Origin: Balanoglossus misakiensis
Taxonomy: Eukaryota; Animalia; Hemichordata
Direction of reading: 5' to 3'
DNA length: 64,000 nt
Assembly: GCA_040954595.2 (NCBI GenBank)
Contig: CM082590.2
Span: forward strand, 5,828,001-5,892,000
Positions 1 through 64,000 of this stretch are shown piece by piece. Under the pieces are notes generated by a model that did not search any database, had not been told where the DNA came from, and saw nothing but the letters and a program-made list of their open reading frames with translations. A program made the translations under genes and the position numbers. Positions within the stretch are counted from its first letter, which is position 1. Each line of letters begins with the position of its first letter.

Positions 1-178
1 CGAGGCCTTAAAGTGAGTGCCCCACCTGGGTTCAAAATTAGTAGTCTGTTCCCCCCTGTCCCTCATTTATTTGAAGTAGCCCATTTCCTCCTAAATCACG
101 TGACAAGACGACGCCATCTTGGAACCAAAGGACTTTCACTTGTGGGGTTATATAACTGGACGTTCGAACAAAAGACGG

Positions 179-950
179 CAGGCCTCGATAATTCCTATCG
201 CCCGACGCCCGTGGCAAGTGTATTTTTAGCCCGGACAAGTGAAAAATAAAAGTCTTTTGTCCGACGGGCAAGTGACCTTTACCCTGTACTAAACTTGCGA
301 GATCGTGGTTTACACCATGGTGATTACTTGTACCGTCTGCCAAGTACAATGGATGACCTTACGACCTTTATCTACAAAGTTGCAAACTTAGTTTATGGAC
401 GCGACGCATTTGACTTAGATACATTTTAGTTTTTACCTACAACATTGTAACATGCTGATGGCCTATGAGACTAGGGCCTATGCTTAAACAGCTGCTTCTG
501 AAACCATGCTGAAACTGACTGATCGCCACCATAGGTATCAGCAGTCCTAGGTTTTGTTGAAAAGACATCTTCTGATGGGAGTTTCAATATAGATTTCACT
601 GCATATTTCTGGATTTAGACTGGGTTAAGACAGTATTATTCCTATTGCATGCTTACATCAAAGGGTCACACACATGCCCATTCAAGGAGGGGCATTTTAT
701 TTTTCAATTCAAATATGTCTTGGATTTATAGAATTTTTTGACATATTGCCACTTTTTAGCTTGGAAATTCTTATGAATTTTTCAAAGGCCAATATTGCAG
801 TATTGCACATGCACGCCGAAATACACATACTGTATGCATATGAAAAAATTGTCAAATTGAAGGGCAAGTGTAATTTTCTGAAGGACAAGTGAAATTGTAA
901 AGTCACTTGCCCTGTGGCAAGTGACTTTGTGAAAAATTTTTCGAGGCCTG
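179..950. mobile_element. Non-autonomous hAT-like element
   Basis: CAGGCCTCGA...TCGAGGCCTG termini, flanking direct repeat AGACGG, subterminal GGCAAGTG motifs. Confidence 0.7.
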
Positions 951-1012
951 AGACGGGTGCTAAATGATGTAATTTGTGAATGAATGCCAAGGCCAATGTA
1001 AATGACATAACA

Positions 1013-4000
1013 ATGGCTTCCCAGGAAGATAAAGATCCAGAGGTAAGTGACCCTTGAACTGAACGGGCAACAGTGTCTGAGTTTGTAGAATATTCCGTCT
1101 CTGGTCATGGACGCCCATAATCTAATCAACAGGTGTTTCAGAATAAATATCCGTCTGCTGAGATTATTCATGTTTCGGGTGGACTGAAACGTTTGAAGGA
1201 CAAAATTTACAAATTACCGCTCGGACAGAAAGTGTCACAGCAGTTGTAAAAAATTGACAAATTGTCGATGAAATTCAACACTGCACACAACAACTTGTAG
1301 ACACGGCAATATATGTGGGCTCCTATCACAGGGGCCTCTCCCTCCGCGATTTTGTATTTGTTTATTATGCCAAAAATCATCAACAACAACAACGACAAAC
1401 AAACAAAATCGCGGAGGGAGATGCCCCTGTGCTCCAATTGCAAGTCAGCTCCAACCAGCTCTGTGCTATGCGTGTATTGTATCCCTAAAATGTTTGTCTA
1501 CACGCGAAGCTCTGATTTGTTCTGCATGACAATGACTGTCCAAACATGTGTGGAATTCAGTCAGTCAATCCGTGAGTTCTGAGTGAGGTGTCTGTGTGGA
1601 TCGAGAGACTGTGGGTGGGGCACACAACTTGTAACAATTAACATCACGGAAAGTCCCGAAACTGTTCGTTGTTTGTGCTGGACGTACAAAGATTTGACTC
1701 GTAATAAACTGCTCGTCATATTTTATCATCACAATCAATCGTTTTCAATCTATGTCTGTATTACTGTATAGTCAATCATTCCAGAGTCTGATTAGCATCT
1801 CTACAGTGGCTCACTCCACATAGAGATACCAATTACCATATCAAAAGACAATGACCTTTCTGACCTGTACGCAAGTTCATTCAAGGTGACACAAATGTCG
1901 ATTGTAAGCGAAGGGTGTTTCAGCCGCACTCAGTTTAATGTCATGCTAACCTTTAATCACTTTGTTTTTGTAGCAGTGATAGAAAATTATTCATATCATT
2001 CTTGTTAAATTGCATTGTTTAATGACCACATTCTTGAACATCAATTTTGTTTGCAACAAAGTCATTGTGTTATTTCTCACATACTCATGGTACCTACGGT
2101 ACTACAGAGAAAAACTACAGAGGGAAGCTCTGTATATTTCTGTATGCAGAATGAGAAAATAAAGAAAAAATATGAATGTGATTGTCAAAAGATTGTGAAC
2201 TTTGACCCCAGTGGTGGTGATACACTCAGGCAAAATAGCTATCCATGCATGTTCCCAAAACTATCACAGAGAAGGGGATGCTTTCCAGTTATCATCACAG
2301 TCTTTAAAAATGATAAAAAATGGTACTTCTTCCAACAATGTTCAAACGAGATTTGAAATACAGATGGGTGTCTAAACCCAAGTTCTTTGTATTAGAAACA
2401 ATGTCATTGCTTTGTATTATGGCATTATCTGTCCCAGTTTTAGTAAATTAGGGGCTAAGGGGGCTTTTATTGTCTGATTTTCTTCTATATTTCGCAAATT
2501 GTCTATTTTTGGTGTTGAAAAGTCATGGAAAAGGATCAAGTCTTGAAAGTTTACGGAGAAGCAATGTCCATTTTCCCTGGGAGTGCCACCATCGGTTTTG
2601 TATTTCTGTTTTCCTGTTGCCCTTTGGAGATCTTGCTGTTTTGTCTTGGAGAAGAGTATTTGTGTTGTCTTTGTTTACTCACAATATGATATCATTATTT
2701 TATTGACAGTGACATGATCATGTTTTGTCTTCATAATTCTTCATCAATGAAGATTTCAATGTTTTCCTTTTATATTTCTGTTGCTTATAATTGCATTTTG
2801 AGAATATTTTGATAAAAGAAGTGTTTCTTGTTGAATGTTACAGGATCTCTTCGATGCCGCAGGGAAGGGTGATGTTGCAAAGATTCAGTCGCTGATAGCT
2901 GATGGATATGATGTCAATGCAAGGGGTAAATACCTGTTCGGGGTAAGTGTTTTGTATCGACCGATGTTTGATACAGAGTCATCGCTCAAGGCTAGCGTTT
3001 GATATTTTATTTTTCACGTGCAGTGAACGCAAAGAGCTTAATAAATTTGCCTGAAATTGTATTTCAATTACATACAACAAAATAACGATAGACAGCCTGG
3101 CTTTCTGGTAAGCAACAACTTTTAATGGAAATATCTCTTTAAAATAATGATTTTTGTTGAAATAAAATGGATTCTTGATGCAAACAAAATGTAAATTTTT
3201 CCACAAAAATACACTTACTGACACTGGGATGTCCACTGCAAACAGTTTGCACCATGTTGAATGCGCCCTCAACCAATATTTTCTAGGTATTTTTGAGGGT
3301 CAACTATGGCGTTTCAAGTTCTCTGTGGCAGGAATTAATTCTCAACTACGGCGTATTTCAAGGTCCATTTTACGCACTTTCCTGTTTGCAAATACGTTGT
3401 TGCAGTTCGCAACACCGCTTTCTATAGCACCCCTGATGCTGTTACTGTAGTAGCACTATGACAGAACTTCATGACCTCTGCGCGCGATCTGTGCAATATG
3501 GATTTTATTTTCATGAGTGAGAAGGTGTATTCTTCCGAGTATTTTTGCGAGCGATAGCGAGTAAAAATGCAGAAGAATACACCTTCTCACGAGTGAAAAT
3601 AACATCCATATTGCACAGATCGCGCGCAGAGGTCATGAAGTTCTGTTATTATTGCATATGTTTCCCCAGATTTGACGAAAATCAAAGTTTCGATCGTGGC
3701 GTATTGATTTTCATTACAGTGATGCGCCAAAGGCTATGCAACCCAGAGAAGGCCGCAACCTTTGTTATGCAAAGAAGGGTCATGTGGGGTCATTCCAACA
3801 GTGGGTTACCTGAGGTCGTGAGATCGCAGCGATAAATTTTGAAACACTGGCGATAGCGAGAGATTTTCGTAATTTTCGAGGTTCCAAAACACACTGACAA
3901 CTAAATGTTCTGTTATTCTGACGATAGTTGGGAAGGATAATAAAAGAACGTGCCAGAATGTTGAAAAATCCGCATGTTTCGGCGATCATGTTGGCTCATT

Positions 4001-7000
4001 TCATCGGTGGTTTAGCTCAGGTCGCAAGATAGCATCGGCAATATTTGAGAAACTGGCGATAGCGAGGGATATTCCGAGGTTCCCAAACGTACTGCCAGTT
4101 AATGTTTTGTTATTCTGACAAAATTTGGGAAGGATAAGACAGTGACGTCTCCGAATGTTGAAAATTTCCCACGTTTCGGCGATCATACTCCAGCTCTGCC
4201 GACGGCGTTCAATGTTTACAAACAAAACGTAGTCCGGCTTGTTTTTACTCATTTGCATATGGGTTGTGAAAAATACCACTTTGTCACGCGCACAACTAAA
4301 ACAACAATCGGCTTTTTTGCGACTGAAATAAAACTTTTGTTATATCCTCCGGAGGTTTATATGAACTCCAAGTGATTGTCTAACAGAACGAGGGTTAAAC
4401 TTTGAAAGATACGATCGATTGAAGGGGAAATGGGGGATCTTATTCTTCTGGATGCTCATTTGCATATGAGCTCGCAAAAATACCAGAATTATTATTGCAC
4501 GGCCCGCTTGGAATACTGTGGTACATATGCAATAATAAGCTGAACCACATTGAACAAAACTACTGTAAACTGATACCATGTTCACACTTGATGAGACTAG
4601 AAATATTTCAGAGACACTGTTTGTCATTTGTAACCACAGAATTAAAAACACACACATACGCACACACATTAGACCCACTGGCACTTGATCGGCCCCATCA
4701 GCAATTCCAGTTTTACACATGATGACTGACAATGAGGGCAACAGTGTATTTTGATGACCGAGGGCACTGCTAGTCACAACTAAAACAGTCTTGTTTTCCC
4801 CGAGGGCATAGGCCGAGGGAAAACAGACTGTTTTGGTGTGACTTGCAGTCCTGAGGTCATCAAAAATACACTGTTGCCCGAATATGTCAGTCATCATGTG
4901 TTTTATAACACTCCACACGACACACACCACATCCAGGCAACAGTACTGGGCAGAAACCGATCGAACTGATGCCCTGGGCAACAGTTCGAAATGACTAAAA
5001 GTCACGTGACGCCGTATTGACGAATCACAATCGAGGGTTCGCTGCATGGTGTGTTATAATATTTGTTGTGTTTAATGTGGTTCAGCTACACACATGTATT
5101 TTGGTCATAGAGAATTGTCACTCAACCTCAGAAAAAAATTACCATTATTATGATCATTCGGTTTCAAATCAATCTTTGTCTATTACTGAAATAGCACACC
5201 ATCTTAAGGTAGTTGGAAAGGCTAGGGCGTCAGTTAAAATTTCATTTAAAAACACTGAATTTATATCTAGAAATGTATTAGAGAAAAATTAAACTCATAA
5301 AAAATTCGGGGCAATAAACGTGTAACAAGATATGGCTGGTTTTATGATACCTAATTTCATTCATCTGGCAAGGAAGCTAGGGAGCCTTATTTGAGCGCCC
5401 TCTAGGGGAAGACTTCTCCTAGGCTATGCGCAAAAAGACGGGTTCCCCTAGCCAAGGGCATTTAAATGTAACTTGCAAACACTGATTCTTGCAATTTTCA
5501 ACGATAGATAACCTTGCTTGTTTATTAAAGGCTGCCAAATTATGGACATTTTTGCATTTCTAGGGAACCCGAAAAGCCAGCGGAAAAGCGTTTGACCCAG
5601 ATAAATGCGATCCTTCGCCGTGAACTGCTGCTAAACTTTGCGTATTTCGCTACTTTTCTGCCCTTCGCCATAATGTAATGGTTTTTATTTGTGATTGAAT
5701 AGGTATGCCAGATATTTTTTTTATCATGAAACTTTCAGGAAAGGCTCGGGACATCCCAAAGAACAATTTTACGGGACAGTTTTTTCATAATTTTTCCCGT
5801 TGTGTTTTGGCAGCACGTTAAAGTTGTATACAAAATATCAACAAAAACTGTGTTTTCCTGAGTGATAACTTTGAAAAAAATAAGTTTTTGCTGAAAGTGT
5901 CCCATACATTGCTGGAGGGGTTGCTTCATATTAAAATGAATACAAATTATTCAATAATTTGTGAAAACATGTCAAGATTCAATCAATATTTTGTAAAATT
6001 ATGAATATTTATATTTAGGCGTATCAAATTTCATAATTTTAGCAGATATTTTTACAGTCATATTTTTCCCTCACTTTTTAGTTTGTTAAGAACACATGCT
6101 GCAAATTTCAAGTCATTATCTTTATTCTAACTTGTGAAAATAAATTCACAAACATTGAGAGAATTTGCTTCAAAAATAGCCTTTCCAACTACCTTAAATC
6201 AAAACCATTTTTAGGTCCCATTTGGTGATGTAATATACCATGGGACCTTATGGAGTCAGTTGCGTCTGTCTGTATGTATGGATGTATGTATGTCTGTATG
6301 TCCGTCCACATCAAAAACTTGAAAACCGCTGCGCGTGTAACCTCGATATTTGGTGTGTAGATGCATTACAAGCTGTAGATGGGAGTTTGTTTAAAGTAAG
6401 TTGTCATTGCCAAAAGTATGCAAATTAGCTGGGAAAACGTGAAATTGGTCAAAACTCAGAAACTCAACAACCAATGGTCATATTGATTTGAAAATTAGTC
6501 TTTTGTTAACCTCACACGGTTCTGTATATTTGAGCTAAAAAAGTGAATTTTCTATTTTTTATGCATTTTTTGTCTTTTTTCACATTTTGGTAAAAAATCT
6601 ACTTTTCTGGAATTGATCAGCCGACTTCTTTGACATTTAGTATGAAGCTTCATATAGGTGATCTGAGTTACTATAGTTTTGTTTAAATTGTTGCAAAATT
6701 TGCATCTTTATAATTTTGGAGCAATTTTTGCCTTTTTTGATAATTTTTTTTCCTCCAAGTCTAAAACCGCTTGTCAGATTGCATTGAAATTTGGTAAGAT
6801 TTGCATGTATGTTTTTCAAATCAACGTGAAGAATTCAATAGTATATTTTTTGGGTGATTTTTGCCATTTTTGGTCAAAACTCTTTCTCAGACCCTCCACC
6901 CCCATTACTTTCCTGGGTGAGTTCTCATGATGATTTACAAAACCTTTGATTAAAGTGTCAATGTTTTGTGGGGGCAATATCTTGTATTTTTGGGGCATAT

Positions 7001-10000
7001 TTTCGAATTTTGATAAAAAATTATATTTCTCAGAAAGTGTACACTGTATGGCTGATTACTTTAAAATTTGAGTTGTAAGTTTATGGGATTGGCTTTTTTA
7101 GAATTATTATGGAATCATATCATAGGTAATTTGGAACTTCTATATATTGTAGGATATTATGAGGTTATTCCGAAAATACCGCAAAGTATGCACGAGGACA
7201 TTAGCGCTGAGTATCGCCCGACGCGTAGCGGAGGGCGATGCGCTGCGCTAATGTCCGAGTGCATACTTTGCGGTATTTTCATAATAACCTTATTATTATA
7301 CATCTTACATCTCCGTTAGTTCTTGTGTTGCATGTTTCTTGGCTTTCAAAACGCCCAAAAATGCCGATACAATTGATCGAAAACCGCTCAGTTGACTCAG
7401 TGAGCAGCCATCTTTCTTTTTTGTTTACGTGCGTTGGAGTTGGGGTGTCTTGAAACCGTCCGCATAACAGCGCATACCTGTACACGGTGAGTTGGGGCGC
7501 CTTGAAACTTAAGGCGTATTTAACACGCGTTCCGTTCGTACCGTTCCGTACGGCTTTTTATTGCACGCCAAAATCTATTCATGGTTCCACAGCTGTCAAT
7601 CACACTGAACCCTCAGCCAATCAGAGCCCAGAAAAGTCATGCTGTTGCACAACCGCCATTTTGTCCCACATATAATCAACAACGTCGCCTACAGTACACG
7701 CCCAGAATAGGGAGACAGACAGTTGCCTAAAAGTGTTATTTCAGTATTGGAAATTTATTGGTTTTAAATATCGGCCAAAATGGTGAAGAGATGCGCCTGG
7801 GGGACATGTAAATCGGACGAACGGTACCTTGACCCAACATCGCGTATATATTTTGTCCCGTTTCCGAAGCCAAAAACGCAGAGAGAGAGGTGTCTCAGGT
7901 GGATAAAAGCTTGCGGACGACCACATTATCAACTAAATGTTGAGAACATCAACAAACACAAGTATGTTTGCTCAAAGGTAAGAAATGACTTTTTTGTAAT
8001 TCCAAAATGTGTATTTGCTCATCGTGAATTCATGGTTCTGATGGTAGCTTGGTCTTGGAAAAAAAATTCTGTCGCTTTCTGTAAACAGACCCGTCACCAT
8101 GGTCACGCGTCGCGAGTCGTCTGCTCAAAATTATTACGAATATTTCATGGCAATCATCATGATTCTGTAATGAAGTCATATAAAAATGTTATTGTGATGT
8201 ATTGTCGTTGATTCAAAGCATTTTAATAAAAAAATGCATGTTCTGTAGTTGATTTCGGGTCACGTCACGCTGATGACATGACCCGCCATGACCCCGAACC
8301 TGTCGTCAGTGCAATGAAAACAAACTACACTGCTCCCGGCTCCCCGATCCCATTCTTACCGTGACCAATTCTAATGGCTAGATGTGCCCAAATAAAACTT
8401 GCGATCGGATCGATCGTGTGTTGTCATCTTACTGATTTATCTAAATCTTGATTGACGTTTCTGTTTCGTTTTCAGCATTTTCCCGATGCCAATGGGCCAA
8501 CGCCAGGATGTACAGACCCGCTACCAGCTGATGGCAGTACCTATACTCCCACAAGGTTACCACCAAAAAGAAGATGTCAATCTGACCAACACACACCGGA
8601 TTATTTGCCTCTCAAAAGAAAATGCCTTGCAAGTGCGTTTGAGAATGTAATGAAGTAAGTGTTCACAGCCATATTTTCTGCATTTCAAAATAGAGTATCT
8701 AAGTTGGGACAATAACAAAATAATCATTGGATTTAATGTAAGTGTCCTTTGTTATTGCGTATGTTTCTACTCTGACCTTTGGAAATTCTCCATATCATAT
8801 GAAACAGTCAACTAATTCTAATAATCTTTTCCAAACAAGTGTTCTTCCATGGACAGCTATCTGTTTCAGTGGTGTGGATATTTTCAGAAAATATTCATCC
8901 AGTAATATTGGTATGTAATGGTGTGAATTATTTTGTTGTTATAGTGCCCCATATCAACAAAATGTTACAAGACAAGTGGAAACTGATGAAAACATCAATA
9001 TCCAGCGGCAGACAAGAAGTGTAGGCACTCAAACAGAACATGCATGTAAGTATAATTAACATTAAGGCTCCAACATTTATGTGTACTACTGTTGAAAGTT
9101 GAATTACTGTTTTGATTGAAATTCTTTCATCAACAATATTGATGTGTCAGGAATGAAATAGGCTGCCACAATGTTGATAAGCAAATCATTGGATATTTTA
9201 GTGTGGTGTATGCGATCAATATAAAACACTACTCATTTTTAAAAAGGGTTTATTAATTAACATTTTGAAAGATATGGTTTTGCATGATTTTTGAAAAAAA
9301 GGCTAAGCTTAGTCAACATCTCCTGCATATATAAAATATCTGGAAAAACGCGCTGTGTGAACAAGTCATTTTGTGTAAAGACAACAAAATCACAAAATTC
9401 TGCCCCTGAAACCATTAACTGACCCTGTACTTGTGAAAAATATGCATGATTTTTCTTAAGAACTTTATCACCATTAGGGGAATACTTGAGCATAAAATTG
9501 GGAAGTTTGCTGATAGCATCCTCAATGGTCAAATTTCGTGCACTGTAAGGACATTTACATTCGATTATTCCGCACCTACCATCATCACATACCCTCCCAT
9601 CAGGGGTTGCACCCAGAAACCCAAATTCTTTATTGACAATCAAACCACATTCATGTATATGTCTGTTTTTGAATACATCCAAATACTTGGATTTTGCTTT
9701 TGGTTCATTACGTTTACCATATTCCAAAGAAATAGCTGTTATTGATTTGTTTTGAAACAAGCTATCAAGAAATTATACAGATGGAGCTGATTTCCGATGA
9801 ACAATCCTGCCAAAATTTGAAGCAGTCAGGCGACATGCCCTTGCTTTTTGCCAGTTGTTGAACCCAGCTTCTCCCCTTGTCTCTAGTTCAAGTTTTTCTG
9901 GACAGGTTTGTTCAAAATCTTCATTCAGGCTTATAAATTCTGCTGGAAGACTGACTGGAGCTTTTTTTGGTAAAAGTGTTGGTCCACAGCCATGGCTAAT

Positions 10001-13000
10001 TGATGGCTCGGTTGTCTTCATATTGTTCATCTACAAAAACAAATGAAAATATTGCAAAATACATTTGAAGTACATATTTTCTGTCTATTTTTTCAGGGAT
10101 ATCACCACTTGACCTTCTAGCACAGAGTGCCGAAATTTGTAGAATGGAACAGAAACTACAGCAGAAGGATGACACGATCGATAAACTCAATGCTCAGCTA
10201 TCGGAAAAAGATGAAAAATTCAAAACACAGACCGATAGTAAATTTGGTGTATCAGCTGTCCTCAAACGTCAGAAGAAACTGAAGGGACTATTCAAATATT
10301 ATACTGGAATCACATATGTTAGATTTATTGCTTTATTGACATTTCTTTTACCAAACAAAACAGTTTTAAACTACAAGAAAAAGAGAGTTGATGTGAAAAA
10401 TTTAACTAGTAGAAATTGTTTATTTCTGTGTCTGTGTCGTCTTCGACACAATTTTGGGTTGCGGGATGTGGCTGTTAGGTTCCAGATTGGGCTGCAGTCA
10501 GCTGGGGATATTTTCAACACCTGGATTGATCACATGTATTGGAAATTTGGCCAGCTTAATATTTGGCCACACAGAAGTGTTATCATGGGGAAAATGCCGC
10601 CAAATTTCAAGACAGATTTTAAGACCACCATGGTAATTATTGATTGTACCGAATTGAAAACTCAGGCCCCAAGTGCCTTAGGCCTTCAAAGCCAATTATA
10701 TAGCGATTATAAGTCTAACACAACATTGAAAAGTTTAGTGGGCTGTGACCCTAGTGGTTATTTAGTTTTTGTTTCTGAATTATTTACTGGGGGGATATCT
10801 GATGTTGAAATTTCAAGGGAGAGTGGGTTTCACAGGATTTATTAGTTAGTGGGTACCTTAAAATGGGGGATGCCATTATGGCGGATAAGGGGTTTACACT
10901 TAAAAATGAAATAGCTGGACTTGGTTTAGAATTGAATATTCCCCCTTTTGTTTCTTCCACTGCACAAATGTCTGTTGCAGAAACAGAAACCACAGAAAAA
11001 ATAGCCAAACACAGAATACACATTGAAAGACTAATAGCCAAAGTAAAAACATATAAAATTGTCTCTGAAACTATACCAACCTCTCTTTTTAGAAAGATTA
11101 ATTCTATCTGGTCTGTCTGTAGTTATTTAACTCTCTTTCAGGATGTTTTTGTAAAAGAGAAAGAAGTAAAATAAACACATTTTTATCACAAGCGACCGTA
11201 ACCAGTTAGCAGGATTGATATGCAGGTTATGATGAGAAGCTGAATAATAATAATAATAATAATAATTAATAATTTATTTATTTATTTTATTTTTTATGAG
11301 AATACATGAATGTCTGAATGTTATGATTGTATTTTGAATCTGGTAATAAATAACATTTTTACCCTATATTAATTGTAACATTTATTTCTCTGAGTGGTTT
11401 CTGGGGGAAGGACAGCAATACAATCTTTTCCATGAGAAAATTTAATTCTTGGCCAATTATGTTGTAAAGGACAAAAGAAAAAGTGACTAGGAAAACTTGT
11501 CAATAAATATGCAATATTCCCAATATTATCTCTTTGTATATCATCTTATTCACTACACTGCACTACTGTACAGTACAGTAATACTGGTAAATCACTCACC
11601 TGGTAAGATAAAATGGATCCTAGCTGTACTTCACCAAAAGGAGATTGAGTCATAGGGACATCGCTGGATACAGTGTACTCTAAGGGTGTGCCTTTGATTC
11701 CCTTCAGAATTTCTATGTCCTCTGATGTTACTTTGGGCATCCTGGAAAAAATATTGCCATTGTTGATGAACGTTTTTGTTCAAAATATTCTAGCCTTTAA
11801 ACCCTGTATTTCTCTGCCCCTGTGCCAATTCCAATTTCTTGATCTACTGTGAATAGTTTGATGAAATATTCAGTCTTATATTGTTGACAATGAATTCAAG
11901 TCTTGTCTTTGATCCCATTGTCATCAATAATAATGCTGTTCTTATCAATATTTTCAAATAGATACTTACTTTCTACTGGTGTCTATCTGGCAAACTATAG
12001 GTCGCCGTCGCCTTGATTCAGCTAATGGCCTGGCTACAACAACATGATTTATTGGAACAGGTTTTATTTTGGGTCCCCTTGGAACATGCCATTGTTGTGG
12101 TATAGCGGTACAGCTCAGCTGGGTTGGTACTGATGAAAAATTATAAAGTTTTAAGCCCTGTAGAGATTTCAGTAGCCCGATAACATGTGAGCAGTGACCA
12201 CTTAAACTAGAAAAGATAAAAAAAAAACGACAGGGTTTAATTCTTTAATGTACTAAAGCCTTCTTTTCAAAGCAAATCTTTTGAAACACAACCTTGACCT
12301 TGCGGTGAGAGCCCCGGCGGAAAGTTTTGTATAAAGGTCACTGAACAAGTCAACCGCCGATCAATGACAAGTGAAGCCCCCGCGCCCGTATGCGTACCGC
12401 TACGGCATCACTAGCACTCGGGCTACACGTTGCCGATATACGAACACATTCACCAAATCATTTTGCAAGATCCACGGAATTGTTGTCCTGACATATGAAC
12501 AGTTTTCACAATATCAGTTGTTATGTAATGAACTGCGAATCCCCTTGCAGTCTAGCCTCCCCCCCCCCCTTTCATGTTGACGTCATGATACTTGATCGGC
12601 GCCGCCTTTTCGCCACGATCATATAAATACCAATATTTGAAATGTGGTAAATTTTACGGATGAACAAAAGATAATGTGTAAATAAAATGACTTACCCTGC
12701 TTTGCACGTACAGTAAGCGTTCGTTATTTTTTTATCCACCGTCGAAATTGAGATGTCGATACGGTGCGGAAGCTCTGAATTTCTCATGGATCTCCAACAC
12801 CGCGCACGAATGTTTACCTCCGCAGTGTTACTGTCGTCAACTTTTATATCATGGACATAACCTTGAGTAAAATAGTTTAACTTCTTTTTGACTTCTTGGA
12901 TAGGTTTTTGAACTCTGGGAGGTAGCATATACAGAAATGTCGCCAGGAACATTGCGCAGACTATCGCTGAACGATTCCAGTTTCCCTGCCATGTTTATTT

Positions 13001-16000
13001 ACGTTGTGGAGGTCAATGTCCCACAAGCTCAAAGCTTGTGGGGCGTAGCAACAGTAACCAAGGGGGGCGTGGCTTATGCCCGTAGAGTGGAACCATGAAT
13101 TGTTCTCGGCACTAGATGTATAATAATTAATCTTATACCACAAAAAAATTCATCTCTTGAAGAGCAATTACCACTACATAGTTCTTTGCATAAATAAGAG
13201 AGGCACCCCTACTGTCATTTGTATACACAGCAAATTCCTGCATGTTTACATAACTGGCTAACTATTAAAGAGACCAGCTGTTCTATTTGGTGTATGTACA
13301 GGACACCATTGGCAGCTTATGGGTCAGTCAGTGTTTGCCTGTTGATCTCTCTATGTGTGTGTAAGTCTGTCTGTATATGTACTCCGATGTAGACTTCTTC
13401 TGTGTCATCCCTAAATGGGACCACCGTGTCCTTGACGCGAATTTTTATAGAGTGACTGAAGCTCATTGTGATGAAATTCCTAGAGCTTCTTCAACAAGCA
13501 GTTGACTCACATTCCAAGTATCAGATTGGTGATGTCATTTTTATTCCAACTTTAAACGTCTTCATTCCAGGGGGGTTGGACAGCATTGTATGTAGCGTCC
13601 TGGGGAGGTAAATTGGATGCTATGAGAGAGTTGATTAGCCATGGTGCAGATGTCAATGCGAAGGCTGAGGTACGTGAACTGACTTGTTACTTCATGATGG
13701 ATAACATGGCTACATGCGTACTTACAACTTCATGACAACAGTAAAAACTTTTGATGATTATTTTATTGACAGTCAGAAGGAAATCATGAAACATTTATTT
13801 GTAGAGTCAAATTCTTTATCTTGCTGCTAGGAGTGTGTGAATATTCATTTCTTGTTGTTAACAAAAAATGAATATTAGATTGAGCAGTTGACACATTCCA
13901 AGTATCCGATTGGTGATGTCATTTTTATTCCAACTTTAAACGTCTTCATTCCAGAGGGGTTCCACAGCATTGCATTCAGCGTCCGAGGCAGGTCAATTGG
14001 ATGCTATGAGAGAGTTGATTAGCCATGGTGCAGATGTCAATGCGAAGGATGAGGTACGTGAACTGACTTATTACTTCATGATGGATAACATGGCTACACG
14101 TGTACTTACAACTTCATGGCCACAGTGGAAACTATGGATGATTATTTTATTGACAGTCAGATGGAAATCATGAAACATTTATTTGTAGAGTCAAATTCTT
14201 TATCTTGCTGCTAGGAGTGTGTGAATATTCATTTCTTGTTGTTAACAAGAAATGAATATTAGATTGAGCGGTTGACACATTTCAAGTATCAGATTGGTGA
14301 TGTCATTTTTATTCCAACTTTAAACATCTTCATTCCAGAGGGGTTCCACAGCATTGCAATTTGCAGCGTCCAGGGGAGGTCAATTGGATGCTGTCAGGGT
14401 GTTGATTAGCCATGGTGCAGATGTCAATGCGCAGGATAAGGTACGTGAACTGACTTATTAATTCACAGGGGTTTCACTTAAATATGAAGTAGAGGGCCAT
14501 AGTTGCAAAGTAGGGGGCCAATTATGCTGGGGCCGGGGACATGTTGACCTTTGACCCCCCCCCCCCCCCCCCAATTCATTCTACACACAAACACATACAC
14601 ACAAACTCATTTGAGTGTTTCAACCTTTTATTACAGCTCTAGTTATGTATCATGTTACAATACAGTCTTCAATCAAATTCAAAATCACTATCTGGGTCTG
14701 AGTCCTCTGATAACCCTAAAGCACTTGACACTTCTGTAACTTCATGTTGTATGGAAACACTTTCCTCCTCAGTCTTAACCTCAATATCAACCTGCACTGA
14801 AGCATCAGCATAAATGGCCCCATCTGGAGCCCCATCAGAGTCACTGTCTACACATGATGATGGTACATGCACCTGTACTTTTGTGCGGTATCTTCTACTT
14901 TTGGCTTGTTCCCACTGTTCTACAGCTGGAGATATTATCTGTTCTGCCTCAGCACTGGCAACTGGGGGACATGCATTATAGATTCTAACATTTCACTTGA
15001 CAGTCTACTTCTCAATCTAGTTTTGACATTCTTCAAAGTGCTTGCACCCCTTTCAGGCCAAGCATTACTCACAGGAACACAGAGTGCAGCTTCAGCTATT
15101 TTAGTTATCTCTGGGAAAAATGGGGTTAAGCTGTCACATCTCACTAACTCAGTCAAGAGCCACTGAGTTGGTGTAACAGTGCCTTTACATTCCTCAACAT
15201 CAGTAGGCATATTTGCCTTCATGTAATCTACATAGTAGTATTTAAGTTGTGTAAACTCATTCACTAATTTCTTTTACAGCAACTTCCTCATTTTGGTAAA
15301 AGTGATCAGCAAGTACTTTGATATGTGCTTCCCCATATGAACTAAAAGTTGCATTTTCTTTACTTGGCATACCCAATGGGTCAAAGACAGACAGTGCAGT
15401 GAGCACTGGAGATGACTCAGCAAACCTACTATCTATATTCTCTATGAGAGCACCAATGTACTTTCTCATCAGACTTTCAAGATCAAGCTTGCCACTGCCC
15501 TGGAAACATAGCTCAGAAGATATATTTGTGAATGAGTCAATATCAGACACAAACTTATTTATTGGCACATTATCACTGAGAATATGTTTCAGTTTATCTT
15601 TAGTTGCTGAAACCATGCTTGCAATGAGGGAGAAGTTAACTTGATCTCTTTGAAACACAAGAGACAGCTCTGACAAAATGGACAATACAGACTGCAATAT
15701 ATACAATGTGCCAACAAATTTAACCGACTTTATTTTCTTTAGCAGGCCACATGCAAGTGCATCATCTTCAAAGTCATTCAGAGTAAGGAGCAATGCCTCC
15801 AAATCCCTCAGAGTTGCCTCTACAGCTAGATTGAAACTCAATCACCTGGTGTTGCAAGCTTTTTTAAGTCTGTGCATGACAATTTTCTGACTCTTGTCAG
15901 AGGTTAACTTTATTTTTGCAAGCTTTTCTTGCATTTTCAGATATGCTGCTAACCTCTTTGGGGAATTTTCAAAGAACTGCCAAAACTGCCGAATTATTGT

Positions 16001-19000
16001 GGACACATCCTTCACATACTTTATGTTTGTATTACTGTCAGTACAAGCCAATGCCAACCTGTGGCAAACACAATGCACACTAATGATCAAATTATTGTCA
16101 GACTTCAATTTGCTTGCAACACCACTTCTACTGGCAACCATGACAGCAGCCCCATCTGTTGACAACCCCTTACAGCTTTTCACTGACAGATCATTAGATT
16201 CTATTTCTTTTTTCAGCAAGGAATTTATATTCATTATGGATAACGTGGCTACATGCGTACTTACAACTTCATGACCACAGTGGAAACTTTTGATGATTAT
16301 TTTATTGACAGTCAGATGGAAATCATGAAACATTTATTTGTAGAGTCAAATTCTTTCTCTTGCTGCTAGGAGTGTGTGAATATTCATTTCTTGTTGTTAA
16401 CAAGAAATGAATATTAGATTGAGCAGTTGACACATTCCAAGTATCCGATTTGTGATGTCATTTTTATTCCAACTTTAAACGTCTTCATTCCAGGGGGGTT
16501 GGACAGCATTGTATGTAGCGTCCTTTGCAGGTAAATTGGATGCTATGAGAGAGTTGATTAGCCATGGTGCAGATGTCAATGCGAAGGATGAGGTACGTGA
16601 ACTGACTTATTACTTCATTATGGATAACATGGCTACACGTGTACTTACAACTTCATGACCACAGTGGAAACTATAATGGATGATTCTTTTATTGACAGTC
16701 AGATGGAAATCATGAAACATTTATTTGTACCTGTAGTTAAATTCTTTCTCTTGCTACTAGGAGTGTGTGAATATTCATTTCTGGTTGTTAACAAGAAATG
16801 AATATTAGATTGAGCAGTTGACACATTCCAAGTATCCGATTGGTGATGTCATTTTTATTCCAACTTTAAATGTCTTCATTCCAGAGGGGTTCCACAGCAT
16901 TGCATTCAGCGTCCGAGGCAGGTCAATTGGATGCTATGAGAGAGTTGATTAGCCATGGTGCAGATGTCAATGCGAAGGATGTGGTACGTGAACTGACTTA
17001 TTACTTCATTATGGATAACATGGCTACACGTGTACTTACAACTTCATGACCACAGTGGAAACTATAATGGATGATTCTTTTATTGACAGTCAGATGGAAA
17101 TCATGAAACATTTATTTGTACCTGTAGTTAAATTCTTTCTCTTGCTACTAGGAGTGTGTGAATATTCATTTCTGGTTGTTAACAAGAAATGAATATTAGA
17201 TTGAGCAGTTGACACATTCCAAGTATCCGATTGGTGATGTCATTTTTATTCCAACTTTAAATGTCTTCATTCCAGATGGGTTCCACAGCATTGCATTCAG
17301 CGTCCGAGGCAGGTCAATTGGATGCTATGAGAGAGTTGATTAGCCATGGTGCAGATGTCAATGCGAAGGATGAGGTACATGAACTGACTTATTACTTCAT
17401 TATGGATAACATGGCTACATAAATGAATAATTTAAAAAAATGCCTTTTAAAAAGACCTAATTACAACACTATCTTATTTTCATCCAAAATTACTTTGCAT
17501 GATCCAAATTCAATGGGAAGAAACAAGCTAACCCCTGAACAAGAAGAGGAAAAATCCAAAAATTATTACCCGTACTGATTTAGTTTTACTGACCATGATA
17601 GCCTTGGGATCCAGCCATAGGAAGGACAGTAGGACACATTGTACTCTAAATTTAACTCTCTTTACAATTTGGCCAAAGAAGTTGACACAGTTTGTGCCCG
17701 AATGAATAAATATGTTCCAGAAATTAAATTTGTATGGATTTTTTTTGCATTTTGTGTTTTCAAGCCATCTCTGAAATTTTGCTGGCAATCTTTTTTTTTA
17801 ATCTTCCAGATCCCTCCCACCCCGAATATCAAATGGTCCACCCCTAACTAAGCTATGGAGACTAAAACATCCAATGTCAAAAACTATATCACCGATCAAA
17901 GTGTTTTCCTCACTGTTAGAATCAATTGAGATTCTTCACTGTCATACTTGAATCTGTATTCACTTTAACAGTCGGCAATTTTCATTTTGTTTGTGGAAGA
18001 ACTGTGGATTATCCTTTCTAATCAGTCAGTATGCCATTCTTGGTTGTTTTTGCAATATGGCTGATACTTTTGATAGTTTTATTTATTTATATGTTGGTTT
18101 ATATATTGTTTTTTTTTTTTTTTTTTTTTTAACTTTTTTATTGGGATCAAACAACGGTGAACAAATACATTAAACACAAAAAATTACACATTTCCAATTC
18201 CAAATATATGGTCAAGCAGTTACATAAGGTATTAGGGGTGACCATTTACCAATGTGTGCAGCAATTTTGGCATTAGCTCTCGCAATTTTTTCTTCACTTT
18301 TATATACATTTTTAAGCTGCATAATAAAGCTTGTGATGTCTAAAGACATGTTGTCTAGTTTACATCTATAAATATACATGCGCACTTGCAAAGCTATGAA
18401 ATTAACAACAATTTTCTCTTTAGGATCGCCAAAAATCATACATAGTTTCGAAGGTGGACAATTAAGTTTAAGTGGTCCCCCAAAAATAAAAAGTAAATTT
18501 CTCCAGAGGTCGGTGGTGCACTTACATGAGTAAAACAAATGTTCAAGAGACTCTATTTCAGTATTACACAAAGTACAATATGGAGATGGAAACTTCTGTG
18601 GATTAAACTTATTCAACTGTTTGTTTGTATAAAGAATGTTGTGGAGTAACTTAAAATGGAATACTCTGGACTTACTATCAATAGCTAATTTATATATAAG
18701 CTCGTACATTTGTTTCCACTTTAAATCAAACATATTTGTGGCTTTTTCTAAAGTTGCTTGACTTTTCGGTACATCAACAATTAAATCGATAATGTTTTTC
18801 TTCAGACATTTTTTTGTCAATGACTCCAAAATAAGAGTGTTGTTTATATTGTTTGTTTGTTTACACTTCACATTACATTTTTATATTTATTTGTTTGTTT
18901 TAAGAAACCTCTCATTACATTTCAAATTTTATGACATTGTTCTCATGCTCCTCCTTCATTACTTACAGAGAGGAGACACCCTTTTGCACTCTGCAGCAGG

Positions 19001-22000
19001 GTCTGACAATGAAGGCTGTGTCAGATTGTCATTGGAACACAAAGATGATGTGACCATACAAAACAAGGTAAATACCAACCTGGCTTCTGCAGGTTCATTC
19101 TATTAGTATAGAAACATTTGTTTGTTTGTTTTTTGTTTGTTTGTTTGTTTGTTTGTTTGTTTGTTTAGGAAACCTAACAGTATGTTTCAAATGTCATGAC
19201 ATTGTTCTCATTCTCCTCCTTCATTACTTACAGGATGGAAACACCCCTTTGCATCATGCAGCAGGGTCTCACAATGAAGGCGGTCTCAGATTGTTATTGG
19301 AACACAAAGCTGATGTGACCATTCAAAACAAGGTAAATACCAACCTGGCTTCTGCAGGTTAATTCTATTAGTTTAGAAAGATTGGTTTGTTTGTTTGTTT
19401 GTTTGTTTGTTTCTTTATTTATTTGTTTAGGAAACCTCACTTAACATTTCAAATTTTATGACATTGTTCTCATGCTCCTCCTCCATGACATACAGAAATA
19501 CTCACCAGAACGGTGTTGGCAAGAAATTACTCACAAGGAAACTGCTTCATAATAATGGATGACCACAGACAAGTTCTGTACCTCTGATAATGATACCAGT
19601 AACTTAGGTGCTCTATGCGAGTCAAAACACAGTATTTCACTCAAACAAACACTTTCTGAACATTAATGGTCATCAAAGTCATCTCTACTCTTTTGTCTAA
19701 ATAAAGATTTCCCATCCATGTAAATTTTCTGGTCTTATGCAGATCTTTACAAATTGATCCAAATCAGTTTTTCCCTCAAAACTGTCAAGATGAATAAAGG
19801 CACAATCTACTACCCATATTTTCTTTAAATTGTTCATCGTTATGAGGAAATTTATCTGTTGTCTGAAATTCAACATTCTGACATGATGGACGAAATACAC
19901 ACAATGCATTCATTGAATTCAACTCTATCATTTAAAGCTACTTTGACGTGGAGACATCCAACTCAAAAAATGATATAAGCATCCTAAGTACTGTTGAAAA
20001 AACTGGAGGTTAATTATCAATTCAGCGTTAATGTTGGTTGTATGTTTGGTTGCGCTGTTTATGCAGAACTTTTCTTGTTGTACCTCTTACATGATGTTGT
20101 CTGTTTTTGTTTCTTGGATAGGATGGCAACACAGCACTCCACATGGCAGCAATGGGCGAAGACTCTTTGAGGGATTATGGAAAAGTTGTGAAACTATTGT
20201 TGCAATATGGAGCTGATATTGACTGCAAAAACAAGGTACAATCTTCCACTTTTATATTTTATTCCATGACACTCTAGACCTACACCATGTGTTCTGATCA
20301 ACTCCTATTTTCTCAAGTAGTTAATCTTCATAATCTTTAAATTTTTAAATGGACAATTTTATCAAAGTCTTGAAAATGCCTGAACACTATTTTAACCAAG
20401 CACTCTTAAAACAGTATGAGTTTGCACAATGGTCTTCTTTCCAATTGCAGTTTTTGTGGTAAATTTTGTTGAGGATACAATGTATCTATTTGTCATTGTC
20501 CTTTGAATCAAAACTACTCCCTCTATAGGGTCAGGTGTTGTACAGGCAGGTGTTGACTCATGACGGTCGATGCCAATCCTATCTTTGAGACTTTCTATCT
20601 CCACTTTCAGTGATGTGGAGAGTATCAGATAGGGTGATTGTCTGTCGGCCTCCAGCATCTGCCAACTCCTGTCTGTCACCTAGTACAATTGATCATAAGG
20701 AGGTGCCATATAATTTGTCATTGTCCTTTGAATCAAAACTACTCCCTCTATCGGGTCAGGTGTTGTACAGGCAGGTGTTGAATCATGACGGTCGATGCCA
20801 ATCCTATCTTTGAGACTTTCTATCTCCAATTTCAGTGATGTGGAGATTATCAGATAGGGTGATTGTCTGTCGGCCTCCAGCATCTGCCAACTCCTGTCTG
20901 TCACCTAATACAATTGATCATAAGGAGGTGCCATATAATTTGTCATTGTCCTTTGAATCATGACGGTCGATGCCAATCCTATCTTTGAGACTTTCTATCT
21001 CCACTTTCAGTGATGTGGAGAGTATCAGATAGGGCGATTGTCTGTCAGCCTCCAGCATCTGCCAACTCCTGTCTGTCACCTAATACAATTGATCATAAGG
21101 AGGTGCCATATAATTTGTCATTGCCCATTGAATCAAAACTACTCCCTCTATAGGGTCAGGTGTTGTACAGGCAGGTGTTGAATCATGACGGTCGATGCCA
21201 ATCCTATCTTTGAGACTTTCTATCTCCGCTTTCAGTGATGTGGAGAGTATCAGATAGGGCGATTGTCTGTCGGCCTCCAGCATCTGCCAACTCCTGTCTG
21301 TCACCTAATACAATTGATCATAAGGAGGTGCAATATAATTTGTCATTGTCCTTTGAATCAAAACTACTCCCTCTATCGGGTCAGGTGTTGTACAGGCAGG
21401 TGTTGACTCATGACGGTCAATGCCAATCCTATCTTTGAGACTTTCTATCTCCGCTTTCAGTGATGTGGAGAGTATCAGATAGGGTGATTGTCTGTCGGCC
21501 TCCAGCATCTGCCAACTCCTGTCTGTCACCTAATACAATTGATCATAAGGAGGTGCCATATAATTTGTCATTGTCCTTTGAATCAAAACTACTCCCTCTA
21601 TCGGGTCAGGTGTTGTACAGGCAGGTGTTGACTCATGACGGTCGATGCCAATCCTATCTTTGAGACTTTCTATCTCCACTTTCAGTGATGTGGAGATTAT
21701 CAGATAGGGCGATTGTCTGTCGGCCTCCAGCATCTGCCAACTCCTGTCTGTCACCTAATACAATTGATCATAAGGAGGTGCCATATAATTTGTCTTTGTC
21801 CTTTGAATCAAAACTACTCCCTCTATAGGGTCAGGTGTTGTACAGGCAGGTGTTGACTCATGACGGTCGATGCCAATCCTATCTTTGAGACTTTCTATCT
21901 CCACTTTCAGTGATGTGGAGATTATCAGATAGGGCAATTGTCTGTCGGCCTCCAGCATCTGCCAACTCCTGTCTGTCACCTAATACAATTGATCATAAGG

Positions 22001-25000
22001 AGGTGCCATATAATTTGTCATTGTCCTTTGAATCAAAACTACTCCCTCTATAGGGTCAGGTGTTGTACAGACAGGTGTTGACTCATGACGGTCGATGCCA
22101 ATCCTATCTTTGAGACTTTCTATCTCCACTTTCAGTGATGTGGAGAGTATCAGATAGGGCAATTGTCTGTCAGCCTCCAGCATCTGCCAACTCCTGTCTG
22201 TCACCTAATACAATTGATCATAAGGAGGTGCCATATAATTTGTCTTTGTCCTTTGAATCAAAACTACTCCGTCTATAGGGTCAGGTGTTGTACAGGCAGG
22301 TGTTGACTCATGACGGTCGATGCCAATCCTATCTTTGAGACTTTCTATCTCTGCTTTCAGTGATGTGGAGATTATCAGATAGGGCGATTGTCTGTCGGCC
22401 TCCAGCATCTGCCAACTCCTGTCTGTCACTTAATACAATTGATCATAAGGAGGTGCCATATAATTTGTCATTGTCCTTTGAATCAAAACTACTCCCTCTA
22501 TAGGGTCAGGTGTTGTACAGGCAGGTGTTGACTCATGACAGTCGATGCCAATCCTATCTTTGAGACTTTCTATCTCCGCTTTCAGTGATGTGGAGATTAT
22601 CAGATAGGGCGATTGTCTGTCGGCCTCCAGCATCTGCCAACTCCTGTCTGTCACCTAATACAATTGATCATAAGGAGGTGCCATATAATTTGTCATTGTC
22701 CTTTGAATCAAAACTACTCCGTCTATAGGGTCAGGTGTTGTACAGGCAGGTGTTGAATCATGACGGTCGATGCCAATCCTATCTTTAAGACTTTCTATCT
22801 CCAATTTCAGTGATGTGGAGATTATCAGATAGGGTGATTGTCTGTCGGCCTCCAGCATCTGCCAACTCCTGTCTGTCACCTAATACAATTGATCATAAGG
22901 AGGTGCCATATAATTTGTCATTGTCCTTTGAATCATGACGGTCGATGCCAATCCTATCTTTGAGACTTTCTATCTCCACTTTCAGTGATGTGGAGAGTAT
23001 CAGATAGGGCGATTGTCTGTCAGTCTCCAGCATCTGCCAACTCCTGTCTGTCACCTAATACAATTGATCATAAGGAGGTGCCATATAATTTGTCATTGTC
23101 CTTTGAATCAAAACTACTCCCTCTATAGGGTCAGGTGTTGTACAGGCAGGTGTTGAATCATGACGGTCGATGCCAATCCTATCTTTGAGACTTTCTATCT
23201 CCGCTTTCAGTGATGTGGAGAGTATCAGATAGGGCGATTGTCTGTCGGCCTCCAGCATCTGCCAACTCCTGTCTGTCACCTAATACAATTGATCATAAGG
23301 AGGTGCAATATAATTTGTCATTGTCCTTTGAATCAAAACTACTCCCTCTATCGGGTCAGGTGTTGTACAGGCAGGTGTTGACTCATGACGGTCAATGCCA
23401 ATCCTATCTTTGAGACTTTCTATCTCCGCTTTCAGTGATGTGGAGATTATCAGATAGGGTGATTGTCTGTCGGCCTCCAGCATCTGCCAACTCCTGTCTG
23501 TCACCTAATACAATTGATCATAAGGAGGTGCAATATAATTTGTCATTGTCCTTTGAATCAAAACTACTCCCTCTATAGGGTCAGGTGTTGTACAGACAGG
23601 TGTTGACTCATGACGGTCGATGCCAATCCTATCTTTGAGACTTTCTATCTCCACTTTCAGTGATGTGGAGAGTATCAGATAGGACAATTGTCTGTCAGCC
23701 TCCAGCATCTGCCAACTCCTGTCTGTCACCTAATACAATTGATCATAAGGAGGTGCCATATAATTTGTCTTTGTCCTTTGAATCAAAACTACTCCGTCTA
23801 TAGGGTCAGGTGTTGTACAGGCAGGTGTTGACTCATGACGGTCGATGCCAATCCTATCTTTGAGACTTTCTATCTCCGCTTTCAGTGATGTGGAGATTAT
23901 CAGATAGGGCGATTGTCTGTCGGCCTCCAGCATCTGCCAACTCCTGTCTGTCACCTAATACAATTGATCATAAGGAGGTGCCATATAATTTGTCTTTGTC
24001 CTTTGAATCAAAACTACTCCGTCTATAGGGTCAGGTGTTGTACAGGCAGGTGTTGACTCATGACGGTCAATGCCAATCCTATCTTTGAGACTTTCTATCT
24101 CCGCTTTCAGTGATGTGGAGATTATCAGATAGGGCGATTGTCTGTCGGCCTCCAGCATCTGCCAACTCCTGTCTGTCACCTAATACAATTGATCATAAGG
24201 AGGTGCCATATAATTTGTCATTGTCCTTTGAATCAAAACTACTCCCTCTATAGGGTCAGGTGTTGTACAGGCAGGTGTTGACTCATGACGGTCGATGCCA
24301 ATCCTATCTTTGAGACTTTCTATCTCCACTTTCAGTGATGTGGAGAGTATCAGATAGGGCGATTGTCTGTCGGCCTCCAGCATCTGCCAACTCCTGTCTG
24401 TCACCTAATACAATTGATCATAAGGAGGTGCCATATAATTTGTCATTGTCCTTTGAATCAAAACTACTCCCTCTATAGGGTCAGGTGTTGTACAGGCAGG
24501 TGTTGACTCATGACGGTCGATGCCAATCCTATCTTTGAGACTTTCTATCTCCACTTTCAGTGATGTGGAGAGTATCAGATAGGGCGATTGTCTGTCGGCC
24601 TCCAGCATCTGCCAACTCCTGTCTGTCACCTAATACAATTGATCATAAGGAGGTGCCATATAATTTGTCTTTGTCCTTTGAATCAAAACTACTCCGTCTA
24701 TAGGGTCAGGTGTTGTACAGGCAGGTGTTGACTCATGACGGTCAATGCCAATCCTATCTTTGAGACTTTCTATCTCCGCTTTCAGTGATGTGGAGATTAT
24801 CAGATAGGGCGATTGTCTGTCGGCCTCCAGCATCTGCCAACTCCTGTCTGTCACCTAATACAATTGATCATAAGGAGGTGCCATATAATTTGTCATTGTC
24901 CTTTGAATCAAAACTACTCCCTCTATAGGGTCAGGTGTTGTACAGGCAGGTGTTGACTCATGACGGTCGATGCCAATCCTATCTTTGAGACTTTCTATCT

Positions 25001-28000
25001 CCACTTTCAGTGATGTGGAGAGTATCAGATAGGGCGATTGTCTGTCGGCCTCCAGCATCTGCCAACTCCTGTCTGTCACCTAATACAATTGATCATAAGG
25101 AGGTGCCATATAATTTGTCATTGTCCTTTGAATCAAAACTACTCCCTCTATCGGGTCAGGTGTTGTACAGGCAGGTGTTGACTGATGACGGTCGATGCCA
25201 ATCCTATCTTTGAGACTTTCTATCTCCACTTTCAGTGATGTGGAGAGTATCAGATAGGGCGATTGTCTGTCGGCCTCCAGCATCTGCCAACTCCTGTCTG
25301 TCATCTAATACAATTGATCATAAGGAGGTGCCATATAATTTGTCATTGTCCTTTGAATCAAAACTACTCCCTCTATCGGGTCAGGTGTTGTACAGGCAGG
25401 TGTTGACTCATGACGGTCGATGCCAATCCTATCTTTGAGACTTTCTATCTCCGCTTTCAGTGATGTGGAGATTATCAGATAGGGTGATTGTCTGTCGGCC
25501 TCTAGCATCTGCCAACTCCTGTCTGTCATCTAATACAATTGATCATAAGGAGGTGCCATATAATTTGTCATTGTCCTTTGAATCAAAACTACTCCCTCTA
25601 TAGGGTCAGGTGTTGTACAGGCAGGTGTTGACTCATGACGGTCGATGCCAATCCTATCTTTGAGACTTTCTATCTCCACTTTCAGTGATGTGGAGCGTAT
25701 CAGATAGGGCGATTGTCTGTCGGCCTCCAGCATCTGCCAACTCCTGTCTGTCACCTAATACAATTGATCATAAGGAGGTGCCATATAATTTGTCTTTGTC
25801 CTTTGAATCAAAACTACTCCGTCTATAGGGTCAGGTGTTGTACAGGCAGGTGTTGACTCATGACGGTCAATGCCAATCCTATCTTTGAGACTTTCTATCT
25901 CCGCTTTCAGTGATGTGGAGATTATCAGATAGGGCGATTGTCTGTCGGCCTCCAGCATCTGCCAACTCCTGTCTGTCACCTAATACAATTGATCATAAGG
26001 AGGTGCCATATAATTTGTCATTGTCCTTTGAATCAAAACTACTCCCTCTATAGGGTCAGGTGTTGTACAGGCAGGTGTTGACTCATGACGGTCGATGCCA
26101 ATCCTATCTTTGAGACTTTCTATCTCCACTTTCAGTGATGTGGAGAGTATCAGATAGGGCGATTGTCTGTCGGCCTCCAGCATCTGCCAACTCCTGTCTG
26201 TCACCTAATACAATTGATCATAAGGAGGTGCCATATAATTTGTCATTGTCCTTTGAATCAAAACTACTCCCTCTATAGGGTCAGGTGTTGTACAGGCAGG
26301 TGTTGACTCATGACGGTCGATGCCAATCCTATCTTTGAGACTTTCTATCTCCACTTTCAGTGATGTGGAGAGTATCAGATAGGGCGATTGTCTGTCGGCC
26401 TCCAGCATCTGCCAACTCCTGTCTGTCACCTAATACAATTGATCATAAGGAGGTGCCATATAATTTGTCTTTGTCCTTTGAATCAAAACTACTCCGTCTA
26501 TAGGGTCAGGTGTTGTACAGGCAGGTGTTGACTCATGACGGTCAATGCCAATCCTATCTTTGAGACTTTCTATCTCCGCTTTCAGTGATGTGGAGATTAT
26601 CAGATAGGGCGATTGTCTGTCGGCCTCCAGCATCTGCCAACTCCTGTCTGTCACCTAATACAATTGATCATAAGGAGGTGCCATATAATTTGTCATTGTC
26701 CTTTGAATCAAAACTACTCCCTCTATAGGGTCAGGTGTTGTACAGGCAGGTGTTGACTCATGACGGTCGATGCCAATCCTATCTTTGAGACTTTCTATCT
26801 CCACTTTCAGTGATGTGGAGAGTATCAGATAGGGCAATTGTCTGTCGGCCTCCAGCATCTGCCAACTCCTGTCTGTCACCTAATACAATTGATCATAAGG
26901 AGGTGCCATATAATTTGTCATTGTCCTTTGAATCAAAACTACTCCCTCTATCGGGTCAGGTGTTGTACAGGCAGGTGTTGACTGATGACGGTCGATGCCA
27001 ATCCTATCTTTGAGACTTTCTATCTCCACTTTCAGTGATGTGGAGAGTATCAGATAGGGCGATTGTCTGTCGGCCTCCAGCATCTGCCAACTCCTGTCTG
27101 TCACCTAATACAATTGATCATAAGGAGGTGCCATATAATTTGTCATTGTCCTTTGAATCAAAACTACTCCCTCTATCGGGTCAGGTGTTGTACAGGCAGG
27201 TGTTGACTGATGACGGTCGATGCCAATCCTATCTTTGAGACTTTCTATCTCCACTTTCAGTGATGTGGAGAGTATCAGATAGGGCGATTGTCTGTCGGCC
27301 TCCAGCATCTGCCAACTCCTGTCTGTCATCTAATACAATTGATCATAAGGAGGTGCCATATAATTTGTCATTGTCCTTTGAATCAAAACTACTCCCTCTA
27401 TCGGGTCAGGTGTTGTACAGGCAGGTGTTGACTCATGACGGTCGATGCCAATCCTATCTTTGAGACTTTCTATCTCCGCTTTCAGTGATGTGGAGATTAT
27501 CAGATAGGGTGATTGTCTGTCGGCCTCTAGCATCTGCCAACTCCTGTCTGTCATCTAATACAATTGATCATAAGGAGGTGCCATATAATTTGTCATTGTC
27601 CTTTGAATCAAAACTACTCCCTCTATAGGGTCAGGTGTTGTACAGGCAGGTGTTGACTCATGACGGTCGATGCCAATCCTATCTTTGAGACTTTCTATCT
27701 CCACTTTCAGTGATGTGGAGCGTATCAGATAGGGCGATTGTCTGTCGGCCTCCAGCATCTGCCAACTCCTGTCTGTCATCTAATACATGTACAATTGATC
27801 ATAAGGAGGTGCCATATAATTTCTCATTGTCCTTTGAATCAAAACTACTCCCTCTATCGGGTCAGGTGTTGTACAGGCAGGTGTTGAATCATGACAGTCG
27901 ATGCCAATCCTATCTTTGAGACTTTCTATCTCCGCTTTCAGTGATGTGGAGATTATCAGATAGGGCGATTGTCTGTCGGCCTCCAGCATCTGCCAACACC

Positions 28001-31000
28001 TGTCTGTCACCTAATACAATTGATCATAAGGAGGTGCCATATAATTTGTCATTGTCCGTTGAATCAAAACTACTCCCTCTATCGGGTCAGGTGTTGTACA
28101 GGCAGGTGTTGAATCATGACGGTCGATGCCAATCCTATCTTTGAGACTTTCTATCTCCGCTTTCAGTGATGTGGAGAGTATCAGATAGGGCGATTGTCTG
28201 TCGGCCTCCAGCATCTGCCAACTCCTGTCTGTCACCTAATACAATTGATCATAAGGAGGTGCCATATAATTTGTCATTGTCCGTTGAATCAAAACTACTC
28301 CCTCTATCGGGTCAGGTGTTGTACAGGCAGGTGTTGAATCATGACAGTCGATGCCAATCCTATCTTTGAGACTTTCTATCTCCGCTTTCAGTGATGTGGA
28401 GAGTATCAGATAGGGCGATTGTCTGTCGGCCTCCAGCATCTGCCAACTCCTGTCTGTCACCAAATACAATTGATCATAAGGAGGTGCCATATAATTTGTC
28501 TTTGTCCTTTGAATCAAAACTACTCCCTCTATCGGGTCAGGTGTTGTACAGGCAGGTGTTGACTCATGATTATGGAAAAGTTGTGAAACTATTGTTGCAA
28601 TATGGAGCTGATATTGACTGCAAAAACAAGGTACAATCTTCCACTTTTATATTTTATTCCATAACACTCTAGACCTACACCATGTGTTCTGATCAACTCC
28701 TATTTTCTCAAGTAGTTAATCTTCATAATCTTTAAATTTTTAAATGGACAATTTTATCAAAGTCTTGAAAATGCCTGAACACTATTTTAACCAAGCACTC
28801 TTAAAACAGTATGAATTTGCACAATGGTCTTCTTTCCAATTGTAGTTTTTGTGGTAAATTGTGTTGAGGATACAATGTATCTAATTGTCATTGTCCTTTG
28901 AATAAAAAATACTCCCTCTATCGGGTCAGGTGTTGTACAGGCAGGTGTTGACTCATGACGGTCGATGCCAATCCTATCTTTGAGACTTTCTATCTCCACT
29001 TTCATTGATGTGGAGAGTATCAGATAGGGCGATTGTCTGTCGGCCTCCAGCATCTGCCAACTCCTGTCTGTCACCTAGTACAATTGATCATAAGGAGGTG
29101 CCATATAATTTGTCATTGCCCATTGAATCAAAACTACTCCCTCTATAGGGTCAGGTGTTGTACAGGCAGGTGTTGACTCATGACGGTCGATGCCAATCCT
29201 ATCTTTGAGACTTTCTATCTCCACTTTCAGTGATGTGGAGAGTATCAGATAGGGCAATTGTCTGTCGGCCTCCAGCATCTGCCAAATCCTGTCTGTCACC
29301 TAATACAATTGATCATAAGGAGGTGCCATATAATTTGTCATTGCCCATTGAATCAAAACTACTCCCTCTATAGGGTCAGGTGTTGTACAGGCAGGTGTTG
29401 AATCATGACGGTCGATGCCAATCCTATCTTTGAGACTTTCTATCTCCAATTTCAGTGATGTGGAGAGTATCAGAAAGGGCGATTGTCTGTCGGCCTCCAG
29501 CATCTGCCAAATCCTGTCTGTCACCTAATACAATTGATCATAAGGAGGTGCCATATAATTTGTCATTGCCCATTGAATCAAAACTACTCCCTCTATAGGG
29601 TCAGGTGTTGTACAGGCAGGTGTTGAATCATGACGGTCGATGCCAATCCTATCTTTGAGACTTTCTATCTCCAATTTCAGTGATGTGGAGAGTATCAGAT
29701 AGGGTGATTGTCTGTCGGCCTCCAGCATCTGCCAACTCCTGTCTGTCACCTAATACAATTGATCATAAGGAGGTGCCATATAATTTGTCATTGTCCTTTG
29801 AATCAAAACTACTCCCTCTATCGGGTCAGGTGTTGTACAGGCAGGTGTTGACTCATGACGGTCGATGCCAATCCTATCTTTGAGACTATCTATCTCCACT
29901 TTCTGTGATGTGGAGAGTATCAGATAGGGCGATTGTCTGTCGGCCTCCAGCATCTGCCAACTCCTGTCTGTCACCTAATACAATTGATCATAAGGAGGTG
30001 CCATATAATTTGTCATTGCCCATTGAATCAAAACTACTCCCTCTATCGGGTCAGGTGTTGTACAGGCAGGTGTTGAATCATGACGGTCGATGCCAATCCT
30101 ATCTTTGAGACTTTCTATCCCCACTTTCAGTGATGTGGAGATTATCAGATAGGGTGATTGTCTGTCGGCCTCCAGCATCTGCCAACTCCTGTCTGTCACC
30201 TAATACAAATGATCATAAGGAGGTGCCATATAATTTGTCATTGTCCTTTGAATCAAAACTACTCCCTCTATCGGGTCAGGTGTTGTACAGGCAGGTGTTG
30301 ACTCATGACGGTCGATGCCAATCCTATCTTTGAGACTTTCTATCTCCACTTTCAGTGATGTGGAGCGTATCAGATAGGGCGATTGTCTGTCGGCCTCCAG
30401 CATCTGCCAACTCCTGTCTGTCACCTAATACAATTGATCATAAGGAGGTGCCATATAATTTGTCATTGCCCATCAAAACTACTCCCTCTATCGGGTCAGG
30501 TGTTGTACAGGCAGGTGTTGACTCATGACGGTCGATGCCAATCCTATCTTTGAGACTTTCTATCCCCACTTTCAGTGATGTGGAGATTATCAGATAGGGT
30601 GATTGTCTGTCGGCCTCCAGCATCTGCCAACTCCTGTCTGTCACCTAATACAAATGATCATAAGGAGGTGCCATATAATTTGTCATTGTCCTTTGAATCA
30701 AAACTACTCCCTCTATCGGGTCAGGTGTTGTACAGGCAGGTGTTGACTCATGACGGTCGATGCCAATCCTATCTTTGAGACTTTCTATCTCCACTTTCAG
30801 TGATGTGGAGAGTATCAGATAGGGCAATTGTCTGTCGGCCTCCAGCATCTGCCAACTCCTGTCTGTCACCTAATACAATTGATCATAAGGAGGTGCCATA
30901 TAATTTGTCATTGCCCATTGAATCAAAACTACTCCCTCTATCGGGTCAGGTGTTGTACAGGCAGGTGTTGACTCATGACGGTCGATGCCAATCCTATCTT

Positions 31001-34000
31001 TGAGACTTTCTATCTCCGCTTTCAGTGATGTGGAGAGTATCAGATAGGGCGATTGTCTGTCGGCCTCCAGCATCTGCCAACTCCTGTCTGTCACCTAATA
31101 CAATTGATCATAAGGAGGTGCCATATAATTTGTCATTGCCCATTGAATCAAAACTACTCCCTCTATCGGGTCAGGTGTTGTACAGGCAGGTGTTGACTCA
31201 TGACGGTCGATGCCAATCCTATCTTTGAGACTTTCTATCCCCACTTTCAGTGATGTGGAGATTATCAGATAGGGTGATTGTCTGTCGGCCTCCAGCATCT
31301 GCCAACTCCTGTCTGTCACCTAATACAAATGATCATAAGGAGGTGCCATATAATTTGTCATTGTCCTTTGAATCAAAACTACTCCCTCTATCGGGTCAGG
31401 TGTTGTACAGGCAGGTGTTGACTCATGACGGTCGATGCCAATCCTATCTTTGAGACTTTCTATCTCCACTTTCAGTGATGTGGAGAGTATCAGATAGGGC
31501 AATTGTCTGTCGGCCTCCAGCATCTGCCAACTCCTGTCTGTCACCTAATACAATTGATCATAAGGAGGTGCCATATAATTTGTCATTGCCCATTGAATCA
31601 AAACTACTCCCTCTATCGGGTCAGGTGTTGTACAGGCAGGTGTTGACTCATGACGGTCGATGCCAATCCTATCTTTGAGACTTTCTATCTCCGCTTTCTG
31701 TGATGTGGAGAGTATCAGATAGGGCGATTGTCTGTCGGCCTCCAGCATCTGCCAACTCCTGTCTGTCACCTAATACAATTGATCATAAGGAGGTGCCATA
31801 TAATTTGTCATTGCCCATTGAATCAAAACTACTCCCTCTATCGGGTCAGGTGTTGTACAGGCAGGTGTTGACTCATGACGGTCGATGCCAATCCTATCTT
31901 TGAGACTTTCTATCCCCACTTTCAGTGATGTGGAGATTATCAGATAGGGTGATTGTCTGTCGGCCTCCAGCATCTGCCAACTCCTGTCTGTCACCTAATA
32001 CAAATGATCATAAGGAGGTGCCATATAATTTGTCATTGTCCTTTGAATCAAAACTACTCCCTCTATCGGGTCAGGTGTTGTACAGACAGGTGTTGACTCA
32101 TGACGGTCGATGCCAATCCTATCTTTGAGACTTTCTATCCCCACTTTCAGTGATGTGGAGATTATCAGATAGGGTGATTGTCTGTCGGCCTCCAGCATCT
32201 GCCAACTCCTGTCTGTCACCTAATACAAATGATCATAAGGAGGTGCCATATAATTTGTCATTGTCCTTTGAATCAAAACTACTCCCTCTATCGGGTCAGG
32301 TGTTGTACAGACAGGTGTTGACTCATGACGGTCGATGCCAATCCTATCTTTGAGACTTTCTATCTCCACTTTCAGTGATGTGGAGCGTATCAGATAGGGC
32401 GATTGTCTGTCGGCCTCCAGCATCTGCCAACTGCTGTCTGTCACCTAATACAATTGATCATAAGGAGGTGCCATATAATTTGTCATTGTCCTTTGAATCA
32501 AAACTACTCCCTCTATCGGGTCAGGTGTTGTACAGGCAGGTGTTGACTCATGACGGTCGATGCCAATCCTATCTTTGAGACTTTCTATCCCCACTTTCAG
32601 TGATGTGGAGATTATCAGATAGGGTGATTGTCTGTCGGCCTCCAGCATCTGCCAACTCCTGTCTGTCACCTAATACAAATGATCATAAGGAGGTGCCATA
32701 TAATTTGTCATTGTCCTTTGAATCAAAACTACTCCCTCTATCGGGTCAGGTGTTGTACAGACAGGTGTTGACTCATGACGGTCGATGCCAATCCTATCTT
32801 TGAGACTTTCTATCCCCACTTTCAGTGATGTGGAGATTATCAGATAGGGTGATTGTCTGTCGGCCTCCAGCATCTGCCAACTCCTGTCTGTCACCTAATA
32901 CAAATGATCATAAGGAGGTGCCATATAATTTGTCATTGTCCTTTGAATCAAAACTACTCCCTCTATCGGGTCAGGTGTTGTACAGACAGGTGTTGACTCA
33001 TGACGGTCGATGCCAATCCTATCTTTGAGACTTTCTATCTCCACTTTCAGTGATGTGGAGCGTATCAGATAGGGCGATTGTCTGTCGGCCTCCAGCATCT
33101 GCCAACTGCTGTCTGTCACCTAATACAATTGATCATAAGGAGGTGCCATATAATTTGTCATTGTCCTTTGAATCAAAACTACTCCCTCTATCGGGTCAGG
33201 TGTTGTACAGGCAGGTGTTGACTCATGACGGTCGATGCCAATCCTATCTTTGAGACTTTCTATCTCCACTTTCAGTGATGTGGAGAGTATCAGATAGGGC
33301 AATTGTCTGTCGGCCTCCAGCATCTGCCAACTCCTGTCTGTCACCTAATACAATTGATCATAAGGAGGTGCCATATAATTTGTCATTGCCCATTGAATCA
33401 AAACTACTCCCTCTATCGGGTCAGGTGTTGTACAGGCAGGTGTTGACTCATGACGGTCGATGCCAATCCTATCTTTGAGACTTTCTATCTCCGCTTTCAG
33501 TGATGTGGAGAGTATCAGATAGGGCGATTGTCTGTCGGCCTCCAGCATCTGCCAACTCCTGTCTGTCACCTAATACAATTGATCATAAGGAGGTGCCATA
33601 TAATTTGTCATTGCCCATTGAATCAAAACTACTCCCTCTATCGGGTCAGGTGTTGTACAGGCAGGTGTTGACTCATGACGGTCGATGCCAATCCTATCTT
33701 TGAGACTTTCTATCTCCACTTTCAGTGATGTGGAGAGTATCAGATAGGGCAATTGTCTGTCGGCCTCCAGCATCTGCCAACTCCTGTCTGTCACCTAATA
33801 CAATTGATCATAAGGAGGTGCCATATAATTTGTCATTGCCCATTGAATCAAAACTACTCCCTCTATCGGGTCAGGTGTTGTACAGGCAGGTGTTGACTCA
33901 TGACGGTCGATGCCAATCCTATCTTTGAGACTTTCTATCTCCGCTTTCAGTGATGTGGAGAGTATCAGATAGGGCGATTGTCTGTCGGCCTCCAGCATCT

Positions 34001-37000
34001 GCCAACTCCTGTCTGTCACCTAATACAATTGATCATAAGGAGGTGCCATATAATTTGTCATTGCCCATTGAATCAAAACTATTCCCTCTATCGGGTCAGG
34101 TGTTGTACAGGCAGGTGTTGACTCATGACGGTCGATGCCAATCCTATCTTTGAGACTTTCTATCTCCACTTTCAGTGATGTGGAGAGTATCAGATAGGGC
34201 AATTGTCTGTCGGCCTCCAGCATCTGCCAACTCCTGTCTGTCACCTAATACAATTGATCATAAGGAGGTGCCATATAATTTGTCATTGTCCTTTGAATCA
34301 AAACTATTCCCTCTATCGGGTCAGGTATTGTACTGGCAGGTGTTGACTCATGACGGTCGATGCCAATCCTATCTTTGAGACTTTCTATCTCCGCTTTCAG
34401 TGATGTGGAGAGTATCAGATAGGGCGATTGTCTGTCGGCCTCCAGCATCTGCCAACTCCTGTCTGTCACCTAATACAATTGATCATAAGGAGGTGCCATA
34501 TAATTTGTCATTGCCCATTGAATCAAAACTATTCCCTCTATCGGGTCAGGTGTTGTACAGGCAGGTGTTGACTCATGACGGTCGATGCCAATCCTATCTT
34601 TGAGACTTTCTATCTCCACTTTCAGTGATGTGGAGAGTATCAGATAGGGCAATTGTCTGTCGGCCTCCAGCATCTGCCAACTCCTGTCTGTCACCTAATA
34701 CAATTGATCATAAGGAGGTGCCATATAATTTGTCATTGTCCTTTGAATCAAAACTATTCCCTCTATCGGGTCAGGTATTGTACTGGCAGGTGTTGACTCA
34801 TGACGGTCGATGCCAATCCTATCTTTGAGACTTTCTATCTCCGCTTTCAGTGATGTGGAGAGTATCAGATAGGGCGATTGTCTGTCGGCCTCCAGCATCT
34901 GCCAACTCCTGTCTTTCACCTAATAATCTGACAATTCATTATTAGGAGATTTTTTCATTGTTTGAGATGTTTGAGTTTATGATGAGTATTTGTTGTTTGT
35001 TTTTTTATTCATTTGTTCAATTTAAGAAATTAACTCATTTCAGTTTTCTGACTTCCTCATCATGCTCCTCCTTCATTACTTACAGGATGGAAACACCCCT
35101 TTGCACTCTGCAGCAAGGTCTCGCAATGAAGGCGGTCTCAGATTGTTATTGGAACACAAAGCTGATGTGACCATTCAAAACAAGGTAAATGCCAACCTGG
35201 CTTCTGCAGGTTAATTCTATTAGTATTGAAACATTTATTTGTTTGTTGAAATCTCACATTACATTTTAAATTTTGTGACATTGTTCTCATGCTCCTCCTT
35301 CATTACTTACAGGATGGAAACACCCCTTTGCATCATGCAGCAGAGTATAACAATGAAGGCGGTCTCAGATTGTTATTGGAACACAAAGCTGATGTGACCA
35401 TACAAAACAAGGTAAATACCTACCTGGCTTCTGCAGGTTAATTCTATCAGTATAGAAACATTTATTTGTTTGTTTGTTTATTTGTTCGTTTAGGAAACCT
35501 CACAGAACATTTCAAATGTTATGACATTGTTCTCATGCTCCTCCTCCATTACATACAGAAATACTCACCAGAACGGTATTGGCAAGAAATTAAGTTACTC
35601 ACAAGGAAACTGCTTCATAATAATGGGTGACCACAGACAAGTTCTGTACCTCTGATAATGATACCAGTAACTTAGGTGCTCTATGCCAGTCAAAACACAG
35701 TATTTCACTCAAACCATAGACCCTAGAGAAAGAAGGACGCGCAACTGCGGCATAGATCAAAGGGTTTGGGGATTATTGGTATGACAATGTTCTTTTGCAT
35801 ATAATTAACACCTAGGACAGTTGGACAATGACTTCCTTACTTCGGCATGTGTCGACCCCACCAGTGATGTGAAAACTTGCCACCAAACTGACACTCCTGC
35901 ATTTCAGCAGCCACTGCGTTTTTTTCTACAATTCAAAAAGTATTACGTTGTCTGTGTTCATTATTATGGTTTGGTGTTCGTCTGTCGGTTGAACGGTCAT
36001 TTCTAGTGCCACAAGCTTCATTTAAAAAATGTAAACAAATCATCCATGTTTTTTGCATGTCCGACTGGGCACTCATATTTCTTGGTAATGCTGACACTTT
36101 TCGTAATAATTTTATGTTTGCGTGAAACATTGAAACAAAAATTGTGGTTTAGGGGCATTTTATTTCGCAGTGCGTGAACAATAAAACAGATTTCACGAAA
36201 ACAGTTTGTAAACAAACTGGGTGGATTTTCACGTTGCGCTATGGCCGCCATCTTGGTTTTTCATGGTTGATGACGGTGGGCAACCCTCAGTACAGTTAGC
36301 TCACAGCCTTGTCAAATACGCGGACTGTTAGACAAAAGATGCTTGTTTTGGACGCTGTCAGACTCAGAAGTGCCAAATTTGTGTTTAACTTGTCCAGATG
36401 TGTTCCATAAATGATCGCTGCAGTTCAACCTCGTTGCAGTTTTCTCGTCTTCTGCGAGATGTTGTGAGGTGTTTGTGATAACTTCACGCAAAACGCGAGA
36501 CTTTGCGTTAGTTTATCCATATTTAATTTGTAAATTGGATTATTGGGGGTTATCCGGAAATAATGTATGCAAAAGAACATCGTTTCAAGAAAAACCTGTA
36601 GTTGCGCGTCCTTCTTTCTCTAGGGTCTATGAACAAACACTTTCTGAACATTAATGGTCATCAAAGTCATCTCTAGTCTTTTGTCAAAACAAAGATTTCC
36701 CATCCATGTAAATTTTCTTGTCAGATCTTTACAAATTGATCCAAATCAGTTTTTCCCTCAAAACTGTCAAGATGAATAAAGGCACAATCTACTACCGATG
36801 TTTTCTTTAAATTGTTCATCGTTATGAGGAAATTTATCTGTTGTCTGAAATTCAACATTCTGACATGATGGACGAAATACACACAATGCATTCATTTAAT
36901 TCAACTCTATCATTTAAAGCTACATTGACGTGGAGACATCCAACTCAAAAAATGATATAAGCATCCTAAGTACTGTTGAAAAACTAGAGGTTAATTATCA

Positions 37001-40000
37001 ATTCAGTGTTAACGTTGGTTGTATGTTTGTTTGCGTTGTTTATGCAGAACTTTTCTTGTTGTACCTCTTACATGATGTTGTCTGTTTTTGTTTCTTGTAT
37101 AGGATGGCAACACAGCACTTCACATGGCAGCAATGGGCAAAAAGTATTGGGGGGATTATGGACAAGTTGTGAAACTATTGTTGCAATATGGAGCTGATAT
37201 TGACTGCAAAAACAAGGTACAATCTTCCACTTTTATATTTTATTCCATGACACTCTAGACCTACACCATGTGTTCTGATCAACTCCCATTTTCTAAAGTT
37301 GTTAATCTTCATAATCTTTGAATTTGAAATGATTAATGTTTATGCACATTTTTTCAAAGTCTTGAAAATGCCTGAACACTATTTTAACCAAACACTCCTA
37401 AAGCAGTATGAGTTTGCACAATGGTCTTTATTCCATTATAGTTTTTGTGGTAAATTTTCTTGAGGATAAAATGTATCTATTTGCCATTGTCCTTTGAATC
37501 AAAACTATTCCCTCTATCGGGTCAGGTGTTGTACAGGCAGGTGTTGACTCATGACGGTCGATGCCAATCCTATCTTTGAGACTTTCTATCTCCACTTTCA
37601 GTGATGTGGAGAGTATCAGATAGGGTGATTGTCTGTCGGCCTCCAGCATCTGCCAACTCCTGTCTGTCACCTAATACAATTGATCATAAGGAGGTGCCAT
37701 ATAATTTGTCATTGTCCTTTGAATCAAAACTACTCCCTCTATCACGTCAGGTGTTGTATAGGCAGGTGTTGACTCATGACGGTCGATGCCAATCCTATCT
37801 TTGAGACTTTCTATCTCCACTTTCAGTGATGTGGAGAGTATCAGATAGGGCGATTGTCTGTCGGCCTCCAGCATCTGCCAACTCCTGTCTGTCACCTAAT
37901 ACAATTGATCATAAGGAGGTGCCATATAATTTGTCATTGTCCTTTGAATCAAAACTACTCCCTCTATCACGTCAGGTGTTGTATAGGCAGGTGTTGACTC
38001 ATGACGGTCGATGCCAATCCTATCTTTGAGACTTTCTATCTCCACTTTCAGTGATGTGGAGCGTATCAGATAGGGCGATTGTCTGTCGGCCTCCAGCATC
38101 TGCCAACTCCTGTCTGTCACCTAATACAATTGATCATAAGGAGGTGCCATATAATTTGCCATTGTCCTTTGAATCAAAACTACTCCCTCTATCGGGTCAG
38201 GTGTTGTACAGGCAGGTGTTGACTCATGACGGTCGATGCCAATCCTATCTTTGAGACTTTCTATCTCCACTTTCAGTGATGTGGAGAGTATCAGATAGGG
38301 CGATTGTCTGTCGGCCTCCAGCATCTGCCAATCCTGTCTGTCACCTAATAATCTGACAATTCAATTTAAGATGTTCTCATTGTTTGAGATGTATGAGTTT
38401 GTGATGACTATTTGTTGTTGTTTTTTTTATTCATTTGTTCATTTTAAGAAATTAACTCATGTGACATTTCAGTTTTCTGACATCTTCATCATGCTCCTCC
38501 TTAATTACTTACAGGATGGAAACACCCCTTTGCACTCTGCAGCAGAGTATAACAATGAAGGCGGTCTCAGATTGTTATTGGAACACAAAGCTGATGTGAC
38601 CATACAAAACAAGGTAAATACCTACCTGGCTTCTGCAGGTTAATTCTATCAGTATAGAAACATTTATTTGTTTGTTTGTTTGTTTGTTCGTTTAGGAAAC
38701 CTAACAGAACGTTTCAAATGTTATGACATTGTTCTCATGCTCCTCCTCCATTACATACAGAAATACTCACCAGAACGGTGTTGGCAAGAAATTAAGGTAC
38801 TCACAAGGAAACTGCTTCATAATAATGGATGACCACAGACAAGTTCTGTACCTCTGATAATGATACCAGTAACTTAGGTGCTCTATGCGAGTCAAAACAC
38901 AGTATTTCACTCAAACAAACACTTTCTGAACATTAATGGTCATCAAAGTCATCTCTAGTCTTTTGTCTAAATAAAGATTTCCCATCCATGTAAATTTTCT
39001 GGTCTTATGCAGATCTTTACAAATTGATCCAAATCAGTTTTTCCCTCAAAACTGTCAAGATGAATAAAGGCACAATCTACTACCCATATTTTCTTTAAAT
39101 TATTCATCGTTATGAGGAAATTTATCTGTTGTCTGAAATTCAACATTCTGACATGGTGGACGAAATACACACAATGCATTCATTGAATTCAACTTTATCA
39201 TTTAAAGCTACATTGACGTGGAGACATCCAACTCAAAAATGATATAAGCATCCTAAGTACTGTTGAAAAACTAGAGGTTAATTATCAATTCAGTGTTACA
39301 GTTGGTAGTCTGTTTGGTGGCGCTGTTTATGCAGAACTTTTCTTGTTGTACCTCTTATATGATGTTGTCTGTTTTTTTTTCTTGGATAGGATGGCAACAC
39401 AGCACTCCACATGGCAGCAATGGGTGAAGAGTCGTATGGGGATTATGGAAAAGTTGTGAAACTATTGTTGCAATATGGAGCTGATATTCACTGCAAAGAT
39501 AAGGTATAATCTTCCACTTTTATATTTTATTCCATGACACTCTAGACCTACACCATGTGTTCTGATCAACTCCCATTTTCTCAAGTAGTTAATCTTCATA
39601 ATCTTTGAATTTGAAATGCACAATTTTATCAAAGTCTTGAAAATGCCTGAACACTATTTTAACCGAACACTCCTAAAACAGTATGAGTTTGCACAATGGT
39701 CTTCTTTCCATTGTAGTTTTTGTGGTAAATTTTATTGAGGATACAATGTATCTATTTGTCATTGTCCTTTGAATCAAAACTACTTCCTCTATCAGGTCAG
39801 GTGTTGTACTGGCAGGTGTTGACTCATGAAGGTCGATGCCAATCCTATCTTTGAGACTTTCTATCTCCACTTTCAGTGATATGGAGAGTATCAGATAGGG
39901 CGATTGTCTGTCAGCCTCCAGCATCTGCCAACTCCTGTCTGTCACCTAATACAATTGATCATAAGGAGGTGCCATATAATTTGTCATTGTCCTTTGAATC

Positions 40001-43000
40001 AAAACTACTCCCTCTATCGGGTCAGGTGTTGTACAGGCAGGTGTTGACTCATGACGGTCGATGCCAATCCTATCTTTGAGACTTTCTATCTCCACTTTCA
40101 GTGATGTGGAGAGTATCAGATAGGGCGATTGTCTGTCGGCCTCCAGCATCTGCCAACTCCTGTCTGTCACCTAATAATCTGACAATTCCTAATAAGGAGA
40201 TTTTTCTTATTTGTGTTTTAAATAATTCTGTACTTTTGATACAGTCTGATGGAAAAGAGGAATCAGTGTTTATTTTCTTTGGATGATTGTTGATTTTGTG
40301 AATATCAGGTTTTGTTCACTATTAAATATGTCACTTGATGTGGTTATTTTTTTCATGAAAAATTTAAAACAAAACTTTAAAATTACATTAGAATTTAATG
40401 AATTTGGAATTATGGTATCTCTTACATTATTACTACTTTTTTAAATTTTTACATCATAATTAAAGTTTCACTTTCAATTCTTTTTATCTTAAATAATTAG
40501 ACTGGAAAGACACCACTTGATGTTGCTAAAAAGTCTTGTAAGGAGGTGCTGTTGGATTACATTCAGGTGAGTGTAATTTTTATATTATCATGAATTTTAA
40601 TAAAATATACAACCTGAAATGTGCTAATTCTTATTCATCTTGAATTAAAAGTGTCCATTGATTTCAGTGTGATATAAATTACTTAATGTGGTGTCACTCT
40701 TAACTGTACTCTCCAAACCCACAAATAAAATTGTATTTTTATGATTTCTTTATTCAACCAGAGACGAAAGGAGTTCAAGGTCCTGATGATGGAACCAGGT
40801 GTGAAATGTGACACTTTTAAGTTGTTCTTCGCTGGAGATGGTGGAGTTGGTAAGACTACATTATTGGAGTCACTTCAGAAGGTATGTTGATATTTTTGTT
40901 TCATTTGCGTTAAAGTTCTAGTAGGCCATATTACAATAAATGAAGGGTTGCTTGTGTGAAACTTGATGGGCCAGAATGAATTCTTAATAAACCCTTGCTC
41001 ACTCTGTCCTCAAAATGTCATTTTCTGTGATTTGTGAAGCAAGAGATGCCTATCATGTGATAAATATATAATCCCAATGATATTTTTCTTTGTTTAACGT
41101 CATTGTATACTCGTGGTTTTCACGGAGGTGTACAACTTCTCATCTACGGCTCGAAGTTGCACGACTCCCCGAAAACCACTCATATAGGATGACGTCAAAC
41201 AAAGAAATATATCGTGGGATTATATGTAATTTTTTCTTTCACTCCCCCTTATCAAAGAGTGAAGAAACAACCCTGGAATCTGAAGAAAGTGAACACATTC
41301 CCACACCTGGTATTGATGTCCAAAGTGTTCATATTCCTGACGTAGGCAAAGTCAGTGTTTGGGATTTTGCCGGCCAGGCTGAGTATTACGTCACTCATAA
41401 CATGTTTCTGGGAGCACCCAATGCTGTCTCCATATTGGTGTTCAAAGCAACAGACGAGAATGGTAAACTCAACACCTTTGAACAAGTGTTCCCACAGGTA
41501 AGAATCTTCACAGGAAAGTTAGACTGTTTCGTTTATCACTTTCCAAGTTTTATCTGTAGGAATGAAAAATATAGCTGTTTGAGAAACTTTATTCCATGTG
41601 CAACACTATCTCGGTCACCATTCATGGCTTTTTGAAAGAGTTGCAGATATTTCTATAATTAGTCTCCTGCAGAACCAACATGCCATTGTTGTTCAATAAT
41701 TATTTCATATAGTGTAACACATAGCTCCAGATATTACCTGAATCCTGAGAAATCTCATATTGGATTCAATTCATGATCCCTTTGACTCAAAAATAATCCT
41801 TTTCACAAATATTCTCATTTGTAGATTTTGTTTTGGTTGCGGTTTCTGAAAGGAACAACCCACATGGACAGGTATTCATTTGATAAGTCAGGAGAAGGAT
41901 ACGAGAAACCAGTGGTGATATTGGTTGCAAGTCGAGCTGATAAGTTGAAGAAAGAATTCATGGCTCAAGGTTGGTGTAACTCATAACTAACAACCTAACC
42001 TCTTAACCTAACTTGCAATCCTACCATGGCAGCTTCAAAAAGCTTGGACCTAACCTGAAAAAGCTCAAACTAGTTTTTGGCATTGATTACTCAAAATACA
42101 TTATTTTGTGTCAATCAGCTGGTGGTCATTACAAGTGCATTCATGTTGTGATTTCACAGCACGTCTTTTGCTGAAGAAAGTTCTCAAAGAAGCAAAGAAG
42201 ATGTTTAATGACTATTTAGACATACCAAGTGACAAATTTCTGTTGAATTGTCGTGATTCAATGGACAGTGAAATGAAGAAACTCCGCCACTGTTTACATC
42301 AGAACAAGGTAACTATGCTGTCTTGTATTCAGTTGAAATCCCAATTTTTATTAAAGCTATAACAGCTACCACTATTTTTATTAGCTCTGCTGTCACTTGT
42401 GTCAGCCGAGCTGTAGCAGTAGGTTGATAAGTGTCCGTCCGTCTGTCGTCCGTCCGTCGTCCGTCGTCCGTCAACTTTTGGTATTTCAATCTTCTTCTTT
42501 AAAACAACTTGGCATATTTAGCTGAAATTTGGTTGGAATGTGTGTTATGGTGCCCTTACCTGATTTTGTTAATTTGGATATGATGGGGTCATGAATATGC
42601 AAATTAGATCTAAAAATAGATTTTTTGGTAAAAAATCTTCTTCTCCCTAACTACATGTACGATGGAGCTGAAATTTGGTAGGAATGTGTGTTATGGTGTC
42701 CCTACCTGATTTTGTTAATTTGGATATGATGGGGTCATGAATATGCAAATTAGAACCTTTGTGCTTCCTTTTGACGTTGTTCTTTAGGATTCAATTCTTT
42801 CTTTCTTTAGCACAATGAATCAAGCTGAATTTGGATAAATACTTGTGATGTCTATGTTTGGTTTTGTTCAATAGAATACAATTGTTATGAATTATAACCA
42901 AGGGTATTCATATCATTGCCCAGGTTACACTGTTAAAGTCAGCAGAGCTCTTTTGACCGATAGGTCACTTGTTATTTTAATGATTTTACATTCAAACTTT

Positions 43001-46000
43001 GAATGGTCCATTTAAACTTTAAAGCTTACTAATGGGTATACACAAATGTATTACCGGTACCAACCTCTGATTGTGGTTGTATGTTTCCAAGGTAAATAAT
43101 AAGTGGGTGTCACACCCATTTATTTAGCCTCCCATTGTAAGAGTACACAGCTATTGTCATATGCATACAGTGTGTATATAAATATTATTATCATACATGC
43201 AACGCCTGTATTTAACACTTTCTATTGTTCTCGCCCCGAAGATATTTTACGGTATTTCACAATGTGAAAATATCGCGTCCGCGTCTCGGCGCGACAGTTC
43301 GCTGCGCGCGCGAGCGACACACGGGGCATAGGACTCTAGCGGAGAGGGGTGTTGTAAAATTCGGTTATTAGAAGCTGTAATAAAGTTTTCAAAGCTGGCG
43401 GTTTTGTCATGTTGAATGCATCATTTTTAGTTCTTCGAAATTCTCAATGCAAAATAATTGTTAACATGATATTTTGAAAGAGAACGTAGACAATTTTATT
43501 TAGAATGCGGATGTGCCCATCGTAATGAAAGCTGCCAACCCCCTTAAAATGATACTACGGCCCACACGTCATACGTCACAACATGGCTACTGCCGTGATC
43601 CCAGCGCCCGGTTCAAATTTGAAATTGTTTTTCTCGGCGCATTTTCGCAAATCATACTGTTTTATAGGTAGGCATGTATGATAAAGGGGTTATTACACGA
43701 ATTTTGGTCGATAACGCGACGCATTCTCGTGATGTCCGTATTTTGACTCGTTGCGAAGCGCAACTCGTCAAAATACGGACATCACTCGAATACGACGCGT
43801 TATCAACCAAAATTAGTGTAATAACCCCTAAGAATCTCCACAAACTCAAAATAACGTCTATCAGCCAAGGATAAGCAGAAGTCGAGAGTATTTAATTGAT
43901 AACAATATGCCATAAGTGACAGCTATTTGGGCATTAATTAAAAAAAAACATTGATGTGCTCATCTTTATTCTTAGAAAGTGAAAGTGCTTCCAAGCGTGT
44001 GTGCCAAGATAATGGAAAAGAAGAGGGAATTATATGATGACTTCCCAGCTCTTTATTGGACAGAATATGTGGCGAAAATCAAAGAAATTTACCCCACGAT
44101 TGGAGAAAGCTTCTTACGAAAAGCCACCAACTATCTGCATGACATAGGAGAGGTTAGTAACAAGAAACATCATGTTGTTCATCCATTCTCTGTTTGTACA
44201 AGTACCAAAATGTTTCTAGTGACAAATTCAGATTTCATAGTTTTTAGTTATCAATATATGATTGTAATTCTAATTCCATTTTGAGTCCCAAATTGCAAAC
44301 ATACAGTGTACATTAGGCCCCCAAAAAATAATATGTGCTGTTCCGATTACATGGTTTTCAAAAATAGGGTAGGTAGGAAAAGAAATGTTTTTTTTTATTT
44401 TGCAATATTTTTTTTTATTTCTTTGGCCGCCGTCGTGTAGAAAAAATGACGTCACTCATATTTCTTGTGTGATTCTCGCAATTTTCATACATTTTGTATA
44501 TTTGACATTGTTTTTTTAACTTCCGTTTTACAAAGCTCTAAAATGTTTAGGGTCGGCGGGTTAAAATTAGGGTTGGTCGGGTAATCGGAACAGCACATAT
44601 TTTTTTATTTGGCCTAATGTATGATTGGAATTTGAGACTCAAAATGGAATCTTACATTAATTCAGTTAATTTGTAATTCTTATTCTATTTTGAGTCCCAA
44701 AATTTCAGTCATAATAACTTACAAAAGATATGTACCATGATGTACATACCCACATTTGTTCATCCATTTTGACTGCCTAGCAACCATTAAATAATTATTA
44801 TATCTGAAGAGATTTTATTGAATCTCACTATGAACTATATATGCTCATGTGTTTAGGACTGAAACTGTGCAAATTTATGCAATAAATTATTGATCAAATT
44901 CAACTTTCTTTCAATTCAGCTTATATCTATTATCAATTGCATGATCTCATCAAGGTTGTCTGTATGCAAATTTGCAATTTATTGATTAGAAACATAAAAA
45001 TAGTTTGACCAATTTCATTTAATTTGAATGAATATTTAACAAATTAGTGCAATTATAGCTCTAAATCAGAGAGTATTAAACAAATTTTATGAAACTATCT
45101 GGTTCATGTATGCTAAAATATCCTTTTTTCTGTCCTTAGCTTTTGCTTGTGAAGAAGTCATCTCCAGACGAAGACGATATTGTTGTATTGGATCCAAAAT
45201 GGCTGTGCTCCAGAATCTTTGGGCCGATGTTGGCTACCCATTTATTTGCACAGTTCAGTAGCTGGTTTGACAGACAGACTTTTCACTCCATTCGTGCGAT
45301 AAAGGATGTACTTGGTAAAGGTGTCAACTACAAACTTCTTGTTCGACTTCTGGAGGATTTCGAACTTGCTTATCCAGTGGATATTGAGGTGGATCCTACA
45401 GATGAAGATGTTGAGTCAAACACTAATACAGATGAAGATAGCGAACCAGACTCCATAGGTGACGAAGAACAGAGAAAAGCTTTCGTCATACCAGGGCTTC
45501 AAGACGACGATATGCCTGAAGGTCAATGGGAGGTGAGCCGAATGAAGACCATCTACCTTGGAAGACGTTTTGAATGCCACGATGAAACAGATTCCTTTAC
45601 GGCAGGCTTTTTCCCAAGATTACAGACCCGTCTATATAAGCATTTCACAGAGCTTGGCCAGCCGCCCAGTGGCTTATGGAGAAATGGTATCAAAGTGTGC
45701 CATGATGTTGAAGGTCTTGTCTTTATGACCAATGGCAGAAGGGCAGTCAATGTCTGTGTACGAGTTGAAGACAAGAAGTCGATTGGTGAGGGCTACAAGC
45801 TTCTTGAGATGGTTTCCAAAGACATACAGGATGTCTTCTCGATCGCATGTCCAGGCAACAGGATGAATCAGCTTATCCTGAGTGCAGATTCTCTTGCAAA
45901 CCACAGCAACATGGAAAAAGTAGAGTTTTACACTCTCGATGAGGTGCTACGTGCAGAAGACATGGGAAAGAAAGTGTACAACCAAAAAGTTGGTAAAGCA

Positions 46001-46585
46001 GAAGATGTTTGTGACCTGCTTTGTCAAGGTCATGACACAACGATCTTACGAAGGAAGTGGAAACGCTGTGATATCAAATGGATGCTTGAAGATACCAGAC
46101 GCAAATTGACCATGGGAATGGACATTGAGCGTGGACACCCTTCCTTGCACTATGCCACCATGGCCGAATGGATGGGAATCGGGTACCAGGATGTCAAGGC
46201 ACTGGAAAAGGTGGCAAGTCTAACAGGCAGATCAGTTACAGAGTGCATCTTCGAAGAGTGGTGTCGCAGATGGATGAAACAACATCAAAGTGGAAAAGAC
46301 ACAACTACAGCTGCAGGTGCCAGAGCCATGTCACATGACATCGATGCCACCAAAAGTCGTATATCAAAAATGTCACTGTCATCAACATCGTCAGCCCAGC
46401 AAGATTCAAGTAAAGAAGCGAAGGCTCAGAAAACAGCAAGACAGAAGTATCCACGTGTAGAGGGACCCCTCTATGAAAGCAACTTTGAGAATCTGTTGGC
46501 AATTTTCAAGACCATGGGAAGAGACGACATGGTAGCGTTGATTGAAGAAATGTTCGAAGAAATTGCGAAAACACACACGAAATGA
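1013..46585 (+). CDS. Spliced ankyrin repeat-ROC GTPase-COR-death domain protein (ROCO family, DAPK1-like architecture without kinase), ~1300 aa
   Basis: GT-AG exons read manually and joining in frame: 1013-1042 (MASQEDKDPE), 2844-2942, 13571-13669, 13955-14053, 14339-14440, 16494-16592, 16885-16983, 17276-17374, 18969-19067, 19234-19332, 20122-20235, 35086-35184, 35313-35411, 37103-37216, 38515-38613, 39390-39503, 40501-40566, 40762-40881, 41258-41497, 41825-41969, 42160-42308, 43976-44152, 45140-46585. Motifs: ankyrin GxT(P/A)LH...GADVN; P-loop GDGGVGKTT; TPGID; WDFAGQ.EYY.TH; LHDIGE; VVLDPKWL (COR); C-terminal death-domain-like helices. Confidence 0.88.
2844..2942 (+). CDS. N-terminal ankyrin (cap) exon, DLFDAAGKGDVAKIQSLIADGYDVNARGKYLFG
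   Basis: ttacag| 99 nt |gtaagt, phase 0-0, ankyrin consensus. Confidence 0.85.
3460..4538 (+). repeat. Long-hairpin element (190-bp palindrome 3460-3648 plus IR-bounded body)
   Basis: ACAGAACTTCATGACC...GGTCATGAAGTTCTGT; ATTATTGCATATG / CATATGCAATAAT. Confidence 0.75.
4715..5060 (+). repeat. Long-hairpin element (palindrome 4715-4902)
   Basis: ACACATGATGACTGACA...TGTCAGTCATCATGTGT; TTATAACAC / GTGTTATAA. Confidence 0.75.
5208..6193. mobile_element. Non-autonomous DNA transposon with TTAA TSD (Kolobok-like)
   Basis: TTAA|GGTAGTTGGAAAGGCTA ... TAGCCTTTCCAACTACC|TTAA. Confidence 0.85.
6210..7140 (+). mobile_element. Helentron/HINE (DINE-1-like) non-autonomous repeat; a related inverted copy lies at ~50350-51290
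   Basis: TTTTTAGGTCCCA...TGGGACCT terminal hairpin followed by a (TGTA/TCTG) microsatellite; reverse-complement similarity to 50700-51290; 3' boundary approximate. Confidence 0.6.
7780..11174 (+). pseudogene. THAP-HTH-DDE (HARBI1/DDE_Tnp_4-like) transposase, frameshifted
   Basis: Exons 7780-7977, 8476-8654, 8945-9045, 10097-11174. THAP CAWGTC..FP..W..AC..VCSK|HF; catalytic IIDCTE, MADKGF, RIHIER. Frameshift near 10830-10860. Confidence 0.85.
9257..12952 (-). pseudogene. SWIM zinc finger + YqaJ-like (lambda exonuclease family) nuclease with a premature stop
   Basis: Exons 12952-12696, 12206-11970, 11741-11600, 10030-9257. SWIM CTCKAG|LSGHCSH; YqaJ RLTASNFG, LGATPDG, IECKCP, YFSQVQGQL. In-frame TAA at 9775-9773. 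Confidence 0.82.
13571..17374 (+). CDS. Six type-A ankyrin exon cassettes (99-102 nt each) in a 384-391 bp exon+intron tandem repeat
   Basis: Each exon is flanked by ttcattccag| and |gtac. Examples: GGWTALYVASWGGKLDAMRELISHGADVNAKAE and RGSTALHSASEAGQLDAMRELISHGADVNAKDE. The introns are near-identical. Confidence 0.9.
14466..16229 (-). mobile_element. Truncated hAT transposon (ZNF862-like transposase relic) inserted in a type-A intron
   Basis: STDGAAVM, HCVCHRLALA, TR*LS (W to stop) and PVSNAWPERGAS dimerisation motif; a CAGGGGTTTC terminus at 14466; the host intron resumes at ~16230. Confidence 0.85.
18105..18835 (-). mobile_element. 3' fragment of an L1/Tx1-type non-LTR retrotransposon
   Basis: zf-RVT-like FKLLHNILYTN...CTLC...ESLEHLFYSC...W; T-rich run at ~18108-18140 corresponds to an A-rich tail. 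Confidence 0.8.
18969..20235 (+). CDS. Ankyrin exons: type B (18969-19067, 19234-19332) and type C (20122-20235)
   Basis: DGNTPLHHAAGSHNEGGLRLLLEHKADVTIQNK and DGNTALHMAAMGEDSLRDYGKVVKLLLQYGADIDCKNK; canonical splice sites, phase 0. Confidence 0.88.
20488..28569. repeat. 225-bp tandem array 1 (~36 copies)
   Basis: Period 225 (ORF track repeats every 225 nt); two 175-bp deletion variants and one 231-bp variant. Confidence 0.97.
28568..28630 (+). pseudogene. 5'-truncated type-C ankyrin exon fused directly to a 225-bp repeat unit
   Basis: ...gactcatGATTATGGAAAAGTTGTG...AACAAG|gtac followed by the same intron as 20236+; the native acceptor and the first 17 codons are missing. Confidence 0.85.
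28884..34925. repeat. 225-bp tandem array 2 (~27 copies)
   Basis: Same unit, with array-specific variants (ctatcccc, tacaaat). Confidence 0.97.
35086..39503 (+). CDS. Ankyrin exons B (35086-35184, 35313-35411, 38515-38613) and C (37103-37216, 39390-39503)
   Basis: Paralogous copies of the 18969-20235 exons with intact splice sites and open frames. Confidence 0.88.
35715..36631. mobile_element. 917-bp non-autonomous DNA transposon with ~32-bp TIRs and a 3-bp TSD (AAC)
   Basis: CATAGACCCTAGAGAAAGAAGGACGCGCAACT ... AGTTGCGCGTCCTTCTTTCTCTAGGGTCTATG; empty paralogous sites (ctcaaacaaacac) at ~19640 and ~38910. Confidence 0.93.
37479..38350. repeat. 225-bp tandem array 3 (~4 copies)
   Basis: Same unit and same flanks as arrays 1 and 2. 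Confidence 0.95.
39754..40176. repeat. 225-bp tandem array 4 (~2 copies)
   Basis: Same unit and same flanks. Confidence 0.95.
40501..44152 (+). CDS. Ankyrin C-cap, ROC GTPase and start of COR exons
   Basis: TGKTPLDVA cap; GDGGVGKTT (G1); WDFAGQAEYY (G3); ILVASRAD (G4-like); LRKATNYLHDIGE. Intron phases 0,0,0,1,0,0 are consistent. Confidence 0.9.
41078..41213 (-). repeat. ~135-bp imperfect palindrome of the same class, just upstream of a ROC exon
   Basis: GATATTTTTCTTTGTTTAACGTCA...TGACGTCAAACAAAGAAATATATC. Confidence 0.7.
42377..42975 (+). mobile_element. Helentron/HINE-type non-autonomous element
   Basis: T-rich site, subTIR AGCTCTGCTG/CAGCAGAGCT, (GTCC/GTC)n microsatellite, internal ~130-bp tandem duplication, 3' hairpin TGACC-gata-GGTCA. 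Confidence 0.7.
43183..43830 (-). repeat. Long-hairpin element (palindrome 43685-43830)
   Basis: Palindrome centred on GCGAAGCGC; TTATCATACATGC / GCATGTATGATAA inverted pair. Confidence 0.75.
44316..44614. mobile_element. MITE with GGCC termini (PIF/Harbinger-like), nested in another inverted repeat
   Basis: TTA|GGCC..AATATGTGCTGTTCCGATTAC / GTAATCGGAACAGCACATAT..GGCC|TAA. Confidence 0.7.
45140..46585 (+). CDS. Terminal exon: COR domain and C-terminal death-domain-like region
   Basis: 480-aa ORF after the ccttag acceptor; VVLDPKWLC, YLGRR, GFFPRLQ and LWRNG COR-type motifs; ends in NLLAIFKTMGRDDMVALIE, typical of death-domain helices 5-6. Confidence 0.9.
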   Translation, partial: LLLVKKSSPDEDDIVVLDPKWLCSRIFGPMLATHLFAQFSSWFDRQTFHSIRAIKDVLGKGVNYKLLVRLLEDFELAYPVDIEVDPTDEDVESNTNTDEDSEPDSIGDEEQRKAFVIPGLQDDDMPEGQWEVSRMKTIYLGRRFECHDETDSFTAGFFPRLQTRLYKHFTELGQPPSGLWRNGIKVCHDVEGLVFMTNGRRAVNVCVRVEDKKSIGEGYKLLEMVSKDIQDVFSIACPGNRMNQLILSADSLANHSNMEKVEFYTLDEVLRAEDMGKKVYNQKVGKAEDVCDLLCQGHDTTILRRKWKRCDIKWMLEDTRRKLTMGMDIERGHPSLHYATMAEWMGIGYQDVKALEKVASLTGRSVTECIFEEWCRRWMKQHQSGKDTTTAAGARAMSHDIDATKSRISKMSLSSTSSAQQDSSKEAKAQKTARQKYPRVEGPLYESNFENLLAIFKTMGRDDMVALIEEMFEEIAKTHTK

Positions 46586-46689
46586 ACAATAACATCATGG
46601 GCATAACATTTATTTCTACTGTTATGCAAATTTGCCACCATTGTAATATCTGGGACGAACACTAAAGTTTAATCTGACCTCGTCTCGAT

Positions 46690-47606
46690 ATGCCTATGGA
46701 CACATCACATGGACATGAATGCAAGAATGGACACAGATCATTTATGAAGTCAATGTGAACAACTTTACTTGAAGTCAGTACATTGTAAACAGAATACCAG
46801 AGTTGTTATAATTTGTCTGGTCACAATATGTCTTTTGACACATCACGTACATGGACATGAATGCAAGAATGGACACATCATTTATGAAGTGAATGTGAAC
46901 AACTTTACTTGAAGTCAGTACATTGTAAACAGAATACCAGAGTTGTAATAATTTGTCTGATCACAATATGTCTATAGACACATCACGTACATGGACATGA
47001 ATGCAAAAATGGACACATCATTTATGAAGTCAATGTGAACAACTTTGCTTGAAGTCAGTACATTGTAAACAGAATACCACATTTGTAATAATTTGTCTGG
47101 TCACAATATGTCTATTGACACATCACGTACATGGACATGAATGCAAGAATGGACACAGATCATTTATGAAGTCGAATGTGAACAACTTCACTTGAAGTCA
47201 GTACATTGTAAACAGAATACCAGAGTTGTTATAATTTGTCTGATCACAATATGTCTATAGACACATCACGTACATGGACATGAATGCAAGAATGGACACA
47301 GATCATTTATGAAGTCAATGTGAACAACTTTACTTGAAGTCAGTACATTGTAAACAGAATACCAGAGTTGTAATAATTTGTCTGATCACAATATGTCTAT
47401 AGACACATCACGTACATGGACATGAATGCAAGAATGGACACATCATTTATGAAGTGAATGTGAACAACTTTACTTGAAGTACATTGTAAACAGAATACCA
47501 GAGTTGTAATAATTTGTCTGATCACAATATGTCTATAGACACATCACGTACATGGACATGAATGCAAGAATGGACACAGATCATTTAAAAAGTCAATGTG
47601 AATAAC
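46690..47606. repeat. ~121-124-bp tandem repeat (~7.5 copies) directly 3' of the ROCO stop codon
   Basis: Recurring CATGGACATGAATGCAAGAATGGACAC...GAAGTCAGTACATTGTAAACAGAATACC. Confidence 0.92.
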
Positions 47607-47610
47607 TTAA

Positions 47611-47951
47611 AGCGCCTAGCTCGTCTCACACGCATGCGTGTAACTTCCCTTTGCGACAGTTTTCCCTGTGCACAGCCAGACAATGTTCAGAAACTTTTCC
47701 GTTCGATGCATTCAAATAGTGGACTGCCTTCGCTTCCTTCCATATTTCATGCGCACCTTATAAGTAGATTCTGGTTTTGTCCCTCCTTTTCACCCAAGCT
47801 GGGGTCTTTTCCAGATCTCCGACACAGATTATGGTCGCCGCCATCTTGTCTGTTGTTAGGACAGAGCACTGCCTTATGGGATTGACTGTTCACTAAACAC
47901 CTGTAACCAGCGGCTACAGCTGGAACATGTGTGTGAGACGAGCTAGGCGCT
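47611..47951. mobile_element. TTAA-flanked MITE (second copy at 59461-59744)
   Basis: TTAA|AGCGCCTAGCTCGTCTCACAC ... GTGTGAGACGAGCTAGGCGCT|TTAA. Confidence 0.85.
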
Positions 47952-48346
47952 TTAAAATATTCCTTTATTGTCATATATACCGTATCTGAAAGAATCTCAA
48001 CAAATTATAAGGAAATACTAGTATGTTTTTAATTGTCGAATGCTTTCTTTCTAGAGAAATATCTGTCCACAAATTTCATAAACACAATAGTTTAACATCA
48101 TAGGTTTTTGTTGTTGTTTTTTTGGGGGGAGGGTGATTGATTGGCTGTTTATTTTGGTATTTTTGTTTTATTTCATTCAAATAATTACTTGCCACAAATA
48201 TTAGTATGTTTTTCTTCTTTTCATGTTACCAACGAAATATGGAATACATTACATCTAAAGGAAAAATTATTTTTAGGAAAATCTGTCCGGACGCATAAGT
48301 GAACAGCCCAGATGCAGTGCATGATTATGGCATACCATAGTCTTAA

Positions 48347-48808
48347 AGGGACAAAGTCTCTCTCTCTCGCTGCCCCTTTTTCCATTTATTATATTTGATA
48401 CAAGACACCGTTTATGTTATTCTACATGTGGATATATAGTGAATCAATGTTCGACCACACACACCTCCCATGACAAAGTCTCTCTCTCACTTTTCCCATT
48501 AATGATGTTTGATGCAAGACACCGTTTACGTTAGTCTACATGTGGATATATAGTGAATCAATGCTCGACCACACACAACTTCTAGCCCACTTGTAGACAC
48601 GAGAGTGAAAAACTCGCCAAAATGAATAAAAGGTGTTTACCATTTATTCATTTTGGCGAGATTTTCACTCTCATATCCTACAAACGGGATGGAAGTTGTG
48701 TGTGGTCGAACGTTGATTCACTATATATCCACATGTAGAATAACATAAACGGTGTCGTGTATCATAATAAATGGAAAAAGGGCAGCAAGAGAGAGAGACA
48801 TTGTCCCT
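48347..48808. mobile_element. Fold-back TTAA MITE family (AGGGACAAAGTCTCTCTC termini); other copies at 58624-58980, 60197-60554, 63007-63225 (partial) and 63521-63862
   Basis: TTAA|AGGGACAAAG...TTGTCCCT|TTAA; near fully palindromic; five copies in the window. Confidence 0.88.
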
Positions 48809-48879
48809 TTAAGGTAAAGTTAGGAAGGTACAGGATTCTGTGCCTCTATATTCAGCTGCAAATCAGTCTGTCCGTGGAG

Positions 48880-49110
48880 TCGTTTGGTCGAATATGATTT
48901 GCATGATGTAGCTTTCAGAGAGGTTGTATTTCATGGGTTGTTTTGCCAGAAATTTATCGAGACGTTCTTGAAAGAGTTCACAGAATTTGTGGTGACAACA
49001 TGGTCCGGTAGGTTGTTCCAAATTGTAGCTGTCCTATTTGTGAAGAAATTTCTTCTAGTGTTCTGGTGTTTAGTCTTATATTCATGTGGAATTTTGAGAA
49101 AAGTGTTGCT
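48880..49110 (-). mobile_element. CR1/L2-type LINE 3' fragment
   Basis: Minus-strand translation RRNFFTNRTATIWNNLPDHVV..NSVNSFK resembles the CR1 ORF2 C-terminus. Confidence 0.6.
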
Positions 49111-52100
49111 ATATTATCGTCCTATTCCAGGATGCTGTGATTCCTCCCAGCCAAACTAAACTATCGCAAGAAAAGACAAAATGTTCCCTTGTAGTCATAG
49201 GGATAAATTAAAGCTGCAAGCAGCATTGATGGGACCCAAGCAAACAGAGGTAATCATGACACAATGGATGGGTTATAGGCTCATGTAAATTGTCAAAACT
49301 GACAAATTCTGGACTTTGCGCATTTGGGTGATTTTGTCATTTTTGCACATTTTTCATGGGTTATAGCTCACGAAAATTAACAAAAATGACAATTTTTTGA
49401 CTTTGCGAATTTTCAATATTTCTCCATTTAAAAAAAAAATCATGGTTTATAGCTCATGAAAATCATCAAAAAATGAGGTCACCCCAAATTTGGGATAAAA
49501 ATTTAGACTCCATATTGGTCCATATGCAACAAAAACCAGACTTTTAGCCTTTTTGGTTAGTCTGGATTTAGGTATGCACATAATTAATGAGTTAAGCAGG
49601 TGTCACAGGTGACCCCCAATTTTGGCTTTTCTTTGTGATCCATCCCTCTAAACGCCAAGGCTGTATCTGTTCTGGATGCCGAGATATGGAAAAGTAGGTC
49701 AAAGGTCACCTGAGGTCACTATGAGCAGCACCAGTTGTCTGTAACACGCACACTGTACAGAAGGGTACACACACAAAGGCAGTAACGGGATTAAACCATT
49801 TCAGTTACAGGGGAACTTACTCCTATTCCAAGCTGCATTGATTCCTCCCAGCCAAACTAAACTATCGCCAAAAAAATAGCGTCAAGGACACTGTGGTCCC
49901 ATTTGAGGATTATGCGGAAACAGTGACACACCAGAATAAAAATTACAGGTGACATTGCAAGCAGATATGATCTTACCATATAGAAATATGGAATGTAAAA
50001 AAATTAACAAGGAACATGCCCAATAAACTGTCATGTGTCATGGCAGTCTTACAAGTGGTGCTAGAAAAAAATTTGACCAAAAATTGTCTGTACAGACACA
50101 TATGAGAAGAAACTTCTTTCAGTCAGCCCTGGAACAGACACACAAAAGTCACAGACAGACACACAAGGACCTGCCACTGGTAATTAAAAATTTAATAGCT
50201 GGTGGTCTCTGTAACAGCTGGCGTATTTAAGTTATGTAAACATGTTTTAGTTCGGGGTAACAACTCCTTGTAAATAGTAACTTTAAAAACAACTGGACAA
50301 TTGGTTTAGAAGATTTGCTAACCAAAAACAAAGAAACTTACAAAAAAACTCGCTAAATATTGTATATTTCTGATATCAGAATTGAATAAAAGTTGCAAAT
50401 ATACATGTATGTGTTATGAAATTACATCCTTAATTTCAAAGCAATCAGAGAAAAAACAAATTTCAAAGCAATCCAACAAGCAGTTTTACAGAAAATATTT
50501 GTTCAAAAGTGGCAAAAACACAAATATGCAAATATTACCAAAATCTTACATCAATCACTACAGGGAACATGCCTGCCAAAGCTCAATGCAATATGACAAG
50601 TGGTTTCAGAGAAAACAATTTTTGACAAAAATTGCAAAAGTTTCCCCAATATCACATGTATTTTACAACATATTACTTAGGTTACTCCTACGAACATGCC
50701 TACCAAATTGCAAAGCAATCTGGCATGCGGTTTTAAAGAAAAAAAAATTTGACCAAAAATGGCAAATATTGCTCAAAATTATAAATATGCAAAATTTGCA
50801 ACAATTTGAACAAAACTATGTTTACTCAGACAACCATTAGGAAGCTTCATACTAAATTTCAAAGAAGTAAGCCCATCACTTTCAGAAATGAAGACTTTTT
50901 ACCAATAACATGGAAAAATACAAAAAAATGCATAAAAAATAGGTAATCAATAATATTAGCTCAAAACATACAGGACTGTATGAGGTTGACATAAGGTACA
51001 TGCATACCAATTTTCAAATCAATATGACCAGTGGTTGTCGAGTTTTTGAGTTTTGACCAATTTCACATTTCCCCAGCTAATTTGCATATTTTTGGCAATG
51101 ACAACTTCATTTGAACAAACTCCCATCTACAACCCTGCCTGCATCTACACACCAAATATCGAGGTCATACGCGCTGTGGTTTTCAAGTTTTTGATGAGGA
51201 CGAACATACAGACATCCATCCATACATACATACATACAGACGCAATCGATCCCATAAGGTCTCATGGTACATACCAATGGGACCTAAAAAAACGGTCAAG
51301 AGAAAAACGTTCCCTTTTAGTCACCTGTTTATTGCACACAAAAATAAACACACTCTTGATTACATTACAGCAATACCAGTTTATACCCAATAAACAAGAC
51401 ATAACTTGTATTTACAAAATCCATCATTAGTTTAGATAATAATGTTACAATGCATATACATGTATAGCAAATACACAGGGGGGGAATTTCATGTGTGAAT
51501 ATATTTATCATCGACAAAAACTAACAATGTTATACAAAATTTAATTGGTATGTACATGTCATTGTGGAGTTTCTATCAGATATAGCATGACAGCCAATTA
51601 GGTTTTACTTGTGACCAGACAGCCAATCAAGTTTCATGTATAAAACCAAACAGCCAATCAGGTTTCATTTATTACTTCCCTCACAAATTTAAATTCAAAG
51701 TAACACCCTTGATGTGATTGGTCAATATATGGCCTTGCATTGAATTCAACTGAATGATGGCTGTGTGAGGGCGCTCCACTTATGACATGGATGTATGCAA
51801 ATCTGCATTGAAGCTGTTGCTTGCAGAAGTTACCGGGGGCAACAAGGTCATTGAACTGAACTACCGCAAAATCTCATTTTCAGGTAGCCTGTAATATCAA
51901 AGTATTTTGTAAAAATAAAGACACTATGAATATAACAGCTGACAGTCAATATAGGCCACTTTCATGACCCCTGAGTGACCTTACATCCTGGTGTATTGGT
52001 GGTATGACATCATCATTCAACATTTACATACAAGATTCAGACAATTTTTTTTACTAGGTTGAGAAATTTGACCCATAGATGAATCAAGCGTTTAAACCCC

Positions 52101-53513
52101 CAAGTGGTAAACTCATACCTGGAAATTGCCAGGATGTAAAGGTCATAGAGAGGTCATTTCACACTGACATATATGAGCGAACCACTGAGACCATGTTTGA
52201 ATGCCAAACTTTCAGAATGACACAAACTGTGAAAAAAAACTTCACTTAGAGATAGTAATTAATACTGGTTTCATAGTGGTAATAACTGGTAGAGTGTGGT
52301 AAAAGGTCGTTATTTGTCCAGCACATCAGACCAAACTAGTTCCTGCACAGACCAGAATAGTGAAACAAAAATCAAAAGTTACAACCACTCTTCATGTACA
52401 CATATGCAAATTTTGCCCTTCTTTTAATTTTCTGCAGATTTTTCTAGTGGTAACGGTAGTTTTGTGGTAAATAAAAGGGAAACAAAAGTATTCACACAAA
52501 AAAGTTTTTTTGACAAGACCAAATTGTCCAGAAGACTTTAAAATGACTAGTATGATGACCCCCTAAGTGACCTTTAAATCCTGGTGTTTTGTTGATATCA
52601 GACACTATTCAACGTTACATTAACATCAATATTATTTAACAAGAAAATTCAATTTTTTTTATAGTTCTGGGATGAGTGTGAGTGCACAAACTCAAAAAGT
52701 ATGAATAACTGTCCAAGAGCTTAAGGATGTACGCGCAGAACATAAACTGATAAACAGTGAATGTGTGTCTTTTTCCCATAGGATTACATTTAATATTTGC
52801 TAGAAAACAAACTTCTACTATTGTCATTTTCACCAAATTTTACGCATAAATATGTAATACAGTAAATATAAATTCATTGGTCAAATAAAATCGCGTGGTC
52901 ATCGCGCTCTATTTTGAGATAAATTTTGTCAAAATGTTTGCCCATAGACAAACCATTGGTGAAATATGCTGAGTCAGCAGTTTTTTTCTATTCTCGACTA
53001 AATTCATGTCTCTGTGTTTCGGGTTTTCATTATACATACACAGAAGAATCCAAAAATCCACAATTAAAAAAAATGACAATACTTTCAATTTTACTGAACG
53101 TACATCCTTAAAACTCAAAATGGTCAACTCATATCAACAAAATGCCAGGATGTAAAGGTCATGTAGGGGTCACGAAAGAGGACTTCTTGAAAGCTGTGCG
53201 ACACAGCACGCCAGACCAAAACTGAAACAGAACACAACTTACAATGAGACACAAAAAAAGATTCTTGTACAAAAAAATGAACGCTTACAAAAAATGCTTG
53301 GAATGAATTCTCTACAGATTTTAGTTGTCCCTCTGGGGTGACATCTGATAGCTTTGTCACCCCTACCACCCCTGTTCCTTGTCAAGTGGTTTCAACCATA
53401 CCATTGACATTACTAGGGTTATACCAATGCCTGATAGTGATGGGTAAAAAAGAAATCACATGTTCCAGACATGATGTTTGATAGTGTCATGAAATAAAAA
53501 CACGAAACACAAT

Positions 53514-53708
53514 TTAAAGGTATAGGGTCGCCTTTAGCAAATTTAGCTACAGTTGCCATGGCAAATTGAGATCTAGCCAATCACAGATTTTCAGTGGGTG
53601 GCACATGCAAAAAAAAAGAGAGCCATCATATGTTCTTTAGAACACTAAAATACACCATTTCAGCCATATATGGGCATATGTAAATTAGAGGTGACCTTAT
53701 ACCTTTAA
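53514..53708. mobile_element. Small TTAA-flanked MITE (related copies at ~56160-56338 and ~58998-59250)
   Basis: TTAAAGGTATAGGGTCGCC...GGTGACCTTATACCTTTAA. Confidence 0.7.
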
Positions 53709-54467
53709 TGGAAGCACTACAGTTTTGTATCAAAATAACAAGAATGTAGTAAACACAGATGGAATTGGACAGACCTATATGTTGGTGGTTTTTAAAAAGC
53801 ACAAAACAAAAATCTTTCCGAGGCCAACTTGTTGAAAACTGGGCTGATTCTACTATTAACGACAGACTTGGCTGAAAACAGTTTACAAAAAATGCTATAT
53901 AAACTCTATACATGCAAAAAAACTGTAAATGAAAAAAACAACGAAATTAAATAAACCAATAAGATATCACAATAATTTGATATCAGCTCTTTTCAAGAGA
54001 AAATTACATGCTAAACAATTACAATCGAAATAATGTTTTAAACTTGTATCTTTTTATTCTATTTTATTGAAAGTAAATTGTAAATGGGCATTAATTTGCT
54101 ACGTTTGTCCCACGAGGGCGGTATTGTGGAGAGCGCCCTCATATGACAAACCTTGGAGACTAATTGGTGTGCACTTCAATGTGATTTGTTTTGTGTATTT
54201 GAATGTAATTTGCATATTTGCTGACTTAGTTTGAATCGGCCATCTTGGCTTCTTGATTTAACACCACATTTCTGTATCAAAATCTCTGTTAGGCATTTCA
54301 TCAGAATTATTTGGGATTTACTTGGCAGAAAAACGTCCACCTAGACAATATTTCTGATCAAAAAATAATCCAAATATTATGAAGCTTCAACATATTTCAT
54401 ACATCATCATATAATAATTAAAGTGAAGAACTATAAGGATATTTCATATAAATGCCACTCTTGTACC

Positions 54468-54600
54468 GTATGTATGTGTGTGTGTGTGTGTGTGTGCACG
54501 TGCGTACATGTGTGTATGTATGTATGTATGTATGTATGTATGTATGTATGTATGTATGTATGTATGTATGTATGTATTTGTGTATGTACGTATGTATGTA
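54468..54600. repeat. (TG)n/(TGTA)n microsatellite
   Basis: Read directly from the sequence. Confidence 0.95.
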
Positions 54601-54693
54601 CCGTAGTTGCCCGGGTAAGAACCCCTGCTCGGACAAACGCCCCCCCCTGGTTTTAGGGCCCATTTGTAGATCGAGGCCATATCCGGTCTAAAG

Positions 54694-54730
<37 letters not shown>

Positions 54731-55230
54731 CCGAATATCCATTAAATTCTTGGAAATTTAATAAAGTGCAATGCAAAAAAGGCGGATTTTCATCCCCAAA
54801 GTCACTAAAAGTGAAAAAAAATGTATGATGATTTACTTTCGCGCTGATTATCGTACCCACCGCGGCCGACTGGCCACGCTGAGTTATATATAGCCGCTCT
54901 AGAAAACATGACCTCAGACAGGTCCCTCGGGACCGTGCCTCGAATTCAACGATCACGTAGATGGACGCGCTGCCGCGTGTGAGGTCACCGGGGAGCTTTC
55001 CAAAGCGGCCGCGTGGAGCTGCTTCAGTCCGTCCTCGACGCGAAACACCCAACATTGGAAGATCCCGACTTGGACTCGGAGAATGAACCACTCAAAAATT
55101 TGCATAAAAGTCGAGGTGGCCATCCCTCATTTGCATAAATCTCGAGGCCATATCCGGGCTAAAGCCCCCCCCCTGTTTTTTCGCTAATCTGTTGGCCCAG
55201 CACCCGGGGCTCTTACCCGGGCAACTACGG
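54601..55230. mobile_element. Tc1/mariner-pogo-like MITE with TA TSD, inserted in the microsatellite
   Basis: TA|CCGTAGTTGCCCGGGTAAGA ... TCTTACCCGGGCAACTACGG|TA. Confidence 0.85.
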
Positions 55231-57190
55231 TATGTACGTACGAATGTATGGATCAACCTATGTACTGGGGTGTCTGTGTGGCTGTATGTCAGATAATATG
55301 TAAAGGTATCAGGGAGTCTGAGTGACAATGATGGTGTTTGGCAACATTGAATGAGTGTGGTTATAAAACACAACAAATATTCACATGTCTATAGCTTGAA
55401 AAATTCTGTGAAAACATTCAATTTACAATTTATCACAAGTAATATTAAACCATATACTCAAATCACCCTGATTTTTTTTTTCCAAAAATTTTGTTTATGC
55501 GAATGACATACACAAACACAATGTAAGTGTTGATAATACCGTCAACCTTGCAATAGTTTTTCTTGCCATGGCAGACATCTTGTTTACAATATGTTTAAAA
55601 TGGCATTTAAGGTCTCTCAGACAAACAAGAAATTTATACTCAGAAACTTATCCTACATTATTGTTACGAATCAAAAATATCTTCAGACAAACTATTGCAA
55701 TATACAAATGTTCCTCAATTCTGGCTGCCTTAGATAGGTTTTTGCTTCATGCTAGGGGGTCAAATCACATTATAATAATTGCATTCTGGGTAAAAGGTCG
55801 ACTATTCACTGTAGGAAAAAATAGAAGAAATGATACTTTAACTGTATTTCATGACTTCCTTTGGTCAAACATTTCTGTCTTTGTAGTTGACATATTAAAA
55901 TCATTCTTTTTCATATTATTTTTCTGATGCAATGTGTAAGAATGCCCAATTATCACTTAAGCTTATGAACTTCCATTTCTTAAACTTAGCAAAAATCGGC
56001 CATCTTGAAATTGGGTCGACCATGTGAAATTTTTATCACTCACCTAGGTAGCAAAAACCTACTTAAGGCAGCTAGAATTACACATGGATGTTAGCACACA
56101 TGGATATTTCATATGTTGGACATTATCGTTTCCACATCGAGGTTCTGAGACAAAACATGGTTAAAGGCATGCAGTCACCTATGCAAATTTCCGCCACCAT
56201 TACTGTAGAAAATTGAGATCCAGCCAATCACAGTTTTTTTGCGGGCTGACTCTGTGATCACTTGAAGACCTGGACATGCTCTTTTAACCATAAATGGGCA
56301 TATGTAAATTACAGGTGCTTGTGACTGTATACCTTTAAGCCAGGCAGTATCATTGGATATCTGTACAACTGGTACTGACAAATTGGAAGACAACAGATGT
56401 AATGAGTACACTTTTGTATGCAAATGATATATGTTCATATGCAAACATATACCTTTATATGCAAATGAATATAGTCATATGCTAATGAGTACATTTTAGA
56501 ATGCAAATGATAATTTCATATGCAAACATATACGTTTGTATGCAAATGAATATACAGTCATATGCTAATGATATACTTTCATATGCAAATAGAATTATCT
56601 ACAATAAATGCAAAGCTGACAATAACACTCATCAAAAAAGAGTGATTATTTGGATATAATTACAACAAATTCACACTATTTTTTTACAGTTATTACAAAT
56701 TAACTTGCGTTAGGGCTTTATATCAAAGAGAAATATCATTATCATTGTTATCAATTTTATGAAGACTAAAATCATGCTGAGCTTCCAGACACAACTGCGT
56801 CAATATAGGACTTGTTGCTATGACAACAATGTTACCGATCATTCTGAGGAAAGTCAACATTTGGATATTGCTATGACAACCACGACATATCCAGGTATTT
56901 GTACTGTTAGTATATTCGTTCACATCAGAAAATTTGCAAAATAAATAAACAAATGTTGCAGATATAAACATAATTTTACACCCCATCCCCCCAAACAAGC
57001 TTCCACTCCAAAATGAACATGAAAAGTCAATTGGGTGTAATGGCCTTTCCATCCCTTCTCTTGCAATGGAACAGTCCTGGGACCAAACCATATCATTGGG
57101 TCAACAGGTCAATTTAACTGTAGAATTAGGGCAATCCACTGCACTGGGCTAAACCAATATGTCAAGGAGGGTAGGTCAGGTATTTCATAG

Positions 57191-60100
57191 TTATTTGTCG
57201 TCTGTATGTATAAATATTTGGATGTCATTTTCGGAATTTTGCAAGGGTTGATGGGCAGCAGCTTTCTTGGCGGCCATGAGTCTTTTTCTGGCTTCTTCTC
57301 GGGCTTCTTTGGCTTTGTTTGTTGTTGTTGTTGTTGTTGTTTTGCCCGTTGTTTTCTTGGCTACATTCTTGTCTGTATTACTGACTCGCATCGGTTTCCG
57401 TGTTTTACTCTGCAACAAAAATGGTGACATAGTTGTGAATGGTCACATTTTATGCAAAGTAGGGTTATAGTTTGTAACAAAATAGCTACATTGTTGGAAA
57501 GGGTCTTTTATGCAAAGTAGGGTTATAGTTTGTAACAAAATAGCTACATTGTTGGAAATGGTCACATTTTATGCAAAGTAGGGTTATAGTTTGTAACAAA
57601 ATAGCTACATTGTTGAAAATGGTCACATCTCATGCAAAGTAGGGTTATAGTTTGTAACAAAATAGCTACATTGTTGGAAATGGTCTTTTATGCAAAATAG
57701 GGTTATAGTTTGTAACAAAATAGTTACATTGTTGGAAATGGTCACATTTTATGCAAAGTAGGGTGATTGTTTGTAACAAAATAGCTACATTGTTGGAAAG
57801 TAGGGTTATAGTTTGTAACAAAATAGTTACATTGTTGGAAATTGTCACATTTTATGCAAAGTAGGGTTATAGTTTGTAACAAAATAGTTACATTGTTGGA
57901 AATGGTCACATTTTATGCAAAGTAGGGTTATAGTTTGTAACAAAATAGCTACATTGTTGGAAATGGTCACATTTTATGCAAAGTAGGGTTATAGTTTGTA
58001 ACAAAATAGCTCCATTGTAGAGCGCGGAGACCCCTATATTTTATTTGACCAATGAATTTATATTTACTTGGACTGAGCTATGTGTAAAATTTCGAGAAAA
58101 TGACAATAGTAGAAGTTTATTTTCTGGTGATTATCAATGTAATCCTATGGGAAAAGACCGGGCGCGCAGTGTTTCCGGTTTATGTTCTGCGCGTACATCC
58201 TTAAGGTAGAAAGAATTGCGAGGACTTACTTGTTTTGATCTGCTAGGATTTTGTTGAGCTGGTAACTTCCAGCCATTTTGTTTCAGCAGACGGATTTCGT
58301 CGAACATTCGGTTCACGTCCTCCACTTGTATCATCACCATGTCCCAGAAGCCAGCCAAGTCTGAAGATGTCGTCTTCAAAGATGTCGATGGATCCGGGCT
58401 CTAGATTCACACAAAAACCAAAAGTATTGACTTGTAACAGATACAGTCAAAACCTGTGTACATGTATAGTGGCCAGTGTAGGTCATGTGCTGTTTCAACT
58501 TGCAAGTCTTGCTCAATATAATTTGCACATCTCCAGTGGATAAAGTCAATGCGAACTGGTATACGCGTACATTATTTTTGCGTAAATATGGTCAGATATG
58601 CATTAAATATGCAGGATTTTGCATTAAAAGGACAAAGTCTCTCTCTTGCTGCCCTTTTTCCATTTATTATATTTGATACAAGAGTCTGTTTATGTTATTC
58701 TACGTGTGGATATATAGTGAACCAACGTTTGACTACACACAACTTCCATCCCACTTATAGACACGAGAGTGAAAAACTCACCAAAATGAATAATCGATCT
58801 CTACCATTTATTCATTTTGGTGAGATTTTAGCTCTTATATCCTACAAACGGGATGGAAGTTGTGTGTGGTTGAACTTTCATTCACTATATATCCACATGT
58901 AGAATAACATAAACAGTGTCTTGTATAAAATATAATTAATGGGAAAAGGGCAGCGAGAGAGAGAGACTTTGTCCCTTTAAGAAAAAAAATAGCACATAGG
59001 TATTTAAAGGGACTTGACACTCTAAAGAGATACGACACGTACCCAATAGCATTAGGGTTAAAGATATACAGTCACCTCCAATTTAAATACACCCATATAT
59101 AGCTGAAATGGAGTATTTGTGCATTCTAAAGAACATATGGTGGCGCTCTTTTTTTCGCATGTGCCACCCACTGAAAATCTGTGATTGGCTAGATCTCATT
59201 TTGCTATGGTAACTATAGCTAATTTTCCATGGGTGACTGTATACCTTTAAAGCAATACTTACTGTATTTTGTAGACAGAGTCCTTTGAACTGCTTGAATT
59301 TCTTCCGTGTGAGTAACTGTCCTTTGCCAATAGAAGAGCGGATTTTTCCGCTAACTGTCAAAAAAAAAAATAGTGTTCATTAGTTTTTATACACCATGCC
59401 TCAAAACCTCTAGAGCTGCCACTTATGGCATTATTTTCATGATGTTATTTTCAAACTTAAAAGCGCATAGCTCGTCTCACGCGCATGCGCGTAACTTCCC
59501 AGCAAATTTTCCGTTCGATGCATTCAAAGAGTGGACTGCCTTCCCTTCCTTCCATATTTCATGAGCACCGTATAAGTAGATTCTGGTTTTGTCCCTCCTT
59601 TTCACCCACGCTGGTGTCTTTTCCCGATCTCCGACACAGATTATGGTCGCCGCCATCTTGTGTGAGCACTGCCTTATGGGATTGACTGTTCACTAAACGT
59701 CTGTAGCTACAGTTGGAACATGTGTGTGAGACGAGCTACGCGCTTTAATTGGTCCATCTAAATAAGCTTACTGATAGGTATACATGAACAACTCACCAAA
59801 ATCCGATTGTGAATGCATGTTGCAATTTGAACACGCTATGTATTAAACAGGTGCCACACCAATTTAATCAGCCTCCATACAAACAGTATGCAGCTATCAT
59901 GGTATGCGTCGAGTTGAAAAACTGAACTGCAAATATTATGGCTTAATGGTGAGGATTTTAGAGGATAGGGAATATATTTGAAGTATTTTATTGTGGAAAA
60001 AAATATGTGAAATTTGGCAGCTATAGGGGCTTCAAGGAAAAAGGTGGACAAATTTTGTGGCCATATGAGAAATAGAATCTCACACACCAAGGATCTGGGA

Positions 60101-62903
60101 TCATATTTCTCACACTCATTGGGGATATTTTTTCCTACAAAATCCCCAACTCGTGTGAGATATATGATCCCAGGTCCTTTGGGGTGTGAGATTCCATTAA
60201 AGAGACAAAGTCTCTCTCGCTGCCCTTTTTCCATTAATTATGTTTGATACAAGACACCGTTTGTGTTTTATTTTACATGTGGGTATATTTAAGTGAATCA
60301 ACATTCAACGACACACAACTTCCATCCCACTTGTAAACACAAGAGTGAAAAACTCGCCAAAATGAATAATCAGTCTTTACCGTTTATTCATTTTGGGAGA
60401 GTTTTTACTCTCATATCCTATAAACAGGATGGAAGGTGTGTGTGGTCGAACGTTTATTCACTACATATCCACATGTAGAATAACATAAACAGTGTCTTGT
60501 ATCAAACATAATTAATGGAAAAAGGGGAGCGAGAGAGAGACTTTGTCCCTTTAATCTTTATCAAAAAGAGAAAGTGCAAAAATCACTCACTCTCTTCCGA
60601 CAGTTCATTCCGGTGCAAGTCTTCTTCAGCATCTTGGCAAAGTTTGTTAAGTCTCTCCTCCTCTGAAGTCACCACTTTCATGAAGAAGTGGCCATCTCTG
60701 TCCTCTTTCGGCGACTTGACAAGATTCCTCGGTTTGTGCGAGCTATCCACCTCGTCGAGTACCTCGTTTCCTTGCGTGTCAGATTCGGGTAACGTCGAGC
60801 TTGTTTTGGGAGTCGTGTCCGTGGGAGATGTCCTTTTCACGAGAACTACAGATGAAGATTTTTTCTCTAGGGGGCTCGTTGGGGATGTACACTTCTCTAC
60901 AGAGCTTAAAGACAACACTTTCTTCTCGGTAGAACTTGACAAGGTCTTATTCTCAAAACCGACGCTACTTGAAGTTTTCCGTTCGACAGAGGCAGTCGGC
61001 GAGGATCTCTTGTCTGTGAGACCGGTCGGAGAGGCCCTCTTCTTGGGCACCTTCACGTCGGGCTTGACCGGGACGGGTGGGGGCGTCCGTCTTTTTGCTG
61101 TTGTACTTTTAGCGGGAAAGTGTTTGAATGTTCCGCTCAGTTTATCATCGGATTTTCGCAGGTTTGCAGGCGGGGCCGACTTTGAAGTTGGGGAGCGAGC
61201 GAGCGATTGCGACTTCGACGTCGGCGAGCTACGCAGACTTGATGTGGATGGCACCGATAACGTGGTAGCCCCTGTGAGTGAGGACGTCTTCGATGTCGGC
61301 GAGTTGCGAAGACCGGCAGTGGACGAGGCAGACAACGTCCTCCGTGAGCCGTCACCCTTGCCTGGCACTGACGAGTGACCGACTAAATTCCGATTGGAAG
61401 CGATGAAGTCCTTCCGCACCGACGTTTTGGGTCTTGTCGCCATACCGACAGAATTGGACGACGCCTCTCTCCGGGTCGGCGTCGGTGGCAACGTCCGTCT
61501 ACTCGGCTCCTGGGCGCCGTTCTTTTTCGTCGGTTCCTCGCTGCTGGTCACGTTGCCTAGCAACATGGCTTTCCTCTCAGCGACGAGCGATTTTCGTTTC
61601 CCTGACGTTTTCCTCTGTATGGGCTGATCGTCTGGTTGCTTGGGCGACCATTTTTCCTTCTCGTTGGCCGTTTTGGCTTCCCAGGCCGCTTTCTTCTGCT
61701 GCACACTGACACCCTTATCCCCGTTCTGTTGTAACAACACACTGGGACCGACACTACGACTACGCACACTCTTCCCGCTGGCCGATCGTCGATACGTCCC
61801 TTTTGGGGGCGACATACTTCCTGTACGCACGTGCTGCTCCTGCTGGGAGCTTTGTGCGCGACTCTCTCGCGAAGAAGTTCTTGCCGCTTGAGTCGGTGAC
61901 GACGTTTTCCTCGCACTTCCCGCCGATCGGATCTTTCCCGCCCCCTCGGCGCTATTCCTGGAAGAGTAGGCGTTTCCGGACTTGGAATGATCTCTGGGCG
62001 GCGGACTTCCGGCGTCTTTGCCGCCCAGGGTAATCTCCACCGTTGTCGTGTACTTGGAACATTTCCTGGTGGCTCCGGGAGACGTGGATCCCAACGACTG
62101 TCGGCTGCCGGTTGGCGGCAAACCACTGCGGCTCTGACCGTTCCCGGACCGCGGTCCTCCGTTCTCGCTGCAGGTTTTCTTGGCGGCCATCTTGGAGTGC
62201 CTCCGGGCGCGGTCCTCGGCCGGACTGGCGACTTCGCCGTCCTTCTTGCCGGCCGAGGGACCGACCTGGAACATGGCGCTCTCCGCCGACCTGTTGCCGG
62301 TTCTCTGTGCACACACCACGCTTCCATTGTGGTTGATCTCCGCATCGTTCGTGTCGCGGCGAATCTCATTATCGGTCGGGCACTTTGGCGCCCTCTGAAC
62401 CTCGTTGCCAGTTCCACATTTGACCCTCTCCGCACACTCTGTGTCATCATCATCATCATCAGACTCGTCCGCATACTTGAAATTCAATTTCTTCTCCCAA
62501 TCCGTCTTCTCCGACCGACAGTCATCATTCCCGTCCTCCTCCTCCTCCTCCTCCTCCTCCTCATACGTCAACTCCCACTCTTTCATTCCGTTCTCCTCGT
62601 GGTCACAGCACATCAATCTCCACTCCTTCTCCCCAAATTTTTCCATGGTGTACTTGTCGTTCACACAGTCGTCAACAACGTGCGTTTGTTCCTGTCGTCG
62701 AAACTGCCTCGCTAGATGTTCATTGTAGTCCACGATGGACGAAAACTCTTCCCCGAACAGTTCCTTTGGCGATTTCATACACAGGTTCTCATCCAAAAGT
62801 TTATTATTATTCTCTTGATTGGCTGCAGATCTGCTGCTATCTATATCTACAGAATCATCTAACACTGGTCTTGCTCTGTCTTCCATTCTGAAGTAACTTA
62901 CAT
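57191..62903 (-). CDS. DLGAP: Disks large-associated protein (DLGAP/SAPAP/GKAP family); 5' end possibly outside the window
   Basis: Exons 62903(or ATG 62886)-60591, 59354-59263, 58400-58230, 57409-57191 join in frame. GKAP-domain motifs: RDGHFF, GKIRSSIGKGQLL..KKFKQFKGLC, DLAGFWDMV.IQVEDV..MF..I..LKQNGW, EARKRLMAAK. Confidence 0.88.
57437..58016. repeat. ~61-bp minisatellite in the last intron of the DLGAP-like gene
   Basis: Repeated TATGCAAAGTAGGGTTATAGTTTGTAACAAAATAGCTACATTGTTGGAAATGGTCACATTT. Confidence 0.92.
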
Positions 62904-64000
62904 CTGTCAAAACAACGAAAGAAAAATAAGGACCATCAGTGTACACGTCCATGCTGTGATGGATAATACATGATGACATACAAGTTGACATTGGCATTGA
63001 AAGGGTTAAAGGGACAAAGTCTCTTTCTCACTGCATTTTTTCCAGTAATTATGTTTGATACAAGACACCGTTTATCTTATTCTACATGTGGACATACAGT
63101 GAATCAACGTTCAACATCACACAACTTCCATCCGGTTTGTAGGATATGAGAGTAAAAATCCTGCCAAAATGAATTAATGGTAAAGGTCGATTAATTATTT
63201 CGGCGAGTTTTTCACTCTTAAGTCTACAAGTCTACAATCTGATCTGAGAGGCTTCAAAACCGTCTTAATAGTGTGTGTGTGACACCCATAAGACGTGAGA
63301 CCTTTAAAAAAAAAACGGAGACAATGGGACGCCAATAGAAGAGGATAGCTTGTTTGAATGCCACAATACAAGTGACAACGGCTATTGACGCGAACACAAC
63401 CCGAGTTACGCAACAACGTTTGGTGACAATAACGAAGACAGCAAGCTCTCCGGTTTGTACAAAAACACAAATCAATAAAATCTACCCTGGCGAGTTTAGC
63501 CTTGGAGCAAGTCAGTTTCGTTAAAGGGACTAAGTCTCTCTCTATAGCTGTGCTTTTTCCATGAATTATGTTTAATACAAGACACCGTTTTTGTTATTCT
63601 ATCTACATGTGGATATATAGTGAATCAACGTTCAACCACACACAACTTCCATCCCGTTTGTAGGATATGAGAATAGAATCTCGCCCAAAATTCATTTTGG
63701 CGAGTTAATCACTCTCATATCATACAAGCGGGATGGAAGTTGTGTGTGGTTGAACGTTGATTCACTACATATCCACATGTAGAATAATAATTAATATAAA
63801 CAGTGTCTTGTATCAAACATAATTAATGGAAAAAGGGTGTGAGAGAGACTTTGTCCCTTTAATGCAAAACATGCAAATTCATTGATAATTCTAATTTGCA
63901 ATTCTCCTAAATATTGCCTAGAGACAGACAGAGGAACGAAAGTGAAAGAGAAATTTAATAAGTTTCTTTTACAAATATTTGATATTGAAGATGTCCTTCT

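Follow-up and report, generated by a model that had tools for sequence, protein, structure and literature searches.

Does the tandem ankyrin array at this locus of the hemichordate Balanoglossus misakiensis encode a receptor whose binding surface is being diversified, and does such diversity arise among germline copies or also within one animal? The window analysed here is the whole stretch of 64,000 nucleotides (GCA_040954595.2, contig CM082590.2, positions 5,828,001 to 5,892,000, forward strand). Joined exons within it yield an open frame of 1301 codons (gene 1013–46585) that runs from the ankyrin array through ROC and COR to a predicted death fold (Table 1). No kinase domain was found in this gene by profile search or by reading of the frame. 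The predicted first exon gives the same length ahead of the capping repeat as in Ptychodera XP_070546714, and the N-terminal capping exon, whose donor was picked to fit the phase, has 57% identity over 28 aa with residues 11–38 of the Ptychodera relative.

Table 1. Features of the ankyrin-ROC-COR gene in the 64,000-nucleotide window
Feature	Position	Strand	Basis or remark
First coding exon, predicted (ATG, 10 codons)	1013..1042	+	GTAAGT donor, phase 0
N-terminal capping ankyrin exon, 99 nt	2844..2942	+	similarity to Ptychodera relative
Type A ankyrin exons 1–3 (13571–13669, 13955–14053, 14339–14440), 384-bp cassettes	13571..14440	+	Pfam Ank
hAT transposon fragment, truncated, within type A array	14463..16221	-	Pfam Dimer_Tnp_hAT E=1e-8; ends approximate
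Type A ankyrin exons 4–6 (16494–16592, 16885–16983, 17276–17374), 391-bp cassettes	16494..17374	+	splice sites and frame
Type B exons 18969–19067 and 19234–19332	18969..19332	+	splice sites and frame
Type C exon, 38 codons, variable five-residue loop behind helix 1	20122..20235	+	splice sites and frame
Two arrays of 225-bp intronic tandem repeat, inside 14.85-kb intron	20488..34925		repeat analysis
Orphan 3' half of type C exon; donor retained, acceptor gone	28568..28630	+	sequence comparison
Exons B 35086–35184, B 35313–35411, C 37103–37216, B 38515–38613, C 39390–39503	35086..39503	+	duplicated B-C-satellite blocks
C-terminal capping ankyrin exon	40501..40566	+	frame; X3 contig join
ROC GTPase exons 40762–40881, 41258–41497, 41825–41969, 42160–42308	40762..42308	+	Pfam Roc E=9e-7; acceptor 41258 provisional
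COR domain: exon 43976–44152 and opening part of exon 45140–46585	43976..46050	+	Pfam COR-B E=3e-8; 3DPU match
Predicted death domain, stop codon 46583–46585	46088..46585	+	AlphaFold2 model and structural search

The initial annotation had proposed a ROC-COR-death receptor. This architecture is supported, but the three domains lie outside the interval first annotated, at 40762–46585. The joined ROC frame holds the P-loop GDGGVGKTT and WDFAGQ, with P-loop and DxxG motifs intact, and the model of the COR region matches the Chlorobium RocCOR structure 3DPU (E = 1e-8). ROC followed by COR, with both Pfam scores (Roc, COR-B) exceeding the respective cut-offs and a fold match to RocCOR structures, places the gene in the ROCO family. 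The AlphaFold2 model of the C-terminus (mean pLDDT 78.8) has six helices and an unstructured insertion of ~60 residues between helices 4 and 5; its best structural match is the MyD88 death domain (Z 11.7, rmsd 3.3, 100 aligned), and the top 14 structural matches are all death-domain entries. The last exon had no Pfam Death family match at E ≤ 0.05, and Foldseek gave no match at E ≤ 0.001. The domain is predicted to be a death domain, a divergent one.

The array itself contains the 14 internal repeats described earlier, one to each phase 0/0 exon bounded by AG...GT, and all of them were found in the annotated region. They comprise six type A exons (mostly 99 nt, exon 14339 having 102 nt), five type B exons (99 nt) and three type C exons (114 nt), with splice sites identical or near-identical within each type. 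The near-identical intron cassettes of the initial annotation are borne out by 92–96% identity between cassettes, the introns diverging by 4–8%, although there are three cassette types, each homogenised within itself, and not one common cassette. Ten of the 11 ungapped repeats have a sister with at least 70% identity (mean 0.89). The distinct variants of type A number only about four, as exons 13955, 16885 and 17276 differ by 1–2 nt. In type B exon 18969 the conserved framework residues Pro7, Leu23 and Ala28 are altered, which suggests possible decay. Ankyrin genes often place a single repeat on each phase-0 exon, and this layout by itself is therefore no evidence for a shuffling mechanism.

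Several sequence details reported at the outset hold up on recounting. Exons 13571 and 13955 do differ at 11 nt, all in residue-changing codons (8 codons; by path count 10.5 non-synonymous and 0.5 synonymous changes), and their flanking introns differ at 15 of 320 positions. The invariance of LISHGADVNA extends to the DNA level, and the list of type B variants (GSD/GSH/RSR/EYN) is correct. The variable sites had also been likened to the residues randomised in DARPins, which we take to be repeat positions 2, 3, 5, 13, 14 and 33. Type A varies at 6/6 of these positions (P = 8e-4) and type B at 4/6 (P = 0.08); positions 9, 10 and 16, as well as a loop insertion, are variable beyond the DARPin set. 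The sites were placed on the groove by alignment to solved DARPins, and DARPin binding has been attributed to the concave surface (PMC8229355).

A comparison with neighbouring sequence points in the same direction. At codon positions 1–2, the six a-priori sites of type A are variable at 9/12 positions compared with 7/54 in other codons (p = 5e-5) and 7/76 in the shared intron flank (p = 3e-6). For type B the corresponding counts are 6/12, 9/54 (p = 0.02) and 5/56 (p = 0.003). Four-fold silent sites are variable at 0/11 positions in type A and 0/7 in type B. The codon-wise test of selection that had been called for (site model M2a over M1a) favoured positive selection in type A (p = 7e-4) and type B (p = 0.005) but not in type C (p = 0.17), using our own implementation with NJ trees and just 6, 5 and 3 short sequences, respectively. 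In 45 neutral, mosaic simulations no value as high as that of type A arose (maximum 7.3 compared with 14.6 seen). Several pairs of B and C exons have pN about equal to pS, pairwise pN/pS being by itself too weak to settle selection. The combination that marks the fungal HIC type, near-identical repeats whose groove sites are under positive selection, is present here in types A and B; in type C selection was not significant. For A and B we rejected descent of the variable patch from an old divergent donor: silent sites within the patch do not differ.

These counts bear on whether the array is simply a satellite-like runaway tandem duplication in a repeat-rich region, with groove variation due to relaxed constraint on a paralogue that is redundant or decaying. 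The satellite arrays, the transposon insertions, the orphan half exon and the framework-damaged exon would suit such an origin, as would type C with no selection signal. Relaxed constraint, however, cannot make groove sites vary more than nearby introns and silent sites; moreover, frame and splice sites are intact in all 14 whole exons, the long coding frame is open, and spliced sister copies exist (sequencing run X3, below). We consider runaway duplication an improbable explanation.

The array carries scars of rearrangement. Four-gamete conflicts occur at 6 pairs of sites in type A and 9 pairs in type B, the latter including a silent site that moves together with its codon. A duplicate of 6.4 kb (20173–26452 against 28568–34948, 95.5% identity) starts at the orphan half exon 28568, its breakpoint falling inside a type C exon; B-C-satellite blocks are duplicated across 35086–39503, and the cassette intron picks up again beyond the hAT fragment. 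The chimeric exons, the duplication break within an exon and the truncated transposon show DNA rearrangement at the array. The orphan half exon, like the variable loop in type C exons, had gone unremarked in the initial annotation. No reversed spare exons were found at the locus. One repeat per in-phase exon together with duplicated and broken exons is the combination that marks the exon-shuffling ROCO genes of brown algae. An assembly artefact was rejected as the main cause, as introns differ by 4–8%, runs X1 and X2 carry cassette junctions and the repeats of relatives are likewise homogenised; the exact cassette copy number may be mis-assembled.

These results lead us to view the locus as a kinase-less gene of ankyrin, ROC, COR and predicted death domains, with cassettes multiplied, reshuffled and variable in the groove, that is probably a germline-diversified intracellular sensor of non-self. 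Unequal crossing-over and gene conversion among near-identical cassettes would alter the number and order of repeats and produce chimeric exons, and selection would retain new groove residues. A ligand bound on the ankyrin groove would then switch the ROC-COR dimer state, upon which the death domain could recruit a death-fold adaptor and trigger NF-kB signalling or cell death. A working role as a fast-evolving intracellular immune sensor is likely. The notion of a library put forward initially is established only in the sense of germline diversity among copies.

Public sequencing runs, with many more groove variants, extend the picture beyond the window. Among the matches listed (40 of 44 and 40 of 144), X1 and X2 carry further groove codons, with 24 of 32 exon differences at the six sites, a proportion biased towards the groove both by that selection of matches and by run tables in which rare changes at deeply covered framework sites are hidden; in these short contigs alleles are not separable from paralogues and repeats are not countable. 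In X3, which is classed as RNA by inference, there are intron-free joins A-B, B-B and C-cap, the last with the end of a type C exon directly joined to sequence matching 28/30 of the start of capping exon 40501. On the question of transcripts, X3 points to likely transcription with exon-to-exon splicing of sister copies or alleles, but its spliced contigs differ from the window copy by 10–13 letters. Among the runs listed as matching, none is on record as RNA, which is uninformative as to expression. X4 and X5 have no contig on three type A exons, and X4 has one B-like contig; absence in these runs is uninformative.

We also considered a combinatorial library within one animal, produced by Dscam-like alternative splicing or lamprey VLR-like somatic copying from a donor pool, with a common ROC-COR-death body. 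The uniform 0/0 phase and near-identical splice sites would permit it. In amphioxus, isoform XP_078594978 lacks exactly 99 residues (three repeats) relative to XP_078594975; the isoform is, however, an automatically generated model, and read mapping is misled by repeats. Summed contig depth in X1 is 5e4–1e5 for type B exons and ~2e3 for type C, despite a B:C ratio of 5:3 in the window (thinnest contigs listed 26–40), which hints at a far larger cassette pool, though summed depth is no copy number. One X3 contig has a lone B exon between the end of an A exon and 130 letters, a 15-letter piece of which lacks any above-chance match in the window. On the other hand, the three observed joins all keep genomic order and make skipping unnecessary, neither a recombinase nor a signal sequence was observed close to the array, and germline exchange accounts for every pattern in the window. 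The germline gene of a VLR is incomplete and is finished from donor cassettes in somatic cells, whereas the gene here is complete. Diversity generated within the individual is an unlikely reading. More doubtful still is its strongest form, in which acorn worms would hold hundreds to thousands of cassettes as a donor pool, assembled or spliced onto ROC-COR-death bodies in each individual. If that were true, deuterostomes would have, besides immunoglobulins and lamprey VLRs, a third anticipatory receptor system, one based on ankyrin and amounting to a natural DARPin library. The locus makes it testable by long reads alone whether repeat-receptor diversity in invertebrates is germline-only or also involves splicing or somatic exchange.

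The search for a multigene ANK-ROC-COR-DD family, suggested with the initial annotation, showed that the relatives form an expanded hemichordate family. Members include Ptychodera XP_070550841 and XP_070546714, Glandiceps XP_077996865, Saccoglossus XP_006815106 and others; XP_070550841 has 51% identity over ROC-COR and also carries B- and C-like repeats. These proteins are automatic annotations, and no study of their function was found in the literature. The Glandiceps and Ptychodera members share homogenised repeats with the present gene; across these hemichordate proteins, the amplified repeat type differs from gene to gene. Of 33 homologues with at least three repeats, nine also hold near-identical sister repeats, and 116/294 differences lie at the six sites, a clustering that also fits relaxed constraint, the groove being the least constrained part of any ankyrin repeat. 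The kinase-less family has kin in echinoderms and amphioxus, and databases name the relatives 'DAPK1-like'; the kinase-loop motif occurs in 0 of 168 sequences, and the family tree is a quick one containing no identified DAPK1.

Amphioxus relatives end in a CARD, a caspase or a glycosyltransferase (GT4) instead of a death domain, which corresponds to the effector swapping described for conflict systems (PMC8195603). This observation bears on what the sensor might recognise. A diversifying sensor could serve conspecific self/non-self recognition or internal conflict (allorecognition, gamete or symbiont recognition, transposon proteins) and not defence against pathogens; the best-studied genes under such a regime, the near-identical-repeat NLRs of Podospora, came to light through allorecognition (PMC13449251, PMC4986451). 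Family expansion and swapped ends in amphioxus fit instead the counter-invader systems of marine invertebrates (PMC8195603), and there is only a slim chance, in our estimate, that the sensor is directed at conspecifics or internal elements.

Comparison with known systems places the presumed immune sensor between several of them. The DAPK1 group of Roco proteins (PMC6337361) has the same order of ankyrin repeats, ROC-COR and C-terminal death domain. Unlike DAPK1, the gene here has no calmodulin-regulated kinase region, has 16 repeats with caps, and is multigene and fast-evolving; within the window its frame, like that of the Ptychodera relative, opens with 10 codons ahead of the capping repeat, and the N-terminal kinase of DAPK1 is missing. 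Bacterial AP-GTPase (Roc-COR) conflict proteins (PMC8195603) likewise combine a fast-evolving repeat sensor, Roc-COR and a variable effector, and in the animal Trichoplax (PMC4104024) the ROCO family is expanded, with CARD and death domains among its parts. Both differ in having LRR or TPR sensors, and exon-cassette diversification is not among the features described in the available parts of these sources. No diversifying animal ANK-ROC-COR-death family was found in the literature; the survey of about forty animal architectures in PMC11378527, available in part, may include the architecture.

The closest parallels lie outside animals. The LRR-ROCO candidate receptors of brown algae (Zambounis 2012, PMC3341825; Teng 2024, PMC11378527) share one repeat per in-phase exon before ROC-COR, broken spare intronic exons, diversifying selection on the concave face and an expanded gene family; splicing variants are reported there, while our three joins follow genomic order only. 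The present gene differs in being an animal gene with ankyrin in place of LRR, phase 0 in place of phase 2, and a C-terminal predicted death fold. Fungal NLRs with highly conserved ankyrin repeats (Dyrka 2014, PMC4986451; Ament-Velasquez and Saupe 2026, PMC13449251) share near-identical repeats, positively selected inner-helix and hairpin sites, concerted evolution and death-type output, and repeat-number polymorphism has been demonstrated in them. Here ROC-COR takes the place of NACHT or NB-ARC as the switch, the parts run in the order sensor-switch-effector, and the repeats are exons in homogenised intron cassettes. The proposed analogy to NLRs stands for the layout, but the protein is not an NLR, its nucleotide-binding part being ROC with no NACHT or NB-ARC. 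It is possible that the kinase-less 'DAPK1-like' genes are a missing class of intracellular immune sensors in invertebrate deuterostomes, a GTPase switch replacing the NLR ATPase. Selection appears to have chosen the residues that engineers randomise in DARPins, plus the additional positions and loop insertion noted above, and the regime of near-identical repeats with a hypervariable groove, known from fungal NLRs and brown-algal ROCOs, would thereby extend to an overlooked animal family.

Using one exon of each type as query and then anchoring on splice sites, we obtained exactly 14 complete ankyrin exons within 13571-39503 (6 of type A, 5 of type B and 3 of type C, the three classes of one-repeat exon), each with AG/GT borders and phase 0/0. 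The initial annotation had counted the same number, and its observation on the ankyrin cassettes is real: exons 13571 and 13955 differ at 11 nt, each of them in a residue-changing codon, LISHGADVNA is invariant in type A, and the type B variants are as it listed them. Only about four distinct variants occur among the type A exons. Joined to the first, capping, C-cap and six ROC-COR exons, the 14 exons give one open frame of 1301 codons; framework residues are altered in type B exon 18969, and we consider decay of the gene unlikely.

Features of the locus, in window positions
Feature	Position	Strand	Remarks
Predicted first exon	start 1013		10 codons
Capping ankyrin exon	2844-2942
PIF/Harbinger-type transposon	7500-13100		fills 10.6-kb intron after capping exon
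THAP-like start in this element	7768		read by eye, no Pfam match
YqaJ exonuclease of this element	9257-9772	-
DDE_Tnp_4 transposase of this element	10069-11174	+	two frames
Non-LTR retrotransposon 3' fragment	18212-18880	-	zf-RVT E=1e-11, between A and B arrays
Three extra type B acceptor flanks	19480-19500, 35540-35560, 38745-38765		end in AG, then non-ankyrin sequence with early stops
225-bp tandem repeat	20488-34925, 37479-38350, 39754-40176		after each type C exon; 97% matches, ~60 copies
C-cap exon	40501-40566
ROC-COR exons	last ending 46585		six
140-bp tandem repeat	46707-47608		6.4 copies, directly past stop codon
Neighbouring gene, long Ser/Thr-rich exon with GKAP/DLGAP domain	60583-63027	-	Pfam E=7e-8

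Alignment to solved DARPins equates exon codons 33, 1, 3, 11, 12 and 31 with ankyrin positions 2, 3, 5, 13, 14 and 33, which we take to be the set randomised in DARPin libraries. The randomised positions sit on the concave surface, according to PMC8229355. The proposed coincidence of variable sites with these groove residues is clear in type A, where 12 of the 33 codons are variable and include all six sites (P=8e-4), and weaker in type B, with four of six among 11 variable codons (P=0.08). By a tree-free count, 9/12 are variable at the six sites in type A compared with 7/54 in other codons and 7/76 in the shared intron flank; the type B values are 6/12, 9/54 and 5/56. None of the four-fold silent sites varies (0/11 in type A, 0/7 in type B). 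Our own implementation of the M1a/M2a comparison (site models without and with positive selection) gave p=7e-4 for type A, 0.005 for type B and 0.17 for type C, and 45 neutral simulations with mosaic genealogies, made for type A only, reached a maximum of 7.3 against the observed 14.6. Positive selection is thus supported, on small samples, for types A and B and not for type C. Type C variation lies in a loop of five residues (6-8 nt out of 30, vs 3-5% in introns), with several changes silent, and pN is close to pS in some type B and type C pairs.

The cassettes are 92-96% identical within a type, and blocks of B, C and satellite, 1.2-1.7 kb long, recur at 92-94% identity. A 6.4-kb duplicate begins inside a type C exon, with half an exon left at 28568, joined to the 225-bp satellite, and the type A array is interrupted by a hAT fragment. 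Four-gamete conflicts in type A (6 pairs) all involve one site, so that recurrent mutation is possible; in type B there are 9 pairs, and one silent change moves with its codon, which points to within-exon exchange. The 225-bp repeat, at 2 to >25 copies per array, may serve as a recombination substrate for the ankyrin array. The extra type B acceptor flanks are cassette ends that lack an exon, and the pairing of transposase and YqaJ is reminiscent of ISL2EU elements.

Germline concerted evolution of the cassettes offers the simplest explanation. Near-identical intron-exon cassettes would pair out of register, be duplicated or deleted, and convert each other; such exchange would keep introns and frameworks uniform, and new groove residues would be retained by selection. 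Since the exons are phase 0, each duplication, deletion or conversion would remain in frame.

The last exon (45140-46585) is partly present in five public runs, none recorded as RNA. In X1 and X2, two runs of one sample, there are type A variants that the window lacks (at positions 13-14 these include Met-Asn, Leu-Phe and Lys), and they may be alleles or paralogues alike. Among the differences listed, 24/32 exon differences fall at the six sites, a groove bias to which the run table contributes by concealing rare changes at high depth, and only 2 are silent, multi-letter codon changes being counted as one. Contig loose ends cluster at codons 11-14 on type B and C exons. In X1 the summed contig depth is 5e4-1e5 for B exons and ~2e3 for type C exons, and the thinnest listed contigs reach 26-40; type B cassettes (18900-19370) thus have 25-50x the type C depth, but because summed depth is not copy number and the ratio differs between X1 and X2, this is only a hint of a far larger B pool.

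A third run, X3, is small, with short contigs and a DNA label that is a guess; we read it as RNA. Its contigs join, without intron, an A end to a B exon, a B end to a B start and a C end to the C-cap. At 10-13 letters they disagree with the window, so that they indicate likely splicing, as modelled, of sister copies or alleles rather than expression of the window copy. No join requires exon skipping. A library of ankyrin exons made by splicing or somatically within one animal is possible but unlikely. One record (18, 19237-19333) runs from an A end through one B exon into 130 letters, a 15-letter piece of which had no match within the window; this tail may belong to a further exon type of a sister gene.

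The product is a ROCO protein. Pfam assigns Ank to 3/3 exon types, Roc to exon 41258 and COR-B to the last exon, whose model matches bacterial RocCOR and LRRK structures. The Pfam search found no Death family on the last exon; of the proposed ROC-COR-death architecture the death domain is assigned by predicted structure. Folded alone, the last 176 residues form six helices, with ~60 unstructured residues inserted among them; Foldseek matched them to nothing at E<=0.001, and the Pelle death domain headed its list. The top 14 rows of a wide structural search are death-domain entries (best MyD88, Z 11.7, rmsd 3.3, 100 residues aligned); helical bundles may reach such Z by chance, yet the list is nearly all death-fold. 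The start resembles Ptychodera XP_070546714. There is no kinase in frame, and identity with DAPK1 was rejected on that ground.

A multigene family, for which the initial annotation suggested a search, exists: the last exon matched 161 proteins at E<=0.001 (best 150 of 161 listed). Of the 22 clusters inspected, those of Ptychodera, Glandiceps and Saccoglossus are nearest and mostly carry the name DAPK1-like; echinoderms and amphioxus come next. In a quick tree built from 65 of the 168 sequences, the window gene groups with Ptychodera XP_070550841 (support 99), within a clade of 15 rows (support 94); every one of its 9 named rows is hemichordate, which makes an acorn worm the likely source of the window. 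Of the homologues with at least three repeats, 33 once 5 isoform or near-duplicate rows were removed, 9 have sister repeats that are at least 70% identical, and 116 of 294 differences between them fall at the six sites (39% vs 18% by share), which also fits looser constraint. Amphiura (brittle star) XP_072045771, an ANK-ROC-COR protein, has 26 near-identical repeats, with variation at positions 2, 3, 5, 13 and 14, by its sequence the same groove-variation regime in an echinoderm. Amphioxus relatives terminate in CARD, death, caspase or GT4-conflict domains; four Branchiostoma proteins with closely related ROC-COR bodies carry, respectively, a GT4 glycosyltransferase, a caspase with CARDs, a CARD with death, and tandem CARDs. 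For one amphioxus relative, an isoform is annotated from which exactly three repeats are missing.

By analogy with NLRs and the Roc-COR conflict proteins treated in PMC8195603, we infer that ligand binding would change the state of the ROC-COR switch and so make the death domain available to an adaptor, in a putative immune role. A ligand that does not come from a pathogen is possible, at a low probability. NLR identity was rejected, there being no STAND ATPase. Published accounts cover an expanded set of ROCO proteins with death folds in Trichoplax (PMC4104024), ROCO-TIR proteins in Aplysia (PMC9334734) and a DAPK1 group of ROCO proteins (PMC6337361); near-identical repeats are reported to occur in only 0.8% of metazoan ANK/TPR/WD proteins (PMC4986451). 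The literature searched, with most subscription papers outside its coverage, yielded no diversifying animal ANK-ROC-COR-death family. In its mode of working the window gene resembles the LRR-ROCOs of brown algae (PMC3341825, PMC11378527) and the fungal ankyrin NLRs with near-identical repeats (PMC4986451, PMC13449251).
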